Shown here: positions 1 to 64,000 of the stretch, piece by piece
Layout: each line of letters opens with the position of its first letter
Position numbering within the stretch: position 1 is the stretch's first letter
From: Aequorivita sp.
GTDB lineage: Bacteria; Bacteroidota; Bacteroidia; Flavobacteriales; Flavobacteriaceae
Reading direction: 5' to 3'
NCBI GenBank assembly: GCA_034675805.1
Contig: JAUCCX010000001.1
Location: 2,384,741-2,448,740, forward strand
Length of the DNA: 64,000 nucleotides
Program-made: the position numbers and the translations under genes
Notes under the pieces: model-generated
What the model saw: the letters and a program-made list of their open reading frames with translations, nothing else
What the model was told of the DNA's origin: nothing
The model's database searches: none

Positions 1-1315
1 CTACTAACCATAGATTTTCATCAAACCCATCTTTTCCATACGCAGAATAACTAAGCATTGCCATAAGACTCCAAACAATAGGGAATTTATATTTCGTAAA
101 AGCCGAAAGTAAAAGAGGAGTTGCAATGTACCAGGGATGAACTGTAGTGGACAAAAGGAAGTAAAAGGATATTGCAAAAAGCATCCCAGTCAGTAATTGT
201 TGAGGTGTGTTGTTTTTTCTAAAAAGAGCGATTCCTAAAACGAAAAGTAATACTAAAATAGGAAGAATTTTTCCAACTGTTTCAATCACATTCCATCCCA
301 CGACCTGAAACCCAAGCCATCGGATTATATAATAAACACTTGCATTAAATTCGAAATCCTGAAACCAAAGCGCAATGGTCGATGAAAAATTCTGAATAAA
401 TTCTGACGAAAGAAATGGCAGAAAAGTGAGGGCTATAGCTGCTCCGGTTATAAAATAGAATCCAAGTAATTTTTTGATAGAGACCTCACAGGTTTTTAAA
501 ACCTGTGAGGTCTTGTTTTTATTTGTGAAGTATTTAAAAAACAAAGGTAAAAACAACAAGGAAAGCAACTTTACCGAAACTGAAGCACCAATTAAAACCG
601 CTGCCCAAATCCATTTTCCTTTAAATAATAGATACAAAGCCCAAATAAAAAAGAAAAGCATTACACCTTCAAAATGTAGATTTCCTGCAAGTTCTATTAT
701 AATGAAAGGATTAAGAAAATACCAAAAGATGTTTTTTATAGGAAGATTTAGTTTTTCTAATAATTTCTTTCCGAAATAGAGAATTCCAATATCTGCCAGA
801 ATAATGAATATGCGAAGTGCTATCACCGAGCCTAGAATGCTTTTCCCGGTGAAAAGAGTCGCAACTGCAAAGAAGAATTGATTAACTGGCGGATAATTAC
901 TAAAATGGCTCGCACTCAGAGCGCCCATACCTTGATAGAGTTCATTTGCTTGGGGAATGATTATTCCCAGTGAAACCGAAACCTCTTTAAAGTACATATC
1001 TGGAGTAAAGAGATACGGACTTATTCCTTGCGACACTAATCTTCCATCCCATAGAAAACGATAGAAATCTTGTGAAAGATTCGGTATTGCAGGAATGAAA
1101 ATCAATCTAAAAACAATTCCTAATCCTGCCAAGATCCAAAAACTTAGTTTGAACTTTTCAATTAAGAGGTAGGCAATAAAGAAAAGTGCAGCGTAAAGCG
1201 AAATGAGTTTTATAAAATCACTTCGCTCTAAATCGTATGCAAAACTTATGTAGAATGCGATAGAAGTTATCGCAAAAAGTAAGGGGATTTTATATAATCT
1301 GAAAAGATTCCACAC
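1..1315 (-). CDS. Polytopic membrane protein, GT-C-like glycosyl/mannosyl-transferase-like; C-terminus runs off the window
   Basis: The minus-strand frame is open from the window edge up to an in-frame stop at 1340-1342. It is absent from the ORF track because it is truncated. The translation is very hydrophobic and has PNLSQDFYRFLWDGRLV near the N-terminus, a motif I associate with Bacteroidota DUF2029/GT87-like membrane glycosyltransferases. The only canonical start candidate is GTG at 1315. Confidence 0.5.
   Translation of the reverse strand, partial: MWNLFRLYKIPLLFAITSIAFYISFAYDLERSDFIKLISLYAALFFIAYLLIEKFKLSFWILAGLGIVFRLIFIPAIPNLSQDFYRFLWDGRLVSQGISPYLFTPDMYFKEVSVSLGIIIPQANELYQGMGALSASHFSNYPPVNQFFFAVATLFTGKSILGSVIALRIFIILADIGILYFGKKLLEKLNLPIKNIFWYFLNPFIIIELAGNLHFEGVMLFFFIWALYLLFKGKWIWAAVLIGASVSVKLLSLLFLPLFFKYFTNKNKTSQVLKTCEVSIKKLLGFYFITGAAIALTFLPFLSSEFIQNFSSTIALWFQDFEFNASVYYIIRWLGFQVVGWNVIETVGKILPILVLLFVLGIALFRKNNTPQQLLTGMLFAISFYFLLSTTVHPWYIATPLLLSAFTKYKFPIVWSLMAMLSYSAYGKDGFDENLWLV
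481..513. repeat. Perfect 33-nt palindrome (16+1+16) inside the CDS above
   Basis: The sequence is AGACCTCACAGGTTTT-T-AAAACCTGTGAGGTCT, followed on the + strand by TGTTTTTATTT. The minus-strand gene frame reads through it. Confidence 0.9.
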
Positions 1316-1383
1316 CTGGTTTAGGTTTACAATAAGATGTTAACCCACAAAGGTTTCAAATACCTATGAGGTTTTTTATCGCT

Positions 1384-2517
1384 TTAATCTTGCCATTCAG
1401 CAATAAATAGATTGGTGTCGTGTCCGCCGCCGTTATTTCTGTTGCTAGAAAATGCTAGGTATTTACCATCATTAGAGAAGACTGGAAAAGCATCAAAGGT
1501 TCGGCCGTGAGTTACTCGTTCTAGGTTTTTTCCATCAAGATCAATTAAATAAAGATTGAATGGAAATCCTCTTTCAGCTTCAAAGTTACTGGAGAACAAA
1601 ATCTTTTTTCCTGAAGGATGGAAGAATGGAGCCCAATTGGCATTGCCCAAGTGAGTAAGTTGTCTTAAGTCACTACCATCAGCATTACAGATGTACAATT
1701 CCATTTCGGTAGGCTGAACCAATCCTTGTGCTAGCAAATCTTTATATTCTTTTATTTCAGAATCACTTTTTGGACGGGAAGATCGAAAAATAAGTTTGCT
1801 TCCATCCGGTGAGAAAAATGCACCGCCGTCATATCCCAATTCATTAGTAATCTGTTTTACATTTTTACCATCAATATCCATAGTGTAGAGTTCCAAATCA
1901 CCACTTCGCATAGATGTGAAAACAATCTTGTCCCCTTTGGGCGAAACGGTGGCTTCGGCGTCATAACCAGGTTCGTTTGTGAGTTGCGCCGTAATGTTTC
2001 CTTCAAGATCTGCGACGAATATGTCGTAGCTGTCATAGATAGGCCATACGTATTTCCCTTCTTTTTTCAAAGGTGTGTCTGGACAGTTTTCGTCTTTAAG
2101 ATGGGTGCTTCCATAAACAATATGCTTTCCATCCGGTAAGAAATAACTACAGGTAGTGCGTCCTTTCCCAGTGCTTATCATTGGTGGTTGACTATCTCTA
2201 AAAGTCTCATTAGCATTCATCAAAAACATTTGATCGCAGTTTACACCCCAGTTTTTGTTATTGCTTTGGAAAATAAGTTTGCTGTCGTCAAAACTCCAAT
2301 ATGCTTCAGCATTATCCCCTCCAAAAGTAACTTGCCGAATATTTTTAAAGTGTTTTTCTTCTGGGTAAATCAAGGTATCATTAGTTTGTGGATCTAGTAC
2401 AGCAGAAGCAGTTTTTTCAATTTTATCTCCCATCTGATCTGAGGAATTCTCTTTTTTCACTTCATTTTTACAACTTGCTAAAAAGAAAACAATGATAATC
2501 GCGTATAAGAATTTCAT
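1384..2517 (-). CDS. TolB-like WD40/PD40 beta-propeller lipoprotein
   Basis: PD40-type repeats recur (..SPDGSKLIFRS.., ..SPKGDKIVFTS.., ..SNDGKYLAFSSNR..). I chose the start at MKFLYAIIIVFFLASC (lipobox) rather than the longer track ORF ending at 2580. Confidence 0.8.
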   Translation of the reverse strand: MKFLYAIIIVFFLASCKNEVKKENSSDQMGDKIEKTASAVLDPQTNDTLIYPEEKHFKNIRQVTFGGDNAEAYWSFDDSKLIFQSNNKNWGVNCDQMFLMNANETFRDSQPPMISTGKGRTTCSYFLPDGKHIVYGSTHLKDENCPDTPLKKEGKYVWPIYDSYDIFVADLEGNITAQLTNEPGYDAEATVSPKGDKIVFTSMRSGDLELYTMDIDGKNVKQITNELGYDGGAFFSPDGSKLIFRSSRPKSDSEIKEYKDLLAQGLVQPTEMELYICNADGSDLRQLTHLGNANWAPFFHPSGKKILFSSNFEAERGFPFNLYLIDLDGKNLERVTHGRTFDAFPVFSNDGKYLAFSSNRNNGGGHDTNLFIAEWQD

Positions 2518-2549
2518 TTTATGATGTATTTTTACGTAAAAGTAGTGAT

Positions 2550-3785
2550 ATGCGTCCAATTTTAATAATGTTTCTAGCAATGCTTATTTTATCGTGTAAG
2601 CAAACAAAGGTGCAATCTGTAAGTATAAGTATGAAAGACGACGTGTCTGTTTTGGCAAATGACAGTCTGAATGGAAGAAAGACAGGTTCAGATGATGAAA
2701 AGAAAGCAGCTTCCTATATTTCCAGAAGATTTAAAACTATTGGACTTCAGCCGAAAGGAACGGATGGTTTTTTTCAGAAGTTTACGTTTAAAGCTAGTAA
2801 GAATCCACATCAAGAAGCTGAATTTACTTTAGAACAAAATGACAGTACTGAAACTGCTGAAAACGTAATTGCCTATTTGGATAATAAGGCAGAGAATACT
2901 GTTGTCATTGGAGCACATTACGACCATTTAGGAATGGGTGGTGAAGGTTCGCTGTACCGTGAAGGACCAGCAATTCACAATGGAGCCGATGATAATGCGA
3001 GTGGAGTTGCAATGATGCTTCACTTGTCTGAGGCATTGCGGAAAGATGGATCGCCAAAGAACAACAATTATCTTTTTATTGCATTTTCTGGAGAAGAGGA
3101 AGGGCTTTTAGGTTCCAATTATTTTGTGAAAAACCCGACTATCGATACCAAAAAGATAACTTATATGATAAATATGGATATGGTTGGAAGACTTAATACT
3201 GAAAATACTTTGGCGGTATACGGGGTGGGAACTTCGCCTATTCTTAAACAAACAGTTAATGCTAACGCTGGCGATTTAAACATTGTCGAAAACGAAAGTG
3301 GGGTGGGGCCGAGCGACCATACTTCATTTTATCTTGCAGACATTCCTGTGTTGCATTTCTTTACAGGGCAGCATGAAGATTACCACAAACCTAGTGACGA
3401 TACCGAAAAGGTGAATTTTGCAGGAATGGAGGTTGTCTCAAATTATATTTTCAGTATTATCAAGGATTTGGATAGTCAGAAAAAACTTCCCTTTAGAAAA
3501 ACGAAAAACGAAAGCGAGGTTGTGCCTGATTTTAAAGTTACGTTGGGCGTTGTTCCAGATTATCTTTTTAATGGAAAAGGAATGCGTATCGATGGAGTAA
3601 GTGAAGATAAACCTGCCCAGAGAGCAGGGCTTCAAAAAGGTGATGTGGTTGTGAAAATGGGAGACCATGAAGTCACTGATATGATGAGCTATATGAATAG
3701 CCTTTCCAAGTTTGATAAAGGACAAACCACAGTGGTTACAATCGAACGGAATGGGGAGCCATTGAAGGTGGACGTCACCTTTTAA
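2550..3785 (+). CDS. M28 family metallopeptidase with C-terminal PDZ domain (lipoprotein)
   Basis: M28 motifs are present: GAHYDHLG, GADDNASG, FSGEEEGLLGS, NMDMVG, GPSDH. The C-terminus is PDZ-like (GLQKGDVVVKMGDHEV). The N-terminus has the lipobox LILSCK. Confidence 0.85.
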   Translation: MRPILIMFLAMLILSCKQTKVQSVSISMKDDVSVLANDSLNGRKTGSDDEKKAASYISRRFKTIGLQPKGTDGFFQKFTFKASKNPHQEAEFTLEQNDSTETAENVIAYLDNKAENTVVIGAHYDHLGMGGEGSLYREGPAIHNGADDNASGVAMMLHLSEALRKDGSPKNNNYLFIAFSGEEEGLLGSNYFVKNPTIDTKKITYMINMDMVGRLNTENTLAVYGVGTSPILKQTVNANAGDLNIVENESGVGPSDHTSFYLADIPVLHFFTGQHEDYHKPSDDTEKVNFAGMEVVSNYIFSIIKDLDSQKKLPFRKTKNESEVVPDFKVTLGVVPDYLFNGKGMRIDGVSEDKPAQRAGLQKGDVVVKMGDHEVTDMMSYMNSLSKFDKGQTTVVTIERNGEPLKVDVTF

Positions 3786-3855
3786 GGAAAATGAGAAAAC
3801 TCAATTCAATAGTGGAACAAACCCAAGCTTTTATTTAGTTTTAATCGATAGAATT

Positions 3856-4461
3856 ATGGAATTACAGATTGTATCCGAACAAGTGGAGGATTATATAAAG
3901 GAACTACCTCCTGTTATTGAATTTCATACACCCTTGATTCAGGATAAAATCCGTTTTATTAAATCTCAAGCCTCGAGTGATCTTGATCGCGCTAAAATGG
4001 CATTTGAAGTGGCACGAGATGAAGTGGCACATTCTTTTGACACCCAAAGCGACGACATCACTATTAATGCTGAAGATGTTTTGCGAAGCAAAGAGGGAAT
4101 TTGTTTTGCCAAGTCCCATTTGTTGGCGAGTTTATTGCGTGGGATGGGTATTCCCGCGGGTTTCTGCTATCAAAAGGTTTTGCGAAAAGGAACTGTGGAA
4201 TCGGGTTATGCGCTTCATGGATTGAATGCAGTTTATTTGCCTGAGACAGGCTGGTTCCGTTTGGATCCACGTGGTAACAAGCCTGGAATTGATTCGCAAT
4301 TTAATACTAAGGAGGAGCAGTTAGCCTATCCCATCAGGCCAGAAATGGGTGAAATAGATTATCCTGTGGTGCTCTCAGAACCTTTGCAGTCTGTTATCCA
4401 TGCTATGCAGGAATCCAGAGATTGCAAACAGCTTTTTTATGCACGCCCCACAGACTTGTAG
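3856..4461 (+). CDS. Transglutaminase-like cysteine peptidase family protein
   Basis: EGICFAKSHLLASLLRGMGIPAG ... HGLNAVYL ... WFRLDPRG fits the Cys/His/Asp transglutaminase-core pattern. Confidence 0.7.
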   Translation: MELQIVSEQVEDYIKELPPVIEFHTPLIQDKIRFIKSQASSDLDRAKMAFEVARDEVAHSFDTQSDDITINAEDVLRSKEGICFAKSHLLASLLRGMGIPAGFCYQKVLRKGTVESGYALHGLNAVYLPETGWFRLDPRGNKPGIDSQFNTKEEQLAYPIRPEMGEIDYPVVLSEPLQSVIHAMQESRDCKQLFYARPTDL

Positions 4462-4492
4462 TTCTGTAAATATTGAAATATGTGGTATCAAA

Positions 4493-4525
4493 AAACCCCA
4501 AAGGTCTAGAAGACGTTTGGGGTTT
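4493..4525. terminator. Bidirectional intrinsic terminator between convergent genes
   Basis: AAACCCCAAA / TTTGGGGTTT forms a 10-bp stem with an inner GTCT/AGAC extension. It is flanked by A-runs and T-runs and lies between the stop at 4461 (+) and the groEL stop at 4560 (-). Confidence 0.7.
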
Positions 4526-4559
4526 AAATATTTAATGTTTCTTAAGGAAACAGGGAATT

Positions 4560-6245
<1,686 letters not shown>

Positions 6246-6335
6246 TTATAAATTTTAAACTTATTGTTTTGGAAGGAATTCCAAAAAAGAAATTCCAAAA
6301 TCCAAAGCTTGAATTTTTTGCTTCGTAATTGGAAT

Positions 6336-6611
6336 TTAGATTATTGCAAGGATGTCATCCTCACGCATAATGAGGTAGTCTTTTCCGTCCAATTTTAATT
6401 CACTACCGGAATACTTTCCGTAAAGAACGGTATCACCGACTTTCACTGTCATTTTGTGATCTTCTTTTCCTTTTCCAACAGCTACTACTTTACCTTGTTG
6501 AGGTTTTTCTTTTGCAGAATCTGGGATGTAAAGACCAGATGCGGTTTTAGTTTCTGCTTCTTCAGGCTGAACCAATACACGGTCTGCAAGTGGTTGAATT
6601 TTTAATGCCAT
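6336..6611 (-). CDS. groES: Co-chaperonin GroES (Hsp10)
   Basis: The 91-aa product starts [12 protein letters not shown] and ends [13 protein letters not shown]. It lies immediately upstream of groEL. Confidence 0.98.
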
Positions 6612-6684
6612 TTCAATTTTATTTTTTAGTTGTCTACCTATCGGTAGGCTGATTAAACTTAGGTCTAAATGTATTGATTGCTAA

Positions 6685-6703
6685 TTGGCAGAAATTGTGC
6701 CAT
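6685..6703. promoter_or_regulatory. Candidate sigma-54 (-24/-12) promoter element, palindromic
   Basis: The minus strand reads aTGGCACaatttCTGCc, with the canonical 12-nt GG-to-GC spacing, about 75 nt upstream of the groES ATG. Because the site is TTGGCA-N7-TGCCAt, the + strand also reads TGGCAG-N5-gTGC, facing the 6918 gene. Confidence 0.25.
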
Positions 6704-6917
6704 TGCCTATAAACTGACACTTTAAAGAATAAAAATGTCAGCTTGTCAGATATTGGGGTAACTTCTTTTGAATGCGCTTTTGACTCTGGAGAATTAATCG
6801 CCAGATATCTAAATGAGGTAGGGTTAGAATGATATAAATTATGCTTTACACGGATTATTATTTATATTCCCATAATAGAAAGATTTTTATTGACACGTAC
6901 CAGTAACAATTAAGAAT

Positions 6918-7460
6918 ATGAAAAGATATATTGTATTGCTATTTGCATTGCTGCCAGTGCTAAGTTTTGGACAGGAGGATCAGGACCAATTAACGTTTCA
7001 CAGTATTTCTCTATCGTCCAATTTTTATGCTGGAAATAGTACTACAGGATTTATGGGCAATATAGATCTGGCTTTTCGCAAAAAGGAACATATTTTTAAG
7101 ATTAATGCAATGTCTGCCGCAGAAATTGATATTTGTGTTTGGGGTCCTTGCTATACTGATAGCTATTATAGTTTCGACTTGATGTACGGAAGAGAATTTT
7201 TTAAGAAGCAGTTGTTAGCTGTAGATCTTTTTGCAGGGGTTGGTTACCTTAACTTTCAGACTTCGAATCCCGATCCAAATAATAGAGGCTATTTGACCAA
7301 AAGTACAATTGGGTTTCCATTACAGGCAAGGTTTCGGTTTCGGGATGGCAAAGTGTTCAATCTTGGCTTGCAAATTCACGGAAATATAAACAGTGCGAAG
7401 AGTATCATAGCTTTCGGACCATTTTTTCAGTGGAATTTTCACATTAGCAAATCTCAGTGA
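6918..7460 (+). CDS. Hypothetical exported protein, possible small outer-membrane beta-barrel
   Basis: It has a signal peptide (MKRYIVLLFALLPVLSFGQ), alternating aromatic/Gly-rich strands and an aromatic-rich C-terminus. Confidence 0.5.
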   Translation: MKRYIVLLFALLPVLSFGQEDQDQLTFHSISLSSNFYAGNSTTGFMGNIDLAFRKKEHIFKINAMSAAEIDICVWGPCYTDSYYSFDLMYGREFFKKQLLAVDLFAGVGYLNFQTSNPDPNNRGYLTKSTIGFPLQARFRFRDGKVFNLGLQIHGNINSAKSIIAFGPFFQWNFHISKSQ

Positions 7461-7511
7461 TAATTAACTTTCAAGGAGGCTAAAGTTTGTCTTTAAGTAG
7501 TATTAAACAAA

Positions 7512-7541
7512 AAAATGCCAACTCTTTGGAGTTGGCATTTT
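7512..7541. terminator. Bidirectional intrinsic terminator (secG / 6918 gene)
   Basis: AAAATGCCAACTC-TTTG-GAGTTGGCATTTT forms a 13-bp perfect stem. T-runs follow it on both strands. Confidence 0.75.
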
Positions 7542-7562
7542 ATAATATTGTCTTGAAATGAT

Positions 7563-7907
7563 TTAGTTGGCTCCTTCAGGATTGTCTGCTGGAGTGTCTG
7601 TAGTTGTTGGCACTGCTGGAATGGTAGTCTGAATTGCGTTTTCATCTGATACTTTAGATCGCAAGGTATTGCCTCCCATAATAAATACGTTAGAAAACAT
7701 AATAAGCACAAGCATTATGGTTGCCAAAGTCCAAGTACTTTTATCTAAAAAGTCACTTGTTTTTTGTACACCACCAATCTGTGCACCCCCTCCACCGCCA
7801 AACGATGAAGAAAGTCCACCACCTTTTGGGTTTTGAACCATTATTACTATGACCAACAAAAAGGCCACTATCATTATTAAAACTAAGAATATTGTAAACG
7901 TACTCAT
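7563..7907 (-). CDS. secG: Preprotein translocase subunit SecG
   Basis: The 114-aa product has two TM segments and the motif VQNPKGGGLSSSFGGGGGAQ. Its start overlaps the upstream stop (ATGA). Confidence 0.85.
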   Translation of the reverse strand: MSTFTIFLVLIMIVAFLLVIVIMVQNPKGGGLSSSFGGGGGAQIGGVQKTSDFLDKSTWTLATIMLVLIMFSNVFIMGGNTLRSKVSDENAIQTTIPAVPTTTDTPADNPEGAN

Positions 7908-8932
7908 GATTTTTCTGAATTAATCAATTTTTCTATTGCCCGAATTTGGTCTGCAAAGAAACCACTTTTTTCGGGATTTTTCAAAATTAATATTTTATAT
8001 GCTTGAATTGCTTTTTTATAGTTCTTTTGTTGTAAATAAACTTTAGCCAAAGTCTCCGTCATAAGTGACTCAGAGCTTTGTGAGAAAGTCGTGCCTAGGT
8101 TTTGGTCCTGATGGCTATTGGAATCTTTTTTGGTAGTATTGGATGTAGGTTCTGGGGGAGTTATTTTTGGTCGCTCCTGAATAAACCTGTCAATAAGCTG
8201 AAATTTACGTTCTTTTTCCTCCTGTATGGCAGCTTCCTCTTTCGCTAAGGCTTCGAAGGATTTGTCTTCTATCTTTGAGGTTTCTTTCGAACGCTCGATG
8301 GGTTGGGCTTTTGTCAATTTTAACCATTCGGAAAATGAATGGGTATCGTTTTTTGTGAATTCCAAAGGTTTGTCAGGTTGTAAAACTTTTTCTGATTCTT
8401 CTTCTTCTTCTTCTTCTTCTTTCTTTTCAACCAAATTAGTGATGGATTGAACTTTTCTTTGAAAGAGCTCAGGGTTGAGGATGTCCTCTGCCTTTTGTAG
8501 TTCAGTCTTCAATTGCTGTTGGTATTCATCATTTACCTGTTCGGAAACATCTTCAGAAATCACTTTTATTTCATTCACTAAAGCATCATGCTGGAGTATA
8601 GTTTGTGAGATTTCATTCTGAATAAATCTTTCTGAAGTGATATACTCAAATAGAATATCACGGTCTGTAGTATGAGCTGCCGCTAGCTTTAATGCGTCAT
8701 TATATAGAAAACTATCTTGGTTTTTCAAGCCTTTTAATTGCAATGCCCTAGCACTTTGGAAATAGGGATATTTTTTTATGATAGTATCTAATATATCCAA
8801 GTCTCCAGAAGTTATTTTCTGTGGATTGGCGAGTAGATATGTGAAGTTTGAAGTGTTCAAAATATTACCAGTTTGCAAGGGATTTGTTGAAAATATCTTG
8901 CGTGATCCGTTCAAAAATAATGTCAACTGCAA
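7904..8932 (-). CDS. TPR-containing protein with poly-Glu tract; start uncertain
   Basis: The C-terminus is TPR-like (AKVYLQQKNYKKAIQAYKILILKNPEKS). The track start is a TTG that overlaps the lptE-like gene by 68 nt, so the real start may be internal. Confidence 0.55.
   Translation of the reverse strand: MQLTLFLNGSRKIFSTNPLQTGNILNTSNFTYLLANPQKITSGDLDILDTIIKKYPYFQSARALQLKGLKNQDSFLYNDALKLAAAHTTDRDILFEYITSERFIQNEISQTILQHDALVNEIKVISEDVSEQVNDEYQQQLKTELQKAEDILNPELFQRKVQSITNLVEKKEEEEEEEESEKVLQPDKPLEFTKNDTHSFSEWLKLTKAQPIERSKETSKIEDKSFEALAKEEAAIQEEKERKFQLIDRFIQERPKITPPEPTSNTTKKDSNSHQDQNLGTTFSQSSESLMTETLAKVYLQQKNYKKAIQAYKILILKNPEKSGFFADQIRAIEKLINSEKS
8396..8419. repeat. (TTC)8 / (GAA)8 trinucleotide repeat encoding Glu8
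   Basis: Eight uninterrupted TTC units lie on the + strand and correspond to EEEEEEEE in the minus-strand CDS. Confidence 0.95.
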
Positions 8933-9377
8933 CGTCCAGTTTTGACCCCGTTAGCTGAGTTTGGCCACTGTAGTCATAATAAAAGGAGAACGGTTGCTCA
9001 AAATCTTTGAGTGGATCTTTGGTATTATAGAATCTGACTGCCACTGATATTGTAAGACGGTTTTGTGCTGCAGTACTGTTTGCTGTTGCTGTGATGGGTG
9101 CGATATAAAATTGGGTTATTTCACCTTCATATACCAAATCACCACCGCTATTTACAAGATCTAAACTGGTTTGGTTTAGCAATAAATCTTGTAGTTTTTG
9201 AGTGAAATCCCTAGCAATTCCTGGTTCTACAATTGGAGCGTTATTCTGAAAATAGTTAACCTGTACTGTTTTGGTAGTGCTGTAATTGATATCAGCTCCG
9301 GTAAATGAGTATGGGCCGCAACCCTGCAAAGAAAATGCTATGGTTAGAAAAAATAAAACTGAAAATATTTTAGACAT
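8865..9377 (-). CDS. lptE: LptE-like lipoprotein
   Basis: It has the lipobox FSLQGCGPYSFTG, the right size (170 aa), and the pattern ..NRLTISVAVRFYN.. typical of Bacteroidota LptE-family proteins. The synteny (sigma-54 regulator upstream, secG downstream) is recalled from Flavobacterium genomes. Confidence 0.6.
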   Translation of the reverse strand: MSKIFSVLFFLTIAFSLQGCGPYSFTGADINYSTTKTVQVNYFQNNAPIVEPGIARDFTQKLQDLLLNQTSLDLVNSGGDLVYEGEITQFYIAPITATANSTAAQNRLTISVAVRFYNTKDPLKDFEQPFSFYYDYSGQTQLTGSKLDVAVDIIFERITQDIFNKSLANW

Positions 9378-9406
9378 CGGCGTTAATATGACTTTTTTAA
9401 TGACCC

Positions 9407-10684
9407 TTAAAGATCGTATTGTTTAATCTTTCTATATAGTGTTCTTTCTGAAATCCCTAATTCGTCAGCAGCGTCCTTGCGTTTTCCGTGGTATTTTTCT
9501 AGGGATTTCTTGATGAGCTCTAATTCTTTTTGTTGAAGTGAAAGGTTTTCCTCTTCCTCTATATCTTCTGCGTATTCGTATTTGTCTTTTCGTTGTTCCG
9601 AAGCGTGTTCTGGAATACTGAAAACTTCTATACCGGTTTCGTTCCCGTTGTTCTCATCTTCAATTATTGACGCGAGTTCATTCTCTGTCTCATTCTCTTC
9701 AGAATAGATTTTATTGATTAGTGAAGACTGTTCCTCCTTTACTTTGGCAGGATTGCCCGTTTTCATCAACTCCAAAGTTAGTTTTTTAAGATCGTTTACG
9801 TCGCGTTTCATATCGAAAAGCACTTTGTAAAGAATTTCGCGTTCACTGCTGAAATCACTTTCAGCTTTTTTGTTATTTACAATTGCGGGAAGGTTACTTC
9901 CCATATCTGGTAGATAATGTTTTAAGGTTTCATTTGTAATTTCACGATTCTGTTCTAAGACTGAAATCTGTTCTGCCACATTTCGCAATTGACGAATATT
10001 TCCACTCCAGCGATATTTTAGAAGAAGATCTGTGGCTTGGTCATTTAGTCGAATAGTTGGCATTTTGTATTTCTGTGCAAAGTCTGCCGCAAATTTTCTG
10101 AATAGTAAATGAATGTCTTCCTTCCTTTCACGCAGGGGAGGTAAGTTTATTTCTACCGTACTTAGTCTGTAATATAGGTCTTCGCGGAATTTTCCTTTTT
10201 CAATGGCCTCCACCATTTTTACGTTGGTTGCTGCCACGATGCGCACATCTGTTTTTTGCGCTGCTGAAGAACCTACTTTTAAGAATTCGCCATTCTCTAA
10301 AACACGAAGTAAACGCACTTGGGTTGGCAGTGGAAGTTCGCCAACTTCATCAAGGAAGATTGTTCCGCCATCGGCTACTTCAAAATAACCGCTTCTTGTT
10401 GCTGTGGCACCAGTAAATGATCCTTTTTCGTGACCGAAAAGTTCGCTGTCAATGGTACCCTCAGGAATTGCACCACAGTTAACAGCAATGTATTTCCCGT
10501 GTTTTCTATGTGAAAGAGAGTGGATTATTTTTGGAATACTTTCTTTTCCTACTCCACTTTCACCAGTAACCAACACCGAAATATCTGTTGGGGCTACCTG
10601 TATTGCTTTTTCTACAGCCCTGTTTAGCTTTGGGTCGTTACCTATAATTCCGAAACGTTGTTTTGTTGCTTGTATGCTTTCCAT
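9407..10684 (-). CDS. Sigma-54-dependent transcriptional activator (AAA+ EBP with C-terminal Fis-type HTH, no receiver domain)
   Basis: It carries Walker A GESGVGKE, ELFGHEKGSFTGA (GAFTGA-like), Walker B FLDEVGEL, and the C-terminal HTH ELGISERTLYRKIKQY. The AAA+ core begins about 10 residues from the N-terminus. Confidence 0.9.
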   Translation of the reverse strand: MESIQATKQRFGIIGNDPKLNRAVEKAIQVAPTDISVLVTGESGVGKESIPKIIHSLSHRKHGKYIAVNCGAIPEGTIDSELFGHEKGSFTGATATRSGYFEVADGGTIFLDEVGELPLPTQVRLLRVLENGEFLKVGSSAAQKTDVRIVAATNVKMVEAIEKGKFREDLYYRLSTVEINLPPLRERKEDIHLLFRKFAADFAQKYKMPTIRLNDQATDLLLKYRWSGNIRQLRNVAEQISVLEQNREITNETLKHYLPDMGSNLPAIVNNKKAESDFSSEREILYKVLFDMKRDVNDLKKLTLELMKTGNPAKVKEEQSSLINKIYSEENETENELASIIEDENNGNETGIEVFSIPEHASEQRKDKYEYAEDIEEEENLSLQQKELELIKKSLEKYHGKRKDAADELGISERTLYRKIKQYDL

Positions 10685-10714
10685 ATTCTAAGCCCGCCAA
10701 GGCAGGTTTAAAGG

Positions 10715-11584
10715 TTAATAATATTCGTAAGTTGCTTGAGACAACAAAGTGCCATTTAGTTCAGTTCGGGAACTCACAGGATAATTTGAACTGTTATACT
10801 CATAAGAAGTAGTACTAACAAAATTTTCTAACGGGTCGCTTCCTGTTCGGGTTATTTTTGTGGCATTACTTGGGGAAATAAACAATGAATGCATAGATAA
10901 ATATCCATAATAGTCTATGTTGAAATGGAAGCTATGAAACTCTTCATAAAATGGATTTATTTTTCCGTCATATTCATACACATAATTAGATTCACTGTTT
11001 AAATAATCTGTGGTTACATTTAGCTTTGTAATATTGAAAGAACCATCATAGGTGATAACTTCATCACTGATGATTCCGAGATCTCCCTTATGTTTTACTG
11101 CCGTTAAAACTCCTGTGTTGTTATAATAAAACTCCGTTCGTTCCATTCCGGGGGTAAACCATTGCGCGTTGATTTGTTTGGTCTGATAGGTGAAGCTTAT
11201 GGAGTCAACATCAACACCGTCGTTATCCCGGTCTCTAAAAATTACATAAAGTTTGTTGTCTGAATTATAAATGTAATCTTCAACAAAATCAATGGGATAG
11301 TTAAGATGGTTGTGGGTCTTTTTAGTTACTTGTCCCAAATTGTTATAAGTATACTCCCAAACGTAATCGCCAGCCCCATCTTTAATATAATCTTTTGTTT
11401 TTTTGCCGTTTTCATCGAAATAATAATCCCTCATTTCACCATTGGGAGTTCCGTTTGCGTCAAAAGATATGCTCGTGTATTTTTTTATTTTTAGTTCTTG
11501 CGGGGTTTCTGGCCCGACATTATCATCATTGGAACACGCCAACAACAATAAACTAGCTGTAAAAACGAATAGAATATTTTTCAT
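10715..11584 (-). CDS. Hypothetical lipoprotein
   Basis: It has the lipobox LLLLACSNDD and YD-like repeats rich in Tyr/Asn/Asp. I recognise no family. Confidence 0.55.
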   Translation of the reverse strand: MKNILFVFTASLLLLACSNDDNVGPETPQELKIKKYTSISFDANGTPNGEMRDYYFDENGKKTKDYIKDGAGDYVWEYTYNNLGQVTKKTHNHLNYPIDFVEDYIYNSDNKLYVIFRDRDNDGVDVDSISFTYQTKQINAQWFTPGMERTEFYYNNTGVLTAVKHKGDLGIISDEVITYDGSFNITKLNVTTDYLNSESNYVYEYDGKINPFYEEFHSFHFNIDYYGYLSMHSLFISPSNATKITRTGSDPLENFVSTTSYEYNSSNYPVSSRTELNGTLLSQATYEYY

Positions 11585-11587
11585 AAT

Positions 11588-13033
11588 TTAGTGGCTTTCT
11601 GAATAACCAACCGCTTCGCCGATTAGTGTAGCCGTAGTGCACTCGTTTATTTTTACAAGTACAAAATCTCCAGCTTTATAATTTCCTTTTGGAAAGACGG
11701 CAACAGTGTTGTGCTGCGTTCTGCCGCTCCATTCACCTTTATCCTTTTTCGATTCTTTTTCAATCAAAACTGTAACGGTTTTTCCTAAAGATTCTGCCGT
11801 GCGGATGGCGCTATGTTTTTGTTGGAGAGCCACAATCTCTGTCAATCTTCTACTTTTTGTCTCTTCCGGGACATCATCTTCCAGTTTTCTGGCTGCCATT
11901 GTTCCGGGTCTTTCAGAATATTTGTACATATAACCAAAGTCATATTTAACGTATTCCAAGAGGCTCAAGGTTTCTTGGTGGTCTTCCTCTGTTTCGGTTG
12001 GGAAGCCAATAATCAAGTCTTGAGAAATAGAGCAGCCAGGAATGATTTCCCAAATCTTGTCAATCAGTTTTATATACTCCTCACGAGTATGCTGACGGTT
12101 CATTTCCTTTAAAATCCGAGTGCTTCCACTTTGAACTGGAAGGTGTATATGGTTGCAAATGTTTTCATATTTGGCAACGGTGTGCAAAACGTCTTCACCC
12201 ATATCCTGAGGATTGCTAGTTGAGAAACGAATACGCATATTGGGTTGAGCTTCTGCGACCATAGCTAGCAATTGTGCGAAGCCTGTCGCTGTGGCCTGTT
12301 GCATTTCGGAGGCGGTTTTAAAATCTTTTTTTAGGCCGCCACCGTACCACAAATAACTATCTACGTTTTGACCTAGCAGTGTGATTTCTTTATAGCCTTT
12401 TTCGCCCAAATCATTTACTTCTGCTAAAATACTATGCGGATCACGGCTGCGTTCGCGCCCTCTTGTAAAGGGTACAACACAGAAAGTACACATATTATCA
12501 CACCCACGAGTTATACTTACATAGGCGGTAATTCCATTTCCTCCCAATCTCACAGGCGATATGTCTCCGTAGGTTTCCTCTTTCGAAAGGATTACGTTGA
12601 CTGCATCGCGGCCTTCTTCAACTTCTTTAAGTAAATTGGGAATGTCTTTATACGCATCTGGTCCCACAACTAAATCGACTATTTTTTCTTCTTCTAGAAA
12701 TTTTTCTTTTAGTCTTTCTGCCATACAACCTAAGACGCCGACTTTCATTTTTGGATTGATGCGTTTTACAGCATTAAATTTTTCAAGTCGTTTACGAATG
12801 GTTTGCTCAGCCTTATCACGAATTGAACAAGTGTTTATCAAAACAAGGTCCGCCTCTTCAAGAGAATCTGTAGTATTATACCCTTGGTCGGCCAAAATGG
12901 AAGCTACGATTTCACTGTCGCTAAAATTCATTGCGCATCCATAGCTTTCTAAATATAATTTTTTGGGATTTTCATCGCGAGCCTCGAGTGTTAGCGCATT
13001 TCCCTGTGTATTTTCGTCAATTATCTTTTCCAT
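11588..13033 (-). CDS. miaB: tRNA-2-methylthio-N6-dimethylallyladenosine synthase MiaB
   Basis: It has ESYGCAMN, the radical-SAM motif CDNMCTFCVVP and a C-terminal TRAM domain. I chose the start at MEKIIDE (ATG at 13033) over the TTG at 13090. Confidence 0.93.
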   Translation of the reverse strand: MEKIIDENTQGNALTLEARDENPKKLYLESYGCAMNFSDSEIVASILADQGYNTTDSLEEADLVLINTCSIRDKAEQTIRKRLEKFNAVKRINPKMKVGVLGCMAERLKEKFLEEEKIVDLVVGPDAYKDIPNLLKEVEEGRDAVNVILSKEETYGDISPVRLGGNGITAYVSITRGCDNMCTFCVVPFTRGRERSRDPHSILAEVNDLGEKGYKEITLLGQNVDSYLWYGGGLKKDFKTASEMQQATATGFAQLLAMVAEAQPNMRIRFSTSNPQDMGEDVLHTVAKYENICNHIHLPVQSGSTRILKEMNRQHTREEYIKLIDKIWEIIPGCSISQDLIIGFPTETEEDHQETLSLLEYVKYDFGYMYKYSERPGTMAARKLEDDVPEETKSRRLTEIVALQQKHSAIRTAESLGKTVTVLIEKESKKDKGEWSGRTQHNTVAVFPKGNYKAGDFVLVKINECTTATLIGEAVGYSESH

Positions 13034-13536
13034 AAAATCAATATTCAATGTAAATTGAGATCCTAAGTCATTGAACTGGCAAAGATACAATTAATTGCTA
13101 ACGGTGACAAAGTGTCATATTTTTTTCCTGAAAGATAAGGAGAACTAGGGGTTAGAAAGAGAAGTGGCTGAATGTTCAGCACTTTAGCCCCCTTTTTTGC
13201 CAGAATAATTTCATTAAAATTAGAAATGTGTTGCGTTGGAAGTCCTTTGTTTACTGATGCTCTGGGCGTTTTATCTTAAAAAATTTAAGCTCTTTGTAAA
13301 ATCCGCTTATTTTTGCCGTATATTAGTCTTTGTTATCTTGTTAAAAGAGCGGCGATACTTAAACCGAGATTTTCTTTCTCAGTAGTGTTCTTTTTGATTA
13401 CTAGTTTTTTCATTTAAATTACCCTGCTGGCATATCTTGTTCGATTAATCGGGCTGGAGTAGCACAGGCCTGCTATTTTTATGTTGAACAGCTTGTAATT
13501 TACCCATCCATCATCCATAATTTACCCGAGGTTAAT

Positions 13537-13575
13537 CCGGACCCGACCCGGACCTGACCCGGACCTGACCCAGAC
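13537..13575. repeat. 11-bp tandem repeat, about 3.5 copies (CCGGACCYGAC)
   Basis: The sequence is CCGGACCCGAC CCGGACCTGAC CCGGACCTGAC CCAGAC. It is a GC-rich islet inside an AT-rich intergenic region of about 870 bp. Confidence 0.9.
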
Positions 13576-13853
13576 TTTTATGGGAGTATTTATGGTTATT
13601 AGATGGAGTTGAGATATGTTTAGTGATTAATACTGATGAATTTGGCTTTTTTTCATTTCATTAATATTAATGTAGTTCTATTTTTTATTTATATTCTAAG
13701 GGTGTTTTTGAAGAATTGCTATTTTCTAAAAGTATTGGAATTTGTTATCAAAATGTTTCCATTGCAATTTTTTTTCTAATTTATTTTCCCATAAAACACT
13801 GTAATTTCAGCACCTAATCGGACAAATGTAGCTCGATTTTGAGAATTGAGAAA

Positions 13854-13882
13854 TTGCGTATTAAAAAATTCATATACTTTTG
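13854..13882 (+). promoter_or_regulatory. Candidate Bacteroidota-type promoter of topA
   Basis: TTG (13854-13856), then 18 nt, then TACTTTTG (13875-13882), which matches the TAnnTTTG -7 consensus. It lies about 20 nt upstream of the topA ATG. Confidence 0.45.
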
Positions 13883-13902
13883 CAATCATAACAATATAGG
13901 AT

Positions 13903-16416
13903 ATGGCAAAGAATTTAGTGATAGTTGAGTCTCCAGCAAAAGCAAAAACCATTGAAAAGTTTCTTGGGAAGGATTTCAAAGTTTCCTCGAGTTTTGGGCA
14001 CATTGCAGATCTTCCGTCCAAGGAATTGGGCGTAGATGTAGAAGGGGATTTCACACCTAAATATATAGTGAGCAGCGACAAGAAAAAGTTGGTGGCAGAG
14101 TTAAAAGCACTTTCTAAAAAAGCCGAGATGGTTTGGTTAGCAAGTGATGAGGACCGAGAGGGAGAGGCAATTGCGTGGCATTTAGCTGAAGAATTAAAAT
14201 TGGATAAGGACAAAACCAAGCGAATTGTTTTTCACGAGATCACGAAATCTGCTATTTTAAAAGCAATTGAAAACCCACGCCAGATTGATTATAATTTGGT
14301 CAATGCACAACAAGCACGTCGAGTTTTAGACCGTTTAGTAGGGTATGAGCTTTCGCCTGTGCTTTGGAAAAAAGTGAAGGGGGGGTTATCTGCAGGTCGT
14401 GTACAATCTGTTGCTGTGCGATTGATTGTGGAGCGCGAGCGGGAAATAGAAGTTTTCAATCCAGTTGGTTCTTACAGGATTGATGCAGAATTTACCACAC
14501 TTGATGGGAGTAAGTTTAAAGCGAAACTTCCAAAGAACTTTGACACAGAAGAAGAGGCACGTGAGTTTCTTCGGAAGAATTTAGGTGCTAATTACAAGAT
14601 TTCGGACCTAACCAAAAAGCCTGCGACCAAATCGCCTGCCGCGCCTTTTACCACTTCAACATTACAACAGGAAGCAGCGCGTAAATTGTATTTTTCGGTT
14701 GGAAAAACGATGACCATCGCACAGCGTCTTTATGAAGCTGGACTTATAACTTATATGCGTACTGACAGTGTGAATCTTTCCAATGACGCCAAAAGCGCCG
14801 CACAAAAAGAAATTACTTCATCCTACGGCAAGGAATACAGCAAACCCCGCGATTATAAAGGAAAAACAAAAGGAGCTCAGGAAGCTCACGAGGCCATTCG
14901 TCCAACTGATATGAGCCAACACACTATTACCGGTGACAGTGACCAAGCGCGTTTGTATGATTTAGTTTGGAAACGAACTTTAGCTTCGCAAATGAGCGAT
15001 GCCCAATTGGAACGTACCAACGTAAAAATTGATGTACTTTCCAAGGAAAAAGTTTCAGAACATTTCAGTGCAAATGGGGAAATGATAAAATTTGATGGGT
15101 TTTTAAAAGTGTATTTGGAAGGAACCGATTTTGAGGAAGAAGAGCAGGAGGGAATGCTTCCGAATATGAAGAATGGCGATTCACTTCAGAATAATTACAT
15201 TACCGCTACCGAACGATTTACACGGCCGCCGTATCGATATACAGAGGCTTCTTTAGTAAAGCAATTGGAAGAGCTTGGTATTGGCCGACCTTCAACCTAT
15301 GCGCCGACTATTTCTACAATCATCGGTAGAAATTATGTTGAAAAGGGAACTGTGGAAGGAGTTGAGCGACACTATCTTCAGCTTACCCTTCAGAAAGAAA
15401 ATATTAAGGATAAAACTTTGACCGAAACCGTTGGGTCGGATAAGGGAAAATTAGTTCCCACAGATATTGGAATGATTGTGAATGACTTTTTGGTAGAGCA
15501 TTTTGAAAATATTCTCGACTATAACTTCACTGCCAAAGTAGAGCAAGATTTTGATGACATTGCTGAAGGAAAGGAAGAGTGGACGAAGATGATGAAAGAT
15601 TTTTACGCCAACTTCCATCCACGAGTTGCAGATGTTGAAGAAAACGCTGATCGTGAAAGTGGGGAGCGTATTCTTGGGGAAGATCCGGAAACTGGAAGAA
15701 CAGTTTTAGTGCGTCTTGGGAAATATGGCCCCATGGCACAGATTGGTGCTCCAGACGATGAAGAGAAAAAATTTGCAAGTCTTCGCCCAGATCAGCAATT
15801 GCATTTGGTTACCTTTGAGGAAGTGATGGATCTTTTTAAGCTTCCTAAGACTTTGGGGATTTATGATAAAGAGGAAGTTGAGGTTAACAATGGTCGTTTT
15901 GGTCCTTATGTACGCTTCGGAAAAATCTTTATCTCACTTCCAAAGGGGATGGATCCATTGGATGTTGATATGGCATTTGCAAAGGAGTTAATTGAAGAGA
16001 AGAAAAAGGCTGACGCACCTATATATATGCATGAGGATTTACCCGTGCAAAAAGGTGTTGGGCGTTTTGGGCCATTCATAAAATGGAATAATATGTTCAT
16101 TAATGTGAGCAAGAAGTACGATTTTGATAATCTTTCCAATAAAGATATTGTCGAGTTGATTGAGGATAAGAAACAGAAAGAAATCGATAAACTTATCAAC
16201 GAGTGGCCAGAGGAAAAAATTAGAATCGAAAAGGCCCGTTGGGGACGTTTTAACTTGATTAAAGGAAAAACGAAGATAGAGCTGCCAAAAGGCACTGAAG
16301 CTGATAAAATAAGCTTAGAGGAGGCAAAAAATCTTCTTGAGAAGAAAAGTCCGAAAAAGAAAGCTGTCGCCAAAAAGAAAACAACTACTAAGAAAGCACC
16401 AGTCAAGAAAAAATAA
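13903..16416 (+). CDS. topA: DNA topoisomerase I
   Basis: It has the TOPRIM N-terminus LVIVESPAKAKTIEKFLG, the active-site region ITYMRTDS, and a Lys-rich C-terminal tail. Length is 837 aa. Confidence 0.97.
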   Translation: MAKNLVIVESPAKAKTIEKFLGKDFKVSSSFGHIADLPSKELGVDVEGDFTPKYIVSSDKKKLVAELKALSKKAEMVWLASDEDREGEAIAWHLAEELKLDKDKTKRIVFHEITKSAILKAIENPRQIDYNLVNAQQARRVLDRLVGYELSPVLWKKVKGGLSAGRVQSVAVRLIVEREREIEVFNPVGSYRIDAEFTTLDGSKFKAKLPKNFDTEEEAREFLRKNLGANYKISDLTKKPATKSPAAPFTTSTLQQEAARKLYFSVGKTMTIAQRLYEAGLITYMRTDSVNLSNDAKSAAQKEITSSYGKEYSKPRDYKGKTKGAQEAHEAIRPTDMSQHTITGDSDQARLYDLVWKRTLASQMSDAQLERTNVKIDVLSKEKVSEHFSANGEMIKFDGFLKVYLEGTDFEEEEQEGMLPNMKNGDSLQNNYITATERFTRPPYRYTEASLVKQLEELGIGRPSTYAPTISTIIGRNYVEKGTVEGVERHYLQLTLQKENIKDKTLTETVGSDKGKLVPTDIGMIVNDFLVEHFENILDYNFTAKVEQDFDDIAEGKEEWTKMMKDFYANFHPRVADVEENADRESGERILGEDPETGRTVLVRLGKYGPMAQIGAPDDEEKKFASLRPDQQLHLVTFEEVMDLFKLPKTLGIYDKEEVEVNNGRFGPYVRFGKIFISLPKGMDPLDVDMAFAKELIEEKKKADAPIYMHEDLPVQKGVGRFGPFIKWNNMFINVSKKYDFDNLSNKDIVELIEDKKQKEIDKLINEWPEEKIRIEKARWGRFNLIKGKTKIELPKGTEADKISLEEAKNLLEKKSPKKKAVAKKKTTTKKAPVKKK

Positions 16417-17579
16417 TGATAGAATTTTTAGTCCCCGTTTCTAAAAAAGTATTGGCGTATCGTGAGTTTTTACCAATAGGAACATTGGGAAAGCAAATTG
16501 AAGTCCAGGCTAAGGCGGGAGAATTACCTAATTTAAAGAACGTAAAGTTTGCAATCCTTGGAATTAAGGAAAATCGCACAGATGTTGATTTTATGGGAGG
16601 AGAAGTTTGCTTTGATGGTTACCGAAAAGCACTGTATTCGTTATATCCCGGAAATTGGAATTACAAAATAATTGATCTCGGAGATATAGAAAGAGGTGCA
16701 ACTCCAGAAGACACGCGTTTTGCGGCTAAAGAAGTGATAGCTGCTTTGATAGATAAAAACATAGTCCCTCTAATTCTGGGTGGTAGTCAAGATATGGCTT
16801 ATGCTCAATATCGAGCCTATGATGGACGTGGAGAAATGGTGAATGTGGTAAATATAGACAACCGTTTTGACCTTGGAAATGCTGACTTACCTATCTCCAA
16901 CAAATCATATGTTGGAAAAATGGTGGTGGATCAGCCCTATAATCTTTTTAATTATAGCGTACTTGGTTACCAATCATTTTTTAATGCGCCTCAAGAGATC
17001 GCCTTGATGGACAAATTGTTCTTTGATGCTTATAGATTAGGGGAGGTTTCTTCAGATATTACAGTTGTAGAACCTGTCTTGCGTGATGCTGATATGGTTA
17101 CCTTGGATGTTACCGCAATAAAAAGTGCAGAATTAAGTTATAAAAATAATGACAGTCCAAATGGCTTTGATGGACGAGAGATTTGTGCTATTTCACGCTA
17201 TGCAGGAATTAGCAATAATGTAAAATCTTTTGGGGTTTTTGAGCTTAGTGATTCCATTGAAAGTAAGAGTGGAGTGATGCTCGTTGCCCAGATAATCTGG
17301 TATTTCATTGAGGGTTTCAATTTTAGAATGGAAGATGACGATTTTGAAAATGAAAGACTTTTCACCTCCTATAAAGTACCAATTGAGGATGATGTTTTAG
17401 AGTTTAGAAAGAGTAATAAAACAGAAAGATGGTGGATTGTTTTGCCATTTCTTTCAAATGTTAATAATAAATTAAAAAGGCGTACGTTATTACCTTGCAC
17501 TTATGGCGAATATTTGAGTGCGTGTAATCAGGAAATTCCTGAGCGGTGGTTAAAGGCCCGCCACAAGAATGAAGTATAA
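16416..17579 (+). CDS. Arginase/formimidoylglutamase-fold family protein (metal-ligand motifs look degenerate)
   Basis: Size and pattern (..PLILGGSQDMAY.., ..VVNIDNRFDLG.., ..MVTLDVTAIKS..) align by eye with the ureohydrolase motifs GGDHS / DAHxD / SxDxDxxDP. The start overlaps the topA stop (TAATG). Confidence 0.6.
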   Translation: MIEFLVPVSKKVLAYREFLPIGTLGKQIEVQAKAGELPNLKNVKFAILGIKENRTDVDFMGGEVCFDGYRKALYSLYPGNWNYKIIDLGDIERGATPEDTRFAAKEVIAALIDKNIVPLILGGSQDMAYAQYRAYDGRGEMVNVVNIDNRFDLGNADLPISNKSYVGKMVVDQPYNLFNYSVLGYQSFFNAPQEIALMDKLFFDAYRLGEVSSDITVVEPVLRDADMVTLDVTAIKSAELSYKNNDSPNGFDGREICAISRYAGISNNVKSFGVFELSDSIESKSGVMLVAQIIWYFIEGFNFRMEDDDFENERLFTSYKVPIEDDVLEFRKSNKTERWWIVLPFLSNVNNKLKRRTLLPCTYGEYLSACNQEIPERWLKARHKNEV

Positions 17580-17693
17580 TCAAACAATACAAGTAAAAGC
17601 GAGGTTCTGCGGTTTTTCAAAAAAAAAATTGTTTTTTTGAAAATTTATAGATAGGTTTACGCCCTTGAATCCCGAAATTTAACCTAAATACCT

Positions 17694-19067
17694 ATGAAGA
17701 AGTTTATTGCATTGACTGCGATCGTTGCCTTTTTGTTCAGTTGTAACTCTGGAGACCGGGGAGAACTGGTTGGGGCAAAGGGTAAAAAATGGTATCCACA
17801 AAAACCTTACGGAATGACGCTTGTCCCAGGTGGATCCTTCATTATGGGTAAAAGTGACGACGATTTTGTTGCCGTTAACGACGCGCCGACCAAAACCGTT
17901 ACTGTTCGATCTTTCTATATGGATGAGACCGAAATAACTAATTCTGAATACCGTCAATTTGTAAATTGGGTTCGAGATTCTACCGTAAGATTACGTTTGG
18001 CTATTATGGCTGATGAGGAAGGTGCGACTCCAGGTGATGGAGGTATTGGTGAATTTGCCTTCGTTGACCAAGAAAATGAAGAAATGACTCCGTACCAACA
18101 GTATATGTATGACAACTACTTTGGAATGGGGGAGGACTATTATGCTGGTAGAAAGCTCAACAGTAAGGTGAAACTAATATGGGATACCTCAAAGTATCCA
18201 GATGCATCTTATTCTGAAGTGATGGACACTATGTACATTCCTATAGAAGAAGCGTATAATGGTCAGCGCACCATTGATGTTGATAAATTGAATTTCCAGT
18301 ATACGTATATGGATATTGAAGCTGCAGCTCGCGACAATACTAAACGAAGAAAAGATTTCATCAAGAAAGAAGAATTGAATATTTATCCAGACACAACTGT
18401 ATGGATTAAGGATTTCAATTACTCCTATAATGAGCCCATGCATAATGATTATTTCTGGCACGAAGCCTATGGAGATTATCCTGTAGTTGGTGTATCCTGG
18501 AAACAGGCAAAGGCTTTTTGTGCGTGGAGAACTTTATATAAGAATTCATATCAAAAATCTAAGAAACGTAATCACGTAAACTCTTTCCGTCTTCCGGGTG
18601 AAGCAGAATGGGAGTATGCGGCTCGTGGTGGTCTGCAATCTGCAACTTATCCGTGGGGTGGTCCTTACGCCAAAAATGACAGAGGATGTTTTATGGCTAA
18701 CTTTAAGCCACTGCGTGGTGACTATGCTGCAGATCAAGCACTTTATACTGTAGAGGCTAAGTCTTATGAGCCGAATGATTACAACCTGTACAATATGGCA
18801 GGAAACGTAGCCGAATGGGTAGCTTCTTCTTATGACCCAGCTTCTTATGACTACACGTCTACTATGAACCCTAACGTGAACGATCCTAACAATATGCGTA
18901 AGGTGGTTCGTGGAGGTTCTTGGAAAGATGTAGCTTACTTTCTTCAAGTTAGTACCCGTGATTATGAATATGCAGATTCTGCCAGAAGCTATATTGGTTT
19001 CAGAACTGTCCAGGATTATATGGGTACCGATATTACTTTAAACCAAAATTTCGGCGACGCTCGCTAA
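17694..19067 (+). CDS. gldK: Gliding motility / T9SS lipoprotein GldK (SUMF1/FGE-domain)
   Basis: It has the lipobox AFLFSCNSG and FGE-sulfatase-type motifs (YPVVGVSWKQAKAFCAW, RLPGEAEWEYAARGG, RGGSW). It is followed by gldL, gldM and gldN. Confidence 0.9.
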   Translation: MKKFIALTAIVAFLFSCNSGDRGELVGAKGKKWYPQKPYGMTLVPGGSFIMGKSDDDFVAVNDAPTKTVTVRSFYMDETEITNSEYRQFVNWVRDSTVRLRLAIMADEEGATPGDGGIGEFAFVDQENEEMTPYQQYMYDNYFGMGEDYYAGRKLNSKVKLIWDTSKYPDASYSEVMDTMYIPIEEAYNGQRTIDVDKLNFQYTYMDIEAAARDNTKRRKDFIKKEELNIYPDTTVWIKDFNYSYNEPMHNDYFWHEAYGDYPVVGVSWKQAKAFCAWRTLYKNSYQKSKKRNHVNSFRLPGEAEWEYAARGGLQSATYPWGGPYAKNDRGCFMANFKPLRGDYAADQALYTVEAKSYEPNDYNLYNMAGNVAEWVASSYDPASYDYTSTMNPNVNDPNNMRKVVRGGSWKDVAYFLQVSTRDYEYADSARSYIGFRTVQDYMGTDITLNQNFGDAR

Positions 19068-19129
19068 CCCCTGATTTACTATACTAAAATAACCTTAACT
19101 AAAACTCTCAACTAAAAATTTTATTTATT

Positions 19130-19783
19130 ATGGCACAAGCAAAATCATCTAAAAAACTATTTAACATGGCCTATGGCCTAGGAGCATCCGTTGTAATTTT
19201 AGGAGCTCTTTTCAAAATTCTTCACTGGGAGATAGGACCTTTGAACGGGGGAATCCTTTTGGCAGTTGGTCTTATTACTGAGGCTATTATTTTCGCTATC
19301 TCCGCTTTTGAACCTGTAGATGACGATTTAGATTGGTCTTTGGTTTATCCTGAATTGGGTGGTGGTGCTGCATCTGCAAGAAAAGCAGTTAAGGAACAGC
19401 CAGAAGAGGCACAAGGACTTTTGTCTAAGAAATTGGATGAGATGCTAAAAGATGCTCGTATTGATTCTGAATTAATGAACAGTCTTTCAACTAGTATCCG
19501 TTCTTTTGAAGGGGCTACAAAAAGTATGGCTCCTACTGCTGAGGCAATGAGTTCTACTAAGAAATACAGCGAGGAAATGGCTCTTGCTGCTGCACAAATG
19601 GATTCATTGAACAGTTTGTACAAAGTACAGATAGAATCAACAAGTCGCCAAGCAGAAGCAAACGAAAGAGTTGCTGAAAATGCGGAACAACTAAAACAAC
19701 AAATGCAGCATTTAGCTACCAACCTTTCTTCATTGAACGGTGTTTATGGCGGTATGCTTTCTGCAATGACAACAAGAAACTAA
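19130..19783 (+). CDS. gldL: Gliding motility / T9SS protein GldL
   Basis: The N-terminus FNMAYGLGASVVILGALFKILHWEIGPL...AIIFAISAFEP matches my memory of F. johnsoniae GldL. It has two TM helices and a cytoplasmic coiled region. Confidence 0.9.
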   Translation: MAQAKSSKKLFNMAYGLGASVVILGALFKILHWEIGPLNGGILLAVGLITEAIIFAISAFEPVDDDLDWSLVYPELGGGAASARKAVKEQPEEAQGLLSKKLDEMLKDARIDSELMNSLSTSIRSFEGATKSMAPTAEAMSSTKKYSEEMALAAAQMDSLNSLYKVQIESTSRQAEANERVAENAEQLKQQMQHLATNLSSLNGVYGGMLSAMTTRN

Positions 19784-19824
19784 TAGGTTTTCACCTTAAT
19801 TATTAATCTTTAAATAGAATAAAA

Positions 19825-21408
19825 ATGGCAGGAGGAAAACTATCCCCAAGGCAACGAATGATTAACCTGATGTATCTGGTTTTCATTGCAATGCTAGCAC
19901 TTAACATGTCCAAAGAGGTCTTGTCGGCTTTTGGATTATTAAACCAAAAAATCACAGATGCGAACGTAGCCACATCACAGCGTAACCAAGCTTTTATGGA
20001 TGGGTTGGCTGTTAAAGCTGCTGACGAACCGGCGCAATATGCTGCGGTGAAAGCAAAGGCTGACGAAATTGCACAAATTTCTGATGAGTTAGATAACTAT
20101 TTATCAACCCTTAAATCAGAGTCGATTGCTAAAATTGAAGATCCTACAGATTATGAAGTTATGGATAAAGCAGATTTTTTTGATCAACGTTTTTTCCAAG
20201 GCGATAAATATAAGCCAGAAGGGCAGGCATTTTTGGACAAGATTGATGCTTATAGAACTGGAATGATTTCTATATTGTCTGATCCAGCATTGGCGAAAGT
20301 TGCTGGTATAGAAGATATCAAAAAGGCTATTGAATCAAATTTCTCTACAGCTGAAGTAACAAATCGTAATGGTAAGAAAGTAAAATGGTTAAATTATAAC
20401 TATGAAGGATTTCCTTTAGTTGCTTCTTTAACTAAACTGACTCAGATTCAAGCGGATGTTAAAACAACTAAAAGCGAAGTTTTACAGAGAATGTTAGCTG
20501 GTCAACAAGCAGCAGCATTATCTTTCAGTAACTATTCAACCTTATTGGAACAATCAAAATCGGCTTATTATGCTGGTGAACAATTTGACGGAGCTATTGT
20601 TTTAGGACGTACTGATGAAAGCACAAAACCTAAAAGAGCAGAACTTACGTTAGATGGAAGAAAACTTGCAGAAGGAACTGATTATACTTTTGAAGGTGGT
20701 AGAGTAAAGCTAAACGTGAGTGCAGGAGCACCTGGTGATCATGAACTTGCTGGTTTCTTGTACTACGGAGAAGGTGGAGAAGAAACAGAAGTTGAAGTTA
20801 AGCGGTCTTTCGCGACAATTTCAAAACCAAATTCTGCAGTAATTGCTGCTGATAAAATGAATGTAGTTTATCGTGGAGTGGACAACCCAATGACGGTTTC
20901 TATTCCTGGTATTCCAGATAATAAAGTAAATGCTTCTGCTGCGGGTCTTTCAAAAGTTTCAGGCAGTAAATATGTTATGCGTCCAGGAGCTGGAAGATCA
21001 GTTATTATCAGTGCCAATGGAACATTGCCTGATGGAGTATCTGTAGGCTCAAAGTCTGAATTTCGTATTAAGGATATTCCTAGCCCAGTTGGAACCATTC
21101 GTGGGGAAGATGGAAATGGTGGTCCAGTACGTATGGAGCGTCAAGGATTGGAGATTTCAAGTATTGGAGCTGCCTTGCAGGATTTCGACTTCGAACTTAA
21201 ACTTAACGTGACTGGATTTAGCTTTAAAGTTTCTGGTCAACCAACAGTAAAAGTTAGTGGAAACAAACTAAACGGAGCCGCAGTGAGCGCACTTAAACGT
21301 GCAGGACGTGGAGAAACCGTTCAGATATTCGATATTAATACCAACATTTCTGGAAGTAATGTTAAACTAAAAAGAACATCTCCGGTATTTATTGAATTGA
21401 CAAATTAG
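19825..21408 (+). CDS. gldM: Gliding motility / T9SS protein GldM
   Basis: The N-terminus is the canonical MAGGKLSPRQRMINLMYLVFIAMLALN. Length is 527 aa, and it sits between gldL and gldN. Confidence 0.9.
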   Translation: MAGGKLSPRQRMINLMYLVFIAMLALNMSKEVLSAFGLLNQKITDANVATSQRNQAFMDGLAVKAADEPAQYAAVKAKADEIAQISDELDNYLSTLKSESIAKIEDPTDYEVMDKADFFDQRFFQGDKYKPEGQAFLDKIDAYRTGMISILSDPALAKVAGIEDIKKAIESNFSTAEVTNRNGKKVKWLNYNYEGFPLVASLTKLTQIQADVKTTKSEVLQRMLAGQQAAALSFSNYSTLLEQSKSAYYAGEQFDGAIVLGRTDESTKPKRAELTLDGRKLAEGTDYTFEGGRVKLNVSAGAPGDHELAGFLYYGEGGEETEVEVKRSFATISKPNSAVIAADKMNVVYRGVDNPMTVSIPGIPDNKVNASAAGLSKVSGSKYVMRPGAGRSVIISANGTLPDGVSVGSKSEFRIKDIPSPVGTIRGEDGNGGPVRMERQGLEISSIGAALQDFDFELKLNVTGFSFKVSGQPTVKVSGNKLNGAAVSALKRAGRGETVQIFDINTNISGSNVKLKRTSPVFIELTN

Positions 21409-21427
21409 AATTAAAACCCTTATAGGT

Positions 21428-22327
21428 ATGAATTTGAAAAACGTTGTTTTATGTGTTTTCGGTTTAGGGATGATTGCTGGTGCAAATGCGCAGGTGAATA
21501 TTCTTAATGCCAAAACTCCAGAGGATATAGGCAAGAAGACAGAAGCACAGATTGCTTATGATAATGATAAACCGTTACCTTATGGTTATACGGATGAGCG
21601 CGATGTGTTGTGGTCTAAAACAACTTGGGAAATTATAGATCTTGATGAAAGAGTCAATTTCCCATTGTATTATCCTATAGACACCAATAATATTGGTTCA
21701 GACAGGCGTTCTCTTTACGATGTTTTGGTGAAAAACATTAAAAACGGGAAAATTGAGAACGTTTATTCAGATTCATATTTTACAGAGAAACGTACACTAA
21801 AGGATATTGAAGCCTCCTTAGTTTACAGTGACACTACCGATTTAGGGATTGAACAATTCAACGCTGAAGGAGTGGTAGATCCACAGTACGTACGTCGTTT
21901 TTCTTTGGATGCGGGTGATATTGAAGAGTGGCACATTAGGGGCTATTGGTATCTTGACAAGCGTCAAGGCGAGCTTAAATACCGTATGCTTGGTATTTGC
22001 CCTGTGGCTAACGAAGCTCGTTCAAAAGCCTTCTCTGATGATGGTCTAGATTCTAAAGTTGAATTGTTTTGGATTTGGTTTCCAGGTACACGTGAAGTAC
22101 TTCACGAGGCAAAGGCATTCAACCGAAAGAATACATCACAGCCAATATCTTTTGACCATTTGTTGAATTCAAGACGCTTTAATGCAGTTATCTATAAAGA
22201 AGACAACGTTCAAGGCGATAGAGATGTGAAAGATTATATCAACGATAATGCTTTGATGCAGTTGTTGGAGTCTGACAGAATCAAAGAACAAATACGTAAT
22301 ATTGAAATTGATTTGTGGAATTATTAA
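21428..22327 (+). CDS. gldN: Gliding motility / T9SS protein GldN
   Basis: It has a signal peptide, is 299 aa, sits after gldM, and has the conserved WYLDKRQGELKYRMLGICP region. Confidence 0.85.
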   Translation: MNLKNVVLCVFGLGMIAGANAQVNILNAKTPEDIGKKTEAQIAYDNDKPLPYGYTDERDVLWSKTTWEIIDLDERVNFPLYYPIDTNNIGSDRRSLYDVLVKNIKNGKIENVYSDSYFTEKRTLKDIEASLVYSDTTDLGIEQFNAEGVVDPQYVRRFSLDAGDIEEWHIRGYWYLDKRQGELKYRMLGICPVANEARSKAFSDDGLDSKVELFWIWFPGTREVLHEAKAFNRKNTSQPISFDHLLNSRRFNAVIYKEDNVQGDRDVKDYINDNALMQLLESDRIKEQIRNIEIDLWNY

Positions 22328-22353
22328 TTAATTAATAACACCATATTTTAAAG

Positions 22354-22399
22354 AAAACCCTTCGTTTCATTCAGGAAACTGAAGGGTTTTTTCTTTTTG
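22354..22399 (+). terminator. Intrinsic terminator after gldN
   Basis: AAAACCCTTC...GAAGGGTTTT forms a stem with an inner GTTTC/GAAAC extension. It is followed by TTTTTTCTTTTT. Confidence 0.8.
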
Positions 22400-22453
22400 G
22401 AATATTGATTCTTTTTTGGAAGTCATAATCGTTTTGAATATTTAAAATTAGAA

Positions 22454-23506
22454 ATGAAAGAGTTCGATTATATCATTGTGGGTCTCGGTATTGCAGGTAT
22501 CAGCTTTTGCGAACAGCTCAAAAGAAACAATAAAAGCTTTCTTGTTGTTGATAATGGAGAAGATGGCTCTACGGCTAAGTCTGGTGGTGTTTTCAATCCT
22601 ACAGTTCTTAAACGCTTTACGGCTGCTTGGAATGCTTCAACATTTTTTCCGGTTGCTAGAGACTTTTATGAACGACTTTCAGAAACACTTCAAGATACTA
22701 TATTTAGAGAAACACCTGTTTTAAGAATATTTAAAAGTGTTGAAGAACAAAACAATTGGTCAGTAGCAACCGACAAAAGAGAGTTGCAACAATTTCTATC
22801 TTCTGAGTTTTTAAAAAACACAAATTCTGTGATAGAGGCTCCGTTTGGCTTTGGTGCGGTTTTGGGAACGGGACAGATTGAAACTAAAGCAATGCTTTCT
22901 GGATATCGTAAAAAGCTAATGGCCGAAGAACTTTTGTTTTCCGAGTATTTTGAATATGAATTGGTCCAGGAGAAGGATAACAAAGTTTTTTATAAAAATA
23001 TTTTCGCCTCAAAACTTATTTTTGCGGAAGGAGCTAAGGTTATTGAGAACCCATTCTTTCCTAAGCATTCCGTTGTTGGTAATAAGGGTGAATACGTAAT
23101 AATTAGAGCTCCTGAATTAAAGATGGATGCGCTTTTGAAAGGATCAATGTATGTAATTCCGTTGGGAAATGATATGTATAAAGTGGGTGCTACTTACAGT
23201 CGGGATGATTATAGTTTAAACCCAACAGAGGCTGCCAAAGACGAAATACTGTCAAAGCTCAAAACATTTGTCAGTTGTTCTTTTGAAGTATTAGAGCAAA
23301 CAGCAGGAGTACGTCCTACGACTAGAGACCATCGACCACTTCTTGGACCTTGGGAAGAGAACTCCAATCTAATTTTCTTTAATGGATTAGGTTCTAGGGG
23401 GTTTTTAATGGCGCCCCTACTAGCTGAAATACTTTACTCTCATTTGGAAGATAATGTCCCGATATCTAAAGAAATGGATATTAGAAGAACATTGGGTTGG
23501 AGATAA
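22454..23506 (+). CDS. FAD-dependent oxidoreductase (DAO-like)
   Basis: It has the N-terminal Rossmann motif DYIIVGLGIAGIS and is 350 aa. Confidence 0.75.
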   Translation: MKEFDYIIVGLGIAGISFCEQLKRNNKSFLVVDNGEDGSTAKSGGVFNPTVLKRFTAAWNASTFFPVARDFYERLSETLQDTIFRETPVLRIFKSVEEQNNWSVATDKRELQQFLSSEFLKNTNSVIEAPFGFGAVLGTGQIETKAMLSGYRKKLMAEELLFSEYFEYELVQEKDNKVFYKNIFASKLIFAEGAKVIENPFFPKHSVVGNKGEYVIIRAPELKMDALLKGSMYVIPLGNDMYKVGATYSRDDYSLNPTEAAKDEILSKLKTFVSCSFEVLEQTAGVRPTTRDHRPLLGPWEENSNLIFFNGLGSRGFLMAPLLAEILYSHLEDNVPISKEMDIRRTLGWR

Positions 23507-23519
23507 TTCCTTTAAAAAT

Positions 23520-23909
23520 TTAATCTCTTTCAGCTACTTTTTTATCGTAATCAATAAATAGATTAATCCAAATATTTCGAGATATCCTAACTATATAAGG
23601 GAATAGTACCACTAAGCTTAAGATAATTACGAGGAAAGAATAATTTCTGTCTAAACCAATGAAAAAATATGCAATAATAAAAGCGGCAACGGCAATCGCG
23701 ATACCGACACCGTAGCTCACATACATTGCCCCGAAAAAGAAGGAAGGCTCAATTTTGAACTTTTTGCCACAATTGCTACAATGGTCGTGCATTTTCATTA
23801 TTTTGGATATTTTATAAGGATTATTTTCCAAATACATATCCCCCTTGTGGCATACCGGACAAGTTCCTGTAATAATACTGTAGATTTTGGTGCCTTTTAT
23901 TAATTTCAT
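23520..23909 (-). CDS. DUF983-like membrane protein with zinc-ribbon
   Basis: CPVCHKG...CSNCGKKF is followed by two TM helices. I chose the start at MKLIKG (23909). Confidence 0.65.
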   Translation of the reverse strand: MKLIKGTKIYSIITGTCPVCHKGDMYLENNPYKISKIMKMHDHCSNCGKKFKIEPSFFFGAMYVSYGVGIAIAVAAFIIAYFFIGLDRNYSFLVIILSLVVLFPYIVRISRNIWINLFIDYDKKVAERD

Positions 23910-24040
23910 TATCAGCTTTTTTAACGCTGCAAAATTAAGCATCTTTGCAAAAATTTTGAGGCTATATCCTGAATAAAAGGTATTTCAAATTTAACACTTC
24001 AAAATAGCTTTCAATTTTTTCCAATTCATAATTAAATTAA

Positions 24041-25954
24041 ATGATCAATATTCACAATCTTTCGGTTTCCTTTCAAGGCGACTATCTGTTCGAGAAAATC
24101 ACTTTTCAACTAAAATCTGGTGATAGAGTAGGTTTAGTGGGGAAAAATGGTGCAGGCAAATCTACGTTGCTAAAGATTATAGCCGGCGAACAGGAGTATG
24201 ACACTGGCCAAATAGCTACCGATAAGGAGATTTCCATAGGATTTCTAAAACAGGATATCGATTTTGAAAAAGGAAGAACCGTACTAGAAGAATCCTATGA
24301 AGCCTTTACAGAAATCAAAAAGCTGGAAAAGAAGCTTGAGTATATAAACACTCAACTTGCAGAACGTACAGATTATGAAAGTGATTCATATCATCAGCTG
24401 ATGGTTGATTTAAATGATATACAACATCAATACGAAATTCACGGAGGTTACAATTATCAAGGTGAAACCGAACGGATTTTGCAGGGTTTGGGTTTTCAAC
24501 GTGAGGATTTTACTAAGCTGACCGAAACCTTCTCAGGAGGATGGCGTATGCGTATTGAATTGGCAAAACTATTGCTTCAAAACAATGATATTTTGTTGCT
24601 GGATGAGCCTACTAACCACTTGGATATAGAATCCATTTTGTGGTTGGAAGAGTTTTTAACTGGTTATGCGGGCGCAGTTGTCATTGTTTCGCACGATAAA
24701 ATGTTTTTGGATAATGTTACCAATCGAACTATAGAAATTTCTTTGGGAAAGATCTATGATTTCAATAAACCCTATTCAAAATACCTAGTGCTTCGTCAAG
24801 AATTGCGTGAGCAGCAATTGGCTTCACAAAAAAACCAGCAAAAGCAGATTGAGCAGACCGAAAAATTGATTGATAAGTTCCGAGCAAAGGCGAGCAAGGC
24901 AACAATGGCGCAGTCACTTATTAAAAAGTTGGATAAAATTGACCGTATTGAAGTTGATGAAGATGATAACAGTGTAATGACATTGCGTTTTCCGGTTTCC
25001 ATTACTCCTGGGAAAGTAGTAATTGAGGCTGAGAAGATTTCAAAGAATTACGGTGACAATCAAGTATTGAAAAATGTGGACCTATTGGTTGACCGAGAAG
25101 CTAAGATTGCTTTTGTAGGCCAAAACGGCCAAGGAAAATCAACTTTGGCAAAGATAATTGTTGGAGAAATAGAACATACGGGAAAACTCACTCTAGGTCA
25201 TAATGTACAGATAGGCTATTTTGCACAAAACCAAGCAGATTATCTTGATGGTACTAAAACAGTGCTGGATACGATGATAGATGCCGCTAATGAAAAGAAC
25301 AGAAGTCGCGTTCGTGATATTCTTGGTTCCTTTCTTTTTCGTGGGGACGAAGTAGAAAAATATGTTAGAGTACTTAGCGGGGGTGAAAGGAACCGTTTGG
25401 CGCTGGCAAAGTTGCTTCTGCAGCCTTTCAATGTGCTTGTGATGGATGAGCCGACCAACCACTTAGATATCAAATCTAAGAACGTTTTGAAGGATGCCTT
25501 AAAGAGTTTTGAAGGAACCTTGCTTCTCGTGTCCCACGACCGTGATTTTCTACAAGGTTTGACTAATAAGGTTTATGAATTCAAAGATCATCATATAAAG
25601 GAATATCTGGGTGATATTGATTATTTCTTGGAACAAAGAAACCTTGAGAACCTTCGGGAAGCTGAAAAGCGCACTGTGGTTGTTTCTGAAGGAAAAGATA
25701 AAAGAAGTGCTGGGGAGGAATATGAAATTCAGAAAAAACTAAAATCGGTCAAGAATAAATTGAGCAATGTGGAAGCTTCCATTTCTTCTTTAGAGAAGGA
25801 GATTGCCAAGATTGATACCGAACTTCTAATCAATTATGAAGAAACCATAGCCAAGCCACACTTTTTTGATAAATATCAAGAAAAGAAAAAGAAGGTTAAA
25901 AAGCTGATGGAGGAGTGGGAGATACTTCAGGAAACTTTGGAGTCTCTCTCTTAA
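24041..25954 (+). CDS. ABC-F family ATPase (two ABC domains, no TM domain)
   Basis: It has two Walker A motifs (GKNGAGKST, GQNGQGKST), two signature motifs (FSGGWRMR, LSGGERNR) and a coiled-coil linker and tail. Confidence 0.9.
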   Translation: MINIHNLSVSFQGDYLFEKITFQLKSGDRVGLVGKNGAGKSTLLKIIAGEQEYDTGQIATDKEISIGFLKQDIDFEKGRTVLEESYEAFTEIKKLEKKLEYINTQLAERTDYESDSYHQLMVDLNDIQHQYEIHGGYNYQGETERILQGLGFQREDFTKLTETFSGGWRMRIELAKLLLQNNDILLLDEPTNHLDIESILWLEEFLTGYAGAVVIVSHDKMFLDNVTNRTIEISLGKIYDFNKPYSKYLVLRQELREQQLASQKNQQKQIEQTEKLIDKFRAKASKATMAQSLIKKLDKIDRIEVDEDDNSVMTLRFPVSITPGKVVIEAEKISKNYGDNQVLKNVDLLVDREAKIAFVGQNGQGKSTLAKIIVGEIEHTGKLTLGHNVQIGYFAQNQADYLDGTKTVLDTMIDAANEKNRSRVRDILGSFLFRGDEVEKYVRVLSGGERNRLALAKLLLQPFNVLVMDEPTNHLDIKSKNVLKDALKSFEGTLLLVSHDRDFLQGLTNKVYEFKDHHIKEYLGDIDYFLEQRNLENLREAEKRTVVVSEGKDKRSAGEEYEIQKKLKSVKNKLSNVEASISSLEKEIAKIDTELLINYEETIAKPHFFDKYQEKKKKVKKLMEEWEILQETLESLS

Positions 25955-26040
25955 TTATATGGAAGCCCTATTGGGAGTTGTGAGTGTTTGGTTTAACTTT
26001 ATAATATTCTAGTTCAAATTTAAAATTTAAAGCAGAAATC

Positions 26041-26220
26041 ATGCACGAACATTTTTTTCAATGCCCACACTGTTGGGAAGAAATTTCGATGTTGTTGGAT
26101 TCTTCCGTTCGTTATCAAAAATATATTGAGGATTGCGAAGTTTGCTGTAACCCCATTGAATTGGAAGTTTCTTTTGATGATGGTGAATTGGTTGGATTTT
26201 CTGCAAGTATTGGACAATAG
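26041..26220 (+). CDS. CPXCG-motif cysteine-rich small protein (59 aa); not in the ORF track
   Basis: My own translation is MHEHFFQCPHCWEEISMLLDSSVRYQKYIEDCEVCCNPIELEVSFDDGELVGFSASIGQ*. The CPxC...CxxCC pattern resembles the CPXCG zinc-ribbon family. It lies antisense to the spurious track ORF 26020..26268. Confidence 0.7.
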   Translation: MHEHFFQCPHCWEEISMLLDSSVRYQKYIEDCEVCCNPIELEVSFDDGELVGFSASIGQ

Positions 26221-26241
26221 AATTAATTTTCTTAAATTTAG

Positions 26242-26634
26242 ATGATTAAACTGATTAAGACTCCTCATATGCCTTCTCCTATCCTCTCCTCTTTTAGTTT
26301 GTCTGATAACATTATTGGTTTTATCATTGACGGTCCCTATGATGAATTAGCCTTAGATAAAGTACAGCAGGAAATTTATAAGAAACTAGAAGTTTATGAA
26401 AAAGTGAATTTCTATATAGAAGACACGATAAACGCTGAGATTTCCTTGAAAACAGTTCTTAAGAATGTTCCTTTCAAAATTAAAACCGCAAATCGTTTTG
26501 AAAAGGTTGCAGTGGTTACAGATTGCAAATGGCTGCAGTTTGTTAGTAGTCTTGAGAAATTATTCTTTAATGCAGAGTTAAGGATTTTTCCAACTGAGCG
26601 ACGTTTAGACGCTATCCAATGGATTACAGGCTGA
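26242..26634 (+). CDS. STAS/SpoIIAA-like (DUF3478-like) protein
   Basis: The 130-aa product has ..FEKVAVVTDCKWLQ...IFPTERRLDAIQWI.., typical of SpoIIAA-like 'STAS_2' proteins as I recall them. Confidence 0.5.
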   Translation: MIKLIKTPHMPSPILSSFSLSDNIIGFIIDGPYDELALDKVQQEIYKKLEVYEKVNFYIEDTINAEISLKTVLKNVPFKIKTANRFEKVAVVTDCKWLQFVSSLEKLFFNAELRIFPTERRLDAIQWITG

Positions 26635-26656
26635 TTTCTTTATTTAGTTTGTTTCT

Positions 26657-28207
26657 TTAAAGCATCGCATTGGTAAGAGCATTTTTCACACTTATCCATA
26701 AAAAGTTAAAGACTGATTTGGTTTTATCTCTTGTTGCCTCTGCTTTTCCCTCTTTATAATTTTCCCCGTTTTTCTCGCTGTCTTTTGATATGAAAATATT
26801 GGCAATTGCAGAAAGCACCTTATTCTTTTTTCCACCTTCTTTTTGTAAAATGGTGACCTTAAAATCAGAGTAATTTATTTTTAGATCTGTTTTAGAAGTT
26901 TCGTTATTTCCATCAATAGTGAAATAGGTTTTATTGGTGTTTCCCTCAAGTTTTATTTTTGAGTTTGGTTCTGTAAGACTGTTCAATTTGTTTGCTTGTA
27001 ATGCGCCCACATCAGCTTTAAATAGGAAATGATCCTCTGGGTTTTGCACGTCAAATCTCCAATCAACTGAAATTGGTGTTTTATCCATAAAATCGGCAGT
27101 TATCTTTAAGTGCGTTTCCTCAGGGTTTTTATATGTATTGCTAACGTTAGAAATGGATGCATTTAGATTTTTAAAATCTATGGAGCCTCCCATGTTTTCA
27201 GGATTTACTCTTTCTTCATATCTAATACTTGCATTGCTAATTTTTAAAGAATTTACGGTTAGTTCAAAAGGTAATTCCCGAAGCATCTTGCTGTAAAGTG
27301 GTTTTATTGTAGGATCATCAGCCACCAGTTTATCTCTATAGATTTCCAAAGCAGGAGAATCTAGAGAAACGGTTGTACTCATAGCGAAAAAGCCATTATT
27401 ATTCTTAAAACCAAAGTCAATCCCTTCCAGTGATAAGGACTTTAGGGTAAGGTCGTAATGATCTCGTTCCTTAGTTATTAATTTGGATAATTCACTTTTA
27501 GAATATTTTGTTTTAAGCACTATGTTTTTAAATAATGCATTTCTATCGTCAATGGAAAAGTCTTTGACAGTTAGATTTTCATAGGGGCTTACTTTAACAA
27601 AAACAGAATCGCTCTTTGCTTCGTAGCTTGTGTAATCTAAAGGGATTTTTCGGCTTATTGTTTTGTTGTCGACTTTGATTCCGGTTACTTCCACGAAAAG
27701 TCCTTTAGTGTACAGTTTGGTAGAGTCTTCTCCTTTTTCGTAAATGACGAATTTGCTGTTGGCTATTTGTATTTTTTCTACTAGGATGGGTTTGTATATT
27801 TCAAAAATACCTTTGCGAACAGAGTCGGTGTTTGGGATTACCCGATCTTTATAATATGCCATTATTGGGTTTTCAAGGGAGATAGTTCCAATGTTTATTT
27901 CGTCTTTCAACAAATAATCCCAATAACTTATATGTGATATTTTAAGTTTTTCAACGTTGATAAAGGTATGTTCAATACTGTCAATCTTGTTTTTTATTAT
28001 GAGAGAGGCATTGGTTATTGATAATGATCCACTGAAAGATTCCACCGTAATGTCATCGTATGCGCGAACCATATTTTCTGGCAACCGCTCTTTTATAAAG
28101 GTTTCCAGTTTATTTTTCAGAAATATGTTTACAGAAATGGTTGCAATAATAAATATTGCACCTAAAGCAAGAACGATGAAGATTATTTTTCTGAAGTGTT
28201 TATTCAT
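26657..28207 (-). CDS. N-terminally anchored envelope protein, AsmA/DUF748-like (weak call)
   Basis: It has a single N-terminal TM helix (IIFIVLALGAIFIIATISVNIF) followed by a long region predicted to be beta-rich. I see no diagnostic motif. Confidence 0.35.
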   Translation of the reverse strand: MNKHFRKIIFIVLALGAIFIIATISVNIFLKNKLETFIKERLPENMVRAYDDITVESFSGSLSITNASLIIKNKIDSIEHTFINVEKLKISHISYWDYLLKDEINIGTISLENPIMAYYKDRVIPNTDSVRKGIFEIYKPILVEKIQIANSKFVIYEKGEDSTKLYTKGLFVEVTGIKVDNKTISRKIPLDYTSYEAKSDSVFVKVSPYENLTVKDFSIDDRNALFKNIVLKTKYSKSELSKLITKERDHYDLTLKSLSLEGIDFGFKNNNGFFAMSTTVSLDSPALEIYRDKLVADDPTIKPLYSKMLRELPFELTVNSLKISNASIRYEERVNPENMGGSIDFKNLNASISNVSNTYKNPEETHLKITADFMDKTPISVDWRFDVQNPEDHFLFKADVGALQANKLNSLTEPNSKIKLEGNTNKTYFTIDGNNETSKTDLKINYSDFKVTILQKEGGKKNKVLSAIANIFISKDSEKNGENYKEGKAEATRDKTKSVFNFLWISVKNALTNAML

Positions 28208-28281
28208 AATCTAAAGATAGCCAAAGAAAATAATCCAAAAACAACAATTATTAATACTTTAAAAAAATAATGGCAGACTAC

Positions 28282-28311
28282 TTGTGGAGTCAAAAAAGCT
28301 TCTTATCTTTG
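28282..28311 (+). promoter_or_regulatory. Candidate Bacteroidota-type promoter for tRNA-fMet
   Basis: TTG (28282-28284), then 19 nt, then TATCTTTG (28304-28311), which matches TAnnTTTG. It lies about 70 nt upstream of the tRNA. Confidence 0.45.
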
Positions 28312-28382
28312 CAGTCCAATATTTCTGTCGGTATTATGAGCCGAAAGTTAGAAGCTAAAGATGAATTATTGAACAATCATAT

Positions 28383-28455
<73 letters not shown>

Positions 28456-28478
28456 CGAAGGTCAAAGTGCCAGAAACA

Positions 28479-28509
28479 AACGGTTAGGTTCATTCTTAAC
28501 CGTTTTTTT
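28479..28509 (+). terminator. Intrinsic terminator after the tRNA
   Basis: AACGGTTA-(10 nt)-TAACCGTT is followed by TTTTTT. Confidence 0.7.
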
Positions 28510-28571
28510 ATGCAATCTATTCTTGAATTTATTAGCTTCGAACACGGAATTGAATGCGAGCGGGGGCAGGA

Positions 28572-29150
28572 TTAATTTATTTCCACGATTACAAGCCCAA
28601 AAGCTTCTGTACTATTGATAGGAATTGAAGAAACATTGAGGTTTTCAATTACCAACAAGCTTCCAGTTTCCATACTATAATTTTCATTCGCAAGATGAAC
28701 TTGGATACTACCTGATGTAGGGTATAAAAGCAAGGTTTTGCACGACTCTTTAAGTTTTAGTTTATAATTATTAATTGCCTCCACGGCTAAATGATAAAGT
28801 TCACTTTGTTGCTGGCCTGTGGTCATAACATTAAAATCCGTGCAAGTACCTATAGCGGTAGTTTTCCAATCTCCGCTAAAAGTATCTACGTCATAAGGTT
28901 TGAGAAGTTTGGTATAATGCTCCCCGTGAGTAATACTAATTTCTCCTTCCAAAATCATAAGCTTACGATGAATACTTGGCAAGTACGTAAAAGTTGATTC
29001 CGCAACTTCTACCTTAGCTGTACTTACTCTTATTTTAAAATTTCGCTCGGCATAAGAGGCGTTTTTAGGAAATATATAAAGTTGGGTACTGCTGCCACCC
29101 GACCATTGACTGGTGAGGAAATGCTGAGGGGAGAGGATTGAAATTTTCAG
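28572..29150 (-). CDS. HutD/Ves-family protein; no canonical start codon at the expected N-terminus
   Basis: The track gives only the C-terminal 136 aa, from a TTG start. The same frame is open upstream and encodes LKISILSPQHFLTSQWSGGSSTQLYIFP..RNFKIRVSTAKV..STFTYLPSIHRKLMILEG, which matches the HutD N-terminal pattern (W.GG.T....P...F..R.S.A.v). No ATG, GTG or TTG lies between the in-frame stop and this region. CTG at 29150 is the nearest candidate. Confidence 0.6.
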   Translation of the reverse strand: MKISILSPQHFLTSQWSGGSSTQLYIFPKNASYAERNFKIRVSTAKVEVAESTFTYLPSIHRKLMILEGEISITHGEHYTKLLKPYDVDTFSGDWKTTAIGTCTDFNVMTTGQQQSELYHLAVEAINNYKLKLKESCKTLLLYPTSGSIQVHLANENYSMETGSLLVIENLNVSSIPINSTEAFGLVIVEIN

Positions 29151-29417
29151 AAGTTGAAAAGTTTTAGGTTTAACGTATTTGTAGTGCTGAAATGAAACAA
29201 GAGGTATTGGGCTTTGTTGCGTATTATTTTTTATTTTCTAATATAAATATATTATAAATAGTCGTAAGGATTCTTTTCACGAGGCTAAATTTGATCAATT
29301 TTAATGAAGAAACTATTAGAATAAATGACTCTGTGGTTCTTGAAGAGTTACTTTTTCTACTGAAGAAATCTTAAATCGCCTTCAGGGTCTAAAACAAATA
29401 ATGAATATGGAGAGGTA

Positions 29418-29446
29418 AGTTGCAAACTGTTGCAACTGTGTTTTTT
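29418..29446 (+). terminator. Orphan intrinsic terminator (no annotated + strand gene upstream)
   Basis: AGTTGCAA-ACTG-TTGCAACT forms an 8-bp perfect stem, followed by GTG and TTTTTT. Confidence 0.5.
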
Positions 29447-29577
29447 ATTTCTTGTGAATCAGTCAGCAGTGATATTTTGACATCTTCTATCTTATTGACC
29501 TCGCATAGATACTATCATTACTTCTATTTAATAATTGAAAACATTTCTCATTAATTAGGATTTCTGAAATACTAATT

Positions 29578-29621
29578 AAGATAGTAGGCTAATGCAATAA
29601 TGATCATTAGCCTACTATCTT
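29578..29621. repeat. 17-bp perfect inverted repeat (hairpin) downstream of the 29654 gene
   Basis: The sequence is AAGATAGTAGGCTAATG-(10 nt)-CATTAGCCTACTATCTT. There is no T-run on the minus-strand 3' side. An A-run follows it on the + strand. Confidence 0.85.
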
Positions 29622-29653
29622 AAACGGTAAAACAAGAAAAAAAAATTAAGTAA

Positions 29654-30133
29654 CTACCTATTGTCCATTTCTCCAATCACGGGAATATTCTCTAAGATTG
29701 TGGTTCTTAATTTACTCAGTATATAACCTTCGATTTGGTAAAATTGGGCAGCCGTTTTTACATCGACCTTTTTCTTTATTTTTCTGGCATAGGTACCGAT
29801 CAGCCTGTCTGTATTGACTTGGAGCTGCATCATTTCGTTGAGGATATCTCCGGTCGCAGCATCATCTAAGGAGTCATACCCATTGGCATAAGAGTTTAAT
29901 AATGCCAAGCGTCTTTTACCTAGATCTTTGCGTTTAATTTCGTATTCATCATAAATTGTCCAAAAGGCATCTTTTTTAACTCCATCAAGTTGAATAAATT
30001 CAGCAACCATGGCTTTCTTTTCCATACCAAATACAGATTGCATTAAATCGATTTCTTCTTTATTGCTTTGAGCAAATACAGTAGAAGATAGCGTAACTAA
30101 GGCTAGAGTAAGTGTAAAAATTAATTTTTTCAT
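29654..30133 (-). CDS. Exported 159-aa helical protein, family unknown (paralog of 42498..42977)
   Basis: It has a signal peptide (..STVFAQ). It aligns end-to-end by eye with the 42498 product (..SVFGMEKKA.VA.FI......FW..YDEYE.KRK.LGK.RL.LLN.Y...AAQF.QIEGY....R..I.E.IP.IGE). Confidence 0.7.
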   Translation of the reverse strand: MKKLIFTLTLALVTLSSTVFAQSNKEEIDLMQSVFGMEKKAMVAEFIQLDGVKKDAFWTIYDEYEIKRKDLGKRRLALLNSYANGYDSLDDAATGDILNEMMQLQVNTDRLIGTYARKIKKKVDVKTAAQFYQIEGYILSKLRTTILENIPVIGEMDNR

Positions 30134-30189
30134 AAGATTATGTTATAAGTATTAGTTAATAGAATAGTGTGATTTAAGGTTAAATTATA

Positions 30190-30438
30190 TTATTGTTTAT
30201 TGTTGTCTTTCGAGATCATTTCTAGAATTTCCTCTTCCAGATTTCGTTGTACCTCTTCATACTCCTCAATCTCCGCAGTATGTTTATTCGGTGTGTTTCT
30301 CATATCCAGAATCATTGAAGAACATAGAATGTGATCTAAACACAGATCTCTGAAATTTTCATCGGTTTGAAAAAGAAAATCAATCTTCTCTTCATAATCC
30401 GGAAATATTCTAACGATAGAAACGATTTTATTTAGCAT
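30190..30438 (-). CDS. Small cytoplasmic protein 'A' (82 aa), unknown family; one of three paralogs
   Basis: The product starts MLNKIVSIVRIFPDYEEKIDFLFQTDENFRDLCLDHILC and has an acidic helical C-terminus. It has no signal peptide. Box A lies 53 nt upstream. Confidence 0.75.
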   Translation of the reverse strand: MLNKIVSIVRIFPDYEEKIDFLFQTDENFRDLCLDHILCSSMILDMRNTPNKHTAEIEEYEEVQRNLEEEILEMISKDNNKQ

Positions 30439-30490
30439 TGAATGTCAGCCGGATTTTAATTATTCATGTAAATGTATATCAGCCTGATCA

Positions 30491-30526
30491 AAATTGTAAG
30501 TGTTACACGGTTACTTAACGGTTAAA
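30491..30526 (-). promoter_or_regulatory. Box A: conserved operator/promoter element
   Basis: The minus strand reads TTTAACCGTTAAGTAACCGTGTAACACTTACAATTT. It contains the direct repeat AACCGT-N5-AACCGT. The gene-proximal edge is 53 nt from the ATG at 30438. Confidence 0.7.
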
Positions 30527-30591
30527 GGGATGTGTATTTATTTGTTTATCAACCCTATAACGAAGCTTGTGAAATTTTAGAAGTTGGGATT

Positions 30592-31734
30592 TTAAAATGC
30601 TTCCGCGAAACTTATATAAGTTCCGTGAATACCACCTCTCCCAAAGCCAAAATCAAGACGTAGGTTTATTTTATTTTTGCTATCCACTTTCACTCTTAAG
30701 CCAGCTCCATAAGATGGCCAAAATCCATCGAAGGACAATTTATCATAAGATGGTGCTACCCTACCTGTTCCTACCCATCCTACTACTCCAAAAATATTCC
30801 ATACTGGCATTCTATATTCAAGCTGGGTATCTACAAGTACTTTATCTCGGAGTGCGCCTTCGTAATATCCTCTCATTTTATTTGCCCCACCAAGTAGCGC
30901 CAAATTATAAAAGGGAGCATCACCACCTAAAGATGTTGTGGTAGCTTGAAGGGCGATAACATGATTCAGCCAAGGATTAAAATATTTTCGCACATCCAAT
31001 TCAAACCTTGTGTATTGATAAGCGCTACCTAATGATTTTTCGTTGAAAATAAATTGCGCGGAAGCAAAAGCTCCATTAAATGGATTATAACGGTTATCAC
31101 GGCTATCAAATTCCAAAGAAAATCCCAAGCCGAAATTAGTTCCTCCGTTTAGTCCTGTTACTTGATCTTTTACTAAGAAACTGGTTGAGTCTGCTTCAAC
31201 TTTAATATAATCTGCAATATCAAGGATGGCACCTACATACATATTTTTATGAACGCGGATCATAGGATTAGTTTTAAAGCGAATTTGCTGTGTTGAAATT
31301 TCCTCTACATCTTCAATAGAAACACCATTCCCTATGCCGAAAATATATTCAGGAACTTCTCTATAGCTGAAAAAACTGATGATTATATATTTGTTTTCCT
31401 TCAGAATTAAATCGTTAGCCACTACAGCATTTATTCTTCCTTTTGAAGAAAAGGAAAGAAGTTCTGATATTTTAGATGGTTTGCTAATTGTATCCTTTTT
31501 TACGGGATGGAAGGCATTGAATTTGGCCAAACCCAAAACATTACCCGCCTCAGAGGAATAACTAACAATGGGAACAGGTATTACTTTGAATAGTTTCTCC
31601 GCTTTTTTATTGAATTTATCAAATTTGGATAGGCTATCCTCAGGCTTTTCGGGAGTGTCGGTTTGGGCTAGAATTCCGTTAATGCAAAGTATCAACAAAA
31701 TACAATAGCCAACAAATATTTTTAGAAACGTCAT
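30592..31734 (-). CDS. Omp85/BamA-family outer-membrane beta-barrel without POTRA domains
   Basis: It has a signal peptide (..INGILAQ). The C-terminal barrel motifs are ..LLGGANKMRGYYEGALRDK.. and the terminal ..GIHGTYISFAEAF. It is a paralog of 48361..49485. Confidence 0.75.
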   Translation of the reverse strand: MTFLKIFVGYCILLILCINGILAQTDTPEKPEDSLSKFDKFNKKAEKLFKVIPVPIVSYSSEAGNVLGLAKFNAFHPVKKDTISKPSKISELLSFSSKGRINAVVANDLILKENKYIIISFFSYREVPEYIFGIGNGVSIEDVEEISTQQIRFKTNPMIRVHKNMYVGAILDIADYIKVEADSTSFLVKDQVTGLNGGTNFGLGFSLEFDSRDNRYNPFNGAFASAQFIFNEKSLGSAYQYTRFELDVRKYFNPWLNHVIALQATTTSLGGDAPFYNLALLGGANKMRGYYEGALRDKVLVDTQLEYRMPVWNIFGVVGWVGTGRVAPSYDKLSFDGFWPSYGAGLRVKVDSKNKINLRLDFGFGRGGIHGTYISFAEAF

Positions 31735-31790
31735 AAAGTAGACTTGTTAGTTTGATTGTTGGTAGCAAACCATTTTTTCTGCTATAATGA

Positions 31791-32039
31791 TTATGAATAA
31801 TTGTTAACTTTCAATATTATTTGCAAGATTTCCTGTTCCAAATCTTTTTGTATCATTTCATACTCCTCAATTTCCACAGTATTTTCAGCTAGTTCTTTTT
31901 TCATTTTCAGTACCATGGCTGCACATAAAATATGGTCTAAACATAGATCACGGAAATTTTCATCGGATAGGAATAGAAAATCAATCTTCTTCTCAAAACC
32001 CGGAAATATCCGAACAATAGAAACGATTTTATTATGCAT
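31791..32039 (-). CDS. Small cytoplasmic protein 'B' (82 aa), paralog of A and C
   Basis: The product starts MHNKIVSIVRIFPGFEKKIDFLFLSDENFRDLCLDHILC. Box B lies 53 nt upstream. Confidence 0.75.
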   Translation of the reverse strand: MHNKIVSIVRIFPGFEKKIDFLFLSDENFRDLCLDHILCAAMVLKMKKELAENTVEIEEYEMIQKDLEQEILQIILKVNNYS

Positions 32040-32091
32040 AGGAATTCAACCGAATTTTGATTGGTGATGTAAATTTATAACAGACTAATCT

Positions 32092-32127
32092 AAATTGTAA
32101 GTGAAATACGGTTACTTAACGGTTAAA
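32092..32127 (-). promoter_or_regulatory. Box B: conserved operator/promoter element
   Basis: The minus strand reads TTTAACCGTTAAGTAACCGTATTTCACTTACAATTT. It is identical to box D over its first 32 nt. Confidence 0.7.
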
Positions 32128-32235
32128 AGAAGTGTGAACCCACAATAAACACAGCCCTTGGAGTGAGGCCTGTATGATTTTAGAAGATAGGGTTTTAAGG
32201 ATTTTCTATTTCAAATTATTCTTATGAAAGAAGAT

Positions 32236-33897
32236 TTAAGCTATACTAAGTCCAGCTTTTTTCACCCCTTCAATAATTTCTCCAATCAAAGGTTTATCAA
32301 GCAGAAATGAATCTAAGGTAGCATAAAGAGTACTCATAATCTTTGAATACTTTTCATTTAATAGTCTTACATCGTCTTGTGCCTCATCTTCTTTACCGAG
32401 TTGGCCTTTGGCGGCTGCTTTTGTCAAGGGATCGAGAAAGACATCTACGGTTTCTATTTTATTGGCATATATAAGAGCTTTATCGTATTGTTTCTTTTGG
32501 TAATGAACTAAGAAAAAACCAAAATAAAACCACCAGGGACAATGCGGATTCAGATCTAAAGATTGGGTAAGCAATACCTCAGCACGATCAAATTCTCCAG
32601 CGCAGGCCAAATTAAATCCAATACCACCCATTAAAGAAACAGAACCTGGGTTTAAGGACAGTGCATATTCCAATGCCTTGACTGCTTCGTTTTTGTTTTG
32701 CAAATAAACATTCAACCAGCCATATTCTTGATTTGCATGTTGGCACTGCGGATCTATCCTCAATGCTTTTTTGGTGAGTTCAAGAGCTATCTTTAAAGGG
32801 TCATTTACTGTTGGGTAGCCGAGCGAATGGGCCAGTACATATAGCTCTGCCAACATAGCCAGTCCTGTTGGATAATCTGGATCATGGCGTATTGCATTTT
32901 CTAGCGCCTCCCGGGTTTTTAAATAGGTCTCCTTCGAGTAGTTCATATGGAAATAGTAGTTCCAAAAGGTAGCATCAAAAGCTTCCATACTTGAAGCGAG
33001 TGGACGATTGGATCTAGAGTTATCTTGAATAATACATCCGTAGTATCCTCCTAACACTGAAAAAATATTTTCAACGATCTGATCTTGGATAGTTATTAGG
33101 TTTTCAAAATTTAGGGGATGATTGTATGTTTTGGACCAAACTTGCATCCCATTCACCGTTTTTACCATCTCTACATTCACCCGGATATCGCGAGATGAAC
33201 GTTTTACAGATCCGGTTATAATGTAATGCACCCCTAAATCGGAACCTATAATTCGGATATCTTCAGGATTAGTAGCGTACTTACGTGTGGAATGATGAGC
33301 AACCACGTCAATATCCTGAGACCTACTGAAGAGCCGAGTAAGTTCCTCCCCAAATCCGTCTACAAAAAACTGATACTCCCCGCCCTGCCATAAGTTGCGA
33401 AATGGAAGTACCGCCAAGGTGATCTTTGAACGCGAAAACACAACCGAATTATTATCATCGGTCTTTGTTGTAGTCTTTGTGTTTGTATTTTTCTCAGACT
33501 CTTCCTTTACAATTTCCTTTGTCTTATTGATTAAATGCGGTCGAAACATTGGCACATACGTGCCTTTAACAACCTCAATCTTTATGGTGTCTGTAATTCC
33601 TATACCCATGTAATATTCGTTCAAAAGTCTCCTTAGTCTGCCGGCATGAATACGAACAATAGCGTCTATTTGTGGATTAAAGTCATCGGGTTTTCCCAAA
33701 GCACTTACGGCAATGGTATATTCCTTTAAGCCTTCGGTGTTGCCCTCTAGGGTTTCTTCAACAATAAACTTTAGAAAATTTGATAGTACAGAAGAACGGG
33801 AAAACATATCACTAGAAAGAATTCGATCCAGTTCATCTTGGATCTCCTTTTTTGAGAAATCGGGTAATATGCATTTATCTGATGAGTCGAGCGACAT
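32236..33897 (-). CDS. Multidomain regulator 1: conserved N-terminal (putative DNA-binding) domain + TolB_N-like domain + C-terminal TPR
   Basis: The N-terminus is ..ELDRILSSDMFSRSSVLSNFLKFIVEETLEGNTEGLKEYTIAV..DFNPQIDAIVRIHAGRLRRLLNEYY. The middle is ..TLAVLPFRNL...FFVDGFGEELTRLFS...GVHYIITGSVKRS..IRVNV (TolB_N-like). The C-terminus has several TPR-like repeats. I see no TM segment. Confidence 0.7.
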   Translation of the reverse strand: MSLDSSDKCILPDFSKKEIQDELDRILSSDMFSRSSVLSNFLKFIVEETLEGNTEGLKEYTIAVSALGKPDDFNPQIDAIVRIHAGRLRRLLNEYYMGIGITDTIKIEVVKGTYVPMFRPHLINKTKEIVKEESEKNTNTKTTTKTDDNNSVVFSRSKITLAVLPFRNLWQGGEYQFFVDGFGEELTRLFSRSQDIDVVAHHSTRKYATNPEDIRIIGSDLGVHYIITGSVKRSSRDIRVNVEMVKTVNGMQVWSKTYNHPLNFENLITIQDQIVENIFSVLGGYYGCIIQDNSRSNRPLASSMEAFDATFWNYYFHMNYSKETYLKTREALENAIRHDPDYPTGLAMLAELYVLAHSLGYPTVNDPLKIALELTKKALRIDPQCQHANQEYGWLNVYLQNKNEAVKALEYALSLNPGSVSLMGGIGFNLACAGEFDRAEVLLTQSLDLNPHCPWWFYFGFFLVHYQKKQYDKALIYANKIETVDVFLDPLTKAAAKGQLGKEDEAQDDVRLLNEKYSKIMSTLYATLDSFLLDKPLIGEIIEGVKKAGLSIA

Positions 33898-34425
33898 TTA
33901 GAGTTTATAAACTGATTAACAATGTATTGATGTTTAATATTTTATACTAAAAACAAGACATTCACAATAATCAATTCACACCCTACATTTTGATTTTTCC
34001 TGAGCCGTCTCACTTGGGAGAACGAAAATATGAAAAGAGAATAGAATAATCTAGCGTTCAATGAGTAATATTTAACATAAATTATCTATCAAATATAGTT
34101 AAAATTGTTAAAAAAATATTTCTATTAATTTAACTAAGCCATATATCATTGGCTTTGAGAACCGATGATAAACTAGTAGAAGATAAAAATCGGAGTTTGC
34201 CTATTCTGGTTGGATCGTTGAGCAATAGGGTCTATGCAATACTAAGCTTAGGTCTCATCTCACAAAATGGAGGCTACCGTTATTTATTTGTTAGCATAAT
34301 AAAATAGAAAAGGGATGAAAGTTGAAAATTCTGTTTTTATACGTAATTGCAAAAAGAACAAGCAAATGCAATAAATAGATTTAAGGCTTTCTTGTTATAT
34401 ATTTCAAGCTTTTAATAATTGATTA

Positions 34426-35448
34426 TCAATTATCAAAAGGAAATATTTTCAGCCAATCATTCTTCATACTAACTACATTCCAGTTACCTTCTTTTGCTGC
34501 ATTTAGCGAAGCATTATCCTTTTCGGCGTAAGCATATTCACGCTCTTCATCATCGTGGTTAATCAACAATTGAAAATTGGGCAATGGATTTGTTTGACTA
34601 AAAGAGAGTTGACCTATATCTCCCCCGCTTCTAACGTTTCCGCCAACAAATATTGGAATACGACCAATTTGTTGTTGAATAGCAATGGGCTTAAGTTCCT
34701 TATCGCACATAAATAAATTTTCATGGCCTTTCATAACCTTCCATGAACCATCCTCCATCTTACTATAGGTATTTAAAGCAAAACTCCCGATGGTATTCTC
34801 TGGAACTATACCGTAAGCAGACGTACCTATTACTCGCATAAAATCCGTTCCTCCACCGGAACATAAATATGTTTTAAAATCATTCTCACGCAGGTATTGC
34901 AAAAGCTCCAGCATGGGTTGATAAATTGTTTCAGAATATTTTTTATTAAACTTTGAATGCCGAGTATCTTTAAAAAATTCTTCAACGTCCTTATTAAATT
35001 GTTGAATAGGCATCCCAGTGGAGGTTACAACAAATAGTTTCATCAACTCTCTTCCGTGGTTATTCATTAAATCATCTACTAAGAAACTTTTATCGCCGTC
35101 GAGAATTGCCTTATACGGCAATTGATCTTTCCATTCGGGATGTTCATGAGCCATTTTTTTTATTTGATAAACAACGAATTCCAACTGAACTACAGGTTGC
35201 TCGCACCACAAAGTACCATCATTATCAAAAGTAGCTATGCGCTCTTCTGGGTTTACATAATTGGCTCCACCTTTTTGGGTAACTTGATTCACAAAATCAA
35301 TAATATCCGTTTTATTTGGGCCGTCTTTCCAGGATGGTAAAGGATTCAATGAAACAGCTTTGTCGTTAGTTTCTTGTTTTGGATTTGGCTGGTTACAGCC
35401 TGAAATCACTACCAATAAAATACTAGTTAAGAGTAAAAAATTTTTCAT
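34426..35448 (-). CDS. HAD-superfamily hydrolase-like lipoprotein (putative periplasmic phosphatase)
   Basis: It has the lipobox VVISGCNQ and the HAD motif I, ATFDNDGTLW. Later GGN..SGGDIGQL could be motif IV-like. Confidence 0.55.
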   Translation of the reverse strand: MKNFLLLTSILLVVISGCNQPNPKQETNDKAVSLNPLPSWKDGPNKTDIIDFVNQVTQKGGANYVNPEERIATFDNDGTLWCEQPVVQLEFVVYQIKKMAHEHPEWKDQLPYKAILDGDKSFLVDDLMNNHGRELMKLFVVTSTGMPIQQFNKDVEEFFKDTRHSKFNKKYSETIYQPMLELLQYLRENDFKTYLCSGGGTDFMRVIGTSAYGIVPENTIGSFALNTYSKMEDGSWKVMKGHENLFMCDKELKPIAIQQQIGRIPIFVGGNVRSGGDIGQLSFSQTNPLPNFQLLINHDDEEREYAYAEKDNASLNAAKEGNWNVVSMKNDWLKIFPFDN

Positions 35449-35501
35449 TTTAATAATTTTTAAATTTTTATAATATAAAACGGATTAAATTATAGTTAAG
35501 G

Positions 35502-35744
35502 TCAATTCTCGTTCTTCATAATTCTTTGGAGAATTTCTTCCTCCAAATTTCTTTGTAAGTCTTCATATTCCATAAGTTTCGTATCATTTTTAAGTGCATC
35601 ATTTTTCATTTCCAGTGCCATAGATGCACATAAAATGTAATCTAAACATAGATCCCTAAAATTTTCATCAGTTTGAAATAGAAAACCAATCTTCTCCTCA
35701 AAATCTGGAAATATTTGAATAATAGAAATTATTTTAGTATTCAT
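35502..35744 (-). CDS. Small cytoplasmic protein 'C' (80 aa), paralog of A and B
   Basis: The product starts MNTKIISIIQIFPDFEEKIGFLFQTDENFRDLCLDYILC. I chose the start at 35744, not the track's 35765. That choice aligns with A and B and reproduces the 53-nt box-to-ATG spacing. Confidence 0.7.
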   Translation of the reverse strand: MNTKIISIIQIFPDFEEKIGFLFQTDENFRDLCLDYILCASMALEMKNDALKNDTKLMEYEDLQRNLEEEILQRIMKNEN

Positions 35745-35796
35745 AGGAAGTAATCCAAATTTCATTTAATAGTATAAATGTAAATCAGACTAATCC

Positions 35797-35832
35797 AAAT
35801 TGTAAGTATTACACGGTTACTTAACGGTTAAA
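35797..35832 (-). promoter_or_regulatory. Box C: conserved operator/promoter element
   Basis: The minus strand reads TTTAACCGTTAAGTAACCGTGTAATACTTACAATTT. Confidence 0.7.
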
Positions 35833-35850
35833 AGTGAGGTGAATTTATAT

Positions 35851-35876
35851 AAAAACAGCCCTTATAATCAGGGCTA
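35851..35876 (-). terminator. Candidate terminator after regulator 2
   Basis: On the minus strand, AGCCCT-(7 nt)-AGGGCT is followed by GTTTTT. It separates regulator 2 from box C. Confidence 0.4.
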
Positions 35877-35940
35877 TATAGTTTTTGATAAGAGAATCCA
35901 AAGTTTGTTTATTCTATTTTCAAGCGCTAAAAAAATTGAT

Positions 35941-37599
35941 TTAGGAAATAGTAACTCCCGCTTTTTTTGCGCCTTCAATAATTTCGGAAATTAAAGACTT
36001 ATCTAGAATAAAAGTGCCAAGGGAAGCTTCAAGATTACCCATAATTTCTGAAAAATCTTCGTTCAACCGTCGTACATTCGCTTGAGCTTCCGATACCAAT
36101 CCCAATTTCCCAAAAGCTGCAGCTTTAAATAAAGGATCCAGGAAGACATCTTCGGAAGCATTAAACTTTTGGGCATACATCAAAGCTTTTTTATACTTTC
36201 CACTCTGATAATAAATAAAGAATAAAGCCTCGTAATACCAATAAGGACAATATGGATTTAAATCCAATGACCTGTGCAGCAAAACTTGCGCACGCTTATA
36301 CTCCCCCAAACATGCAAAGCCAAAACCCAGTTGACCATCCACCGAAGCCGAATTATGGCCCAAGGTTTTACTATACTCAAATGCTTTAATTGATTCCTCC
36401 TTATCTCCCAAGTAGATGTTTGCCCAGCCATATATTATGTGGGCGTATTGTGAGAATGGAGCTAGTTTTATCGCTTTTTTGATTAACTTAATGGCTTCAT
36501 TAATGGGATCTGCTATATTTGGATATCCAAGCGAGTGTGTAAATAAATAGGTATCTCCCAAGATAACCAGGCACATTGCGTTATTCGGATCACTTTGAAG
36601 TACCTTTTCCAGAGCCTTTCTACTTTTTACACAGGCCTCCATAGAATGTGTTTTTTGTGCGTAATAATTCCACAAAATAGCATCAAAAGATTGGATATCC
36701 TGCTTCATTTCAGACTCCACTAACTTCATTGTATCTCTAACTAAAAATCCATATTGGCCACTTAAAATTGAAAAAACATCATGGTCAATTTGATCCTGAA
36801 TATCAATTATTTCATCTTTTTCTAGATCGTGCGTATAATTCTTAGACCAAATTTGAATACTATTCACGGTTTCAATCAATACAACATTTACTCTAATATC
36901 TTTATTGGAGCGTTTTACGGAGCCCGTTATAACGTAATGAACTCCTAAGTCCGCACCAATTACACGGATATCTTCATTAATAGTGGCGTACTTTAAAGAA
37001 GAAAAATGCGCAACCACGGCAATATCCTCTTCAGTACTAAAGATCCTTGTAAGTTCTTCCCCAAATCCATCAACAAAAAATTGATATTCTCCATTGGGGC
37101 ATAAATTTCGAAATGGAAGGACCGCTAAGGTTAGTTTTGATCGGGAATATACCGTTGGCTTATCCTCAGAACCTGGTGCTTCCTTGGTTTCAAGTTTTAT
37201 CTTAACGGGAGTTTTCACTTCTAATTGCTGTGTAGATTGTGTGCGAAATGCTGGGACATACGTACCCTTAACCACTTCAATCTTTATAGAATTATTGAGC
37301 CCAGCTCCCATATAATACTCGTTTAACAACCTTCTTAATCTACCAGCATGAATACGGACAATAGCATCTATTTGCGGGTTAAAATCATCAGATTTTCCCA
37401 AGGCATTTACGGCAATTATATATTCCTTAAGTCCTTCAGTTTTACCTTCTACAGTTTCTTCTACAATGAACTTCAGAAAATTAGTTAAAACGGAAGATCT
37501 GGAAAAAATATCACTAGCTAAGATTCGATCCAATTCATCTAATACCTCTTTTTTGGAGAATTCGGGAAAAACACGTTTTGATGATGGGTCAGGCTGCAT
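35941..37599 (-). CDS. Multidomain regulator 2 (paralog of regulator 1)
   Basis: The domain order matches regulator 1. A 99-residue N-terminal stretch differs from regulator 1 at 14 positions by my count. The TPR region is much more diverged. Confidence 0.7.
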   Translation of the reverse strand: MQPDPSSKRVFPEFSKKEVLDELDRILASDIFSRSSVLTNFLKFIVEETVEGKTEGLKEYIIAVNALGKSDDFNPQIDAIVRIHAGRLRRLLNEYYMGAGLNNSIKIEVVKGTYVPAFRTQSTQQLEVKTPVKIKLETKEAPGSEDKPTVYSRSKLTLAVLPFRNLCPNGEYQFFVDGFGEELTRIFSTEEDIAVVAHFSSLKYATINEDIRVIGADLGVHYVITGSVKRSNKDIRVNVVLIETVNSIQIWSKNYTHDLEKDEIIDIQDQIDHDVFSILSGQYGFLVRDTMKLVESEMKQDIQSFDAILWNYYAQKTHSMEACVKSRKALEKVLQSDPNNAMCLVILGDTYLFTHSLGYPNIADPINEAIKLIKKAIKLAPFSQYAHIIYGWANIYLGDKEESIKAFEYSKTLGHNSASVDGQLGFGFACLGEYKRAQVLLHRSLDLNPYCPYWYYEALFFIYYQSGKYKKALMYAQKFNASEDVFLDPLFKAAAFGKLGLVSEAQANVRRLNEDFSEIMGNLEASLGTFILDKSLISEIIEGAKKAGVTIS

Positions 37600-37869
37600 T
37601 GAATGTTGATATGTAAATTAGTATTGTACTGATATATAGGATGGTAAACTAAAGATAAGACTTACAGAATAACCAATTCACATTCTCCAATTTTATTTTC
37701 CAAGAAGTGTCTCTATTAGAAAGATAGAAGTTTGTTAAGGCAATCAGCCAATGCTAAAGTTCAATATGTTTTGTTAAAATTCTATCTCTCAAATATAGTT
37801 AAAATTATCAAAGGTATTTTTTGTTTTTTAGTCGGAAAAGGCACTGTTTACAAAGGTTTTACAATTTGG

Positions 37870-37901
37870 TTTAACCGTTAAGTAACCGTATTTCACTTAC
37901 A
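37870..37901 (+). promoter_or_regulatory. Box D: conserved operator/promoter element heading the + strand gene array
   Basis: The + strand reads TTTAACCGTTAAGTAACCGTATTTCACTTACA. It lies in the divergent region between regulator 2 (start 37599) and the DUF1254/DUF1214 gene (start 38112). Confidence 0.65.
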
Positions 37902-38111
37902 TGGTGAATAGTATGTCCTTATTTTTGATTGTGATTATTTGTGTTCTGACGGGATATTCAATTAATAAATTGAATAAATATTTATCAGAAAGCTCATTTA
38001 TAGAATCGAATACTAATAAACAAAATCACTAAAATTTATGTACCACAAATTACTATATACAGGAATCGTGAGCGTGTATTTCGCTCTTAAATCAACTAAA
38101 AACTATTAATT

Positions 38112-39710
38112 ATGAAATTAAATCAACTATTACCAATCGCACTTAGTGTTTTTTCTCTTTTGGCCATAAGCTGCCAGAATACCAATGAAAAACATAACAC
38201 AGTAAATGAAACTGAAGAAGTAAGCTCAATGGAATCAAATTCCATAGCATCCATTAAATCGAAATATAATACAGATGTTCCTGAAAAAATATTGACTCCC
38301 CCGATTGTAGAGACAAGAATAGGAACACTTAATTTCTTTGATGGATTGCCTTCTGACGAAACCGTCAAATTAGTGTATGATCAACTCGATTTTTCTAGAG
38401 GCGTGGAAACGTTTTTAAGTGGAATTCCGGCAACCTCTATAGAAGGTCTTCGGTTAGGTTCTGAAGATCTTGGTGCTACGAAATCCAATCAAGTTGTAAT
38501 TTTTGATGAACTTCTGGATTCAAATCCGTTATTCTTAACAGGAAACACAAGTACGGTTTATGCCAGTACGTTTTTAGATCTGGAAAAAGATGGTCCTACA
38601 GTAGTGGAAGTTCCAGCAGGATCGGGTCCTGGTACTGTAAACGATGCTTACTTCAGATTCGTTGTAGATATGGGTGCCCCTGGACCAGATAGAGGGAAAG
38701 GCGGGAAATATTTAATCTTACCTCCTGATTATGAAGGAAAAACACCAGAAGGTTATTTCGTGGCGAAATCTACGAGTTACGTCAACTGGGTAATCTTAAG
38801 AGGGTTTTTAGTAGATGGGAAACCAGAAGCATCCTCTAAAATGTATCGTGAGGGTTTAAAAGTATATGCACTTAAGGATAAGGACAATCAACCTAAAATG
38901 GAGTTTATTGATGCATCCACAAAAGCTTTTAATACCATCCACGCTAATGATTATGAGTTTTATGAAGAATTAAGTCATGTTGTAGAACGCGAACCTGTCT
39001 CCTTTTTAGACCCTGAATTACGAGGCATATTTGCCAGTATTGGAATTGAAAAAGGAAAGCCATTTGCTCCAGATGCGAGATTAGAGGGAATATTACGGGA
39101 AGCAGTTGCTGTTGGAAATGCTACAGCACGAGCTATTGTCTTTAAATCGAGAGAAAAGGAGTCTTCTATATTTGAAAAAGGACCTTGGGAATCTGGGTTT
39201 CTTGGCGGTAGTTACGAATGGATCAAAGACGAAGGAAATGGTGGTCGTTATTTAGATGCAAGAACACGATTCTTCTACATGGCCACTGTAAATACACCAG
39301 CTATGGTGTTAAAAATGATAGGCTTAGGGTCACAATATGCATTGGCACATCATGATTCTCAAGGCAACTATTTAGACGGTAATAAAAACTATACTTTAAA
39401 TATACCTGCAAATGTTCCAGCTAAAGAGTTTTGGTCAGTGGTTATGTACGACCCTCAAACGCGATCTATGTTGCAAACTGGTCAAGCGCTTCCAAGTGTG
39501 AGTAGTCAAAGAACTCCACTGGTTAAAAATGAAGATGGCTCGGTTACTCTTTATTTTGGACCAAAGAATACTGCTCCTAAAGGCAAAGAAGCCAACTGGC
39601 TGCAATCTGTATCAGGTAAAGGTTTCTTTGTACTATTCAGAATCTATGGCCCACTTGAACCTTGGTTTGACAAAACATGGCAGCCAGGAGAATTCGAATT
39701 GGTTAAATAA
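38112..39710 (+). CDS. DUF1254/DUF1214 domain lipoprotein
   Basis: It has the lipobox LLAISCQN. The DUF1254-like region is ..VNDAYFRFVVDMGAPGPDRGKGGKYLILPPDYEG.. and the DUF1214-like region is ..EFWSVVMYDPQTRSML...GFFVLFRIYGP. Confidence 0.75.
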   Translation: MKLNQLLPIALSVFSLLAISCQNTNEKHNTVNETEEVSSMESNSIASIKSKYNTDVPEKILTPPIVETRIGTLNFFDGLPSDETVKLVYDQLDFSRGVETFLSGIPATSIEGLRLGSEDLGATKSNQVVIFDELLDSNPLFLTGNTSTVYASTFLDLEKDGPTVVEVPAGSGPGTVNDAYFRFVVDMGAPGPDRGKGGKYLILPPDYEGKTPEGYFVAKSTSYVNWVILRGFLVDGKPEASSKMYREGLKVYALKDKDNQPKMEFIDASTKAFNTIHANDYEFYEELSHVVEREPVSFLDPELRGIFASIGIEKGKPFAPDARLEGILREAVAVGNATARAIVFKSREKESSIFEKGPWESGFLGGSYEWIKDEGNGGRYLDARTRFFYMATVNTPAMVLKMIGLGSQYALAHHDSQGNYLDGNKNYTLNIPANVPAKEFWSVVMYDPQTRSMLQTGQALPSVSSQRTPLVKNEDGSVTLYFGPKNTAPKGKEANWLQSVSGKGFFVLFRIYGPLEPWFDKTWQPGEFELVK

Positions 39711-39724
39711 AAGTTTTAAAGCAA

Positions 39725-39756
39725 AGTAAATGGCGTATTAAAAAACGCCATTTACT
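39725..39756 (+). other. 12-bp perfect stem-loop immediately after the first gene of the + array
   Basis: The sequence is AGTAAATGGCGT-ATTAAAAA-ACGCCATTTACT. No T-run follows it. Confidence 0.8.
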
Positions 39757-39786
39757 AAACGTTAGAGTATATTTTAAAAATAGACC

Positions 39787-40521
39787 ATGAAAATAAAATC
39801 CTACACCCTTCGAATCTTTTTCCTAAGTGTATGCCTCCTTCTAATGATATCATGTAAAGAAGGAACCGCTGCCCAAACGCAAACGCAAACCCAAATAGAA
39901 AAAGAAACGGAAACTACTCAAACTCAAAATCAAACAGAAGGAATAGCTCATTTCGAATCTGGCCTCAATGCTATAGACGCCAACAACATGCCATTGGCGT
40001 TTAAGGAATTTTTGGAGGCTGCTAAAGATGGTCATGCCGATTCCCAATTCAATGTTGCACTAATGTATGAGCAGGGCCTTGGAGTTAGTAAAAATGAAAA
40101 GGAAGCGTTTTCTTGGTATGGCAAATCCGCCGCGCAGGGAAATTCGGGTGCGCAATTTAATCTTGGCGTTCTCTATGAAAATGGGCGTGGCACTACGATT
40201 GATTTCGCAAAAGCTAATGAATGGTATCTTAAAGCTTCGGTACAAGGAGATGGGCTGGCCGTAGGTAATCTGGGTATGCTGTACATACGTGCAAAGGGAG
40301 TTAAAGAAAACTTGATAGCGGGTGTAGCACTACTGATAATGTCCGCCTCGATGGATACTTCTCCCGAAAACCAGGCAAAAAACAATATTGCAGCAATTCG
40401 CGGTTTAACTACTTCAATGGTTTCTGAAGCCCAATCTCTTTCAGATGAGATGAGTAGAGCAAAGAATATATTGGAGCCTCTCGATAATTATTTGAAAGAA
40501 TCAAAGAATAGTGGAAAGTAG
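39787..40521 (+). CDS. Sel1-repeat (SLR/TPR-like) lipoprotein
   Basis: It has the lipobox LLMISCKEG, a TQ-rich linker (AQTQTQTQIEKETETTQTQNQTE), and then Sel1 repeats (..ADSQFNVALMYEQGLGVSKNEKEAFSWYGKSAAQGNSGAQFNLGVLYENGRG..). Confidence 0.8.
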   Translation: MKIKSYTLRIFFLSVCLLLMISCKEGTAAQTQTQTQIEKETETTQTQNQTEGIAHFESGLNAIDANNMPLAFKEFLEAAKDGHADSQFNVALMYEQGLGVSKNEKEAFSWYGKSAAQGNSGAQFNLGVLYENGRGTTIDFAKANEWYLKASVQGDGLAVGNLGMLYIRAKGVKENLIAGVALLIMSASMDTSPENQAKNNIAAIRGLTTSMVSEAQSLSDEMSRAKNILEPLDNYLKESKNSGK

Positions 40522-40744
40522 AATAAATAATTAAATTTTTTCCTTTAGATAGGCTCAAGGATAAGCCGCTTTCATAGTCATAAGAGTTTATGGACTATCA
40601 TATTAAAATAAAAAAATTATAAAAAGACAAGAATCTTATTGGTTAAAACCATCATAGACTAATCCTTATCGGTTTACCAAGTAAAAATTTTCGACTAACG
40701 ATTGTATTAATAAGCCCTTTTTTGTTTTAAACAAATTATACATT

Positions 40745-41518
40745 ATGAAAAATCATTTTAAGCGACACTTAGTTTTATCAGCTATATCTTTCTTAGCGGT
40801 TATAAATCTTAATGCACAGGAAACCCCAATTGCAGATGAAAGTACTACTGGCTGGAATTTTATTATAGAGCCGTATATGATGTTACCAAATATGAATGGC
40901 GAAACAGGGATAGGTGATCTTCTTCCCACAGTTGAAGTTGATGCCAATGTAGGTGATGTCTTTGGACACCTAAAAATGGGAGCCATGCTCTATATGGAAG
41001 CTACCAACGATACTTGGGCCGTAAGTTCAGATGTATTGTATATGAAGTTGGGTCAGGATATACAAGCGCGAAAATTTATTACCGGTGGTGATGTAACCAT
41101 GCAACAAGTGGCTTGGGAAGTGGCTGGATTAAGAAAAGTAATGCCTTGGTTGGATGCCGGGATAGCTTTAAGATTAGTGAGCTTAGATATGGAAATAAAT
41201 ACCAAAACCTTACTCACTGAACGCAATGCTTCCACAAACGAAACTTGGGTAGATCCAGTGATTGTAGCCAGAACACAAGGGCTTATTAATGATAAATGGC
41301 TTTACAATCTTCGTGGTGATTTTGGTGGCTTTGGAATTGGTTCAGATTTTACGTGGCAGCTACAAGCAGATTTTGGATATAAGTTCTCTAAACTATTCTA
41401 TACCACACTAGGCTATCGCGTTATCAGTATTGATTATGATAAAGGAGGCGGGTCTGATCGTTTTTTATATGATGTGAATACCTATGGGGCCGTAGTTCGC
41501 TTTGGCTTTAACCTGTAA
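40745..41518 (+). CDS. Outer-membrane beta-barrel protein, family unknown
   Basis: It has a signal peptide (..INLNAQE), alternating amphipathic strands, and the C-terminus ..YGAVVRFGFNL. Confidence 0.55.
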   Translation: MKNHFKRHLVLSAISFLAVINLNAQETPIADESTTGWNFIIEPYMMLPNMNGETGIGDLLPTVEVDANVGDVFGHLKMGAMLYMEATNDTWAVSSDVLYMKLGQDIQARKFITGGDVTMQQVAWEVAGLRKVMPWLDAGIALRLVSLDMEINTKTLLTERNASTNETWVDPVIVARTQGLINDKWLYNLRGDFGGFGIGSDFTWQLQADFGYKFSKLFYTTLGYRVISIDYDKGGGSDRFLYDVNTYGAVVRFGFNL

Positions 41519-41596
41519 TACTTACATCTAAAGTCAGAAAAAGAAAAGGTTAAATTAAAATAACAAATTATTCAACGACAATTAAACTAAATAGTT

Positions 41597-42403
41597 ATGA
41601 AAAAAATCACACTTTTATTTACAGCCTTACTGATGGCAACTATAGGTTTCGCTCAAGAGGAACCTAAAACAACTGATGCAGATGCCTTGGCAAAGCAACT
41701 TCAAAATCCAATATCCAGTCTGATTAGTGTTCCTATTCAAGGAAACTTTGATTTTGGATTTGACCCTAGTAATGGGTCTAGAATGATTGTAAATATTCAG
41801 CCAGTAATTCCTATGAGTATTAGTGAGGATTGGAATTTAATAGCTAGGGTTATTTTACCTGTAGTTTCCCAAACTGACATTTATGGACCGAGTGGGAATC
41901 AATTTGGACTTGGGGATGTTACCATGAGTGCTTTCTTTTCTCCTAAGGCACCAACCAAAGGAGGATTAATTTGGGGTGTAGGTCCGGTTCTTTCGATTCC
42001 AACCGCTACCGACCAATTATTAGGGTCCGAGAAGTTTGGGGTTGGACCAACTGCGATTGCCTTGACACAAATAGGGAAAATAACACTGGGGGTTTTGGTA
42101 AACCAAGTATGGTCTATAGCAGGAAGCGAAGACAGAGCGGATATAAATAACACCTTTATTCAACCATTTTTTGCAAAAAACTTTAAGGGCGGTTATGCTT
42201 TAAGCTTAAATACCGAATTAAGCCAAAATTGGGAGGCAGATGCAACCTCAGGAACTATCAATCTTGTTGGTTCAAAAGTAATTAAATTAGGAAAGCAACT
42301 AACACAAGTAGCTGTTGGACCACGTATACCCTACGGAAATGGCAATAATTCAGACTGGGGATTTAGAGCCCAATTTACGCTGCTATTCCCTGCGGGGAAA
42401 TAG
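41597..42403 (+). CDS. Outer-membrane transporter-like barrel (MetA-pathway/'Phenol_MetA_deg'-like)
   Basis: It has a signal peptide (..TIGFAQE). ..LQNPISSLISVPIQGNFDFGF...IVNIQPVIPMSISEDWNLIARVILPV.. matches my memory of this family. Confidence 0.5.
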   Translation: MKKITLLFTALLMATIGFAQEEPKTTDADALAKQLQNPISSLISVPIQGNFDFGFDPSNGSRMIVNIQPVIPMSISEDWNLIARVILPVVSQTDIYGPSGNQFGLGDVTMSAFFSPKAPTKGGLIWGVGPVLSIPTATDQLLGSEKFGVGPTAIALTQIGKITLGVLVNQVWSIAGSEDRADINNTFIQPFFAKNFKGGYALSLNTELSQNWEADATSGTINLVGSKVIKLGKQLTQVAVGPRIPYGNGNNSDWGFRAQFTLLFPAGK

Positions 42404-42497
42404 AAAACAGTAAGAAAACCAAATAGGACAAAGCTTGTCTGTTAGATTTCAACACAATTATTATTAAAATAAATTTTAACACTCTAAACTTAAACCT

Positions 42498-42977
42498 ATG
42501 AAACGTAAAATATTAAGTATTACCGGCATCTTCTTTTTTGCATTGTTTTTTGCTCAAACCTCAAACGCTCAAACTACCAAGGAAGAAACAGATTTATATC
42601 AGTCAATTTTTGGAATGGAGAAAAAAGCTATTGTTGCCGATTTTATTGGTGTTGACAGCGGAAATCCTTTTTGGTCTCTTTATGATGAATACGAAACCAA
42701 ACGGAAAGAATTAGGAAAACAACGTTTAAGTCTATTAAATAACTATGTAGCTAATTACGACAATCTTAATGATGCCAAATATGATGAAATTGTAACTGAT
42801 ATGATCTCTCTTCAGAAAAAGACTAATAAGTTAATGGATCAATATTATAAGAAAATCAAGAAAGCTTCTGGTTCAAAAGTAGCTGCGCAGTTTTTTCAAA
42901 TAGAAGGTTATTTTCTAACTCAAATTAGAGCTACCATTTTTGAAGGAATACCATATATAGGCGAATTCGGTAATTAA
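42498..42977 (+). CDS. Exported 159-aa helical protein (paralog of 29654..30133)
   Basis: It has a signal peptide (..TSNAQ). See the evidence for 29654..30133. Confidence 0.7.
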   Translation: MKRKILSITGIFFFALFFAQTSNAQTTKEETDLYQSIFGMEKKAIVADFIGVDSGNPFWSLYDEYETKRKELGKQRLSLLNNYVANYDNLNDAKYDEIVTDMISLQKKTNKLMDQYYKKIKKASGSKVAAQFFQIEGYFLTQIRATIFEGIPYIGEFGN

Positions 42978-43010
42978 AATTTCAATAAAGTAAATTCTAA
43001 AATAAATATT

Positions 43011-43520
43011 ATGAAAAATATAATTTCAAAATTAAGTTTAGCTATTCTTTTTATCAGCCTATCCGCTACCTCATTTGCCCAAAGTGCAGGGGAAGCAGTA
43101 GCGAAAAAAGTAGGGGTTTATGTTTTCCCTACCAAAAACCAAACCCCTGAACAACAAGCAAAAGATCAGTCTGAATGTTACACATGGGCAGTGCAGCAAT
43201 CTGGTTTCGATCCAATTAATCCTACTGTAGTTCAGGCTAAGCAAGTTCAGCAAGGTCCTGATGGCGCTGCAGTAGTTGGTTCTGCAGGTGGTGCAGCTGT
43301 TGGAGTTGCTATAGGTGCAATTGCTGGTGATGCTGGTAAAGGTGCCGCTATTGGTGCTGTTAGTGGTGCAGTGATGGGCCGTAGAAGAGGAAATATGGCG
43401 AAAGCTAAGGAACAGAAACAAGCTAATAATCAAGCCGCACAAGCTAATCATAACCTAGAAGATGGCTTTAAAAAAGCCTTTTCAGCTTGTTTAGAAGCAA
43501 AGGACTACACAGTTAAATAA
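43011..43520 (+). CDS. Glycine-zipper (YMGG-like) exported protein
   Basis: It has a signal peptide (..TSFAQS) and the Gly/Ala zipper GAAVVGSAGGAAVGVAIGAIAGDAGKGAAIGAVSGAVMG. Confidence 0.6.
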   Translation: MKNIISKLSLAILFISLSATSFAQSAGEAVAKKVGVYVFPTKNQTPEQQAKDQSECYTWAVQQSGFDPINPTVVQAKQVQQGPDGAAVVGSAGGAAVGVAIGAIAGDAGKGAAIGAVSGAVMGRRRGNMAKAKEQKQANNQAAQANHNLEDGFKKAFSACLEAKDYTVK

Positions 43521-43541
43521 ATCACTTTAAAAACCGTACCG

Positions 43542-44315
43542 ATGAAAAAAATATATGCAATATTATTATTACTCCTTATTGTTGGAGTTGAGGCAACATT
43601 TGCACAAGTATCTGATAAGGACTGGAAGTATTTATTGGTAAGAGAAGATGTTGTAAAACCTTCAATGAATAAATACTACGAGGCTACACTTACTGATTTG
43701 AAGCAGTTTCTGACCGACAATAAAGTAAAACATGTGAATTACATGACGCAGTTACAGGATAACTTTAATTATTCGCACATAACTCCGCTTAAGAGTATGG
43801 ACGATATTGAGGGTGGCCTTGAGTCATTTATCAAAGGCAAGGAAAGATCTGCGGAGTTTGACTTAATTTGGGGAGATCTGAATGAAACCATTGAAAGCTA
43901 TAGCTATTATGTGGTAAAGTATGAACCCGAAATGTCTTACGTGCCTGATGGGAAAGTCTGGCTCGAAGAGGCGCCTTACCGTAGATGGAATTATTTATAT
44001 TTTGAACCTGGCACAGAAAAGGAGGCAGAAAAAATTCTTCTAGCCTATAAAAACCTTTATAAAAATAAAGGAGTTAAAAGTGGATTTAGAGTATTTAAGG
44101 GCGTGATCGGCTTAGATCAACCCGTTATAATGTTTACCACTTGGTCAAAAACTCCATTAGATTATCAAAAAGAACTTCAAGAAAGTATTGCTTTATTAGA
44201 CGAAGAGGGAGCTATTTTATGGGTCTCTATGATGGAACTAGTAAGAAATGCTGAAACTATGGAAGGTTGGTATTTACCACAATATTCATTCACACCAGAA
44301 AACCAGAAAAAATGA
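43542..44315 (+). CDS. Hypothetical exported protein
   Basis: It has a signal peptide (..EATFAQ). I recognise no family. Its stop overlaps the next start (ATGA at 44312-44315). Confidence 0.55.
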   Translation: MKKIYAILLLLLIVGVEATFAQVSDKDWKYLLVREDVVKPSMNKYYEATLTDLKQFLTDNKVKHVNYMTQLQDNFNYSHITPLKSMDDIEGGLESFIKGKERSAEFDLIWGDLNETIESYSYYVVKYEPEMSYVPDGKVWLEEAPYRRWNYLYFEPGTEKEAEKILLAYKNLYKNKGVKSGFRVFKGVIGLDQPVIMFTTWSKTPLDYQKELQESIALLDEEGAILWVSMMELVRNAETMEGWYLPQYSFTPENQKK

Positions 44316-44950
44316 AAAAACTAATTTTAGTACTCGCATTTATTCCTTTTTTGATAACAGGTTGTGCAAGTTCCTATTTACAGGAATCTACCAATGCTAG
44401 TAACATCAAAAAAAAATATGACAAAATATTGGTAATTGCAAAAACCAATGATAAATCAGCTCGATTAAATTTTGAAAACCAGGTTGTAAAGGACTTCGCT
44501 GCAAAGGGCATCGAGGCTTCGTCTTCCATGTCAGTCCTTCAAACAAATAGTTTTTCTGAGCAACTATCCGCAGAAGAAATTGAAAATTTAAGACTTCAGT
44601 TAATTAAAGACGGGTACAGTGGTGTTATAGTAACATATTTGATCAGTAAAGATCAATATTCCGATGTAGTATCTGGAGGTACATCCACCGCGTACGCGCC
44701 AGTTCGTTATGGCAGATTTGGCAGATACTACGGTGCTTATCCTGTGACTTATTGGGAGCCAGATCAGGTTCAGGTTGGAATGGAATACACCTTAGAAAGT
44801 TGTTTTTATGATATTACGGAAGATAAGAAGGACAATTTACAATGGGTTGGCAGATTTAAAGTTAAGGATCCTAGTTCTTTGACCAACACCATAGAGAAAT
44901 ATTCTAAAGAACTCACAGATCAATTATTATTGGGTAGCATCGCTCAATAG
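44312..44950 (+). CDS. DUF4136-like lipoprotein, paralog 1 of 3
   Basis: It has the lipobox FLITGCASS. It shares a frame with 45850 and 49588: ..I.VIA.T.....R..FE..........G..A....; ..G...V.VT......; a Tyr/Gly-rich middle; ..Y.LE...Y....... Confidence 0.6.
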   Translation: MKKLILVLAFIPFLITGCASSYLQESTNASNIKKKYDKILVIAKTNDKSARLNFENQVVKDFAAKGIEASSSMSVLQTNSFSEQLSAEEIENLRLQLIKDGYSGVIVTYLISKDQYSDVVSGGTSTAYAPVRYGRFGRYYGAYPVTYWEPDQVQVGMEYTLESCFYDITEDKKDNLQWVGRFKVKDPSSLTNTIEKYSKELTDQLLLGSIAQ

Positions 44951-45043
44951 GTTCATTTCTAATGATTTTTTAAGGAGCATATTATATCATACAACAGGTT
45001 TATTTAATTATTTTAATAAGGCAATCTAATCTCTATTATGCTT

Positions 45044-45769
45044 ATGAAAAAATTAGTCTTTACTGTAATTCTTCTCTCATCCATAATCAACATTAATGGT
45101 CAGGAACTTAATGAGGAAACTATAAACAAGAACGAAATAGATCTGGTGATTTCAGATTTACTTGATGGAGCCTTCCAGCTTAAATACGAGCGTGCTCTAG
45201 GAAAGCATTTCTCCGTTAATCTGGGTTTGGGTTATAAGGGGGAAGATGGATTTATTAATCGGTCTGGTATCGATACAGAGAAGATAAAAACCAATGGTGT
45301 TTCCTATTCGGGATTTAAAATCATTCCAGAAGTACGTTATTATTTAAGAAATGCCGATTATGCTGCAATGAAAGGTTTTTATTTTGGGGCGTATCTAAAA
45401 TATTCCAATTTTCAATCAAAACTTGATGGCAAGTATATTAGTGACGCTGGGAAGTATTTTGAGTTAGAATTTGATGCAGATATTCAAGTAACCTCTATTG
45501 GAATAATGGTTGGATATAAATTACCGCTCTCGGAAAGGTTTTCATTGGATTTTTTAATTGCAGGCCCCGGTGCCGGGTTTTATGATTTTTCAATTGAAAA
45601 TAAAAAAGATTTACCGGACGAATTTTATGAAGATTTTAATGATGCTCTAAATAAATATCCCGTATTCGATGTCTTGGATGGAGATTTTAGGTTTAGCGCT
45701 GCCCGTAGAAGATCCAACTTCAATCTATTGTCTTTAAGATATGGCATTTCACTTGGATATTCATTCTAA
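45044..45769 (+). CDS. Outer-membrane beta-barrel protein, family unknown
   Basis: It has a signal peptide (MKKLVFTVILLSSIININGQ) and the C-terminus ..LRYGISLGYSF, ending in an aromatic residue. Confidence 0.55.
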   Translation: MKKLVFTVILLSSIININGQELNEETINKNEIDLVISDLLDGAFQLKYERALGKHFSVNLGLGYKGEDGFINRSGIDTEKIKTNGVSYSGFKIIPEVRYYLRNADYAAMKGFYFGAYLKYSNFQSKLDGKYISDAGKYFELEFDADIQVTSIGIMVGYKLPLSERFSLDFLIAGPGAGFYDFSIENKKDLPDEFYEDFNDALNKYPVFDVLDGDFRFSAARRRSNFNLLSLRYGISLGYSF

Positions 45770-45849
45770 TTATCCGCTGGTCTAGACAAAATAATTGAAG
45801 GTTTAGCCCTTGGTGGTAACTTTAAATTTTAAAATTTTAAAACAATTTT

Positions 45850-46524
45850 ATGAAAAAATCAATCTATTTAATTTTAAGCCTAACATTTACTCTGTTGTTA
45901 AGTGGATGTTCAAGTGTAAAAGTCCTCAACTCTTGGAAAGCAGATGATGCAAACACCATAAAGGATAATAACTTTATTGTAATTGCAAGAACAGCTAATA
46001 CCCAAGCTCGAATTGCTTTTGAGAATGAGATTGTAAAACAGCTAACCGAGAAAGGCATGAAAGCTACAGCGAGTTTTAAGAAATTTCCAAAACTTAATCC
46101 GAATCAAAAACTATCTGAAGATAGAAGAGATGAGATTATAACTACATTAAAGGATCAAGGCTTTAATGCAGTTGTTTTGACGGTAGTTAAGGACGTAGAG
46201 GATTTGACTAAAACCACGCAAGAAGGAGGATATTATGCGGGTAGCAATTACGACGGATATTACCCTGTGTATTACGGTGGTTTTTATAATTATTACCATA
46301 ATCCAATGTCTTATTCTTCAACAGGAAATTACGTGGAAGCAACCTATACCACTGCCACATCACATAACTATGTTTTAGAGACTGTGGTTTATAACCTTGA
46401 CGAAACTGATGACAAAAAACAATTAGTAGCCATAGTGACCTCAAAACTCGAAGAACCAGTAAGTAGCTCACAGGCAGCTTCGCAATACGTAAAAGCGATT
46501 ACTAAAAGTTTTGATAAAAAATAA
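45850..46524 (+). CDS. DUF4136-like lipoprotein, paralog 2 of 3
   Basis: It has the lipobox LLLSGCSS and the Tyr-rich segment GGYYAGSNYDGYYPVYYGGFYNYYHNPMSY. Confidence 0.6.
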   Translation: MKKSIYLILSLTFTLLLSGCSSVKVLNSWKADDANTIKDNNFIVIARTANTQARIAFENEIVKQLTEKGMKATASFKKFPKLNPNQKLSEDRRDEIITTLKDQGFNAVVLTVVKDVEDLTKTTQEGGYYAGSNYDGYYPVYYGGFYNYYHNPMSYSSTGNYVEATYTTATSHNYVLETVVYNLDETDDKKQLVAIVTSKLEEPVSSSQAASQYVKAITKSFDKK

Positions 46525-46554
46525 ATGAATGCTTGTTTTATTTCAGAAGAATAA

Positions 46555-47268
46555 ATGATTAAGATAAAAAATATTTTAGTATTAGCAGTGATGCTAATGG
46601 GGATCAATTCACAATCCCAGGTTTTATTATCGCTACTATTTGGGGATAAATTAAATTCGGACGGATTAGAATTTGGACTTGAAGGCGGTTTTAACTGGTC
46701 TGACATTTCAGAACTAGAGGCCAATAAAAGTTTATCATCATTTAATCTTGGATTTTACTTTGATATTAGATTAAAAAATCAATGGAATTTGTACACCGGA
46801 GTTTTAGTAAAAGCAAAATTGGGAGATGACGAGTTAACGCCGAATGATTTGGCTTTTCTTGAAATAACCCCCACTTCCGAAGAAGGTACTTACAGTCAAA
46901 AACTTAATTATTTTATAGTGCCAGCGCTAATAAAATATAATTTTAAAAACAGAATATACTTAGAAGCTGGGCCTCAATTTAGTTTAATGCACAAAGCATG
47001 GGTTGAGTATAATTCTGAAACAGACGACAAAACAATAAAAATAAAAGATTTTAATAAAGATAAGATCAACCCGCTAGATGCAGGCTTAGTTTTAGGAACT
47101 GGATACAAGTTGATAGCCGATAATGGTATGACCATTGGGGTTAAATATTATTATGGTTTTGCAAATGTCTATAAAGATGTATCGGGTACTAATAACAGTT
47201 CCTTGTTTTTAAAGTTAAACATCCCTATAGGAGCCAATAAAAGTAAAGAAACTGCACAGTCTGAATAA
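46555..47268 (+). CDS. Porin-family outer-membrane beta-barrel (OMP_b-brl_2/PorT-like)
   Basis: It has a signal peptide. The regions ..GLEGGFNWSDIS.., ..LNYFIVPALIKYNF..IYLEAGPQFSLM.. and ..GVKYYYGFANVY.. resemble the PF13568-type barrels common in Bacteroidota. Confidence 0.6.
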   Translation: MIKIKNILVLAVMLMGINSQSQVLLSLLFGDKLNSDGLEFGLEGGFNWSDISELEANKSLSSFNLGFYFDIRLKNQWNLYTGVLVKAKLGDDELTPNDLAFLEITPTSEEGTYSQKLNYFIVPALIKYNFKNRIYLEAGPQFSLMHKAWVEYNSETDDKTIKIKDFNKDKINPLDAGLVLGTGYKLIADNGMTIGVKYYYGFANVYKDVSGTNNSSLFLKLNIPIGANKSKETAQSE

Positions 47269-47283
47269 TAAATACGAATCGAT

Positions 47284-48318
47284 ATGAACAGACAATACTA
47301 CTTATTATTAATTGTAGCAATGTTTTTTATACCGCATGCAAATGCACAATATGCTACAAGAAAGGTAAAGGAAATACACGACGCCTATACCGATAGTCTT
47401 AAACAGGTGAAATACGATAATATTTTTCCCATTTTTGGACAAAAAGCCTACAAAAATGGTTTTGATATTCCATACCCAACTGGTGTAATGTTAAATTATA
47501 TATATATGAAACAAGGACTTATTATCGATAATATGAGATTAGGCCTAGAAACAGCTAATATAGATATTCCACTCACAGGAGTTGATTTCCTTGAATTTGG
47601 TGATAATTACAGTACTGCAAGCACAGTAATGATTCGGCCCGACCTTTGGGTGCTGCCTTTTTTAAATGTATATGGTTTGTTAGGAAAAGGTAATTCTACC
47701 ACAGAAATAAACTTAAAATATCCGATTGAACTGCAATCAATTGTTGAACAAGAAATAAGTTCATACGGGTTCGGATTAACAGGAGCCGGTGGATTAGGAC
47801 CTGTTTGGCTAGCCGTAGATTGGAACCTTACTTGGAGCAAACCTGAATTATTGGATAAGGCAGTAAAGGTAAACACCTTTGGTGTTCGTGTAGGTCACAA
47901 CTTTGTGAATAGCACTAAGCCTTACCGAAATATAGGTGTTTGGGTAGGTGCTATGAGTGTATCATTAGGTTCTGATACAGTCGGGGAAATAAGGCTTAGT
48001 GACGCGTTGCCACAAGAAACTTGGGATCGTGCAGATCAAATCGTTGCTAACTACAATGATTGGTATAACAATGAAGCCACCCTTGCTCAAAAACGAATTG
48101 CAGACGAAACATTGGGGCCATTAGTAGATGCGATTGACGCAGCTGATGGTTCAGCGGTTATACGGTATGGACTCGATAAGCGAGCTAAACAGCAATGGAA
48201 TGGCGTTGTCGGTGGGCAGTTTCAATTAAATAAAAACTGGACTTTTAGAGCAGAAGGAGGGGTTGTTGGGGATCGGAAATCAATATTGGTTTCAGCGAAC
48301 TGGAGATTTTTATTGTAA
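47284..48318 (+). CDS. Hypothetical exported protein, possible beta-barrel
   Basis: It has a signal peptide (..IPHANAQ) and the C-terminus ..ILVSANWRFLL. Confidence 0.5.
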   Translation: MNRQYYLLLIVAMFFIPHANAQYATRKVKEIHDAYTDSLKQVKYDNIFPIFGQKAYKNGFDIPYPTGVMLNYIYMKQGLIIDNMRLGLETANIDIPLTGVDFLEFGDNYSTASTVMIRPDLWVLPFLNVYGLLGKGNSTTEINLKYPIELQSIVEQEISSYGFGLTGAGGLGPVWLAVDWNLTWSKPELLDKAVKVNTFGVRVGHNFVNSTKPYRNIGVWVGAMSVSLGSDTVGEIRLSDALPQETWDRADQIVANYNDWYNNEATLAQKRIADETLGPLVDAIDAADGSAVIRYGLDKRAKQQWNGVVGGQFQLNKNWTFRAEGGVVGDRKSILVSANWRFLL

Positions 48319-48360
48319 TTAAAATTCAATCTAATAACAGTTATTTAATCACTAAAATAG

Positions 48361-49485
48361 ATAATAATAAAAAAGTTAATTCTGATATTATTAATTGCCC
48401 TTCCCTCTCAAGGTTTTCCCCAGGACGGGAAGAATGTTATTGACTCTATTGTAGTACGCAGTAAAGATATCACAACAGTTAAAAAACTGACTTTTAATGG
48501 ATATCCTTATGCGTTTTACACTCCTGAAACACAAGCTGCAATTGGTGCTGGGGGTATCTTTCTATTTTACACAAAAAATAAAATAGATGGGTTAAGACCT
48601 TCAAAAGTTGGTTTTGGAGCTTTTTATACAACCAATAAGCAATACAAATTTTCGGTGAATCCAAGTATTTATTTTAACTCCAATAAGCTTGTCGTTCAAA
48701 TGCCTGCATCCTTTAGCTATACTTTAGATAAATTTTGGGGAATAGGTAATGAAACTGTAGAAACTGGAACGGAAGATTATTTTAGAGAAGATTTTGACGT
48801 TCAATTGGAAGTACAAGTGCCTCCATTGTTATTTTTTGCAGATCGTTCGAGCTTTATCTTGGACTACCAACACACTAGCATAGTTGACGTGCAGGATAAC
48901 GAGTATCTAATAGATGAAACAGTTACTGGGTATCAAGGTGGGGATCTTTTTGGCGTTGGTTTTGGTTTAGTCTGGGACAGGCGCGATAACTTGTTTTATC
49001 CTACTTCTGGACATTATCAATTTATAAAATTTATAGTTTATACTCAACCCAGTGATTATACATATACCACTTTTGAACTAGATGTACGATATTATAAAAA
49101 GTTATTTAAAAACTCTGTTTTAGCGACAAATCTCTATTTAAAAAATGTAAGCGGCAATGCACCTTTTTACGAATTACCTGCTTTAGGTGGACCTCAACGA
49201 ATGAGAGGCTATTTTCAAGGGCGATACCGAGACAACAACTATTTCACCATACAAACTGAGTACCGTCAGTATTTCTGGAAACGATTTGGTTTTGTGGCAT
49301 TTGGAGGTTTTGGGGATGTAAGTGATGAAATTACAAGTGTAAATCTAAAAGAATTGAAATATAGTTTTGGAGGTGGACTTCGTTATCTTTTCAACAAAAA
49401 GGAACACGTTAATCTAAGAATGGATATTGGTATTGGAGCCGATGGGAATACCGGAATTTATTTTGGTATTGAGGAAGCATTTTAA
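48361..49485 (+). CDS. Omp85/BamA-family barrel without POTRA (paralog of 30592..31734); start codon non-canonical or unresolved
   Basis: The track ORF (48655, GTG) lacks the N-terminus. The same frame is open from 48361 and encodes IIIKKLILILLIALPSQGFPQD.. (signal-peptide-like), followed by a region homologous to the 30592 product. No ATG, GTG or TTG is present; only ATA, ATT and CTG are available. The C-terminus is ..GIYFGIEEAF. Confidence 0.6.
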   Translation: MIIKKLILILLIALPSQGFPQDGKNVIDSIVVRSKDITTVKKLTFNGYPYAFYTPETQAAIGAGGIFLFYTKNKIDGLRPSKVGFGAFYTTNKQYKFSVNPSIYFNSNKLVVQMPASFSYTLDKFWGIGNETVETGTEDYFREDFDVQLEVQVPPLLFFADRSSFILDYQHTSIVDVQDNEYLIDETVTGYQGGDLFGVGFGLVWDRRDNLFYPTSGHYQFIKFIVYTQPSDYTYTTFELDVRYYKKLFKNSVLATNLYLKNVSGNAPFYELPALGGPQRMRGYFQGRYRDNNYFTIQTEYRQYFWKRFGFVAFGGFGDVSDEITSVNLKELKYSFGGGLRYLFNKKEHVNLRMDIGIGADGNTGIYFGIEEAF

Positions 49486-49587
49486 ATAAAGCACCAAAAA
49501 AGTAAATACCATCCCGAAAAATCGGGACCAAAAAAAGATCGCGAGATTAAATAAATTAGTAAATGACAATTAACTTAAAAATAAAAG

Positions 49588-50280
49588 ATGAAAAACAAAT
49601 ATTATTTTATCCTTTTAGCATTGGCTTTTACGTTTTTACAAAGTTGCTCAAGTAGCAAAGTATTGGATTCTTGGAAAGCCGAGCCTTCTGTAGTTGAACT
49701 TTTTAAGAAGAAAAAGGTATTAGTAATTGCTCGTGCCGCGAATGATGATGCCCGTTATGCTTTTGAAAAAGAAATAGCTGATGCATTACGCCAGAGAGGA
49801 ATTAAAGCAATAGAGAGTTACAATTACGCACCAAATATTCATCCTCACAGAGAAATGTCTGAAGAACGTTTGGCATTTATAAAAACTTTAATGAAGAGCG
49901 AAGGGCTTAATGCTGTTGTTTTAACAGTAATCAAAGACAAAAAAGAAACGGTTAGAGTAACGTCTAATGGGATGTATATGGGAGGATTATATTCGTCTTA
50001 CTACCCTGCTTATTATGGAGGCTTTTATAATTATTACAGTTACCCTTATGCTTATGGCTCTTATTATAATTCATTTGGAGGCTATATCCCCACTTCAACT
50101 TCAACGGAAGTTGAAACTACTTATGTGTTAGAAACCGTAGCCTATAATCTTGATGAGAATGATAATAACCAATTAGTAGCAGTAGTTACTTCAAGTTTGG
50201 ATGACCCTAATGACGCGATAAAAACTGCCAAAGAATATGTTGATTTAATGATTAAAACTTTAGAAGAATCAAAAAAATAA
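49588..50280 (+). CDS. DUF4136-like lipoprotein, paralog 3 of 3
   Basis: It has the lipobox TFLQSCSSS and the Tyr-rich segment GGLYSSYYPAYYGGFYNYYSYPYAYGSYYNSFGGY. Confidence 0.6.
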   Translation: MKNKYYFILLALAFTFLQSCSSSKVLDSWKAEPSVVELFKKKKVLVIARAANDDARYAFEKEIADALRQRGIKAIESYNYAPNIHPHREMSEERLAFIKTLMKSEGLNAVVLTVIKDKKETVRVTSNGMYMGGLYSSYYPAYYGGFYNYYSYPYAYGSYYNSFGGYIPTSTSTEVETTYVLETVAYNLDENDNNQLVAVVTSSLDDPNDAIKTAKEYVDLMIKTLEESKK

Positions 50281-50337
50281 AAACACGATAAATCACACCG
50301 AGAATTTAGTGGGTGATATCGTACAATCTGATTGCCG

Positions 50338-51246
50338 ATGTATTATTTTACGCTGTTTATATATGTCCTATCACTGTTTAGTTCCAAGGCTTACGCACAG
50401 GATATTGAGCCTAGACGGTGGACGCCACTACCTTTAAAGACTAATATTATAGGGGTGGGTTATGGGTACACCAATGGAAAAATATTTTTTGATCCAGTTA
50501 TCGACGTTGAAGATGCTAGCGTTGAGGGGAGCGCTTTTGTAGTACAATATGTTCGTCCATTTAAGCTTGGGAAAAAACTTGCGCGAGTAGATGTGCAGCT
50601 TCCATATACCATAGCACGTTGGGAAGGATTGTTAGGGGGTGCTCCAGCATCAGTAAAGCGGAGTGGATTTGCGGATCCGCGATTGCGACTTTCCGTCAAT
50701 TTTATTGGACCTTCCGCCATGGAAGCTAAGGAACTGCGGGAATATATTATGGCGAATCCTGTACATACTGTGGTAGGTGCTTCCCTAGCAGTAACATTTC
50801 CTTTCGGGCAGTATTATGATGATAAGTTGCTGAATTTGGGGCAGAATCGTTTTGTATTTCGACCACAAGTTGGTTTTGTACATACTTGGAGAAGCTGGTC
50901 TTACGAGCTAAGCGGATCGGTATTTCTATATTCAAACAACAATAATTTTTTTAATGGTAAAACGAGGAGACAAAACCCTGTTTTTGAAGCGCAAACACAT
51001 CTTATTAAAAGATTTAAACCAGGTATTTGGGGCTCTCTAAGTCTTGGAACGGGTTTGGCAGGACAGTCAATAGTAAACAATCTACCTAACAGCGATGAGC
51101 AAGAGAATATTATGGCCGGACTTTCATTTGGTTTTGCAATAACGAAAAGTCAAGCAGTAAAGATTTTTTATATTCGGTCTCAAACGCTATCAGATATTGG
51201 TGGTGACACAAACTCTTATGGGGTAGTGTGGTCTGGGATCTTTTAA
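50338..51246 (+). CDS. Outer-membrane transporter-like barrel (MetA-pathway/'Phenol_MetA_deg'-like)
   Basis: It has a signal peptide (..SSKAYAQD). ..PRRWTPLPLKTNIIGVGYGYTNG...GFADPRLRLSVNF.. is typical of that family as I recall it. I chose the ATG at 50338 over the TTG at 50332. Confidence 0.5.
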   Translation: MYYFTLFIYVLSLFSSKAYAQDIEPRRWTPLPLKTNIIGVGYGYTNGKIFFDPVIDVEDASVEGSAFVVQYVRPFKLGKKLARVDVQLPYTIARWEGLLGGAPASVKRSGFADPRLRLSVNFIGPSAMEAKELREYIMANPVHTVVGASLAVTFPFGQYYDDKLLNLGQNRFVFRPQVGFVHTWRSWSYELSGSVFLYSNNNNFFNGKTRRQNPVFEAQTHLIKRFKPGIWGSLSLGTGLAGQSIVNNLPNSDEQENIMAGLSFGFAITKSQAVKIFYIRSQTLSDIGGDTNSYGVVWSGIF

Positions 51247-51311
51247 GCATTTGTAGTATTATAAATTAATCAAATGCATTTAATATATTGTTTCATTTAT
51301 ATAAAGATTAT

Positions 51312-51926
51312 ATGGAAAGCTTTATGTCCTCTATAAAAAAAACCTTCATCGTTGGATTGTCCTTTATAATCCCTCTTGTGTTGTTGATTTATTTACTTCT
51401 AAAAGTAATAGAAGCATTTAGAAAAATAGTTGCTCCTATTGCCGATAAGATTGAAATTTCCTTATGGGGAGGGGAAACCACCTCCAGAATTATTGCAATT
51501 GTTGTATTACTGATACTTTCTTTTGTAATCGGGTTGTTGGCAAGAATGAAAAAGGAACACAGTATAAAAGATTGGATTGAAGATAATATTCTCTCAATGA
51601 TTCCAGGTTATTTGCTGTTAAAAGGAATGACTGAGGAAGCAGTAGGTTTCGATAGTAAGCATTTAAAAGAAGTGGTATTGATTAATATGGGGAGCACTTG
51701 GAGAATTGGTTTTATAATGGAGCGAATAGATGAAGATCTTAATACTGTATTTATTCCCAGTGCGCCAAATCCCCTTGGCGGTATAGTAGTATTCGCGAAA
51801 TGGGATGTTTTAAAGAAATTAGATATGGACGAAGTGAGTGTAATGAAAATTCATAGAAAATTAGGGATTAATTCAAAGAAGCTTTTAAATGGTGAGTTAT
51901 ATAAGGGTATATTCGATAAAGAGTGA
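51312..51926 (+). CDS. DUF502-family inner-membrane protein
   Basis: It has two TM helices followed by ..FIPSAPNPLGGIVVFAKWDVLKKLDMDEVSVMKIHRKLG. The start is ambiguous (TTG 51288, ATG 51312 or ATG 51324). Confidence 0.65.
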   Translation: MESFMSSIKKTFIVGLSFIIPLVLLIYLLLKVIEAFRKIVAPIADKIEISLWGGETTSRIIAIVVLLILSFVIGLLARMKKEHSIKDWIEDNILSMIPGYLLLKGMTEEAVGFDSKHLKEVVLINMGSTWRIGFIMERIDEDLNTVFIPSAPNPLGGIVVFAKWDVLKKLDMDEVSVMKIHRKLGINSKKLLNGELYKGIFDKE

Positions 51927-52013
51927 TATTGGATATATTTAAATTCAAAATAAAATTTTAAACTACAATCAGCCAAATAGAATTACACAACAATCAATTC
52001 CGAAGCATAGAGA

Positions 52014-53054
52014 ATGTTTCGTTTAATAGCTAGTATGATAAAGGTGAACACATACCTACTAATTATTGTCTTATTAATAAGCGGTGCGTTGTCAGCTCAA
52101 AACGATACTATTCAACTAAAGAATAATGATGTTTTGGTTGGGGAGGTGAAATCATTGGCAAAAGGAATTTTAATTTTAAAGACCTCCTACAGTGATAAGG
52201 ATTTTAGAATTGAATTTAATGAGGTGAAAGGGCTTATCATTGAGTCGAAATGCCTTATACTTCTTACCGATGGAAGGCGGCGTTTTGGAAATATCGGAAC
52301 TGATAAAGAAGGAATAGTAGTAATCACTTTAGAAGACAAAACCATCGAAACTTTTAAAGTGGAAGAAGTAATTGCCCTAAAAGAGGTAGATGATAAATTC
52401 TGGAGTCGTATTACTGGCTCTGTTGACCTTGGATTTAACTTTACTAAAGCAAATAATACTTCTCAATTCAGTGTAGATGGAACTCTTGATTATATTGATA
52501 GGAGATGGATGTTTGAAGGAGATATAAGTTTACAAAGTTCTAAACAGGATAAAGCGGCCAAGACAAAAAGGACTGATGCTAATTTAGATTTAATTCGAAT
52601 ACTGCCGAGAAGATGGTATTTATTAGGAGGAGTTTCTTTTCTATCAAATACAGAACAAGCTTTGGAGGGAAGGGTGAATCCCAGTGTAGGTTTAGGAAAG
52701 TTCCTTCTTACCAGTAATAAACTGCTTTTAGGGTCAAGTCTTGGTCTTACTTATAATATTGAGAATTATGTGGATACTTCCTTAAACAAAACTTCAACTG
52801 AAGCAGTTCTTGCCTCTAATTTTAATATGTTCGACTTTGAGAATATTGATCTTACGTCCAGCCTTGATTTATTTACAAGCTTATCCGAAAAGGGTAGATT
52901 CCGAACGGATTTTGATATTACTCTTAAATACGATTTGCCTTTAGATTTTTATATTAAATTGGGGTTCACCTTAAATTATGATAACCAACCCGCCATATCA
53001 GGAAACGATTATGACTACGTTTTCAGTAGTGGTTTTGGTTGGAAACTTGATTAA
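52014..53054 (+). CDS. DUF481-family outer-membrane protein with an extra N-terminal domain
   Basis: It has a signal peptide (..GALSAQ). The C-terminal roughly 230 aa (..GSVDLGFNFTKANNTSQFSVDGTLDY..RWMFEGD..) are DUF481-like. Confidence 0.55.
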   Translation: MFRLIASMIKVNTYLLIIVLLISGALSAQNDTIQLKNNDVLVGEVKSLAKGILILKTSYSDKDFRIEFNEVKGLIIESKCLILLTDGRRRFGNIGTDKEGIVVITLEDKTIETFKVEEVIALKEVDDKFWSRITGSVDLGFNFTKANNTSQFSVDGTLDYIDRRWMFEGDISLQSSKQDKAAKTKRTDANLDLIRILPRRWYLLGGVSFLSNTEQALEGRVNPSVGLGKFLLTSNKLLLGSSLGLTYNIENYVDTSLNKTSTEAVLASNFNMFDFENIDLTSSLDLFTSLSEKGRFRTDFDITLKYDLPLDFYIKLGFTLNYDNQPAISGNDYDYVFSSGFGWKLD

Positions 53055-53072
53055 CCTAAATTAAAGGATATT

Positions 53073-53549
53073 ATGAAAACAGTATTTAAATTTATTATTG
53101 GTATTCCAATCATAACCACATTAATAATTGCGATTATTTTTTTAGGATTGGGAGTATATGAAACTGTACTTGGAATTACTGGTATTTTAAAAGGTCAAAT
53201 TCATTCGGAAAATACCCCTGGGTTACTGCTATTTCAAGCTTTGGATCTCTTTTTAATAGGTTTTCTTTTTTTAATTTTTTCGCTTGGATTTTTTCAACTT
53301 TTTTACCCAAAACCCTCGAGACTTATGAGCGCTATAGACGATATTGCTCCAGAATGGTTAAAGGTGGAAAACTTTACCCAACTCAAGTTAATTCTTTGGG
53401 ATACAGTTCTAACAACATTGGTTGTTCTATTTATTGGTGACGCGTTCTTAGCTGCCGGTCAATATGATTGGAATTTAACGATTATTCCTATAGCGATACT
53501 TCTTATTTCGTTTGGTAAATTTTTGATTAAAAAAGCTAAAAAGGATTAA
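53073..53549 (+). CDS. YqhA/UPF0114-like small inner-membrane protein
   Basis: It is 158 aa with 3-4 TM helices. The pattern ..LGVYETVLGI.. resembles YqhA, but the call is weak. Confidence 0.45.
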   Translation: MKTVFKFIIGIPIITTLIIAIIFLGLGVYETVLGITGILKGQIHSENTPGLLLFQALDLFLIGFLFLIFSLGFFQLFYPKPSRLMSAIDDIAPEWLKVENFTQLKLILWDTVLTTLVVLFIGDAFLAAGQYDWNLTIIPIAILLISFGKFLIKKAKKD

Positions 53550-54200
53550 AAATTTGGATTTCGAGTCAATTGGTATTGCATAGCGATTAGATTGATTATA
53601 GAAATGATATAAATAATACCTTTGGTGTTTTAAAATCATATTCCAATAATTACCGATAGCTCTATTTTTAAAGAGCAGTGAAATCATTAGTGATCCAAGT
53701 CTTTTTTGTTGCCAATCGCCAATCTATTGAAACTGCCTTGCCAATATCTTCATCAAGTCATCCACGTTGCGCTACATTCAGAAAAACATTCTTACCAAGT
53801 ATGGGAAAATCGAGAACTGTAGGTTTTGTATTGAGCCGGTATTTATGTATAAAAGATCATGAAAATTCTTACTTGGGAGTATCAAAAAATTGAAAAAACT
53901 GCAGTTAATCGATAAACTGCATCCGTTCAGCTAATAGTGTATTTTTTATTATTATTTATAGAAACACCTTCTTATTTTTGTGGTATCAAATAGCCATTTG
54001 TTTTTTTTATGATGGCGAAAGATAGTTACTCCCTCAAGTAGTTCTTTTTTTATTTATCCCCAAAAATAGAAACATTGCTTCCCCTCGCGATGAAAAATTT
54101 GAATTGTATCCCTACTGATTAGATTTAAAAGCATTAACAACAAACCTATTAGTATTTCAATTTGTCCTTTAATTCATAATTATTTTAAAGACTTAATGTT

Positions 54201-55325
54201 ATGGATTATTTGTCATATTTGTTTTCCAACATTTATTATTTGGGGATTTTCGCTGTAATAATTTCATTTATTTTGGCTTTAAAAATGTTTCCTGCAATTA
54301 TTTGCCTTGCAAATGAAAAGAATCTTATGGCTGTTCCTGGGGCGCGGAGCATGCATATTAAAAAAACCCCTAACCTCGGAGGTGTGGGGATTTTTATTGC
54401 GTTTTCTCTATCAATAATGATATTAGGGGGGCTAAAGAGTTTTGGCCAATTTCATATAGAAAAACTCTTACTGTTGTTAGCTGCAATTACCATAATGTTT
54501 TTTTTAGGGGTAAAAGATGACTTAATTGGAATATCGCCGAGAAAAAAAATTGTAGGACAGCTTATGGCTGCATTACTTGTTGTTGTGTTTACAGATGTGA
54601 GAATACAAAGCTTGGAAGGACTGTTTGGAATTTGGGAGCTTCCCTATATAATTTCAGTATTGCTTTCATTGCTCGTTTTTGTTTTTATAATTAATGCCTT
54701 CAATCTTATAGACGGTATAGACGGTTTGGCTGGTACTATTGCTATTATCGCGAGTACTCTATTTGGACTTTTCTTTATGTTTCAAGGAAACCATATTTTA
54801 ATGTTGGTGTCTTTTATATTAGTAGGCGCCTTATTTGCATTTTTGAAATTTAATTTTTCTGAAAAGAATAAATTATTTATGGGAGATTCTGGCTCTTTGT
54901 TCATCGGATTTTTGTTAACCTATCAAAGTATTAGCTTTTTGGGGATGAATACAGCCGAAACTATTTGGTTCACCATCCCAAACAAACCTGTTTTAATATT
55001 GGCAATCTTGTCATTACCAATTTTGGATACACTTCGTGTTTTTATAATTAGAATTAGGCAGAAACGCAGCCCATTTAGTGCAGACAGGAATCATATACAT
55101 CACCGTTTAATGGATTTGGGGCTTTCACATAAACAAGGCACTCTATTGTTAGCCTTGGCAAATGTTTTTGTTATAGTGGTGGCTTTCTTAACTAGAAATT
55201 TTAATATTAACATACAGCTTTTAATAATTGCTGCAATCGTACCCATTCTGGGTGTGCTGCCTTGGTTGCTTGCGAGCGAACAAGGCAGAATAAAACTTCA
55301 AGTACCTAAGCTAAGCCGAGCTTAA
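54201..55325 (+). CDS. Polyprenyl-phosphate sugar-1-phosphate transferase, MraY/WecA (GT4 glycosyltransferase family 4) type
   Basis: It is polytopic and has ..VKDDLIG.., ..NAFNLIDGIDGLAG.. and ..MGDSGSLFIGF.. Confidence 0.8.
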   Translation: MDYLSYLFSNIYYLGIFAVIISFILALKMFPAIICLANEKNLMAVPGARSMHIKKTPNLGGVGIFIAFSLSIMILGGLKSFGQFHIEKLLLLLAAITIMFFLGVKDDLIGISPRKKIVGQLMAALLVVVFTDVRIQSLEGLFGIWELPYIISVLLSLLVFVFIINAFNLIDGIDGLAGTIAIIASTLFGLFFMFQGNHILMLVSFILVGALFAFLKFNFSEKNKLFMGDSGSLFIGFLLTYQSISFLGMNTAETIWFTIPNKPVLILAILSLPILDTLRVFIIRIRQKRSPFSADRNHIHHRLMDLGLSHKQGTLLLALANVFVIVVAFLTRNFNINIQLLIIAAIVPILGVLPWLLASEQGRIKLQVPKLSRA

Positions 55326-55463
55326 TATTCAAAACGAATTTGCGCCAAAATTCCCTATAGACTATACTTTTCAATCACTGAATTTAAATATAAGATTCAT
55401 TGGGCTATTTTTATAAGTTAAATTTAGTCTCTACATTTAAACATTAATTCTTAAGAAAATATT

Positions 55464-56582
55464 TTGAAGGATAAAGTAGCATTTATTACTGGAGTAACAG
55501 GACAGGATGGCGCTTATTTAAGTGAGCTTCTATTGAAAAAAGGATATATCGTTCACGGTTTAAAACGAAGGTCATCATTGTTGAATACAGATAGGGTTGA
55601 TCACTTATACCAAGATCCGCATATAGAACACCGTAATTTTATTTTGCATTATGGTGATATGACTGACAGTACCAACCTAATACGTCTTATCCAATCAATC
55701 CAACCAGATGAAATTTACAATCTGGCTGCCATGAGTCACGTACAGGTTTCTTTTGAGGTGCCTGAATATACCGCAAATGCAGACGGTATTGGTACCCTTC
55801 GGATTTTGGATGCGGTAAGATTGCTTGGACTGGAGAAGAAGACGCGGATCTATCAGGCCTCCACTTCCGAGTTATATGGAAAGGTACAGGAAGTGCCACA
55901 GTCCGAAACCACTCCTTTCTATCCACGCAGCCCATATGCCGTTGCAAAGATGTATGCATATTGGATTACTGTAAACTATAGGGAAGCCTATGGAATGTTT
56001 GCTTGCAACGGAATATTATTCAATCACGAGTCTCCAATACGAGGAGAAACGTTTGTAACCCGTAAAATTACAAGGGCCGTCTCAAGAATCGCTTTGGGAT
56101 TACAAGATATGCTTTATTTAGGAAATCTTGATGCTCAAAGGGATTGGGGTCATGCCAAGGACTATGTGAAAATGATGTGGATGATACTTCAAACAGACGA
56201 GCCTGAAGATTGGGTAATTGCAACGGGCAAAACTACTGCCGTGCGGGATTTTGTACGTATGGCTTTTTCTGAAATTGAAATTGAACTGGAATTTAAAGGA
56301 GAAGGTGAAAACGAAAGAGCCTTCATTAAAGAATGTAAGGATCCGGATTATCAATTGCCTATTGGAAAACAAGTACTGCAGGTAGATCCTAAATACTTTA
56401 GACCCACAGAAGTGGATCTGCTAATCGGCGATCCCACAAAAGCCAAAACAAAATTAGGATGGGAAGCTACTTATGATCTGCCTATGCTGATCAAAGAAAT
56501 GATGGATAGCGATTTAAAATTGATGAAAAAGGATCAATTTCTAAAAAAAGGAGGCTTTACCACGCTTAATTATTACGAATAG
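55464..56582 (+). CDS. gmd: GDP-mannose 4,6-dehydratase
   Basis: It has ..[23 protein letters not shown].., ..[20 protein letters not shown].. and ..[17 protein letters not shown].. It uses a TTG start, and no ATG is nearby. Confidence 0.93.
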
Positions 56583-56583
56583 C

Positions 56584-57534
56584 ATGCAGAAGAATATGAA
56601 AATATTTGTGGCTGGGCATCGTGGAATGGTAGGCGCTGCTGTTTGGCGCGCGCTTTTGAAAGAGGGCTATAGCAATCTTATAGGAAAAAGCAGTAAAGAA
56701 CTTGATCTAAAAAACCAGAAATCTGTAAATTCCTTTTTTCAAGACGAACAGCCTCAAGTGGTTATTGATGCTGCTGCCAGGGTTGGTGGTATTTTGGCAA
56801 ACAACAATTTTCCTTATCCATTTTTGATGGAGAATCTTCAGATTCAAAACAATCTTATAGACGCAGCCCACTGCAACGATGTACAAAAATTCATATTTCT
56901 GGGCAGCTCGTGTATATATCCCAAGCTGGCTCCCCAACCTTTAAAGGAAGAGTATTTATTGACAGGGCCATTAGAACCGACAAACGAATGGTATGCAATT
57001 GCGAAAATTGCTGGAGTAAAAGCCTGCCAAGCTATTAGAAAGCAATTTGGGAAAGACTTTGTTAGTTTAATGCCTACCAATCTTTATGGGCCTTTTGATA
57101 ATTTCGATTTGCAAACATCACATGTTCTTCCAGCAATGATTCGCAAGTTCCACGAAGCTAAAATGGATAATCATGCAGATGTAACATTATGGGGTAGTGG
57201 TACACCAATGCGAGAGTTTTTGCACGTGGACGACCTTGCAAAAGCGGTTGTTTTTTCAGTGAAAAATGTTTTGCCTGAATATTTGTACAATGTAGGGACA
57301 GGGATTGATGTTACCATAAATCAGCTAGCGGAAACTATACAAAAAGCAGTTGGCCATAAAGGAGAAGTAATTTGGGATAGTTCTAAACCAGATGGTACGC
57401 CACGTAAATTAATGGATAGCTCTAAAATGAATACTGTGGGTTGGAATGCAGAAATTTTATTGGACAAAGGAATTGAAAATACGTATCAATGGTTTTTAGA
57501 GAATCAGGAAAACTTCAAAGAAATCAAATTATAA
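56584..57534 (+). CDS. fcl: GDP-L-fucose synthase (GDP-4-keto-6-deoxymannose epimerase/reductase)
   Basis: It has ..IFVAGHRGMVG.., ..YAIAKIAGVKACQA.. and ..PTNLYGP.DNF.. It lies directly after gmd. Confidence 0.9.
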   Translation: MQKNMKIFVAGHRGMVGAAVWRALLKEGYSNLIGKSSKELDLKNQKSVNSFFQDEQPQVVIDAAARVGGILANNNFPYPFLMENLQIQNNLIDAAHCNDVQKFIFLGSSCIYPKLAPQPLKEEYLLTGPLEPTNEWYAIAKIAGVKACQAIRKQFGKDFVSLMPTNLYGPFDNFDLQTSHVLPAMIRKFHEAKMDNHADVTLWGSGTPMREFLHVDDLAKAVVFSVKNVLPEYLYNVGTGIDVTINQLAETIQKAVGHKGEVIWDSSKPDGTPRKLMDSSKMNTVGWNAEILLDKGIENTYQWFLENQENFKEIKL

Positions 57535-57647
57535 CTAAGGAAGAGGAACGGTTTGGATGGTGAGATTTATCTAGTGTATAAACAAATAAAAGATTCAGTT
57601 ATAGTGACAGAAAGCAAAATTTTTAATTAACAAAACACTAATGTAGG

Positions 57648-58358
57648 ATGAAAACAAAAGCAAATAGTTTATCAGCAACAAGTTTCATTTCTGATATTAT
57701 TCAATCTGTAAAAAAAACACCTATAAAAAAGTTATTGCTTGTTTTCTTTTTGGCTTCAATCATTCTCTTTGCAATTGTAATGATTAATAGGATTTATCAA
57801 GTTCCCTTTTATAAGTTAACAAGTGATCCGAATGCCATCGCAGGTATTAATCCCTTATCTGGAGTGCTTTCGAACCTGGGTATTGTTTTATGGTGTGCTG
57901 CTACATCTAGTTGTGCATTAGCAGCTGCAATAGTTCGATCTAAAGGAGCAAAAAAGTTGTACTTCTTCTTACTTTATTCCTTTTTATTGTCGGCATTTTT
58001 AATGTTTGATGATTTATTTCAATTTCATGAAGACTTAAGTGGATTGATTGGATTGAATCAAAAAGTAATTTATGTTTTATTGGGTACAGCCGTTATTACT
58101 TATCTCATCTATTTTAGAAAAATCCTGCTTCAGACAAACATTATTCCTTTTTTGATAGGATTAATATTCCTCGGTCTTTCCATTTTTGCAGACACAGTTG
58201 TTTATAAAGTTTTTGGGAGCCAGCTTGGTGATTGGCTATACTTTATTGAGGATGGTGCAAAATGGATAGGTATCGTATTTTGGTGCTACTATTTTATTCA
58301 TACTTCGTTTCAATTTATTACGAAAAATACTGGAACCTCTAGTGCTACCGATTTGTGA
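57648..58358 (+). CDS. Hypothetical polytopic membrane protein
   Basis: It has about 6 TM helices. I recognise no family. It is embedded in the polysaccharide locus. Confidence 0.5.
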   Translation: MKTKANSLSATSFISDIIQSVKKTPIKKLLLVFFLASIILFAIVMINRIYQVPFYKLTSDPNAIAGINPLSGVLSNLGIVLWCAATSSCALAAAIVRSKGAKKLYFFLLYSFLLSAFLMFDDLFQFHEDLSGLIGLNQKVIYVLLGTAVITYLIYFRKILLQTNIIPFLIGLIFLGLSIFADTVVYKVFGSQLGDWLYFIEDGAKWIGIVFWCYYFIHTSFQFITKNTGTSSATDL

Positions 58359-58574
58359 GTTATCCCTTTTATCAATTGAATATTATATAATTTAAAAATG
58401 TTTATAATGATAGAGGAAGAATAAAATATTCATTGCAAATTCATAATATTCACCATCTTAATAATCATAATGGTCTTAGCTTATAAAAGCTATTAGACAG
58501 TTTTATATGAAACTAATTACTTGTTTAAATAAAATATTTGTTTTTTGAATCACTATTTAATTTATACTATATAA

Positions 58575-59939
58575 TTGAGAGAATTAATAGATAAAATACA
58601 ATCTAAATTAGGGATTCACAGTGCACGGACAAAAAACATTTCGAAGCATGTCCTACTTTCCATGATATATAGAGGTGGAAGTATTGTTGCCACTTTTTTA
58701 TTAGTGCCATTGACCATTAAGTTTTTAGATACAGAGAATTACGGTGTTTGGCTTACCATAAGTTCTTTTATAGCCTGGTTTTCTTTTTTTGATGTAGGTC
58801 TAGGAAACGGCCTTAGAAATAAATTCGCTGAAGCTAAGGCTAAAGGAGATTTAGAATTGGCAAAGGGTTTTGTCAGCACGGCCTATTATAGTTTAGGGCT
58901 TATTTGTTTGGGGTTATTCTGTGTTTCAGTATTGGGAAGTTTTTTTGTCGATTGGACGATTATTTTTAATGCTTCCGCCAGTTTGAAAGGTCAATTGCAA
59001 CTATTGATGCCGATAGTATTTGGATGCCTGAGTTTACAATTGACTGCAAAATTAATCGCTACTATTTATACCGCTGATCAGAAGCCTTCAATTGAAGGGA
59101 AGATTAGTTTTATCACTTCTATTAGTTCATTAATTTTAATATGGATACTTACGCAAACAGTTGGTAACTCCTTATTAATTTTCGGTTCATTGTTCTCGCT
59201 ATTGCCGGTATTAATACTACTGCTTTTTAATGTTTATGCATTTTCCAATAGATATAAAGATTATAAACCCAATATATCGTTATGGAAAAAGATATACTTC
59301 AATGAGATTTTTGGGTTAGGAGCAACGTTTTTTATTATTCAATGTTCCGTAATCATTTTATTTTCAACCGATAATTTTATTATTGCGCAGTTATTTAATC
59401 CAGAAGAAGTTGTTCCATATAACATAACTCAAAAATATTTTAGTATTTCATTGATGGTTTTCAATATGGTTTTGACGCCTTATTGGTCAGGCTTTACTGA
59501 TGCTTATACAAAGAAGGATTTCTTATGGATTAGGAGGTCAATGAAAAGTTTGAGCAAATTCTCATTTGGAAGTATGCTCTTAACGATCTTGATGGTACTG
59601 CTGTCGCCTTTTATTTATAAATTATGGATTGGTGATCTTGTTTCTATTCCTTTTAACTTGACCCTAAGTATGGCAGTATTCTTTATTATATGTATTTTTT
59701 ACTCACCTTATAATGCTTTTATTAATGGTCTAGGTAAAGTAAGGATGCAAATGTATACTTTAGTTGGAGCGGCGATTTTAAATATCCCCTTATCTATAAT
59801 TTTAGTTAAGTATACCCCATTGGGAGTAGAAGGGGTTATCATAGCTACTATTTTATGTATAATCCCACACGCAATTATTTGTCCGTTGCAGTATTCAAAA
59901 TTAATTAGTAATCGGGCTCATGGCATTTGGAATAAATAA
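58575..59939 (+). CDS. Polysaccharide/O-unit flippase (Wzx-like, MOP superfamily)
   Basis: It is 454 aa with about 12 TM helices, which fits the usual size and topology. It uses a TTG start. Confidence 0.65.
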   Translation: MRELIDKIQSKLGIHSARTKNISKHVLLSMIYRGGSIVATFLLVPLTIKFLDTENYGVWLTISSFIAWFSFFDVGLGNGLRNKFAEAKAKGDLELAKGFVSTAYYSLGLICLGLFCVSVLGSFFVDWTIIFNASASLKGQLQLLMPIVFGCLSLQLTAKLIATIYTADQKPSIEGKISFITSISSLILIWILTQTVGNSLLIFGSLFSLLPVLILLLFNVYAFSNRYKDYKPNISLWKKIYFNEIFGLGATFFIIQCSVIILFSTDNFIIAQLFNPEEVVPYNITQKYFSISLMVFNMVLTPYWSGFTDAYTKKDFLWIRRSMKSLSKFSFGSMLLTILMVLLSPFIYKLWIGDLVSIPFNLTLSMAVFFIICIFYSPYNAFINGLGKVRMQMYTLVGAAILNIPLSIILVKYTPLGVEGVIIATILCIIPHAIICPLQYSKLISNRAHGIWNK

Positions 59940-60054
59940 AATGCGCCAATTTAAATAACACTCTTAATATGGAATATTTGAACCTTAATCTTTATTTTCC
60001 TAATCAATATACTCTTTGATTAATAATTTGAGTTTAAATTATAAAACCGATAAG

Positions 60055-61164
60055 ATGAGAGTTTTACATTTGTTTAATGAAATAAATTTTTCGGGAGCAG
60101 AATTAATGTATAGAGATGCTGCAGACTATTTCCGGGAACAGGGGGTGGAAATGTATGCGTTAGGCACAGCCAAGAATTTCGGTAATTTCACTGATAATTT
60201 TAGGGAAAAGGGAATAAACACATTCCATAAACCATATAGGAGTAGGTTAGTTATTTCCAGACCAGGGCTTTCTTTCTATTGGTTTCTTTATAAATTCCTT
60301 AAGCAGAATAAAATAGATGTACTTCATATACACAGAGATGATATCTATTTTGCCGCTGTAATTGCATCTATATTAAAAGTGCGAAGTATAAAGACTCAAC
60401 ATAGTATCTTTTATAATAGAAAATTTACGCTTCCTATCTCAATAATGAGAAGGAGAATAGTAAGGGTTTTTTTTAAGACAGATTTTCATAGCATCGGCGA
60501 AAGTGTGCACAATCACGAATTGAAATATTATAAAAATCCGTCTACTAAAATTAACAATTGGTATAATTCAAAAAGGTTTTATGAGTGTACCGATTCAGAA
60601 AAAAGCGAGGTTAAAAAGAAGTTAAATATACCAAATGATGTATTTGTGATTATATCAGTGGGCGGATGCGCCGAAATTAAAAACCATCACGATATATTGA
60701 GGGCCATTGCAAATTTGAAAGAAAAACTAAATATTTTGTATTTACATTTAGGAAAAGGTAAAACAGAATGTGAAGAGAAACAATTGTCTGAAGATCTGGG
60801 TATTAATGGACTTGTAAGGTTTGAAGGGAATAAGGACAACGTGAGAGATTATTTAATAGCCTCCGATGTCTTCGTTATGCCCTCAAAATTTGAAGGGTTG
60901 GGTAATTCCTGTCTTGAAGCCATGGCATGTGGCATTCCAGTTATTTTATATAATGTAGTTGGCTTAAGAGACCTTATTTCGAACAATGATAATGGATTTT
61001 TAATTGAACCAAATCCACAGGAACTCGCAAATAAAATTGTTTTATATTCGGATAATCCACAATTAAGGAAAGAAAAAGGTTCTAGTGCATCAGTATTTGT
61101 TAATAAAAATCACAATATGATTACAAATGTCAATTCAATGTTGACATTTTATAAACAAGGCTGA
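60055..61164 (+). CDS. Glycosyltransferase family 4 (GT-B, 'group 1')
   Basis: It has ..VFVMPSKFEGLGNSCLEAMACGIPVI.. (EX7E motif). I chose the start at MRVLHLFNE. Confidence 0.8.
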   Translation: MRVLHLFNEINFSGAELMYRDAADYFREQGVEMYALGTAKNFGNFTDNFREKGINTFHKPYRSRLVISRPGLSFYWFLYKFLKQNKIDVLHIHRDDIYFAAVIASILKVRSIKTQHSIFYNRKFTLPISIMRRRIVRVFFKTDFHSIGESVHNHELKYYKNPSTKINNWYNSKRFYECTDSEKSEVKKKLNIPNDVFVIISVGGCAEIKNHHDILRAIANLKEKLNILYLHLGKGKTECEEKQLSEDLGINGLVRFEGNKDNVRDYLIASDVFVMPSKFEGLGNSCLEAMACGIPVILYNVVGLRDLISNNDNGFLIEPNPQELANKIVLYSDNPQLRKEKGSSASVFVNKNHNMITNVNSMLTFYKQG

Positions 61165-61316
61165 ATCTAATGGATTTTATTACTAGGATTTTTATAAGTT
61201 GATTGTGATAAAACTCATTGGAATATAATTAAACAGAGGAAATTTTATTAACCTTTAATGATTTCGTCTAAATGACCGAAATTATCAGAAGAATAGAAAA
61301 TCTAGCGAATGATTAG

Positions 61317-62540
61317 ATGTCAGAGGGCGTTAAAATGATGAATCTACCCAAGAAAAAAATAACAGTTTATCTATATACCTTCTTATTCGTTGCGATGAGC
61401 GGGAATCCTCTTTTTAGTATTTCCGACGATACTTCCAAGTATGTTTTTATTGCTTTTGTTCTAGTTCTCGTAGCAAAACATCACACCTATTTCAACCTTA
61501 ACAAGGGGATTGTTTATTATAGGTTTTTTGCCTTTTATGTACTTATATTTCTATTTCAGAAATTAGTTTTGGGTTTTGTGTCATTCCCTAGCACCATTGC
61601 TTTTATGGCAAGAATTACCTTAGGGTATATTATAATTCGATATGTGGGTCATAATTTCAAGTACGCCTTTTTTCAGATAATGTTCATAGTTAGCTTGATA
61701 AGTCTGTTTGGGTTTATGTGGAATTTCTTAGGGAAAAATATTCCATACATTTACTATACACCAGCAGCGGATATATACTCCGATAATTCCAGCAGGAATA
61801 TAATCTTTTACAACCAGCACGGATCAGGAGGAAGAAATTCTGGCATGTTTTGGGAGCCTGGCGCCTTCGCCTGTTATATTTGCCTAACCTTTCTATTTTA
61901 TCTAGGGCACATAAGAACCCTGTTAAAGCTGCATAAATGGAAAGTTATCATCATTCTCATTGCTTTAATTACAACTTTTAGCACCACTGGATATATTGTA
62001 CTTTTTATAATAGGGATAGCAACGATTTATATTGAATATAAAAAAAAATACGGAGCTTTTGTTTTGCCTATTTTGATAACCTTTGGGCTCATTGCATATA
62101 TTACTTACCAGAATACTGAGTTTATGAAGGATAAAATGGATCATCAAGTAGAGGCAGCTTCTCAAAGAGACCAGGGCGAATTTGCTCCAGACCGTATGAG
62201 TGCCTTTCTTTTTGATCTCCACTACATTGGAAAACACCCATTGGTGGGCAATGGTTTTCACACTACAACACGGTTTGCAGACCATCCTTCTCTTCAAAAA
62301 GAAAATTTGGGACATGGTAATGGCTTCAGTGATTTTCTGGCATCTATGGGAATTTTAAGTTTTTTGTTTTATCTGTTTTTTATTGTTCGATACAATAAAA
62401 ACTACCCTGTTATATTTGTTATTTGTATAATTGTTTTGCTTCAAGGAGAGCCCTTGTTGAATTATCCCCTATTTCTATGTTTACCCTTTGTCTTTATTTA
62501 TGATGAACACAATCGCCGTACTGTTAACTTGCCACAATAG
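61317..62540 (+). CDS. O-antigen polymerase/ligase-like (Wzy-like) polytopic membrane protein
   Basis: It has about 10 TM helices and a large loop (..DRMSAFLFDLHYIGKHPLVGNGFH..). It sits between two glycosyltransferase genes. Confidence 0.55.
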   Translation: MSEGVKMMNLPKKKITVYLYTFLFVAMSGNPLFSISDDTSKYVFIAFVLVLVAKHHTYFNLNKGIVYYRFFAFYVLIFLFQKLVLGFVSFPSTIAFMARITLGYIIIRYVGHNFKYAFFQIMFIVSLISLFGFMWNFLGKNIPYIYYTPAADIYSDNSSRNIIFYNQHGSGGRNSGMFWEPGAFACYICLTFLFYLGHIRTLLKLHKWKVIIILIALITTFSTTGYIVLFIIGIATIYIEYKKKYGAFVLPILITFGLIAYITYQNTEFMKDKMDHQVEAASQRDQGEFAPDRMSAFLFDLHYIGKHPLVGNGFHTTTRFADHPSLQKENLGHGNGFSDFLASMGILSFLFYLFFIVRYNKNYPVIFVICIIVLLQGEPLLNYPLFLCLPFVFIYDEHNRRTVNLPQ

Positions 62541-63360
62541 GAAAGAAAAAACTTTGCAGTGCCTTCAAACACTGTTTAAAGCCAATGTACCAAAAGACCT
62601 AGAAATGGAATTTTTTTTAGTTGATGATGGCTGCACGGATGGTACGGGCAAAGCCGTAAATGATATTTATCCAGAAATAAATATCATTTTGGGGAATGGT
62701 AATTTATTTTGGGCAGGTGGAATGCGGCTCGCTTTTAATGAAGCCAGGAAACATAAGGATTATGATGGATATTTACTTCTTAATGACGACGTGGAATTAA
62801 CTGAGGACTTTCTCTCGAAAATAATTGAAACCCAAGAATATTGCTTAAAAAAGCACAAAAAGGGAGGTTTGTATTCGGGCTCCACGAAAGAAAAGAGATA
62901 TGGCAACATTTCCTATGGAGGCAATTTACTAACAAAAGGGATTGATTATCCAACCTATAAATTAGTGCAACCTACAGATATTCCACAGCCGTGCCACCTT
63001 ACAAATGCAAACGTGCTCTATGTAGAAAAAAGAGTGATTGACGAAATTGGTTTTTTCGATACAAATTTCAGTCATGCCTTCGCAGATTATGATTTTTCAC
63101 TGCGGGCTTTTAAAGCTGGTTTTCCAGTATATATCACGCCCGGAATATGCGGCTATTGTAAAGATGATCACGGTAATAATTGGAGCAGTTCAAAAAAACT
63201 CAAAAACAGAATCGCATATCTGAAAAGTCCGACAGGTTTGGCCTACAAGGAATATCTGCATTATGGAAGAAATCATTTTCCAAAGCAGGTTCCGAAAATG
63301 TTTGTGAAACTGTGGGCAAAAACTCTGTTTCCTAGTTTGTGGAATTTTAAAAACAAATAA
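62500..63360 (+). CDS. Glycosyltransferase family 2
   Basis: It has ..IAVLLTCHNRKEKTLQCL.., ..FLVDDGCTDGT.. and ..LLLNDDVEL.. The start is ambiguous (TTG 62488, ATG 62500 or ATG 62503) and overlaps the preceding gene. Confidence 0.8.
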   Translation: MMNTIAVLLTCHNRKEKTLQCLQTLFKANVPKDLEMEFFLVDDGCTDGTGKAVNDIYPEINIILGNGNLFWAGGMRLAFNEARKHKDYDGYLLLNDDVELTEDFLSKIIETQEYCLKKHKKGGLYSGSTKEKRYGNISYGGNLLTKGIDYPTYKLVQPTDIPQPCHLTNANVLYVEKRVIDEIGFFDTNFSHAFADYDFSLRAFKAGFPVYITPGICGYCKDDHGNNWSSSKKLKNRIAYLKSPTGLAYKEYLHYGRNHFPKQVPKMFVKLWAKTLFPSLWNFKNK

Positions 63361-63367
63361 CCAGATT

Positions 63368-64000
63368 ATGAAACTTATAGTCAATGCAGATGATTTTGGT
63401 TTTTCGGAAGAGGTGGACGCGAATATTGTGAGATGCCACCAACAAGGTATTGTTACAAGCGCGACGATTCTATCAGGCGGGCAGAATTTTGAGCATGCTA
63501 TACAATTGGCAAAAGAAAACCCAAAACTTGGTATCGGGGTACATTTGGCTATTGACGGACCCAACAATATTGCAAAGAAGTATGCAAGTTTGCTCGACCC
63601 ACAAACTGGAGCTTTTTATGAAGATATAATCGCATTAAAAAAGATTAGGAATGGCGATTTTAATTTTGAAGAGTTAGTTTTGGAATATTCACTTCAGATT
63701 GAAAAGGTAAAAAATGAAGGAATAACTATCACACATTTGGATCATCACCATCATTTTCATCTTTATTTTCCAATTTTGAAAGCAGTAATTCAAGTGGCCA
63801 GAAAATATAAAATTCCCTATATACGACCACAGAAGATACTGTACGCGGCCAATAACCCATTTCCAAAAAAGATTTATAGACTTTATCATCAACTTTATTT
63901 ATCGAGCAGATATGGCACCGTGGATGGCTACGCCAGCCTTATTGGGTGTGATTCAGAGCAAATGCATATTAAGTTTCAAACTATTTTAAATTCAAATAAA
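63368..64000 (+). CDS. YdjC/ChbG-family carbohydrate deacetylase-like protein, 3' end off the window
   Basis: My own translation is MKLIVNADDFGFSEEVDANIVRCHQQGIVTSATILSGG...GVHLAI...ITHLDHHHHFHLY.. The frame is open to the window edge, so it is not in the track. Confidence 0.75.
   Translation, partial: MKLIVNADDFGFSEEVDANIVRCHQQGIVTSATILSGGQNFEHAIQLAKENPKLGIGVHLAIDGPNNIAKKYASLLDPQTGAFYEDIIALKKIRNGDFNFEELVLEYSLQIEKVKNEGITITHLDHHHHFHLYFPILKAVIQVARKYKIPYIRPQKILYAANNPFPKKIYRLYHQLYLSSRYGTVDGYASLIGCDSEQMHIKFQTILNSNK

Follow-up and report, generated by a model that had tools for sequence, protein, structure and literature searches.

HilA of Salmonella SPI-1, a cytoplasmic one-component activator of about 553 amino acids (aa), combines a DNA-binding domain of OmpR/ToxR type at its N terminus with C-terminal TPR repeats, and its sites are two direct repeats lying just 5′ of the −35 region. 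CadC/ToxR-type one-component regulators are anchored in the membrane and carry an N-terminal winged-helix-type domain followed by a linker; ToxR and TcpP work with small dedicated partners, ToxS and TcpH. In Streptomyces, the winged-helix and TPR activator AfsR acts on direct repeats that overlap the −35 region, turning on the adjacent gene for a small protein (AfsS, 63 aa), which relays the regulatory signal. The activator TraR induces a small acidic helical protein, TraM, which binds and limits it.

We compared with these systems a block of about 24 kb in Aequorivita sp. (positions 29654 to 53549 of the window, i.e., the whole 64,000-nt stretch of DNA that was analyzed). Its two regulators share with HilA their size, the absence of a membrane segment, the C-terminal TPR region and, as predicted here, an N-terminal DNA-binding domain, and the repeat geometry of HilA equals that inferred for the box described below. 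The NCBIfam HilA/EilA model (NF009037) matched the regulator over residues 156 to 487 (E = 3e-8) with 32.6 bits against a family cutoff of 589 bits. The island regulator, however, has no Trans_reg_C match in its N-domain and is accompanied by a putative dedicated small partner, which HilA is not known to have, and the cargo consists of envelope proteins and, in relatives, a sulfatase instead of type III secretion. The alpha/beta plus helical-repeat module resembles the CadC periplasmic sensor domain, and a predicted winged-helix-type domain and a linker precede it, but there is no TM helix, the “sensor” module would be cytoplasmic, and the partner is soluble, acidic, and helical rather than a membrane protein. 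The island regulator differs from AfsR in having neither BTAD nor NB-ARC (Pfam), the small protein is unrelated in sequence to AfsS, and phylum and cargo differ. TraR and TraM have no homology to the island proteins, yet TraR-TraM-type feedback is the model that we favor by analogy. A two-protein transcription module, previously undescribed, appears to control the island.

Gene content of the island

All 26 ORFs that a sequence-only reading had placed in this block were present at the coordinates it gave, and its two paralogous regulators (552 and 553 aa, 57% identity) and three paralogous proteins of about 80 aa (59 to 66% identity) were recovered. These five are, as it had proposed, the only products without signal peptide, lipobox, or TM helix; by hydropathy and lipobox checks, every other island product has an N-terminal hydrophobic segment or TM helices. 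The left arm is laid out as follows (related loci are given L numbers).

29654..30133, − strand: p159a, 159-aa periplasmic helical protein (ORF, signal-like N terminus), last gene of box unit A; homologues directly after the small gene in L013, L014, L017, L021, L024, L042, L052, L055, and L057
30190..30438, − strand: small protein A, 82 aa, acidic, helical (family alignment; pI 4.45)
30592..31734, − strand: Omp85-family barrel a, 380 aa (PF01103, 54.6 bits versus cutoff 24)
31791..32039, − strand: small protein B, 82 aa (family alignment; AF2 model, pLDDT 89, three helices)
32153..32170, − strand: terminator-like hairpin between the regulator 1 stop and box B
32236..33897, − strand: regulator 1 (Reg1), 553 aa; N-domain 16-120, linker, alpha/beta 159-282, TPR 288-547 (TPR Pfam matches)
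34083..34121, − strand: conserved block upstream of Reg1, containing TATATTTG; 82% identical to 37783-37821
34426..35448, − strand: HAD-like lipoprotein, 340 aa (PF12710, 31.7 bits versus 27; lipobox ISGC), second gene of box unit C; a 38% homologue is last in a box-headed run of L056
35502..35744, − strand: small protein C, 80 aa, start ATG 35744
35855..35877, − strand: terminator-like hairpin between the regulator 2 stop and box C
35941..37599, − strand: regulator 2 (Reg2), 552 aa, Reg1 paralogue at 57% identity (TPR matches)
37783..37821, − strand: conserved block 5′ of Reg2 and candidate promoter, the divergent box lying about 50-90 nt away

The right arm holds 18 genes and one hairpin.

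38112..39710, + strand: DUF1254+DUF1214 lipoprotein, 532 aa (Pfam), first gene, headed by box R
39725..39756, + strand: hairpin with a 12-bp stem following the first right-arm gene, the + strand lacking a T-tract
39787..40521, + strand: Sel1-repeat lipoprotein, 244 aa (PF08238)
40745..41518, + strand: 257-aa barrel, weakly PagL-like (PF09411, E = 0.005, below cutoff); homologues in box units of L020, L040, and L056 and in Ensifer loci
41597..42403, + strand: 268-aa predicted barrel, no Pfam family; homologues in box units of L016, L017, L019, L020, L021, L025, and L051, and at 50% identity in the distant L034
42498..42977, + strand: p159b, 159-aa periplasmic protein, 51% to p159a; homologues in L003, L020, and L051
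43011..43520, + strand: glycine-zipper protein, 169 aa (PF13488); homologues in L003, L013, L014, L016, L020, L040, L051, and L056
43542..44315, + strand: 257-aa secreted protein, 73-81% conserved across orders
44312..44950, + strand: lipoprotein, 212 aa (lipobox ITGC), ATGA overlap with the preceding gene
45038..45769, + strand: DUF3575 barrel, 243 aa (PF12099); a 75% homologue occupies the same place in L051
45850..46524, + strand: lipoprotein, 224 aa (lipobox LSGC); homologues in L017 and L051
46555..47268, + strand: OMP_b-brl_2 barrel, 237 aa (PF13568); homologues in L003, L013, L014, L016, L040, L048, and L051
47284..48318, + strand: 344-aa secreted protein; homologues in L017 and L051, and at 31% adjoining a distant small-protein/regulator pair in L036
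48361..49485, + strand: Omp85-family barrel b (PF01103), frame open from 48361, first canonical start codon 48655
49588..50280, + strand: lipoprotein, 230 aa, 45% identical to the 224-aa lipoprotein
50332..51246, + strand: MetA-like barrel, 304 aa (PF13557, 50.2 bits versus 22)
51288..51926, + strand: DUF502 inner-membrane protein (PF04367); homologues in L014 and L017
52014..53054, + strand: DUF481 barrel (PF04338); homologues in L003 and L014
53073..53549, + strand: UPF0114 (YqhA-like) inner-membrane protein (PF03350); homologues in L014 and L017

Pfam backed the labels Omp85 (both copies), HAD, DUF1254+DUF1214, Sel1, glycine-zipper, DUF3575, OMP_b-brl_2, DUF502, DUF481, and UPF0114. The label “DUF4136-like” for three lipoproteins was not recovered by Pfam even at E ≤ 10, and of two barrels called MetA-like Pfam recovered the 304-aa one and not the 268-aa one. 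Pfam and PDB gave no match for the 257-aa secreted protein, nor did these and NCBIfam for p159a. No POTRA was detected in Omp85 barrel a, and its NCBIfam Omp85_fam match falls below the family cutoff. The frame of barrel b has no ATG, GTG, or TTG upstream of 48655, position 48361 included; its signal peptide is present only when read from 48361, and its N terminus aligns with a 385-aa homologue in L053. Further paralogues are the two Omp85 barrels (39% identity) and the 212-aa lipoprotein, at 26-27% to the 224- and 230-aa ones. Searches of Pfam, NCBIfam, PADLOC, PDB sequences, and Rfam placed the set in no described pathway, in line with the claim that it maps to none, and named no family for the small protein. 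The island has a tRNA gene 1.2 kb away.

The box and its promoter context

A box, TTTAACCGTTAAGTAACCGT, occurs in the four exact copies claimed for it, with about zero expected by chance, at 30507-30526(−), 32108-32127(−), 35813-35832(−), and 37870-37889(+). We found no fifth copy in the window at up to three mismatches, and none in 100 shuffles. Similarity among the four copies reaches 32 nt, and each is followed by a −7 element.

30526-30495, − strand: box A; 18-nt spacer, −7 element TACATTTA at 30476-30469; whole module 30469..30526
32127-32096, − strand: box B; 18-nt spacer, −7 element TAAATTTA at 32077-32070; whole module 32070..32127
35832-35801, − strand: box C; 18-nt spacer, −7 element TACATTTA at 35782-35775; whole module 35775..35832
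37870-37901, + strand: box R, heading the right arm; 18-nt spacer, −7 element TATTTTTG at 37920-37927; whole module 37870..37927

The layout comprises two TAACSGT half-sites 11 bp apart, ACTTA, exactly 18 nt, and a Bacteroidetes −7 element, TAnnTTT(G/A), and 47 of the 48 distinct copies, drawn from several orders, keep it. In these 48 copies, which cover all loci, positions 1-20 do not vary except for S at 7 and 18, nor does ACTTA at 26-30; TA stands at exactly +18 in 47 and TAnnTT in 45, while the spacer sequence varies. Positions 7 and 18 vary independently and therefore lend no covariation support. In units A, B, and C, the ATG of the small gene lies 30 nt past the −7 element. Because of this distance in units A and B and the family alignment, the start of small protein C is most likely 35744, not 35765. 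The leader from box R to the ATG at 38112 is about 180 nt, and neither a small ORF nor an Rfam family was found in it. Judged from this layout, the box is a promoter module.

A chance or mobile (MITE-like) repeat without regulatory role would also give a repeated 32-nt element, here not far from a tRNA gene. We regard this as very improbable: chance predicts no copies at all, the box is in every case oriented toward the downstream gene, with a fixed −7 distance and unconserved flanks, it is conserved across orders before the same gene families, and no terminal repeats or transposase were seen.

The same box was said to head both arms. It is present at each, but in the right arm it directly precedes the first gene only. 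The term “self-regulated” likewise applies in part: the small-protein genes lie under the box, but each regulator has its own conserved promoter-like block and a hairpin before the next box. The blocks at 34083..34121 and 37783..37821 are, from their sequence and position, candidate promoters of the regulators.

Conservation across Bacteroidota

The same box and promoter geometry accompany the same families in Flavobacteriaceae, Cryomorphaceae, Algoriphagus, and Lentimicrobiaceae/Bacteroidales. The box nearly always precedes the small protein, the 159-aa protein, DUF1254/DUF1214, small barrels, glycine-zipper proteins, Omp85-like barrels (these within box units of L040, L048, L053, and L056), or, in most relatives, an AtsA-like sulfatase. 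An unbiased scan of metagenome contigs gave 25 boxes, which led into the small gene (12), the sulfatase (7), DUF1254/DUF1214 (1), a PagL-like barrel (1), an Omp85-ending run (1), or a contig end or no assignable gene (3). In every genome locus that extends far enough upstream, a regulator homologue is found no more than 2 kb from the small gene, and upstream of this regulator there is often a second box, on the opposite strand. Regulator and small gene stay paired even where regulator identity has dropped to 24-36%, in L033, L034, L036, and the Ensifer/Pararhizobium loci L026-L028; the consensus box is absent from L025 and the Ensifer loci.

The ensemble of regulators, small proteins, box, and exported cargo that had been proposed is kept across relatives. 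The block of about 24 kb is a real gene set conserved across Bacteroidota, and the Aequorivita island is probably an enlarged, partly duplicated copy of a regulon widespread in this phylum.

Regulator and small protein

A hydropathy check found no TM segment in either regulator, which from sequence we take to be cytoplasmic. The AF2 model of Reg1 (pLDDT 80) has helices at 36-50, 59-67, and 75-97 and a beta-hairpin at 105-120, followed by a disordered linker and the alpha/beta and TPR domains. Foldseek matched the regulator model to the CadC periplasmic domain (E about 1e-6; 3LY7/3LY8/3LY9), and in its modeled fold this part, alpha/beta domain plus TPR, resembles the CadC sensor. The N-domain gave no match to Pfam Trans_reg_C or in a PDB-sequence profile search, and with a pI of 5.0-6.6 it is not basic overall. 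With hhalign, residues 65-115 aligned in the expected register with the recognition helix and wing of PhoB/OmpR/CadC (P = 0.0014, probability 17%), and Arg82, Arg87, and Arg89 are invariant in the putative recognition helix of the regulator alignment. The modeled N-domain is thus probably a winged helix.

The small-protein family profile covers 290 representative clusters with a conserved signature, and a C-x-[DE]-x3-C motif is found in 124 of 150 representatives. A structure search gave no structural relative. The acidity of the small proteins (pI 4.4-4.9) argues against DNA binding on their part. In L033, the small-protein domain is joined to a Response_reg receiver, and this fusion begins 4 nt downstream of the regulator gene.

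It is conceivable, though unlikely, that the large TPR protein serves as a sensor or scaffold in the cytoplasm and that the promoter factor is instead the small protein, acting on RNA polymerase in the manner of Wbl- or Crl-type sigma-binding proteins, or an unlinked regulator reading TAACSGT/ACTTA. The N-domain fails all sequence-level tests for known DNA-binding families, the hhalign probability being the 17% given above. The invariant ACTTA at −33 could mean an altered sigma or cofactor contact, and the small protein has a conserved Cys pair. Such a pair is frequent in small polymerase-binding regulators. Against this, the adjacency of regulator, box, and small gene is nearly universal; the helix-helix-helix-hairpin order, the invariant Arg-rich helix, and the PhoB-register alignment fit a winged helix; and the small protein is strongly acidic and without a structural relative.

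On balance, we favor a circuit in which regulator and partner form an activator system driving an inducible envelope and exoenzyme regulon. The cytoplasmic regulator of about 550 aa, with its winged-helix-like N-domain and CadC-sensor-like alpha/beta plus TPR module, would contact, at about −60 to −43, the two TAACSGT half-sites with their 11-bp spacing. These would sit directly 5′ of the invariant ACTTA, which takes the −33 position in what is otherwise an ordinary Bacteroidetes sigma-A promoter; the −7 element of this promoter, TAnnTTTG, follows exactly 18 nt past ACTTA, and ACTTA itself could be read by another factor. Regulator binding would switch transcription on. Three of the four box promoters in the window would first transcribe the acidic helical protein of about 80 aa with its C-x-D-x3-C motif, the putative dedicated partner, which most likely binds the regulator and either feeds back on it (as an anti-activator, we would guess) or relays a signal to it. 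The exported cargo would comprise DUF1254/DUF1214 lipoproteins, small and Omp85-like barrels, glycine-zipper proteins, lipoproteins, and, in most relatives, an AtsA-like sulfatase.

Extent of the right-arm unit

The gene spacing is as claimed, with gaps between right-arm genes mainly below 100 nt, and the ATGA overlap was found at 44312-44315. A single box for 18 genes, the strong hairpin after the first gene (39725-39756), and a 223-nt gap after the second (40522-40744) make cotranscription of the distal genes putative. The regulon might accordingly consist of four short box-headed units only, the genes past DUF1254/DUF1214 or Sel1 being transcribed separately and merely clustered. No further box appears even at six mismatches, and no counterparts of Sel1, the MetA-like barrel, or the 212-aa lipoprotein were seen in related box units. 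We nevertheless consider such a restriction improbable. In L051, an eight-gene run behind a box keeps the same order at 70-81% identity (268-aa barrel, p159, glycine-zipper, 257-aa secreted protein, DUF3575, 224-aa lipoprotein, OMP_b-brl_2, and 344-aa protein), and DUF502, UPF0114, DUF481, Omp85, and HAD homologues occur in box units of other loci. In a Bacteroidales MAG, a box is again followed by the right-arm order running from DUF1254/DUF1214 to the 344-aa protein, with identities of 47-81%.

Sulfatase and other cargo in relatives

After the small protein, the commonest box cargo in relatives is an AtsA-like sulfatase of about 792 aa, present in most of them but absent from the whole 64-kb window. 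Alpha-carbonic anhydrase and a HAD-like protein akin to that of the window also occur in relatives' box-headed runs. The claim that there is no enzyme pathway thus held within this window but not for the relatives. With enzymes in these box units, the likely role moves from the putative pure outer-membrane swap toward an inducible exoenzyme/uptake or stress regulon, and the cargo as a whole would form an inducible envelope/exoenzyme program.

One narrower role is nutrient-ester scavenging under sulfur or phosphorus limitation by the sulfatase and uptake channels, the sulfatase of the window copy being elsewhere or lost. The sulfatase is first behind the divergent box in nine genome loci and seven metagenome matches, and it lies downstream of distant small-protein genes in L034, L035, and L063. 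It carries the C-x-P-x-R formylglycine motif, and its closest solved relative is the Pseudomonas aeruginosa arylsulfatase AtsA (PDB 1HDH; residues 62-589, E = 4e-52). That enzyme is induced by sulfate starvation, cleaves phosphate esters too, and is regulated by CysB/SftR. It differs from AtsA in that the relatives' sulfatase has an extra C-terminal region of about 200 aa, and the island regulator is not LysR-type. Against scavenging, the sulfatase is missing from the window, the exported island proteins (C 0.14%, M 1.89%) are not clearly below the window's other exported proteins in these residues, there are no sulfate- or phosphate-ester transporters, and a literature search found no link. 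For scavenging, there is also the HAD-like lipoprotein behind box C. We regard it as a possible but less likely role than the broader envelope/exoenzyme program.

A literature search on DUF1254/DUF1214 returned papers that mention these domains and assign them no function. Among related loci, no cargo family is more constant than the DUF1254/DUF1214 lipoprotein, and the first right-arm gene matches VPA0735 (PDB 2P3Y/3VB9; DUF1254+DUF1214), its closest solved structure, deposited as an uncharacterized protein, over nearly its full length (E = 6e-74).

A conserved box with the layout of a promoter

The 20-mer TTTAACCGTTAAGTAACCGT occurs exactly four times in the window and not once in shuffled sequences, in line with the four-copy operator box of an earlier sequence-only reading. 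No additional copies were found in the window at 3 mismatches to the 20-mer or at 6 mismatches to the 32-nt consensus. Boxes A, B, and C precede the genes for the small proteins, and box R heads the right arm. We aligned the four window copies and then added all copies from the related loci that we fetched, which gave 48 distinct sequences. Their consensus is T-T-T-[A/T]-A-C-S-G-T-T-A-A-G-T-A-A-C-S-G-T, i.e., two TAACSGT half-sites 11 bp apart, followed by five semi-variable bases, an invariant ACTTA, a variable 18-nt spacer, and TAnnTTT(G/A), with the TA at exactly +18 in 47 of the 48 copies. Since Bacteroidetes sigma-A promoters have TAnnTTTG as their −7 element, ACTTA stands where the −33 element would be, and the half-sites cover about −60 to −43. 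Judged by this layout, the box is a promoter module, and a TAACSGT-N4-TAACSGT tandem repeat at that location would fit OmpR/PhoB-type sites, which are direct repeats of ~10-11 bp periodicity beside or across the −35 region. A variant in one related locus (L003) hinted at paired changes in the half-sites; this idea was dropped, since positions 7 and 18 vary independently across the 48 boxes.

An ECF sigma/anti-sigma pair would bring Sigma70_r2/r4 domains, an anti-sigma factor, and an AAC-N16/17-CGT promoter. In contrast, no island product has a sigma domain, AAC and CGT stand 11 nt apart in the box, and the −7 element is a normal TAnnTTTG. A riboswitch or leader RNA was also rejected: the leader that follows the right-arm box (about 180 nt, with no open reading frame and no remnant of a small one) and the other gaps matched no Rfam family, the sole match being a tRNA outside the island. 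Each of the three small-gene units in the window has its ATG 30 nt past the −7 element.

A terminator-like hairpin stands between each regulator stop codon and the following box, both regulators share a 39-nt block with TATATTTG that lies about 190 nt before the start codon, and the box upstream of Reg2 points away from it. For these reasons, we regard the regulators as separate transcription units. As read from the sequence, the small genes and the cargo are under the control of the box. Two further hairpins were seen in the island region:

29576-29623: perfect 19-bp inverted repeat with a 10-nt loop, about 30 nt past the last left-arm stop codon
39725-39756: hairpin with a 12-bp stem, directly 3' of the DUF1254/DUF1214 gene, with no plus-strand T-tract

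The first is probably the terminator of the last left-arm unit, and the second could attenuate or stabilize the transcript of the first cistron.

The regulators carry a putative winged helix and a CadC-like module

The paralogy proposed for the two regulators held up, with Reg1 and Reg2 being 57% identical. Neither has a transmembrane segment (no 19-residue window has a mean hydropathy of >1.8). An AF2 model built on a 27-sequence alignment (pLDDT 80) predicts an N-domain with helices at 36-50, 59-67, and 75-97 and a beta-hairpin (strands 105-110 and 113-120), followed by a disordered linker (119-156), an alpha/beta domain (159-282), and a TPR solenoid. Besides generic TPR proteins, Foldseek matched the model to the CadC periplasmic sensor domain (E ~1e-6) and to FlgT. 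The CadC matches (3LY7, 3LY8, 3LY9, and 3LYA) had E values of 1e-6 to 2e-5 over 308 to 342 aligned columns, with modest target TM-scores of 0.38 to 0.42.

Pfam found no match to PF00486 (Trans_reg_C) in the full-length regulators, the isolated 120-aa N-domain, or the Ensifer homologues, and a profile of 15 N-domains retrieved no winged-helix protein from the PDB sequences. We compared profiles with the DNA-binding domains of seven E. coli proteins (PhoB, OmpR, CadC, CreB, ArcA, CpxR, and KdpE). Here, hhalign laid regulator residues 65-115 on the recognition helix and wing in the expected register, as a weak match (P=0.0014, 17% probability) that pairs DAIVRIHAGRLRRLL...IEVVKGTYV of the regulator with DRTVDVHIRRLRKAL...QTVRGTGYR. 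Arg82, Arg87, and Arg89 are invariant in the putative recognition helix. The N-terminal beta-sheet typical of the OmpR/PhoB family is missing from the AF2 prediction. Taken together, the models and profiles suggest that the N-domain is likely a divergent winged helix of the OmpR/ToxR type. Public annotations of the family ("TolB-like protein," "adenylate cyclase," and "tetratricopeptide repeat protein") give no function, and the literature on TolB-like/TPR regulators offered no functional lead.

The small proteins form a large family of acidic helical proteins

Small proteins A, B, and C are 59 to 66% identical, in keeping with their description as paralogues; the start of small protein C is probably at 35744. 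A word-index search recovered only 8 clusters of this family, while an exhaustive profile search recovered 290 representative clusters at 50% identity, nearly all of them 70 to 120 aa long, in Bacteroidota and Alphaproteobacteria. The family probably extends to further phyla. Its signature is FP-x5-I-x2-L-x3-D-x2-F-x2-LC-x-D-Y-x2-C ... EY-x2-L-x3-LE-x-E. It belongs to no Pfam, NCBIfam, or PADLOC family, and its predicted fold, with three helices, of which the last is ~54 residues long (pLDDT 89), had no match among PDB structures. The proteins are acidic (pI 4.4 to 4.9 in the window; family median, 5.0), and 124 of 150 family representatives carry C-x-[DE]-x3-C. These two properties argue against DNA binding and for a protein-binding role, which is possibly redox or metal sensitive. 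One 180-aa member (P0214, at 773-1315 of locus L061) consists of two tandem small-protein domains, and its neighbors are unrelated to the island families.

Regulator, small gene, box, and cargo are linked across Bacteroidota

We searched one genome per species with the profile of the small proteins and obtained 19 loci, from Flavobacteriaceae (Gelidibacter, Xanthomarina, Aquaticitalea, and Bizionia), Cryomorphaceae, Algoriphagus, Lentimicrobiaceae/Bacteroidales, and the more distant Ensifer and Pararhizobium. A regulator homologue adjoins the small gene in every locus with enough upstream sequence. The downstream cargo comes in varying mixes of p159, one to five DUF1254/DUF1214 paralogues, a 268-aa barrel, OMP_b-brl_2, glycine-zipper, p257, DUF481, DUF502, UPF0114, lipoprotein 224, p344, and a PagL-like barrel. 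A scan of metagenome contigs with the box only gave 25 occurrences, and each interpretable one precedes the same families: the small gene (12), a sulfatase (7), and DUF1254/DUF1214, a PagL-like barrel, and a run ending in Omp85 (1 each). Omp85-like, HAD-like, and DUF3575 genes also lie within these box-headed runs. In a Bacteroidales MAG (L051), the order from DUF1254/DUF1214 to p344 repeats that of the right arm at 47 to 81% identity. The linkage among regulator, small gene, box, and cargo families thus spans Bacteroidota orders, and the comparison of co-occurrence and gene order that the sequence-only reading had called for came out in favor of one conserved ensemble. The sequences show the motif, its geometry, this linkage, and the domain architecture.

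Some loci differ in content. In one metagenomic organism (five contig fetches, L006 to L010), the regulator upstream of the box and small gene is reduced to a 206-aa C-terminal piece (e.g., L006 2116-2736), and the small gene has no cargo behind it, as in a copy that is decaying. In Aquaticitalea MAGs (L020 10245-12244 and L022), genes for a DcaP-like porin and an alpha (eukaryotic-type) carbonic anhydrase come after the small gene. L014 has genes for a Band 7 protein and an NhaB antiporter downstream of the unit.

In nine loci, a second box on the opposite strand heads a predicted secreted sulfatase of ~792 aa with a CSPTR motif:

L023, 5572-7950, minus strand: ~792-aa AtsA-like sulfatase
L011, L012, L013, L014, L020, L022, L024, and L040: the same sulfatase

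The L023 protein and its homologues have the marks of S1 formylglycine sulfatases (PF00884, E=2.7e-58; C-x-P-x-R as CSPTR) and are closest to the Pseudomonas aeruginosa arylsulfatase. The sulfatase is 86 to 90% identical between Flavobacteriaceae, Algoriphagus, Cryomorphaceae, and a Bacteroidales MAG, whereas the adjoining regulators are only 58 to 78% identical to those of the window, which suggests either horizontal transfer or unusually strong constraint.

Distant members of the small family keep the partnership. In L033 (237-2532), the gene for a 28%-identical regulator of 527 aa ends 4 nt before a gene that fuses a Response_reg receiver to the small domain (P0221). In L034, a 24%-identical regulator is accompanied by the small gene, an OprB porin, Gly-zipper, a 50%-identical homologue of the 268-aa barrel, and the sulfatase. 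L036 encodes a 297-aa regulator homologue (556-1449, minus strand) that has the N-domain and alpha/beta domain and lacks the TPR part; the small gene and a p344 homologue adjoin it. A sulfatase follows the small gene in L035 and L063. The Ensifer and Pararhizobium loci (L026 to L028) do not have the consensus Bacteroidota box. Their intergenic regions (e.g., L026 8499-9976) hold recurrent GTAAC-containing motifs, including a TAACGTTA palindrome near the regulator start, none of which we regard as evidence. A small secreted open reading frame lies between regulator and small gene in these genomes.

A proposed circuit and its likeness to known activators

We propose that binding of the regulator to the tandem half-sites turns on a promoter with a non-consensus −33 element. 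The small protein, as the first product of most box promoters, would be the partner of the regulator and close a feedback loop. The window would then hold a duplicated circuit, with two regulators, three partners, and four box units. We lean toward this mechanism as a whole, with some reserve. Binding, activation, interaction, the sign of the feedback, and the signal are what we infer from the sequences. We favor an anti-activator role for the small protein because it is acidic, helical, and induced by the very system that it would limit; a co-activator or a signal adaptor would be equally compatible. The receiver fusion indicates that a signal enters through the partner domain in at least one lineage, and it suggests a general route for signals into winged-helix/TPR activators.

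By analogy, the circuit resembles those of HilA, CadC/ToxR, and AfsR-AfsS, which likewise combine a one-component activator of winged-helix and helical-repeat type, direct repeats by the −35 region, and a small associated protein. The differences are as follows. The HilA/EilA model (NF009037) matched the regulator at 32.6 bits (E=2.8e-8) over residues 156-487 only, against an equivalog cutoff of 589 bits. In CadC and ToxR, one transmembrane helix links the DNA-binding domain to the sensor, unlike in the window regulators, but their sensor of alpha/beta and helical-repeat subdomains has a predicted counterpart in the regulator module. SARP regulators have a BTAD (PF03704) after the winged helix, and no PF03704 match was found in the window regulators. 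An activator-controlled regulon is a known kind of system. The sequence-only reading could not map the set to a described one, and we agree: the regulator subfamily, partner family, box, and regulon content are described in none of the libraries and papers searched.

More tentatively, and with the odds somewhat against it, the regulator and its ~80-aa Cys-pair partner may be a widespread unnamed signal-transduction module that ancestrally switched on an AtsA-like sulfatase, DUF1254/DUF1214 lipoproteins, and dedicated outer-membrane channels. If so, this would be the first physiological context for DUF1254, DUF1214, DUF481, DUF502, UPF0114, and the unnamed 159-, 257-, and 344-aa families. The analysis provides a precise, testable promoter motif (48 distinct copies, one geometry) and a candidate regulator pair for a regulon made up almost wholly of function-unassigned proteins in marine and cold-habitat Bacteroidota. 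Were the circuit true, its inducing condition would give physiological context to DUF1254/DUF1214, the large sulfatase, which is conserved, and some ten orphan families of envelope proteins.

Island content, possible cargo role, and borders

All 26 open reading frames were recovered where the sequence-only reading had placed them, and Pfam backed most of its labels: two Omp85 proteins, the HAD-like lipoprotein, DUF1254 plus DUF1214, Sel1, glycine-zipper, DUF3575, OMP_b-brl_2, one MetA-like barrel, DUF502, DUF481, and UPF0114. The "DUF4136-like" and second "MetA-like" labels did not survive, with no recovery by Pfam at E≤10 and no support from BLASTP against a true DUF4136 protein from L020. 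A hydropathy and lipobox check found a signal-like or membrane segment in all products except the two regulators and three small proteins, as claimed. Two 159-aa proteins, two Omp85 barrels, and three lipoproteins also form paralogue groups. For p159 and p257, the PDB gave no match in sequence or profile searches. A 90%-identity cluster of the DUF1254/DUF1214 protein includes Aequorivita aurantiaca, on which basis the source is probably a flavobacterium close to Aequorivita.

Like the ECF pair, a PUL, a Bam/Tam insertase set, and a defense system were each excluded by looking for their members. The 26 products have no Pfam match to a TonB-dependent receptor, plug, or SusD, so the island is, as had been argued, not a SusC/D-PUL. 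Core Bam/Tam had been set aside as well, and neither Omp85 protein has a POTRA match in Pfam, the extended reading of the second included. The two scored 54.6 and 56.5 bits against the Omp85 superfamily barrel (PF01103, C-terminal 16-strand barrel; cutoff 24), and the BamA equivalog score was 33.5 bits against a cutoff of 297. PADLOC had no match for the regulator, small protein, p159, p257, p344, DUF1254/DUF1214, HAD, or the first Omp85 protein. The second Omp85 frame is open from 48361 (48361-48654, plus strand), with no ATG, GTG, or TTG before 48655. This extension begins ATA ATA ATA AAA AAG TTA ATT CTG, and its signal-peptide-like N terminus aligns with a full-length 385-aa homologue in L053. 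Possibly the gene uses a rare start codon; otherwise, its start codon may have been altered by mutation or by a sequencing error.

With respect to function, a role in scavenging sulfate or phosphate esters when nutrients are limiting would fit the AtsA-like sulfatase that recurs in related loci, the HAD-like lipoprotein, and the numerous small channels. We consider this doubtful: no sulfatase homologue is present in the 64-kb window, and there is no sulfur-sparing signature. The exported island proteins contain 0.14% Cys and 1.89% Met, versus 0.65% and 2.12% in the other window proteins, a contrast that is unconvincing because exported proteins are Cys-poor anyway. The outer-membrane proteome swap of the sequence-only reading is possible. 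The DUF1254/DUF1214 structure is solved and uncharacterized, and literature on DUF1254/DUF1214, VPA0735, and sulfur limitation in flavobacteria gave no functional lead.

The island is bordered by unrelated genes. On the left are a tRNA and a HutD-like gene; on the right, its neighbors encode glycosyltransferase and GDP-mannose dehydratase. The tRNA gene (28383-28455, plus strand; RF00005, 67 bits) lies ~1.2 kb from the left end, with the HutD-like gene between; no integrase or other mobile-element gene was seen near it. Elsewhere in the window, judged only by their N-terminal sequences, four co-directional genes at 17694-22327 are presumably gldK/L/M/N, and we take 4560-6194 to be a GroEL-like gene.

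Follow-up and report, generated by a model that had tools for sequence, protein, structure and literature searches.

The small genes A, B and C are most likely components of the circuit of the putative regulators encoded next to them, and not genes serving the exported proteins encoded downstream. Their products probably are feedback partners of the regulator, possibly thiol-dependent ones. We give a rough probability of 0.4 to the reading in which the small protein feeds back on its regulator, most likely as an anti-activator, and perhaps depending on a thiol or metal state. The three genes are located as follows in the window, by which the whole 64,000-nucleotide stretch of DNA analysed is meant:

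30190..30438, minus strand: small protein A, 82 aa (ORF list, paralogue alignment, 48-member alignment, AF2, dN/dS)
31791..32039, minus strand: small protein B, 82 aa, paralogue of A (ORF list, alignments, dN/dS)
35502..35744, minus strand: small protein C, 80 aa, paralogue of A and B (ORF list, paralogue alignment, start-site comparison)

A is an acidic four-helix protein with the signature FP...DENFRDLCxD(H/Y)xxC...EYE...LExE. The first-pass annotation had described three paralogous ORFs that share a motif and align without gaps over about 75 residues. All three are present on the minus strand, the motif is confirmed, and the gapless alignment spans 80-82 residues, with 42 invariant columns that include DENFRDLCLD(H/Y)ILC and the acidic C-terminal helix EYE..Q..LE.EIL. 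In this alignment A is 65% identical to both B and C; the tblastn values are 66% (A/B), 65% (A/C) and 59% (B/C). The proteins are all acidic (pI 4.35-4.92, net charge -5 to -10) and have no N-terminal hydrophobic stretch, in agreement with the earlier statement that they have no signal peptide. A six-frame motif scan of the 64-kb window found no fourth copy of the small gene. The protein collection records C as an 87-aa protein starting at the ATG at 35765, and the 80-aa form is not on record. We favour 35744 as the start of C, because both the homologues and the promoter geometry agree with this position.

The first-pass annotation had tied the reality of these genes to purifying selection among their homologues, and such selection is found: the median pairwise dN/dS is 0.19, and the values among A, B and C run from 0.19 to 0.44; synonymous sites are largely saturated in the comparison. 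As judged from these substitution patterns, A, B and C are real protein-coding genes. It is extremely improbable that they act as leaders or attenuators, in which the act of translation or the RNA structure alone matters and the protein product is functionless. Although the small ORFs do occupy the position between promoter and cargo, a dN/dS of about 0.2 at largely saturated synonymous sites speaks for constraint on the protein, as does a residue pattern conserved down to about 25-30% identity among 666 representatives of the wider family. A confident fold is predicted (pLDDT 87.8), stand-alone small genes without a downstream cargo exist, and no Rfam family reaches its gathering score. The protein-level constraint, the 666-representative motif and the stand-alone copies led us to reject the leader peptide/uORF attenuator class.

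The constant neighbour of the small gene is the gene of a putative regulator, and two such genes lie in the window, each followed by a terminator-like hairpin:

32236..33897, minus strand: putative regulator 1, 553 aa (TPR Pfam matches, AF2 of residues 1-150, JGI names)
32153-32170: terminator-like hairpin after regulator 1
35941..37599, minus strand: putative regulator 2, 552 aa, 57% identical to regulator 1 (ORF list, Pfam, comparison)
35855-35877: terminator-like hairpin after regulator 2

The phyletic distribution and neighbourhood of the family, which the first-pass annotation had left to be determined, are as follows. The close family is rare, with 17 loci among 185,579 species genomes, all of them Bacteroidota. 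In each of the 15 loci that have upstream DNA, the small gene is preceded by a homologue of the regulator, a TPR protein of roughly 550 residues that is 52-82% identical, is encoded on the same strand and ends 179-722 nt upstream of the small gene. Loci fetched by exact protein match likewise have a same-strand regulator homologue upstream. Among relatives at about 30-40% identity, 10 of the 12 unique loci have a regulator homologue no further than 3 kb away, in most cases divergently transcribed; two of these ten homologues (286-293 aa) have no TPR region. The gene downstream, by contrast, varies: it encodes p159, a DUF1254/DUF1214 protein, an Omp85-like barrel, a HAD-family protein or an unrelated ORF, or there is none, as in Gelidibacter, where no co-directional gene follows the small gene. 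Because regulator, box and small gene stay together over deep divergence while the exported genes change, we infer that the small protein belongs to the circuit itself. The tree of the small proteins is not congruent with that of the regulators next to them (pairwise identities correlate with r = 0.35), and C does not cluster with the small protein from the other locus of regulator-2 type.

The cargo genes of the window, a p159 paralogue and the gene behind the fourth box are:

29654..30133, minus strand: p159, 159-aa exported helical protein, cargo of A (ORF list, signal peptide)
42498-42977, plus strand: paralogue of p159 (locus comparison)
30592..31734, minus strand: 380-aa Omp85-domain barrel, cargo of B, lying between B and the box of A (PF01103, E 1.6e-14)
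34426..35448, minus strand: 340-aa HAD-family protein, cargo of C (PF12710, E 2.6e-7; signal sequence ending in Cys)
38112..39710, plus strand: DUF1254/DUF1214 protein downstream of the fourth box (locus comparison; recurs in the same neighbourhood elsewhere)

The earlier descriptions of the three cargoes as a 159-aa protein with a signal peptide, an Omp85 barrel and a HAD protein of lipoprotein type hold; the last is read as a lipoprotein from its N-terminal signal ending in Cys. All classifiable neighbour products (p159, Omp85-like barrels, HAD, a 268-aa protein, Gly-zipper and outer-membrane-barrel families) are of exported or outer-membrane type, and among the genes examined only the small protein and the regulators are without a signal sequence. 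The first-pass annotation had also considered that the small proteins might be cargo-specific, each acting in the cytoplasm as a chaperone or targeting factor for the exported protein whose gene comes next. The small gene stands directly before an exported-protein gene in all three units, with gaps of 56, 56 and 53 nt from its stop and no terminator, and p159, the commonest gene directly 3' of the small gene in other genomes, is the next gene in about half of them. This idea is nevertheless disfavoured and quite improbable: no cargo is as constant as the regulator, the downstream gene differs between genomes or is missing, and the conserved face is nearly identical in A, B and C although their cargoes are unrelated.

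Each small gene is preceded by a box and a putative -7 motif:

30496..30526, minus strand: box of A, TTTAACCGTTAAGTAACCGTGTAACACTTAC (exact 18-mer core; same offset in 17 other genomes)
32097..32127, minus strand: box of B (18-mer core, homologue upstream alignment)
35802..35832, minus strand: box of C (18-mer core, homologue upstream alignment)
37870..37900, plus strand: fourth box, divergent from regulator 2, in front of the DUF1254/DUF1214 gene and with no small ORF after it (18-mer core)
30469..30476, minus strand: putative -7 motif of A, TACATTTA (read from sequence; 19 nt past the box, 30 nt before the ATG)
32070-32077, minus strand: equivalent putative -7 motif (read from sequence)
35775-35782, minus strand: equivalent putative -7 motif (read from sequence)
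37920-37927, plus strand: equivalent putative -7 motif (read from sequence)

The 18-mer TAACCGTTAAGTAACCGT occurs in four exact copies in the window, against 0.06 expected. Three copies lie upstream of A, B and C, which bears out the earlier report of a box before each small ORF, and the fourth (37872-37889, plus strand) lies upstream of the DUF1254/DUF1214 gene. The complete box is 31 nt long, contains TAAC-N-GT twice with an 11-bp period, and ends on its 3' side at the position of a would-be -33 element. The distance from the end of the 18-mer to the ATG is 68 nt for each of A, B and C; the 53 nt of the fixed geometry described previously matches this value if the box is extended by ~15 nt, and the spacing between small ORF and cargo described there agrees as well. 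The putative -7 motif was assigned by TAnnTTTG, which we take to be the -7 consensus of Bacteroides and Flavobacterium promoters. The offset of the box is identical in all 17 other aligned upstream regions of the close family, and TAnnTTT(G/A) follows 18-20 nt later. Terminator-like hairpins occur after both regulator genes and none between small gene and cargo. Each small gene would thus be promoter-proximal in its own transcription unit, with the box in place of the -33 element. The 31-nt box most likely is the operator of the neighbouring putative regulators, which would act by binding to it.

Activators of the HilA/EilA, CadC and OmpR/PhoB types bind tandem direct repeats that overlap the -35 region. 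The comparison with them concerns the neighbouring regulators and not the small protein. The TAAC-N-GT repeat at an 11-bp period similarly abuts the core promoter. Regulator 1 consists of an N-terminal domain with three helices and a β-hairpin, a central region, for which JGI names short homologues 'TolB-like protein', and C-terminal TPR repeats. The AF2 model of residues 1-150 has the three-helix and β-hairpin topology (pLDDT 84), and residues 156-487, the TPR-containing part, match the HilA/EilA model with E 2.8e-8, at a score (32.6 bits) far below the cut-off of 589 bits. The N-terminal domain has no Pfam match, with Trans_reg_C undetected, and no PDB sequence match; its best Foldseek matches, among them OmpR-type 3q9v (TMt 0.47), MepR and ORC winged helices, are non-significant (all E>1). 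This domain may be winged-helix-like and is putatively DNA-binding. The neighbouring regulators have no receiver domain, and no hydrophobic membrane-spanning stretch was seen by eye in their sequences.

By combining these observations, it is possible to outline how the circuit might work. The regulator would act through the box, with the small gene as its core target, and every time it fires, the cytoplasmic, strongly acidic small protein, predicted to fold as a four-helix hairpin, would be made and would feed back on the regulator. In the likeliest form of this feedback, the small protein would bind the regulator's N-terminal half and act as an anti-activator, and the two conserved cysteines may make this binding dependent on the thiol or metal state. 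The extra operons in the Aequorivita genome would each have brought their own copy of the small gene.

A working analogy is provided by the TraM-type anti-activators, which act on quorum-sensing regulators (for example PDB 2q0o). The traM gene is activated by the same regulator that TraM inhibits. Like TraM, the small protein is a small helical hairpin whose gene is proposed to be controlled by an activator, giving negative feedback, and the box and -7 motif stand at a fixed offset before every close-family small gene examined, with the regulator as the presumed ligand of the box. Direct binding and inhibition of the cognate activator in the manner of TraM is proposed by analogy, from the gene linkage. 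There is no sequence similarity to TraM, the structural match of the model is not significant (TM 0.53, E 6.2, Foldseek), and the partner regulator is of another class. The small gene also adjoins the gene of a TPR-containing regulator, as in the RRNPP systems (Rap, NprR, PlcR, PrgX). The partners of RRNPP regulators are secreted, processed peptides. The small protein, in contrast, is a folded acidic domain of 80 residues without a signal peptide and is linked even to regulator homologues that lack TPRs; the missing signal peptide and the folded acidic domain rule it out as a secreted signalling peptide of this type.

The first-pass annotation had proposed that the small proteins could be co-activators or anti-activators of the TPR regulators. 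The tight gene linkage makes this the best-supported class, but the argument given there, from TPR domains as binders of small helical partners, loses weight with the 286-293-aa homologues. The linkage and the box would equally accommodate a co-activator or positive-feedback subunit that the regulator needs at the box, so that induction reinforces itself and a copy in each operon keeps the stoichiometry. The multiplication of the small gene along with the operons in the window suits a required subunit or an inhibitor alike, and the sequence says nothing on the sign of the effect. A co-activator is, however, unlikely: box-driven DUF1254/DUF1214 units without a small gene occur here and in Gelidibacter, and certain genomes combine a single small gene with two or three regulators, although action in trans is possible in both cases. 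Anti-activation is the form of feedback that we prefer.

The first-pass annotation did not recognise the family. It is indeed unnamed and not an annotated domain, as no Pfam or NCBIfam model matches it, but it can now be assigned a relative. Across the 48 members of the close family, 9 columns are invariant and 17 nearly so, and the wider family comprises 666 cluster representatives at E<=1e-3 and is also acidic (median pI 4.6, net charge -7). In hhalign, the wide family (94 sequences) matches YdcH with a probability of 94.6% (E 7.2e-8, 69 columns, score 39.7), the YdcH alignment being a narrow one of 20 enterobacterial proteins; 80 column-shuffled controls and one reversed control gave scores <=17 and probabilities <=5%. 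The close family alone reaches just 38.7%. PF04325 was not listed in Pfam scans for A, B and C (E<=1) or for ten wide-family members (E<=0.1), and was absent among the best 25 of 40 families matched by the 48 close-family members (E<=10). Profile comparison thus identifies the family of A, B and C as a remote, cysteine-bearing branch of the YdcH/DUF465 superfamily.

The AF2 model of A has four helices. A Foldseek search with this model, of the kind suggested earlier, gave as its best compact match 1zhc (HP1242, DUF465), at rank 2, with TMq 0.57, TMt 0.61 and an rmsd of 2.6 over 62 columns, which is not significant (E 2.6, probability 0.60). The YdcH profile matches 1zhc at E 1.3e-19. HP1242 has a three-helix coiled-coil-like fold with helices 6-14, 18-38 and 43-75 (PMC3397514), to which helices 13-25, 27-47 and 54-76 of the model correspond; the additional N-terminal helix of the model distinguishes the small family. 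Both families consist of cytoplasmic, all-helical proteins of about 75-80 aa with an FP(D/E)(Y/F) start, coinciding helix boundaries, I..L...(D/N)..F..L spacing over helices 2 and 3 and a long acidic/basic C-terminal helix. DUF465 has no conserved cysteines according to ECOD curation (PMC11836899), whereas the small family has two near-invariant ones and a D-Y motif, with Phe, Leu and Lys-His as the aligned YdcH residues. The relationship gives a fold but no mechanism, because the literature searched gave neither a function nor a reported regulator link for DUF465/YdcH.

In the wide family, Cys33 is present in 91 of 94 members, Cys39 in 85 and both in 82, and D35, E59, E68 and E70 are conserved as well. 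Of the earlier suggestion of a Cys/His-based sensor, the cysteine part is thus retained and the histidine part is not, position 36 being Tyr in 77 of 94 members. These residues are also what would be expected of a cytoplasmic effector of the regulon that does not contact the regulator and whose gene is adjacent as the main target. Such an effector would be a dimer that binds through thiols or carries a metal or an Fe-S cluster, and would serve as a redox sensor or in the buffering or delivery of a cofactor. Adjacency would be equally expected of a protein that is merely a key effector of the regulon. Natural tandem two-copy fusions (P0072, P0155, P0183), which keep Cys33 in both halves and have lost Cys39 in one, imply a dimeric or pseudo-dimeric unit, and one fusion has a sub-threshold hemerythrin-domain match (E 8.5e-5, 23.5 bits against a cut-off of 25.3). 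An effector of this kind is nevertheless somewhat unlikely. In the model, both cysteines are on a single helix at i and i+6, a geometry that would preclude a single metal site or an intramolecular disulfide in the monomer; they may be mere core positions, since hhalign places hydrophobic residues of YdcH at both; and no known metal-binding family matches the small proteins.

DUF465/YdcH proteins are widespread in bacteria, including E. coli, Salmonella and Helicobacter pylori, and a structure has been solved. The cysteine-bearing branch is the first of DUF465 that we can tie to a specific genomic partner conserved over deep divergence, namely a putative regulator and its operator, and this linkage narrows the question of function to a few direct experiments. 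More tentatively, one might envisage an undescribed two-part module, present in Bacteroidota and, as a diverged version, in uncharacterised metagenomic lineages, in which the regulator activates the box promoter and the DUF465-like product binds its N-terminal half and switches it by thiol or metal state, gating an outer-membrane and periplasmic regulon. If true, this would be the first function for any branch of the superfamily. A feedback subunit would represent a new type of small protein that modulates transcription factors; otherwise the small protein would still be the best-conserved output of the system and an obvious entry to its physiology.

The analysis further delimits a compact regulon, so far uncharacterised, in marine and sediment Bacteroidota. 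It includes several outer-membrane barrels (some Omp85-like), DUF1254/DUF1214 proteins, sulfatase-family and HAD-family enzymes and the 159-aa periplasmic helical protein. The sharply defined putative operator can be used for mapping this regulon in any carrier genome. Related elements of the TTAC(C/G)GTAAGTTAC type are found upstream of most distant members of the family, and one distant member has such an element though no regulator lies within 6 kb.

A, B and C, three paralogous small proteins of about 80 residues, align without gaps at 59-66% identity, and the 42 invariant columns include the DENFRDLCLD(H/Y)ILC core. Each of their genes stands behind a copy of the box, a conserved 31-nt promoter element, and is followed by a gene for an exported protein (the cargo) that begins 56, 56 or 53 nt after the small-gene stop. 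All three cargoes carry a signal sequence. Two putative TPR-containing regulators of 553 and 552 aa belong to the same row of genes, which reads along the minus strand as follows:

37599-35941, minus: regulator 2, then a box, C and the HAD-family gene
35744-35502, minus: C, behind the box that follows regulator 2
35448-34426, minus: HAD-family protein with a lipoprotein-type signal sequence, cargo of C (HAD, E = 2.6e-7)
33897-32236, minus: regulator 1, then a box, B, the Omp85-like barrel, a box, A and p159
32039-31791, minus: B, behind the box that follows regulator 1
31734-30592, minus: Omp85-like barrel, cargo of B (Omp85, E = 1.6e-14); the box of A comes next
30438-30190, minus: A, behind its own box
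30133-29654, minus: p159, a 159-aa exported protein, cargo of A

Alignment, coordinates, a count of the box 18-mer and domain hits bear out the paralogy, motif, box, geometry and cargo types as the first-pass annotation had described them. A six-frame motif scan of the 64-kb window finds no fourth copy of the small gene.

A profile of A, B and C retrieves 48 proteins of 67-94 residues, the close family, from among 5.8 billion (E from 3e-44 to 6e-23). F12, P13, I19, F29, L32, C33, C39, E59 and E70 are invariant in the alignment of these proteins, and 17 more columns are at least 90% conserved. Comparison of 20 small genes by codon reveals constraint, with a median dN of 0.29, dS of 1.45 and dN/dS of 0.19, many pairs being saturated at synonymous sites; within A, B and C, dN/dS is 0.19-0.44. 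The AlphaFold2 model built from the 48-member alignment (pLDDT 87.8) consists of four helices, residues 2-11, 13-25, 27-47 and 54-76. The family is strongly acidic, with a median pI of 4.6 and a net charge of -7. The protein collection records NCBI as a source for the source genome, and A, B and C are all called there, nameless. Because of the codon constraint, the confident fold model and the calling of these genes as proteins, it is very unlikely that the small ORFs act only as leader peptides or only through RNA, and a role as leader only can practically be discounted. An Rfam scan of 29000-38500 gives chance-level matches far under the gathering scores, and no known RNA element accounts for the box or the leaders.

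The family had not been recognized in the first-pass annotation. It indeed lacks a name, as nothing meaningful is returned for A, B or C by Pfam, NCBIfam or PADLOC, but a remote kinship to YdcH/DUF465 (PF04325), a helical family, has emerged. Among the Pfam matches listed for the 48 members at E ≤ 10 there are scattered sub-threshold coiled-coil hits (for example UBA_N4BP1_C in 19, best E 0.009), which were dismissed as noise. Sequence searches of solved structures with the close- and wide-family profiles yield nothing but coiled-coil artefacts, spike glycoprotein constructs and GCN4-like segments among them, and Foldseek finds no significant match for either the small-protein model or the regulator N-terminal model. 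Searched exhaustively with an HMM, 1.84 billion cluster representatives give 666 proteins at E ≤ 1e-3 (the wide family) and 45 at E ≤ 1e-10. Nearly all have a length of 70-130 residues, and their common signature is FP-x5-I-x2-L-x6-F-R-x-L-C-x-D-Y-x2-C ... E-Y ... L-E-x-E; of the 94 members sampled, 82 have both cysteines. In P0072, P0155 and P0183 two copies are naturally fused in tandem, an arrangement that argues for a dimeric working unit. Against the hemerythrin HHE cation-binding domain, P0155 scores 23.5 bits (E 8.5e-5), short of the cut-off of 25.3.

When the wide family is compared by hhalign with 20 aligned genuine YdcH proteins (PF04325 is assigned to 19 in the precomputed table), the probability is 94.6% (E 7e-8, 69 of 74 columns, score 39.7), and FPDYEEKIDFLFQTDENFRDL is placed opposite FPEYRDLISRLKNENPRFMSL. 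Forty column shuffles per alignment and one reversed alignment reach at most a score of 17 and a probability of 5%; the close family alone reaches only 38.7% against YdcH. Among compact Foldseek matches to the small-protein model, H. pylori HP1242 (1zhc) ranks best, at a TM of 0.57-0.61 and an rmsd of 2.6 Å, but is not significant; the YdcH profile matches the same structure at E 1.3e-19. One close-family member carries the JGI name 'YdcH (DUF465 family)'. From the profile comparison we conclude that the small proteins form a remote DUF465-superfamily branch, without being members by the Pfam criterion. They differ from DUF465 in an extra N-terminal helix and in the Cys-x-Asp-Tyr-x-x-Cys motif. 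As DUF465 is without known function (PMC11836899; PMC3397514), the relationship supplies the fold and nothing more. A functional study was not found in the literature on DUF465, YdcH, HP1242, DUF1254/DUF1214 or TolB-like/TPR regulators.

Exactly four copies of the box core, TAACCGTTAAGTAACCGT, are present in the window, against 0.06 expected. Three cores end 68 nt before the ATGs of A, B and C. The fourth (37872-37889, plus) lies upstream of the DUF1254/DUF1214 gene, which diverges from regulator 2. When the 150 nt preceding A, B, C and 17 close-family small genes of other genomes (20 in all) are aligned, TTTAAC(C/G)GTTAAGTAAC(C/G)GT(G/A)(T/A)AA(C/T)ACTTAC appears at one fixed position. Next come 18-20 variable nt and TAnnTTT(G/A), which stands about 30 nt before the ATG. 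Bacteroides and Flavobacterium promoters have TTTG at -33 and TAnnTTTG at -7. We take TAnnTTT(G/A) to be the -7 element, which places the 3' end of the box at the -33 position; the predicted start site is about 23-25 nt ahead of the ATG. Activator-dependent promoters have this layout where an operator takes the place of the upstream hexamer. The box contains two TAAC-N-GT units at an 11-bp period, with a variable middle base, a repeat that would suit tandem binding by a winged-helix protein. Each regulator gene is followed by a terminator-like hairpin and the gaps from small gene to cargo have none, which puts the small gene first on the box-driven transcript.

Behind the fourth box and its -7 motif (37870-38111, plus), the leader of the DUF1254/DUF1214 gene is about 180 nt long and holds no small-protein gene. 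A decayed small ORF was sought there and dropped, as tblastn finds none. A 43-aa ORF at 37901-38032 is probably unexpressed from this promoter because it begins upstream of the predicted -7 motif. In a Gelidibacter locus (L003), a regulator-2-type gene likewise diverges from a boxed DUF1254/DUF1214 gene (box at 1536-1553).

The close family is rare: 17 loci were found among representatives of 185,579 species, all in Bacteroidota (Gelidibacter, Xanthomarina, Sediminicola, Cerina, Aquaticitalea, Cryomorphaceae, Algoriphagus and Lentimicrobiaceae/Bacteroidales). A homolog of regulator 1 or 2, 52-82% identical, lies upstream on the same strand and ends 179-722 nt before the small gene; this count covers the 15 of 17 loci with upstream DNA, together with loci fetched by exact protein match. 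The gene that follows the small gene is p159 in about half of the genomes, DUF1254/DUF1214 in several and another ORF elsewhere, and in Gelidibacter there is no same-strand gene behind it. The constant neighbor is the regulator, not the cargo. That each small protein is a chaperone specific for its cargo, as its position before a cargo gene in the window might suggest, is thus most improbable. The commonest order is a divergent sulfatase-family gene, regulator, small gene, p159 and DUF1254/DUF1214, compared with which the window is expanded, with two regulators, three small genes and four boxes. The sulfatase-family gene encodes about 792-809 aa in Algoriphagus, Gelidibacter, Xanthomarina and a Bacteroidales MAG (L001 3257-5635, L003 3537-5966, L005 3572-5950 and L008 3569-5947); no equivalent was identified adjoining the window regulators.

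The partnership extends to relatives only about 30-40% identical to A. A metagenome DNA-pattern scan, which is not a census, gave 46 loci, 13 of them real family members. In 10 of 12 unique loci of these distant relatives a regulator homolog lies within 3 kb, usually head-to-head. The exceptions are L074, at a contig edge, and L011, where a hybrid histidine kinase precedes the small gene; there, no regulator homolog is present within 6 kb. A near-copy of the box, TTTAACGGTTATTTAACCGTTTATAACTTAC, is found at L011 5798-5830, 200 nt before this 32%-identical family member. Box-related elements also precede most distant members, TTACGGTAAGTTACCGTAAGTTAC in L064 and L049 and TGACCGTAAGTTAC in L037, L055 and L031. 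A pair that is kept so deeply, in tandem as well as in divergent order, marks a direct functional tie. A mirror-tree comparison of the small protein with the adjacent regulator (r = 0.35, with C apart from the other regulator-2-type locus) is uninformative at a length of 80 residues. Two regulator homologs of 286-293 residues, each adjoining a distant small-protein relative, match only regulator residues about 14-300 and lack the TPR region:

L010 4452-5333, minus: N-terminal domain and central region
L030 7968-8828, plus: N-terminal domain and central region

Any physical partner surface is more likely to lie in the N-terminal half of the regulator than in the TPR repeats. Metagenomes hold many proteins of 200-263 aa like these short homologs, some named 'TolB-like protein' by JGI.

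It is plausible that the TPR-containing neighbors are regulators. Their C-terminal half consists of TPR repeats, with a partial HilA/EilA match far under that model's cut-off. The N-terminal 120 residues have no Pfam match and no sequence match in the PDB. AlphaFold, run with a 59-sequence alignment, predicts this part with a pLDDT above 95 over residues 20-120, as three main helices followed by a β-hairpin, and the near-invariant V81, R82, A85, L88 and R89 fall on the third helix. The non-significant Foldseek matches of the domain include several winged-helix DNA-binding domains (OmpR-type 3q9v, MepR and ORC). This topology and the co-conservation of regulator and box suggest that the regulator binds the box. 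A membrane-anchored, CadC-like regulator was dropped, since no hydrophobic membrane-spanning stretch is visible in the sequence by eye.

The small protein may be a feedback component of the regulator circuit, the best-fitting reading but a tentative one, to which we give a probability of about 0.4. The regulator would fire at the box promoter, the small protein would be its first transcribed and most constant target, and this protein would in turn act back on the regulator as an anti-activator. The lean towards an anti-activator comes from the very acidic small protein and the arginine-rich putative recognition helix of the regulator; TraM, a small helical anti-activator, offers an analogy. 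A co-activator is rather improbable. The cysteines of the small protein could confer sensitivity to thiol or metal state. In the model, C33 and C39 are both on helix 3, at i and i+6, and the YdcH residues aligned to them are hydrophobic, for which reasons a single-metal site or an intramolecular disulfide in a monomer is unlikely. A site at a dimer interface is possible; in the tandem fusions C33 is present in both halves and C39 in one only. That the small protein is simply the main effector, a thiol or metal protein independent of the regulator, is unlikely.

The finding of A, B and C is real, and is more coherent than the first-pass annotation had it: a rare, unnamed family with a sharply defined predicted operator and a gene partnership kept to the limit of sequence detection. 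It is not categorically new, having a DUF465-superfamily fold and wiring that resembles known circuits of an activator and a small modulator. If binding and thiol dependence were both true, which is doubtful, a DUF465-like protein would gain its first function, and a new regulatory module would be defined.

Among the neighboring genes examined, only the small proteins and the regulators lack a signal sequence, and the other neighbors that can be classified are exported or outer-membrane proteins, the cargoes and DUF1254/DUF1214 among them. The following genes lie on the plus strand, the last two in a long run downstream of the fourth box:

41597-42403, plus: 268-aa signal-peptide protein, outer-membrane-like, no Pfam/NCBIfam match
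42498-42977, plus: p159 paralog, 51% identical to p159
48655-49485, plus: second Omp85-like barrel, 32% identical to the first

Homologs of the 268-aa protein (38-51% identity) occur near the regulator/small-gene pair at L031 5265-6125, L006 6296-7123, L037 2665-3438, L053 1022-1807 and L059 5253-5873, and it seems to be a further core member of the regulon. Judged by gene content, a first guess at the inducing condition would be limitation of phosphate, sulfate or divalent cations. The run also contains Sel1-repeat, Gly-zipper, DUF3575 and TDE1717-like outer-membrane proteins. It yielded no additional box; it may be one long box-driven operon, or other promoters may be present. On the minus strand, a 136-aa ORF with a TTG start (28572-28982) matches only positions 50-168 of the 181 in the HutD profile (E 9e-14); it may be truncated, or its true start may lie upstream of the TTG.

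Follow-up and report, generated by a model that had tools for sequence, protein, structure and literature searches.

The window (the whole 64,000-nucleotide stretch of Aequorivita sp. DNA that was analysed) carries two genes for putative regulators and, clustered around them, four copies of a conserved box, three of which precede genes for small paralogous proteins and one a DUF1254/DUF1214 gene (Table 1). The pattern TTTAACCGTTAAGTAACCGT-N5-ACTTAC is found four times, none being expected by chance, and all copies point along transcription. The 17-mer AACCGTTAAGTAACCGT occurs exactly at 30507-30523, 32108-32124 and 35813-35829 on the minus strand and at 37873-37889 on the plus strand; allowing up to 3 mismatches still yields four matches against 0.13 expected, a number attained by 0 of 100 shuffles, and a 30-nt degenerate box pattern yields four against 0.00 expected. 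A chance origin of the boxes is excluded. An ORF of 43 aa begins immediately after box D; it falls within the promoter and is unlikely to be a gene.

Much of what a sequence-only reading of this DNA had described is confirmed: the four copies are present and directed toward downstream genes, boxes B and D share all 32 nt of TTTAACCGTTAAGTAACCGTATTTCACTTACA, and the gene-proximal box edge lies 53 nt from the ATG in A, B and C (30491-30438, 32092-32039 and 35797-35744), the value for C presuming the start ATG 35744, which is backed by homologue alignment, and not the upstream in-frame ATG 35765. Its statement that A, B and C differ only in a variable core also stands, with the core enlarged from 3-4 to 5 nt (GTAAC, ATTTC and GTAAT, respectively). 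These three boxes have a further ~70 nt of upstream similarity in common, so local duplication did occur. The claim that boxes head transcription units agrees with the terminator-like hairpins directly upstream of B and C, which show that these two head separate units. Box D could also serve autoregulation, as proposed, and the 18-gene array may be a single unit headed by it. The direct repeat, given earlier as AACCGT-TAAGT-AACCGT, keeps its helical-turn phasing and is better written as TAAC-S-GT, recurring every 11 bp; the ACSGT core of each copy is a palindrome.

Table 1. Features of the window around the four boxes (positions counted from the first letter of the window; starts and -7 elements are predictions)
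Feature	Position	Strand	Remarks
159-aa secreted protein	29654-30133	-	after paralogue A
Small protein, paralogue A	30190..30438	-	82 aa, helical; first gene after box A
Start, promoter A	near 30464 (A)	-	26-nt 5'UTR before ATG 30438
-7 element, promoter A	30469..30476	-	TACATTTA; 20 nt after ACTTA
Box A	30496..30526	-	TTT + TAACCGT-N4-TAACCGT + GTAAC + ACTTAC; predicted promoter positions -62 to -32
Omp85-like protein	30592-31734	-	380 aa; after paralogue B
Small protein, paralogue B	31791..32039	-	82 aa
-7 element, promoter B	32070..32077	-	TAAATTTA; start near 32065
Box B	32097..32127	-	variable core ATTTC
Terminator-like hairpin	32153..32170	-	after regulator 1, just upstream of box B
Regulator 1	32236..33897	-	553 aa; N-terminal domain, middle region with AVLPF motif, TPR repeats
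Secreted HAD-family protein	34426-35448	-	340 aa; after paralogue C
Small protein, paralogue C	35502..35744	-	80 aa
-7 element, promoter C	35775..35782	-	TACATTTA; start near 35770
Box C	35802..35832	-	variable core GTAAT
Terminator-like hairpin	35855..35877	-	after regulator 2, just upstream of box C
Regulator 2	35941..37599	-	552 aa; 57% identical to regulator 1 overall
Box D	37870..37900	+	same as box B over 32 nt; divergent from regulator 2
-7 element, promoter D	37920..37927	+	TATTTTTG, perfect consensus; start near 37932
DUF1254/DUF1214 protein	38112..39710	+	first real gene after box D

Geometry of the predicted promoter module

Each box is predicted to form the upstream half of a promoter module that spans 66 bp, has rigid spacing and is conserved in Bacteroidota; its consensus is TTT-TAACSGT-N4-TAACSGT-N5-ACTTAY-N19-TAnnTTTR-N4-(+1). 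Among 54 distinct instances from ~25 Bacteroidota genomes, the box is followed at an invariant 20-nt spacing by the Bacteroidetes sigma-A -7 element (TAnnTTTR), which the search pattern that retrieved the instances did not impose: TA stands exactly 20 nt after ACTTA in 54/54, the nnTTT that follows is conserved at 98, 100 and 85%, and the next base is G in 30 and A in 24. The TTT 5' of the box, likewise not forced by the pattern, is conserved at 96-100%, and the box itself has ~26 near-invariant positions, a conservation that appears inflated because most instances were retrieved by the motif itself. In a metagenome scan with a 20-mer lacking ACTTAY, 22 of the 43 matches carry ACTT[A/G]Y, all 22 with TA at the fixed spacing, and none of the matches without ACTTAY has a -7 element there. 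The parts thus form one unit. The architecture and its fixed geometry are direct observations: repeats of 11-bp period lie at a fixed distance from an intact -7 box, and the upstream -33 element is missing, TTTG being absent at -36..-33 both from the 54 instances and from the pattern-independent metagenome set.

The sigma-A -7 box lies at -12..-5 in Flavobacterium (PMC9723704), and by extrapolating from the -7 consensus with this placement we infer the transcription starts listed in Table 1. Hexamer 1 would then occupy -59..-54, hexamer 2 -48..-43 and ACTTAY -37..-32, the slot of the usual -33 TTTG. As the midpoints of the heptamers would be near -56.5 and -45.5, and that of ACTTAY near -34.5, all three would fall on the same helix face. 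The earlier proposal that the box must abut or overlap the promoter is upheld by the fixed distance to a sigma-A -7 element in every instance; the proposal that its hexamers sit one helical turn apart just upstream of the -33 position is upheld too. The proposal of 53-nt leaders with shared blocks holds only in part: the block ATTTACAT is indeed shared, and since the -7 element follows the box at a fixed 20-nt spacing, this 'leader block' is the -7 box (TAcaTTTA), so that not all of the 53 nt is leader. The real 5'UTRs are predicted to be ~26 nt long there, and the predicted leader at promoter D is ~180 nt. Across the targets the ATG mostly follows the predicted start by 19-30 nt.

The sign of regulation is not readable from sequence, and the -7 elements are good consensus matches, as would suit an operator for repression or anti-activation at which a regulator bound upstream of -33 blocks polymerase or an UP-like element until a signal relieves it. 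We nevertheless regard this as improbable, considering that the sites lie at -62 to -43, upstream of the core promoter and not over the -7 box or the start, that the promoters lack the -33 TTTG, and that sites in a fixed helical phase with the -7 box usually belong to activators.

Given that ACTTAY is in helical phase with both heptamers and exactly in the -33 slot, it is formally conceivable that the regulator is a promoter-specificity factor which reads the 31-bp box, including ACTTAY, in place of sigma region 4. Such a factor, akin to sigma appropriation or to a split sigma, would account for the rigid spacing (with the distance to the -7 element invariant in 54/54) and a conservation well above the needs of a small regulon. 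The evidence, however, does not separate it from ordinary class II activation, a CTTACA-like sequence at -33 could be merely a weak sigma contact, and in one lineage sampled through its proteins (L085) the 3' element has diverged and the -7 box lies 1 nt closer while the heptamers stay fixed; we accordingly give this possibility little weight.

Distribution and box-headed genes

The conservation of the box and its co-occurrence with a regulator are likewise directly observed. A DNA-only scan of 185,579 species genomes returned 35 stretches, all from Bacteroidota, against ~0.3 chance matches by our own estimate. A regulator homologue lies within 8 kb in 31 of the 35; of the four others, three come from genomes with one elsewhere and one is a 2.7-kb contig fragment. 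That a scan for DNA should retrieve these homologues bears out the suggestion that the neighbouring regulators are the obvious binding candidates. Protein-first sampling, which is not biased by the DNA pattern and comprised the window plus six lineages (Algoriphagus L003, Gelidibacter L005 and L083-L086), again located the double heptamer equally far upstream of the small-protein gene.

Two observations could be cited for denying the box a promoter role and seeing in it a dispersed repeat, the end of a mobile element or an RNA element (hairpin or leader) that is transcribed: the ~70 nt of additional similarity shared by A, B and C through local duplication, and the occurrence of the bare 20-mer at about the chance rate in unrelated contexts of huge metagenomes. 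Such an origin is extremely unlikely. Genomes carry 1-5 copies, always oriented to a gene start and in Bacteroidota only, so that the dispersal named in the sequence-only reading as a ground for refutation is not what is seen; the flanks diverge while the box is invariant across Bacteroidota classes; and the predicted start lies downstream of the box, for which Rfam gave no match. In other genomes the central base of either repeat is C or G, and every combination occurs (CC 22, GC 17, GG 16, CG 8), with A or T now and then; base-pair covariation between the repeats is therefore absent. A REP or MITE was rejected on the same grounds, the copies being few, clustered and gene-oriented with no covariation between arms.

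Recurrent targets are the 80-aa helical protein, a ~790-aa sulfatase-family protein and DUF1254/DUF1214 proteins (orthologues of which are also box-headed in Gelidibacter and a Bacteroidales MAG), and further a 202-aa lipoprotein, other lipoproteins, Omp85-like proteins and a p257a homologue.

Candidate readers of the box

Regulators 1 and 2 are far more alike in their N-terminal domains than in the remainder, and this domain (about residues 15-120 in regulator 1, unannotated, putatively DNA-binding) is 67-83% identical across classes; as the best-conserved part of the protein it agrees with what a near-invariant box would predict. The middle region, which in regulator 1 has the AVLPF motif, may be TolB_N-like, Pfam places TPR repeats at about 325-480, and no hydrophobic segment was seen by eye. 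Both proteins match the HilA/EilA model (NCBIfam PRK12370) over residues about 153-487 (E 3e-8 and 6.5e-7), at 32.6 and 28.1 bits against a 589-bit cut-off and over model positions 119-438 only. Full membership of that family was rejected, the scores lying far below the curated cut-off; the HilA-like layout itself (an N-terminal domain with a presumed DNA-binding role, a middle domain and C-terminal TPR in 552/553 aa) is present.

That the regulators are winged-helix proteins of the OmpR type, as had been proposed, is not established. Pfam Trans_reg_C (PF00486) matched neither the full regulators (E<=0.1) nor any of 27 N-domain homologues (E<=10), with YgeH as positive control matching at 2e-12; BLASTP against YgeH and a PDB sequence search with the N-domain gave nothing significant, and neither did Foldseek, whose weak top matches (E 1-4) are winged-helix, including an OmpR-type C-domain. 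With hhalign against five E. coli Trans_reg_C domains, DAIVRIHAGRLRRLL...KGTYV aligned weakly with the recognition helix and wing of PhoB, OmpR, CadC, CpxR and YgeH, over these elements only (33 columns, E 0.026, probability 1.9%). In an AF2 model (pLDDT 85) the N-domain folds into four main helices and, after them, a beta hairpin, with no sheet at its N terminus; the domain carries a basic helix plus a hairpin.

We suggest that the module is probably an activator-dependent composite sigma-A promoter, read by the neighbouring TPR regulators bound in tandem; the identity of the binding protein and the direction of control (activation) we infer from the features described above. Regulators 1 and 2 would be cytoplasmic proteins of HilA-like layout, in which a DNA-binding domain at the N terminus is combined with a TPR sensor region; they would bind the two heptamers head to tail and recruit or stabilize RNA polymerase at an otherwise weak promoter. 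The regulon would comprise a few conserved proteins, secreted or in the outer membrane, plus the 80-aa helical protein, whose gene, directly downstream of a regulator gene, would close a feedback loop.

It is unlikely, if less so than the alternatives above, that a genuine promoter-proximal site is read by some other protein, either an unlinked transcription factor or a complex needing the 80-aa protein, the 550-aa TPR proteins being co-regulated neighbours or signal-sensing partners. The small protein is tied to the box as tightly as the regulator, so that guilt by association cannot separate them; the N-domain has no significant match to known DNA-binding families; and a box conserved to such excess may be bound by more than one factor. 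Yet four helices and no DNA-binding fold are predicted for the small protein, whereas the regulators have their layout and middle region in common with HilA-type activators and, in their best-conserved part, a basic helix and hairpin that align, if weakly, with an OmpR recognition helix and wing.

At ~26 near-invariant positions the box is over-conserved for a regulon of 2-5 sites, which suggests constraints beyond the simple activator model. There is a small chance that the N-domain defines a large DNA-binding family, matched by no Pfam model, and that the regulator, possibly together with the co-transcribed 80-aa protein, reads the whole 31-bp box including the -33 position and substitutes for sigma-A region 4; a specificity module of this kind would explain why all spacings and ~26 positions have stayed fixed in three Bacteroidota classes.

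Known systems and implications

The closest known proteins are HilA (Salmonella SPI-1), EilA and YgeH (E. coli), which at ~550 aa likewise join an N-terminal DNA-binding domain to a middle domain and TPR repeats. HilA, an activator of the OmpR/ToxR family, binds at the promoters of invF and prgH (PMC7232297). The regulators of the window differ in that their N-domain is no detectable Trans_reg_C domain, as that of YgeH clearly is, and in host phylum, promoter type (-7/-33 sigma-A), motif sequence and regulon. According to Lostroh and Lee (2000/2001), the HilA box reportedly consists of two hexamers 5 nt apart at about -54 to -37; this would be the same hexamer-N5-hexamer geometry as in the window, at nearly the same promoter position. 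PhoB at the Pho box and SARP-type activators are OmpR-family winged-helix proteins that bind tandem direct repeats replacing the -35 element. The likeness lies in 7-bp direct repeats of 11-bp period and rigid geometry, next to a promoter, on its upstream side, in which the downstream element is intact and the upstream one missing; unlike PhoB and SARPs, the regulators have no receiver domain or BTAD and their DNA-binding family membership is unproven (hhalign 1.9%), and unlike the Pho box, the repeat cores (ACSGT) are palindromic and a third, unrelated element (ACTTAY) fills the -33 slot. With the canonical Bacteroidetes sigma-A promoter (-33 TTTG / -7 TAnnTTTG) the module shares the -7 element, the expected distance to start codons and predicted 5'UTRs of ~20-30 nt without a Shine-Dalgarno sequence; it differs in the replacement of TTTG by ACTTAY and in ~40 bp of invariant upstream sequence at fixed spacing.

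To our knowledge, few transcription-factor regulons have been defined in Bacteroidota outside polysaccharide utilization, and the databases and papers searched yielded neither the motif, nor the regulon, nor the DNA-binding domain of the regulator. Sequence alone here yields a complete promoter model with four predicted starts (Table 1) and a candidate cognate regulator, together with a conserved regulon of uncharacterized envelope proteins (DUF1254/DUF1214, sulfatase-family, Omp85-like and Gly-zipper proteins and lipoproteins). The regulator family comprises about 22,000 clusters at 50% identity, its N-terminal domain has no matching Pfam model, and the box is the first candidate DNA target for that domain. 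Finally, the unusually rigid and over-conserved architecture makes this a good system in which to study how activators act at the phylum-specific -33/-7 promoters.

The box and its promoter

Exact matching with AACCGTTAAGTAACCGT finds four copies of the box in the 64-kb window (see table), at the four positions noted in the sequence-only reading, against a chance expectation of 0.13 (a count of 4 was reached in 0/100 shuffles); no further copy appears in the window when up to 3 mismatches are allowed, and a 30-nt degenerate form of the box gives 4 matches where 0.00 are expected. The core idea of that reading, a box with an 11-bp-phased direct repeat heading each transcription unit, is upheld, as are the 53 nt from box edge to ATG and, by alignment, the identity of boxes B and D over 32 nt. 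Boxes A, B and C do differ only in the variable core, but this core is 5 nt wide and not 3–4 nt. Upstream similarity extends over ~70 nt common to A, B and C, while D has the box alone in common with them; around B and C this similarity spans terminator-like hairpins, one of which lies 3′ of each regulator gene, directly upstream of the box.

A search of 185,579 species genomes with WACSGTTAAGTWACSGTNNNNNACTTA yielded 35 stretches, every one from Bacteroidota (Flavobacteriaceae, Cryomorphaceae, Cyclobacteriaceae, Cytophagales, Roseivirgaceae, Lentimicrobiaceae and Bacteroidales), with ~0.3 chance matches estimated. Conservation was measured on 54 distinct box-aligned instances, a set in which the 3′ element looks somewhat more conserved than it is, and positions outside the search pattern were considered. 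Two features unforced by the pattern stand out, namely TTT directly 5′ of the box (96–100%) and TA exactly 20 nt after ACTTA (54/54), the latter followed by two unspecified bases, TTT (98, 100 and 85%) and then G (30 instances) or A (24). TAnnTTTG is the sigma-A −7 element, which in Flavobacterium psychrophilum occupies −12 to −5 relative to mapped starts (PMC9723704), and, judged by its sequence, the motif 20 nt after ACTTA is this Bacteroidetes −7 element. The block ATTTACAT, previously taken for a conserved part of the leader, is therefore the −7 box, from its conserved spacing and its match to TAnnTTTG.

When +1 is set at 5 nt past the last base of the −7 element, where A is found in 61% of instances, the TTT is predicted at −62 to −60, hexamer 1 at −59 to −54, hexamer 2 at −48 to −43, and ACTTAY at −37 to −32, which is the place of the −33 TTTG in canonical promoters; TTTG itself is absent. 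Hexamer 1, hexamer 2 and ACTTAY follow one another at 11 bp centre to centre, and the predicted 5′UTRs of A, B and C are ~26 nt long.

Several other readings of the box were considered. An ECF promoter of the type AAC...CGT misfits the spacing and conservation, the real −7 element lying 20 nt downstream; an E. coli-type −35/−10 promoter (TACAAT) misfits them too, and sigma-70-type matches are at shuffle level (34 vs 36.6 expected). The Algoriphagus copy, ACGGT...ACCGT, suggested an RNA hairpin, yet C and G occur as central bases of the two ACSGT cores in every combination (CC 22, GC 17, GG 16, CG 8), which argues against both a hairpin and a usual palindromic operator; Rfam has no family across the box region. 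A dispersed repeat, which the sequence-only reading had named as a refutation, does not describe the genome-wide picture either, since there are 1–5 copies per genome, each pointing at a gene, and across the 185,579 species genomes they are confined to Bacteroidota.

Two gene starts near boxes were rejected. The ATG at 37901, right behind box D, lies inside the promoter, so that the 43-aa ORF which it opens (37901–38032, plus strand) begins upstream of the predicted start at ~37932. Leaders of DUF1254/DUF1214 orthologues have no sequence conservation past the promoter, and in three genomes the ATG of this gene lies 212–252 nt after ACTTA, giving leaders of ~180–220 nt; on these sequence grounds the 43-aa ORF is probably not a gene. 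In Gelidibacter, the sulfatase start abutting the box is likewise an ATG inside the promoter, and the start is most likely ~52 nt further, at the ATG of the signal-peptide-like MKTKTAFSIII.

Features of the window around the four boxes
Feature	Position	Strand	Remark
tRNA gene	28383–28455	+	Rfam RF00005, 67 bits; between box cluster and upstream genes
159-aa secreted protein	29654–30133	−	after small protein A
Small protein A	30190–30438	−	behind box A
−7 element A	30476–30469	−	predicted start 30464
AACCGTTAAGTAACCGT, box A	30507–30523	−	exact match
Omp85-like protein	30592–31734	−	after small protein B
Small protein B	31791–32039	−	behind box B
−7 element B	32077–32070	−	predicted start 32065
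AACCGTTAAGTAACCGT, box B	32108–32124	−	exact match
Regulator 1	32236–33897	−	553 aa
Secreted HAD-family protein	34426–35448	−	after small protein C
Small protein C	35502–35744	−	behind box C
−7 element C	35782–35775	−	predicted start 35770
AACCGTTAAGTAACCGT, box C	35813–35829	−	exact match
Regulator 2	35941–37599	−	552 aa
AACCGTTAAGTAACCGT, box D	37873–37889	+	exact match
−7 element D	37920–37927	+	predicted start 37932
DUF1254/DUF1214 protein	38112–39710	+	behind box D
Array members		+	Gly-zipper, DUF3575, OMP_b-brl_2, Omp85, MetA-like, DUF502, DUF481, UPF0114

Independent loci and box variants

Metagenomes were scanned with the 20-mer TTTWACSGTTAAGTWACSGT, a query lacking both ACTTAY and the −7 box. 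ACTT[A/G]Y follows in 22 of the 43 matches, and in 22/22 of these TA stands at the fixed spacing; none of the remaining matches, those without ACTTAY, has a −7 element at that spacing, and by our own estimate they are about the chance number for a 36-bit pattern. Thus the three parts travel together. As a separate observation, the bare double heptamer, without ACTTAY or −7 box, occurs in other repeat contexts in four metagenome contigs (L066, L053, L074 and L075); L066 and L075 have an additional repeat, AACCGT(T), a few bases further downstream, and ‘ttttccat’ is present in L053, L074 and L075, with cattccc-type repeats after it in L053 and L075.

Further loci were fetched via the small protein, with no selection for the motif. 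In Algoriphagus chordae (Cytophagia) and Gelidibacter japonicus (Flavobacteriia) the neighbourhood comprises the regulator, small protein, DUF1254/1214 and sulfatase genes, and the box lies 5′ of the small gene, the sulfatase gene and a DUF1254/1214 gene; the box is kept in these relatives while its flanks have diverged. Among four loci reached through divergent small proteins (L083–L086), the double heptamer is present in 4/4 at the same distance to the small gene, and the pattern match is perfect in 3/4. In the exception, L085, heptamers and TAAGT spacer are intact, but CATGTA or ACATAC is found instead of ACTTAC (5915–5975, 3840–3870), with the −7 box upstream of its small-protein gene 1 nt closer, which shows that the 3′ element is able to drift and points to the heptamers as the most constrained part. 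A scan allowing up to 6 mismatches adds a few sites (AACAGT, AACTGT, ACTTT) upstream of small-protein genes, with the −7 box in place.

Promoters of different target classes have different cores. The usual sequence in small-protein promoters is GTAAC or GTAAT, then ACTTAC, with TACATTTA as the −7 box; in sulfatase promoters it is ATTAC, ATTAA or ATTTA, then ACTTAT in 9/13. Across loci L003 (Algoriphagus) to L086 these differences fall at box positions 17–21, the variable core, and at position 27, the last base of ACTTAY.

The regulators and the small protein

The genome scan, which used DNA alone, finds a regulator homologue within 8 kb in 31/35 stretches, a co-occurrence observed directly, as are the geometry and conservation of the promoter module; three of the other four stretches come from genomes with the regulator on another stretch and one is a 2.7-kb contig fragment. 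Regulators 1 and 2 of the window are 57% identical overall and much more alike over the N-terminal ~120 residues, and across classes this N-domain keeps 67–83% identity, which fits an invariant box. In a Gelidibacter japonicus-like locus (L004, compared with L005) the regulator is split into 318 + 157 aa and the sulfatase into 424 + 399 aa in the Logan assembly, both being intact in the NCBI genome; these are either frameshifts or assembly errors.

In the regulators Pfam finds nothing but TPR repeats. The NCBIfam HilA/EilA model matches residues ~153–487 (E 3e-8 and 6.5e-7, far below cut-off), so the middle and TPR part is HilA-like (HilA family and targets: PMC7232297). The N-domain has no Pfam match and no PDB sequence match. 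The AF2 model of the N-domain (pLDDT 85) has four main helices, then a beta hairpin. Foldseek returned nothing significant for it, with winged-helix proteins as weak top matches; hhalign gave no match to YgeH alone and, against an alignment of PhoB/OmpR/CadC/CpxR/YgeH DNA-binding domains, placed DAIVRIHAGRLRRLL...KGTYV on the recognition helix and wing (weak; E 0.026, probability 1.9%). These fold and profile results make an OmpR-type winged helix a lead, not a finding. The N-domain is a candidate for an uncharacterised DNA-binding domain and belongs to a very large family: at E<=1e-3 its profile, which extends into the linker and middle region, matches 21,973 cluster representatives (50% identity), many of ~530–550 aa.

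The ~80-aa helical small protein is rare (48 matches in 5.8 billion proteins), and its few named matches are all from Bacteroidota: Gelidibacter, Algoriphagus, Xanthomarina, a Flavobacteriaceae strain and a Bacteroidales MAG. It carries a conserved C-x5-C motif, and its three paralogues in the window, where most other loci examined have one copy, are 65% identical to each other. A four-helix structure is predicted (pLDDT 88), PDB profile search, Pfam and Foldseek give nothing significant, and one JGI label, ‘YdcH/DUF465’, was not borne out by Pfam. Judged by the model, the small protein is unlikely to bind DNA; since its gene is the first one driven by a box downstream of the regulator, one may speculate that it is a feedback partner.

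Putative regulon and proposed mechanism

In the usual layout elsewhere the regulator gene has a divergent, box-headed neighbour, often a sulfatase gene, and immediately downstream of the regulator come a second box and then a small-protein gene. Regulator 2 follows this layout, with box D on one side and box C on the other; the window has one more regulator and two additional small-gene modules besides. The 528 nt upstream of regulator 1 (33898–34425) hold short ORFs alone (<=62 aa), with no box and no Rfam match. Behind box D, the DUF1254/DUF1214 gene is followed by a Sel1 protein gene and a long outer-membrane-type array; the whole (38112–53549, plus strand) comprises ~18 genes, mostly for exported or outer-membrane proteins of unknown function. 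Only the first gene has a box, and internal gaps of 224 and 337 nt suggest further promoters.

In various genomes the genes directly behind boxes encode the small protein, a ~790-aa sulfatase-family protein, DUF1254/DUF1214 proteins, a ~202-aa lipoprotein, Omp85-like proteins and a homologue of the 257-aa array protein of the window. Homologues of other array members (p159, p268, Gly-zipper, OMP_b-brl_2, DUF502 and UPF0114) recur in box neighbourhoods, and the regulon proteins are almost all exported. We found no paper mentioning DUF1254 and DUF1214 together, a string search for the motif in the literature returned unrelated primers alone, and neither the N-domain nor the small protein has a named model in Pfam or NCBIfam.

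Elements of this general kind, in which an activator site of tandem repeats is joined to a promoter, are well known; in the resources searched we did not find described such a site on a Bacteroidetes −33/−7 promoter, an unannotated putative DNA-binding domain in a HilA-like frame, or this conserved envelope regulon. Our inference on where transcription starts, on binding and on the direction of control is that regulator molecules would bind the two TAACSGT heptamers in tandem, head-to-tail, with centres near −56.5 and −45.5 and on the face of the helix shared with ACTTAY (−34.5), and would recruit sigma-A polymerase to promoters with a good −7 box and no −33 TTTG; the reader of ACTTAY may be either the regulator or region 4 of sigma. 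This mechanism resembles the mode of action of PhoB, SARPs and HilA. With ~26 positions close to invariant and a handful of sites in each genome, the box is more conserved than target finding needs. The differences between target classes in the core and last base might adjust promoter strength or let paralogous regulators be told apart.
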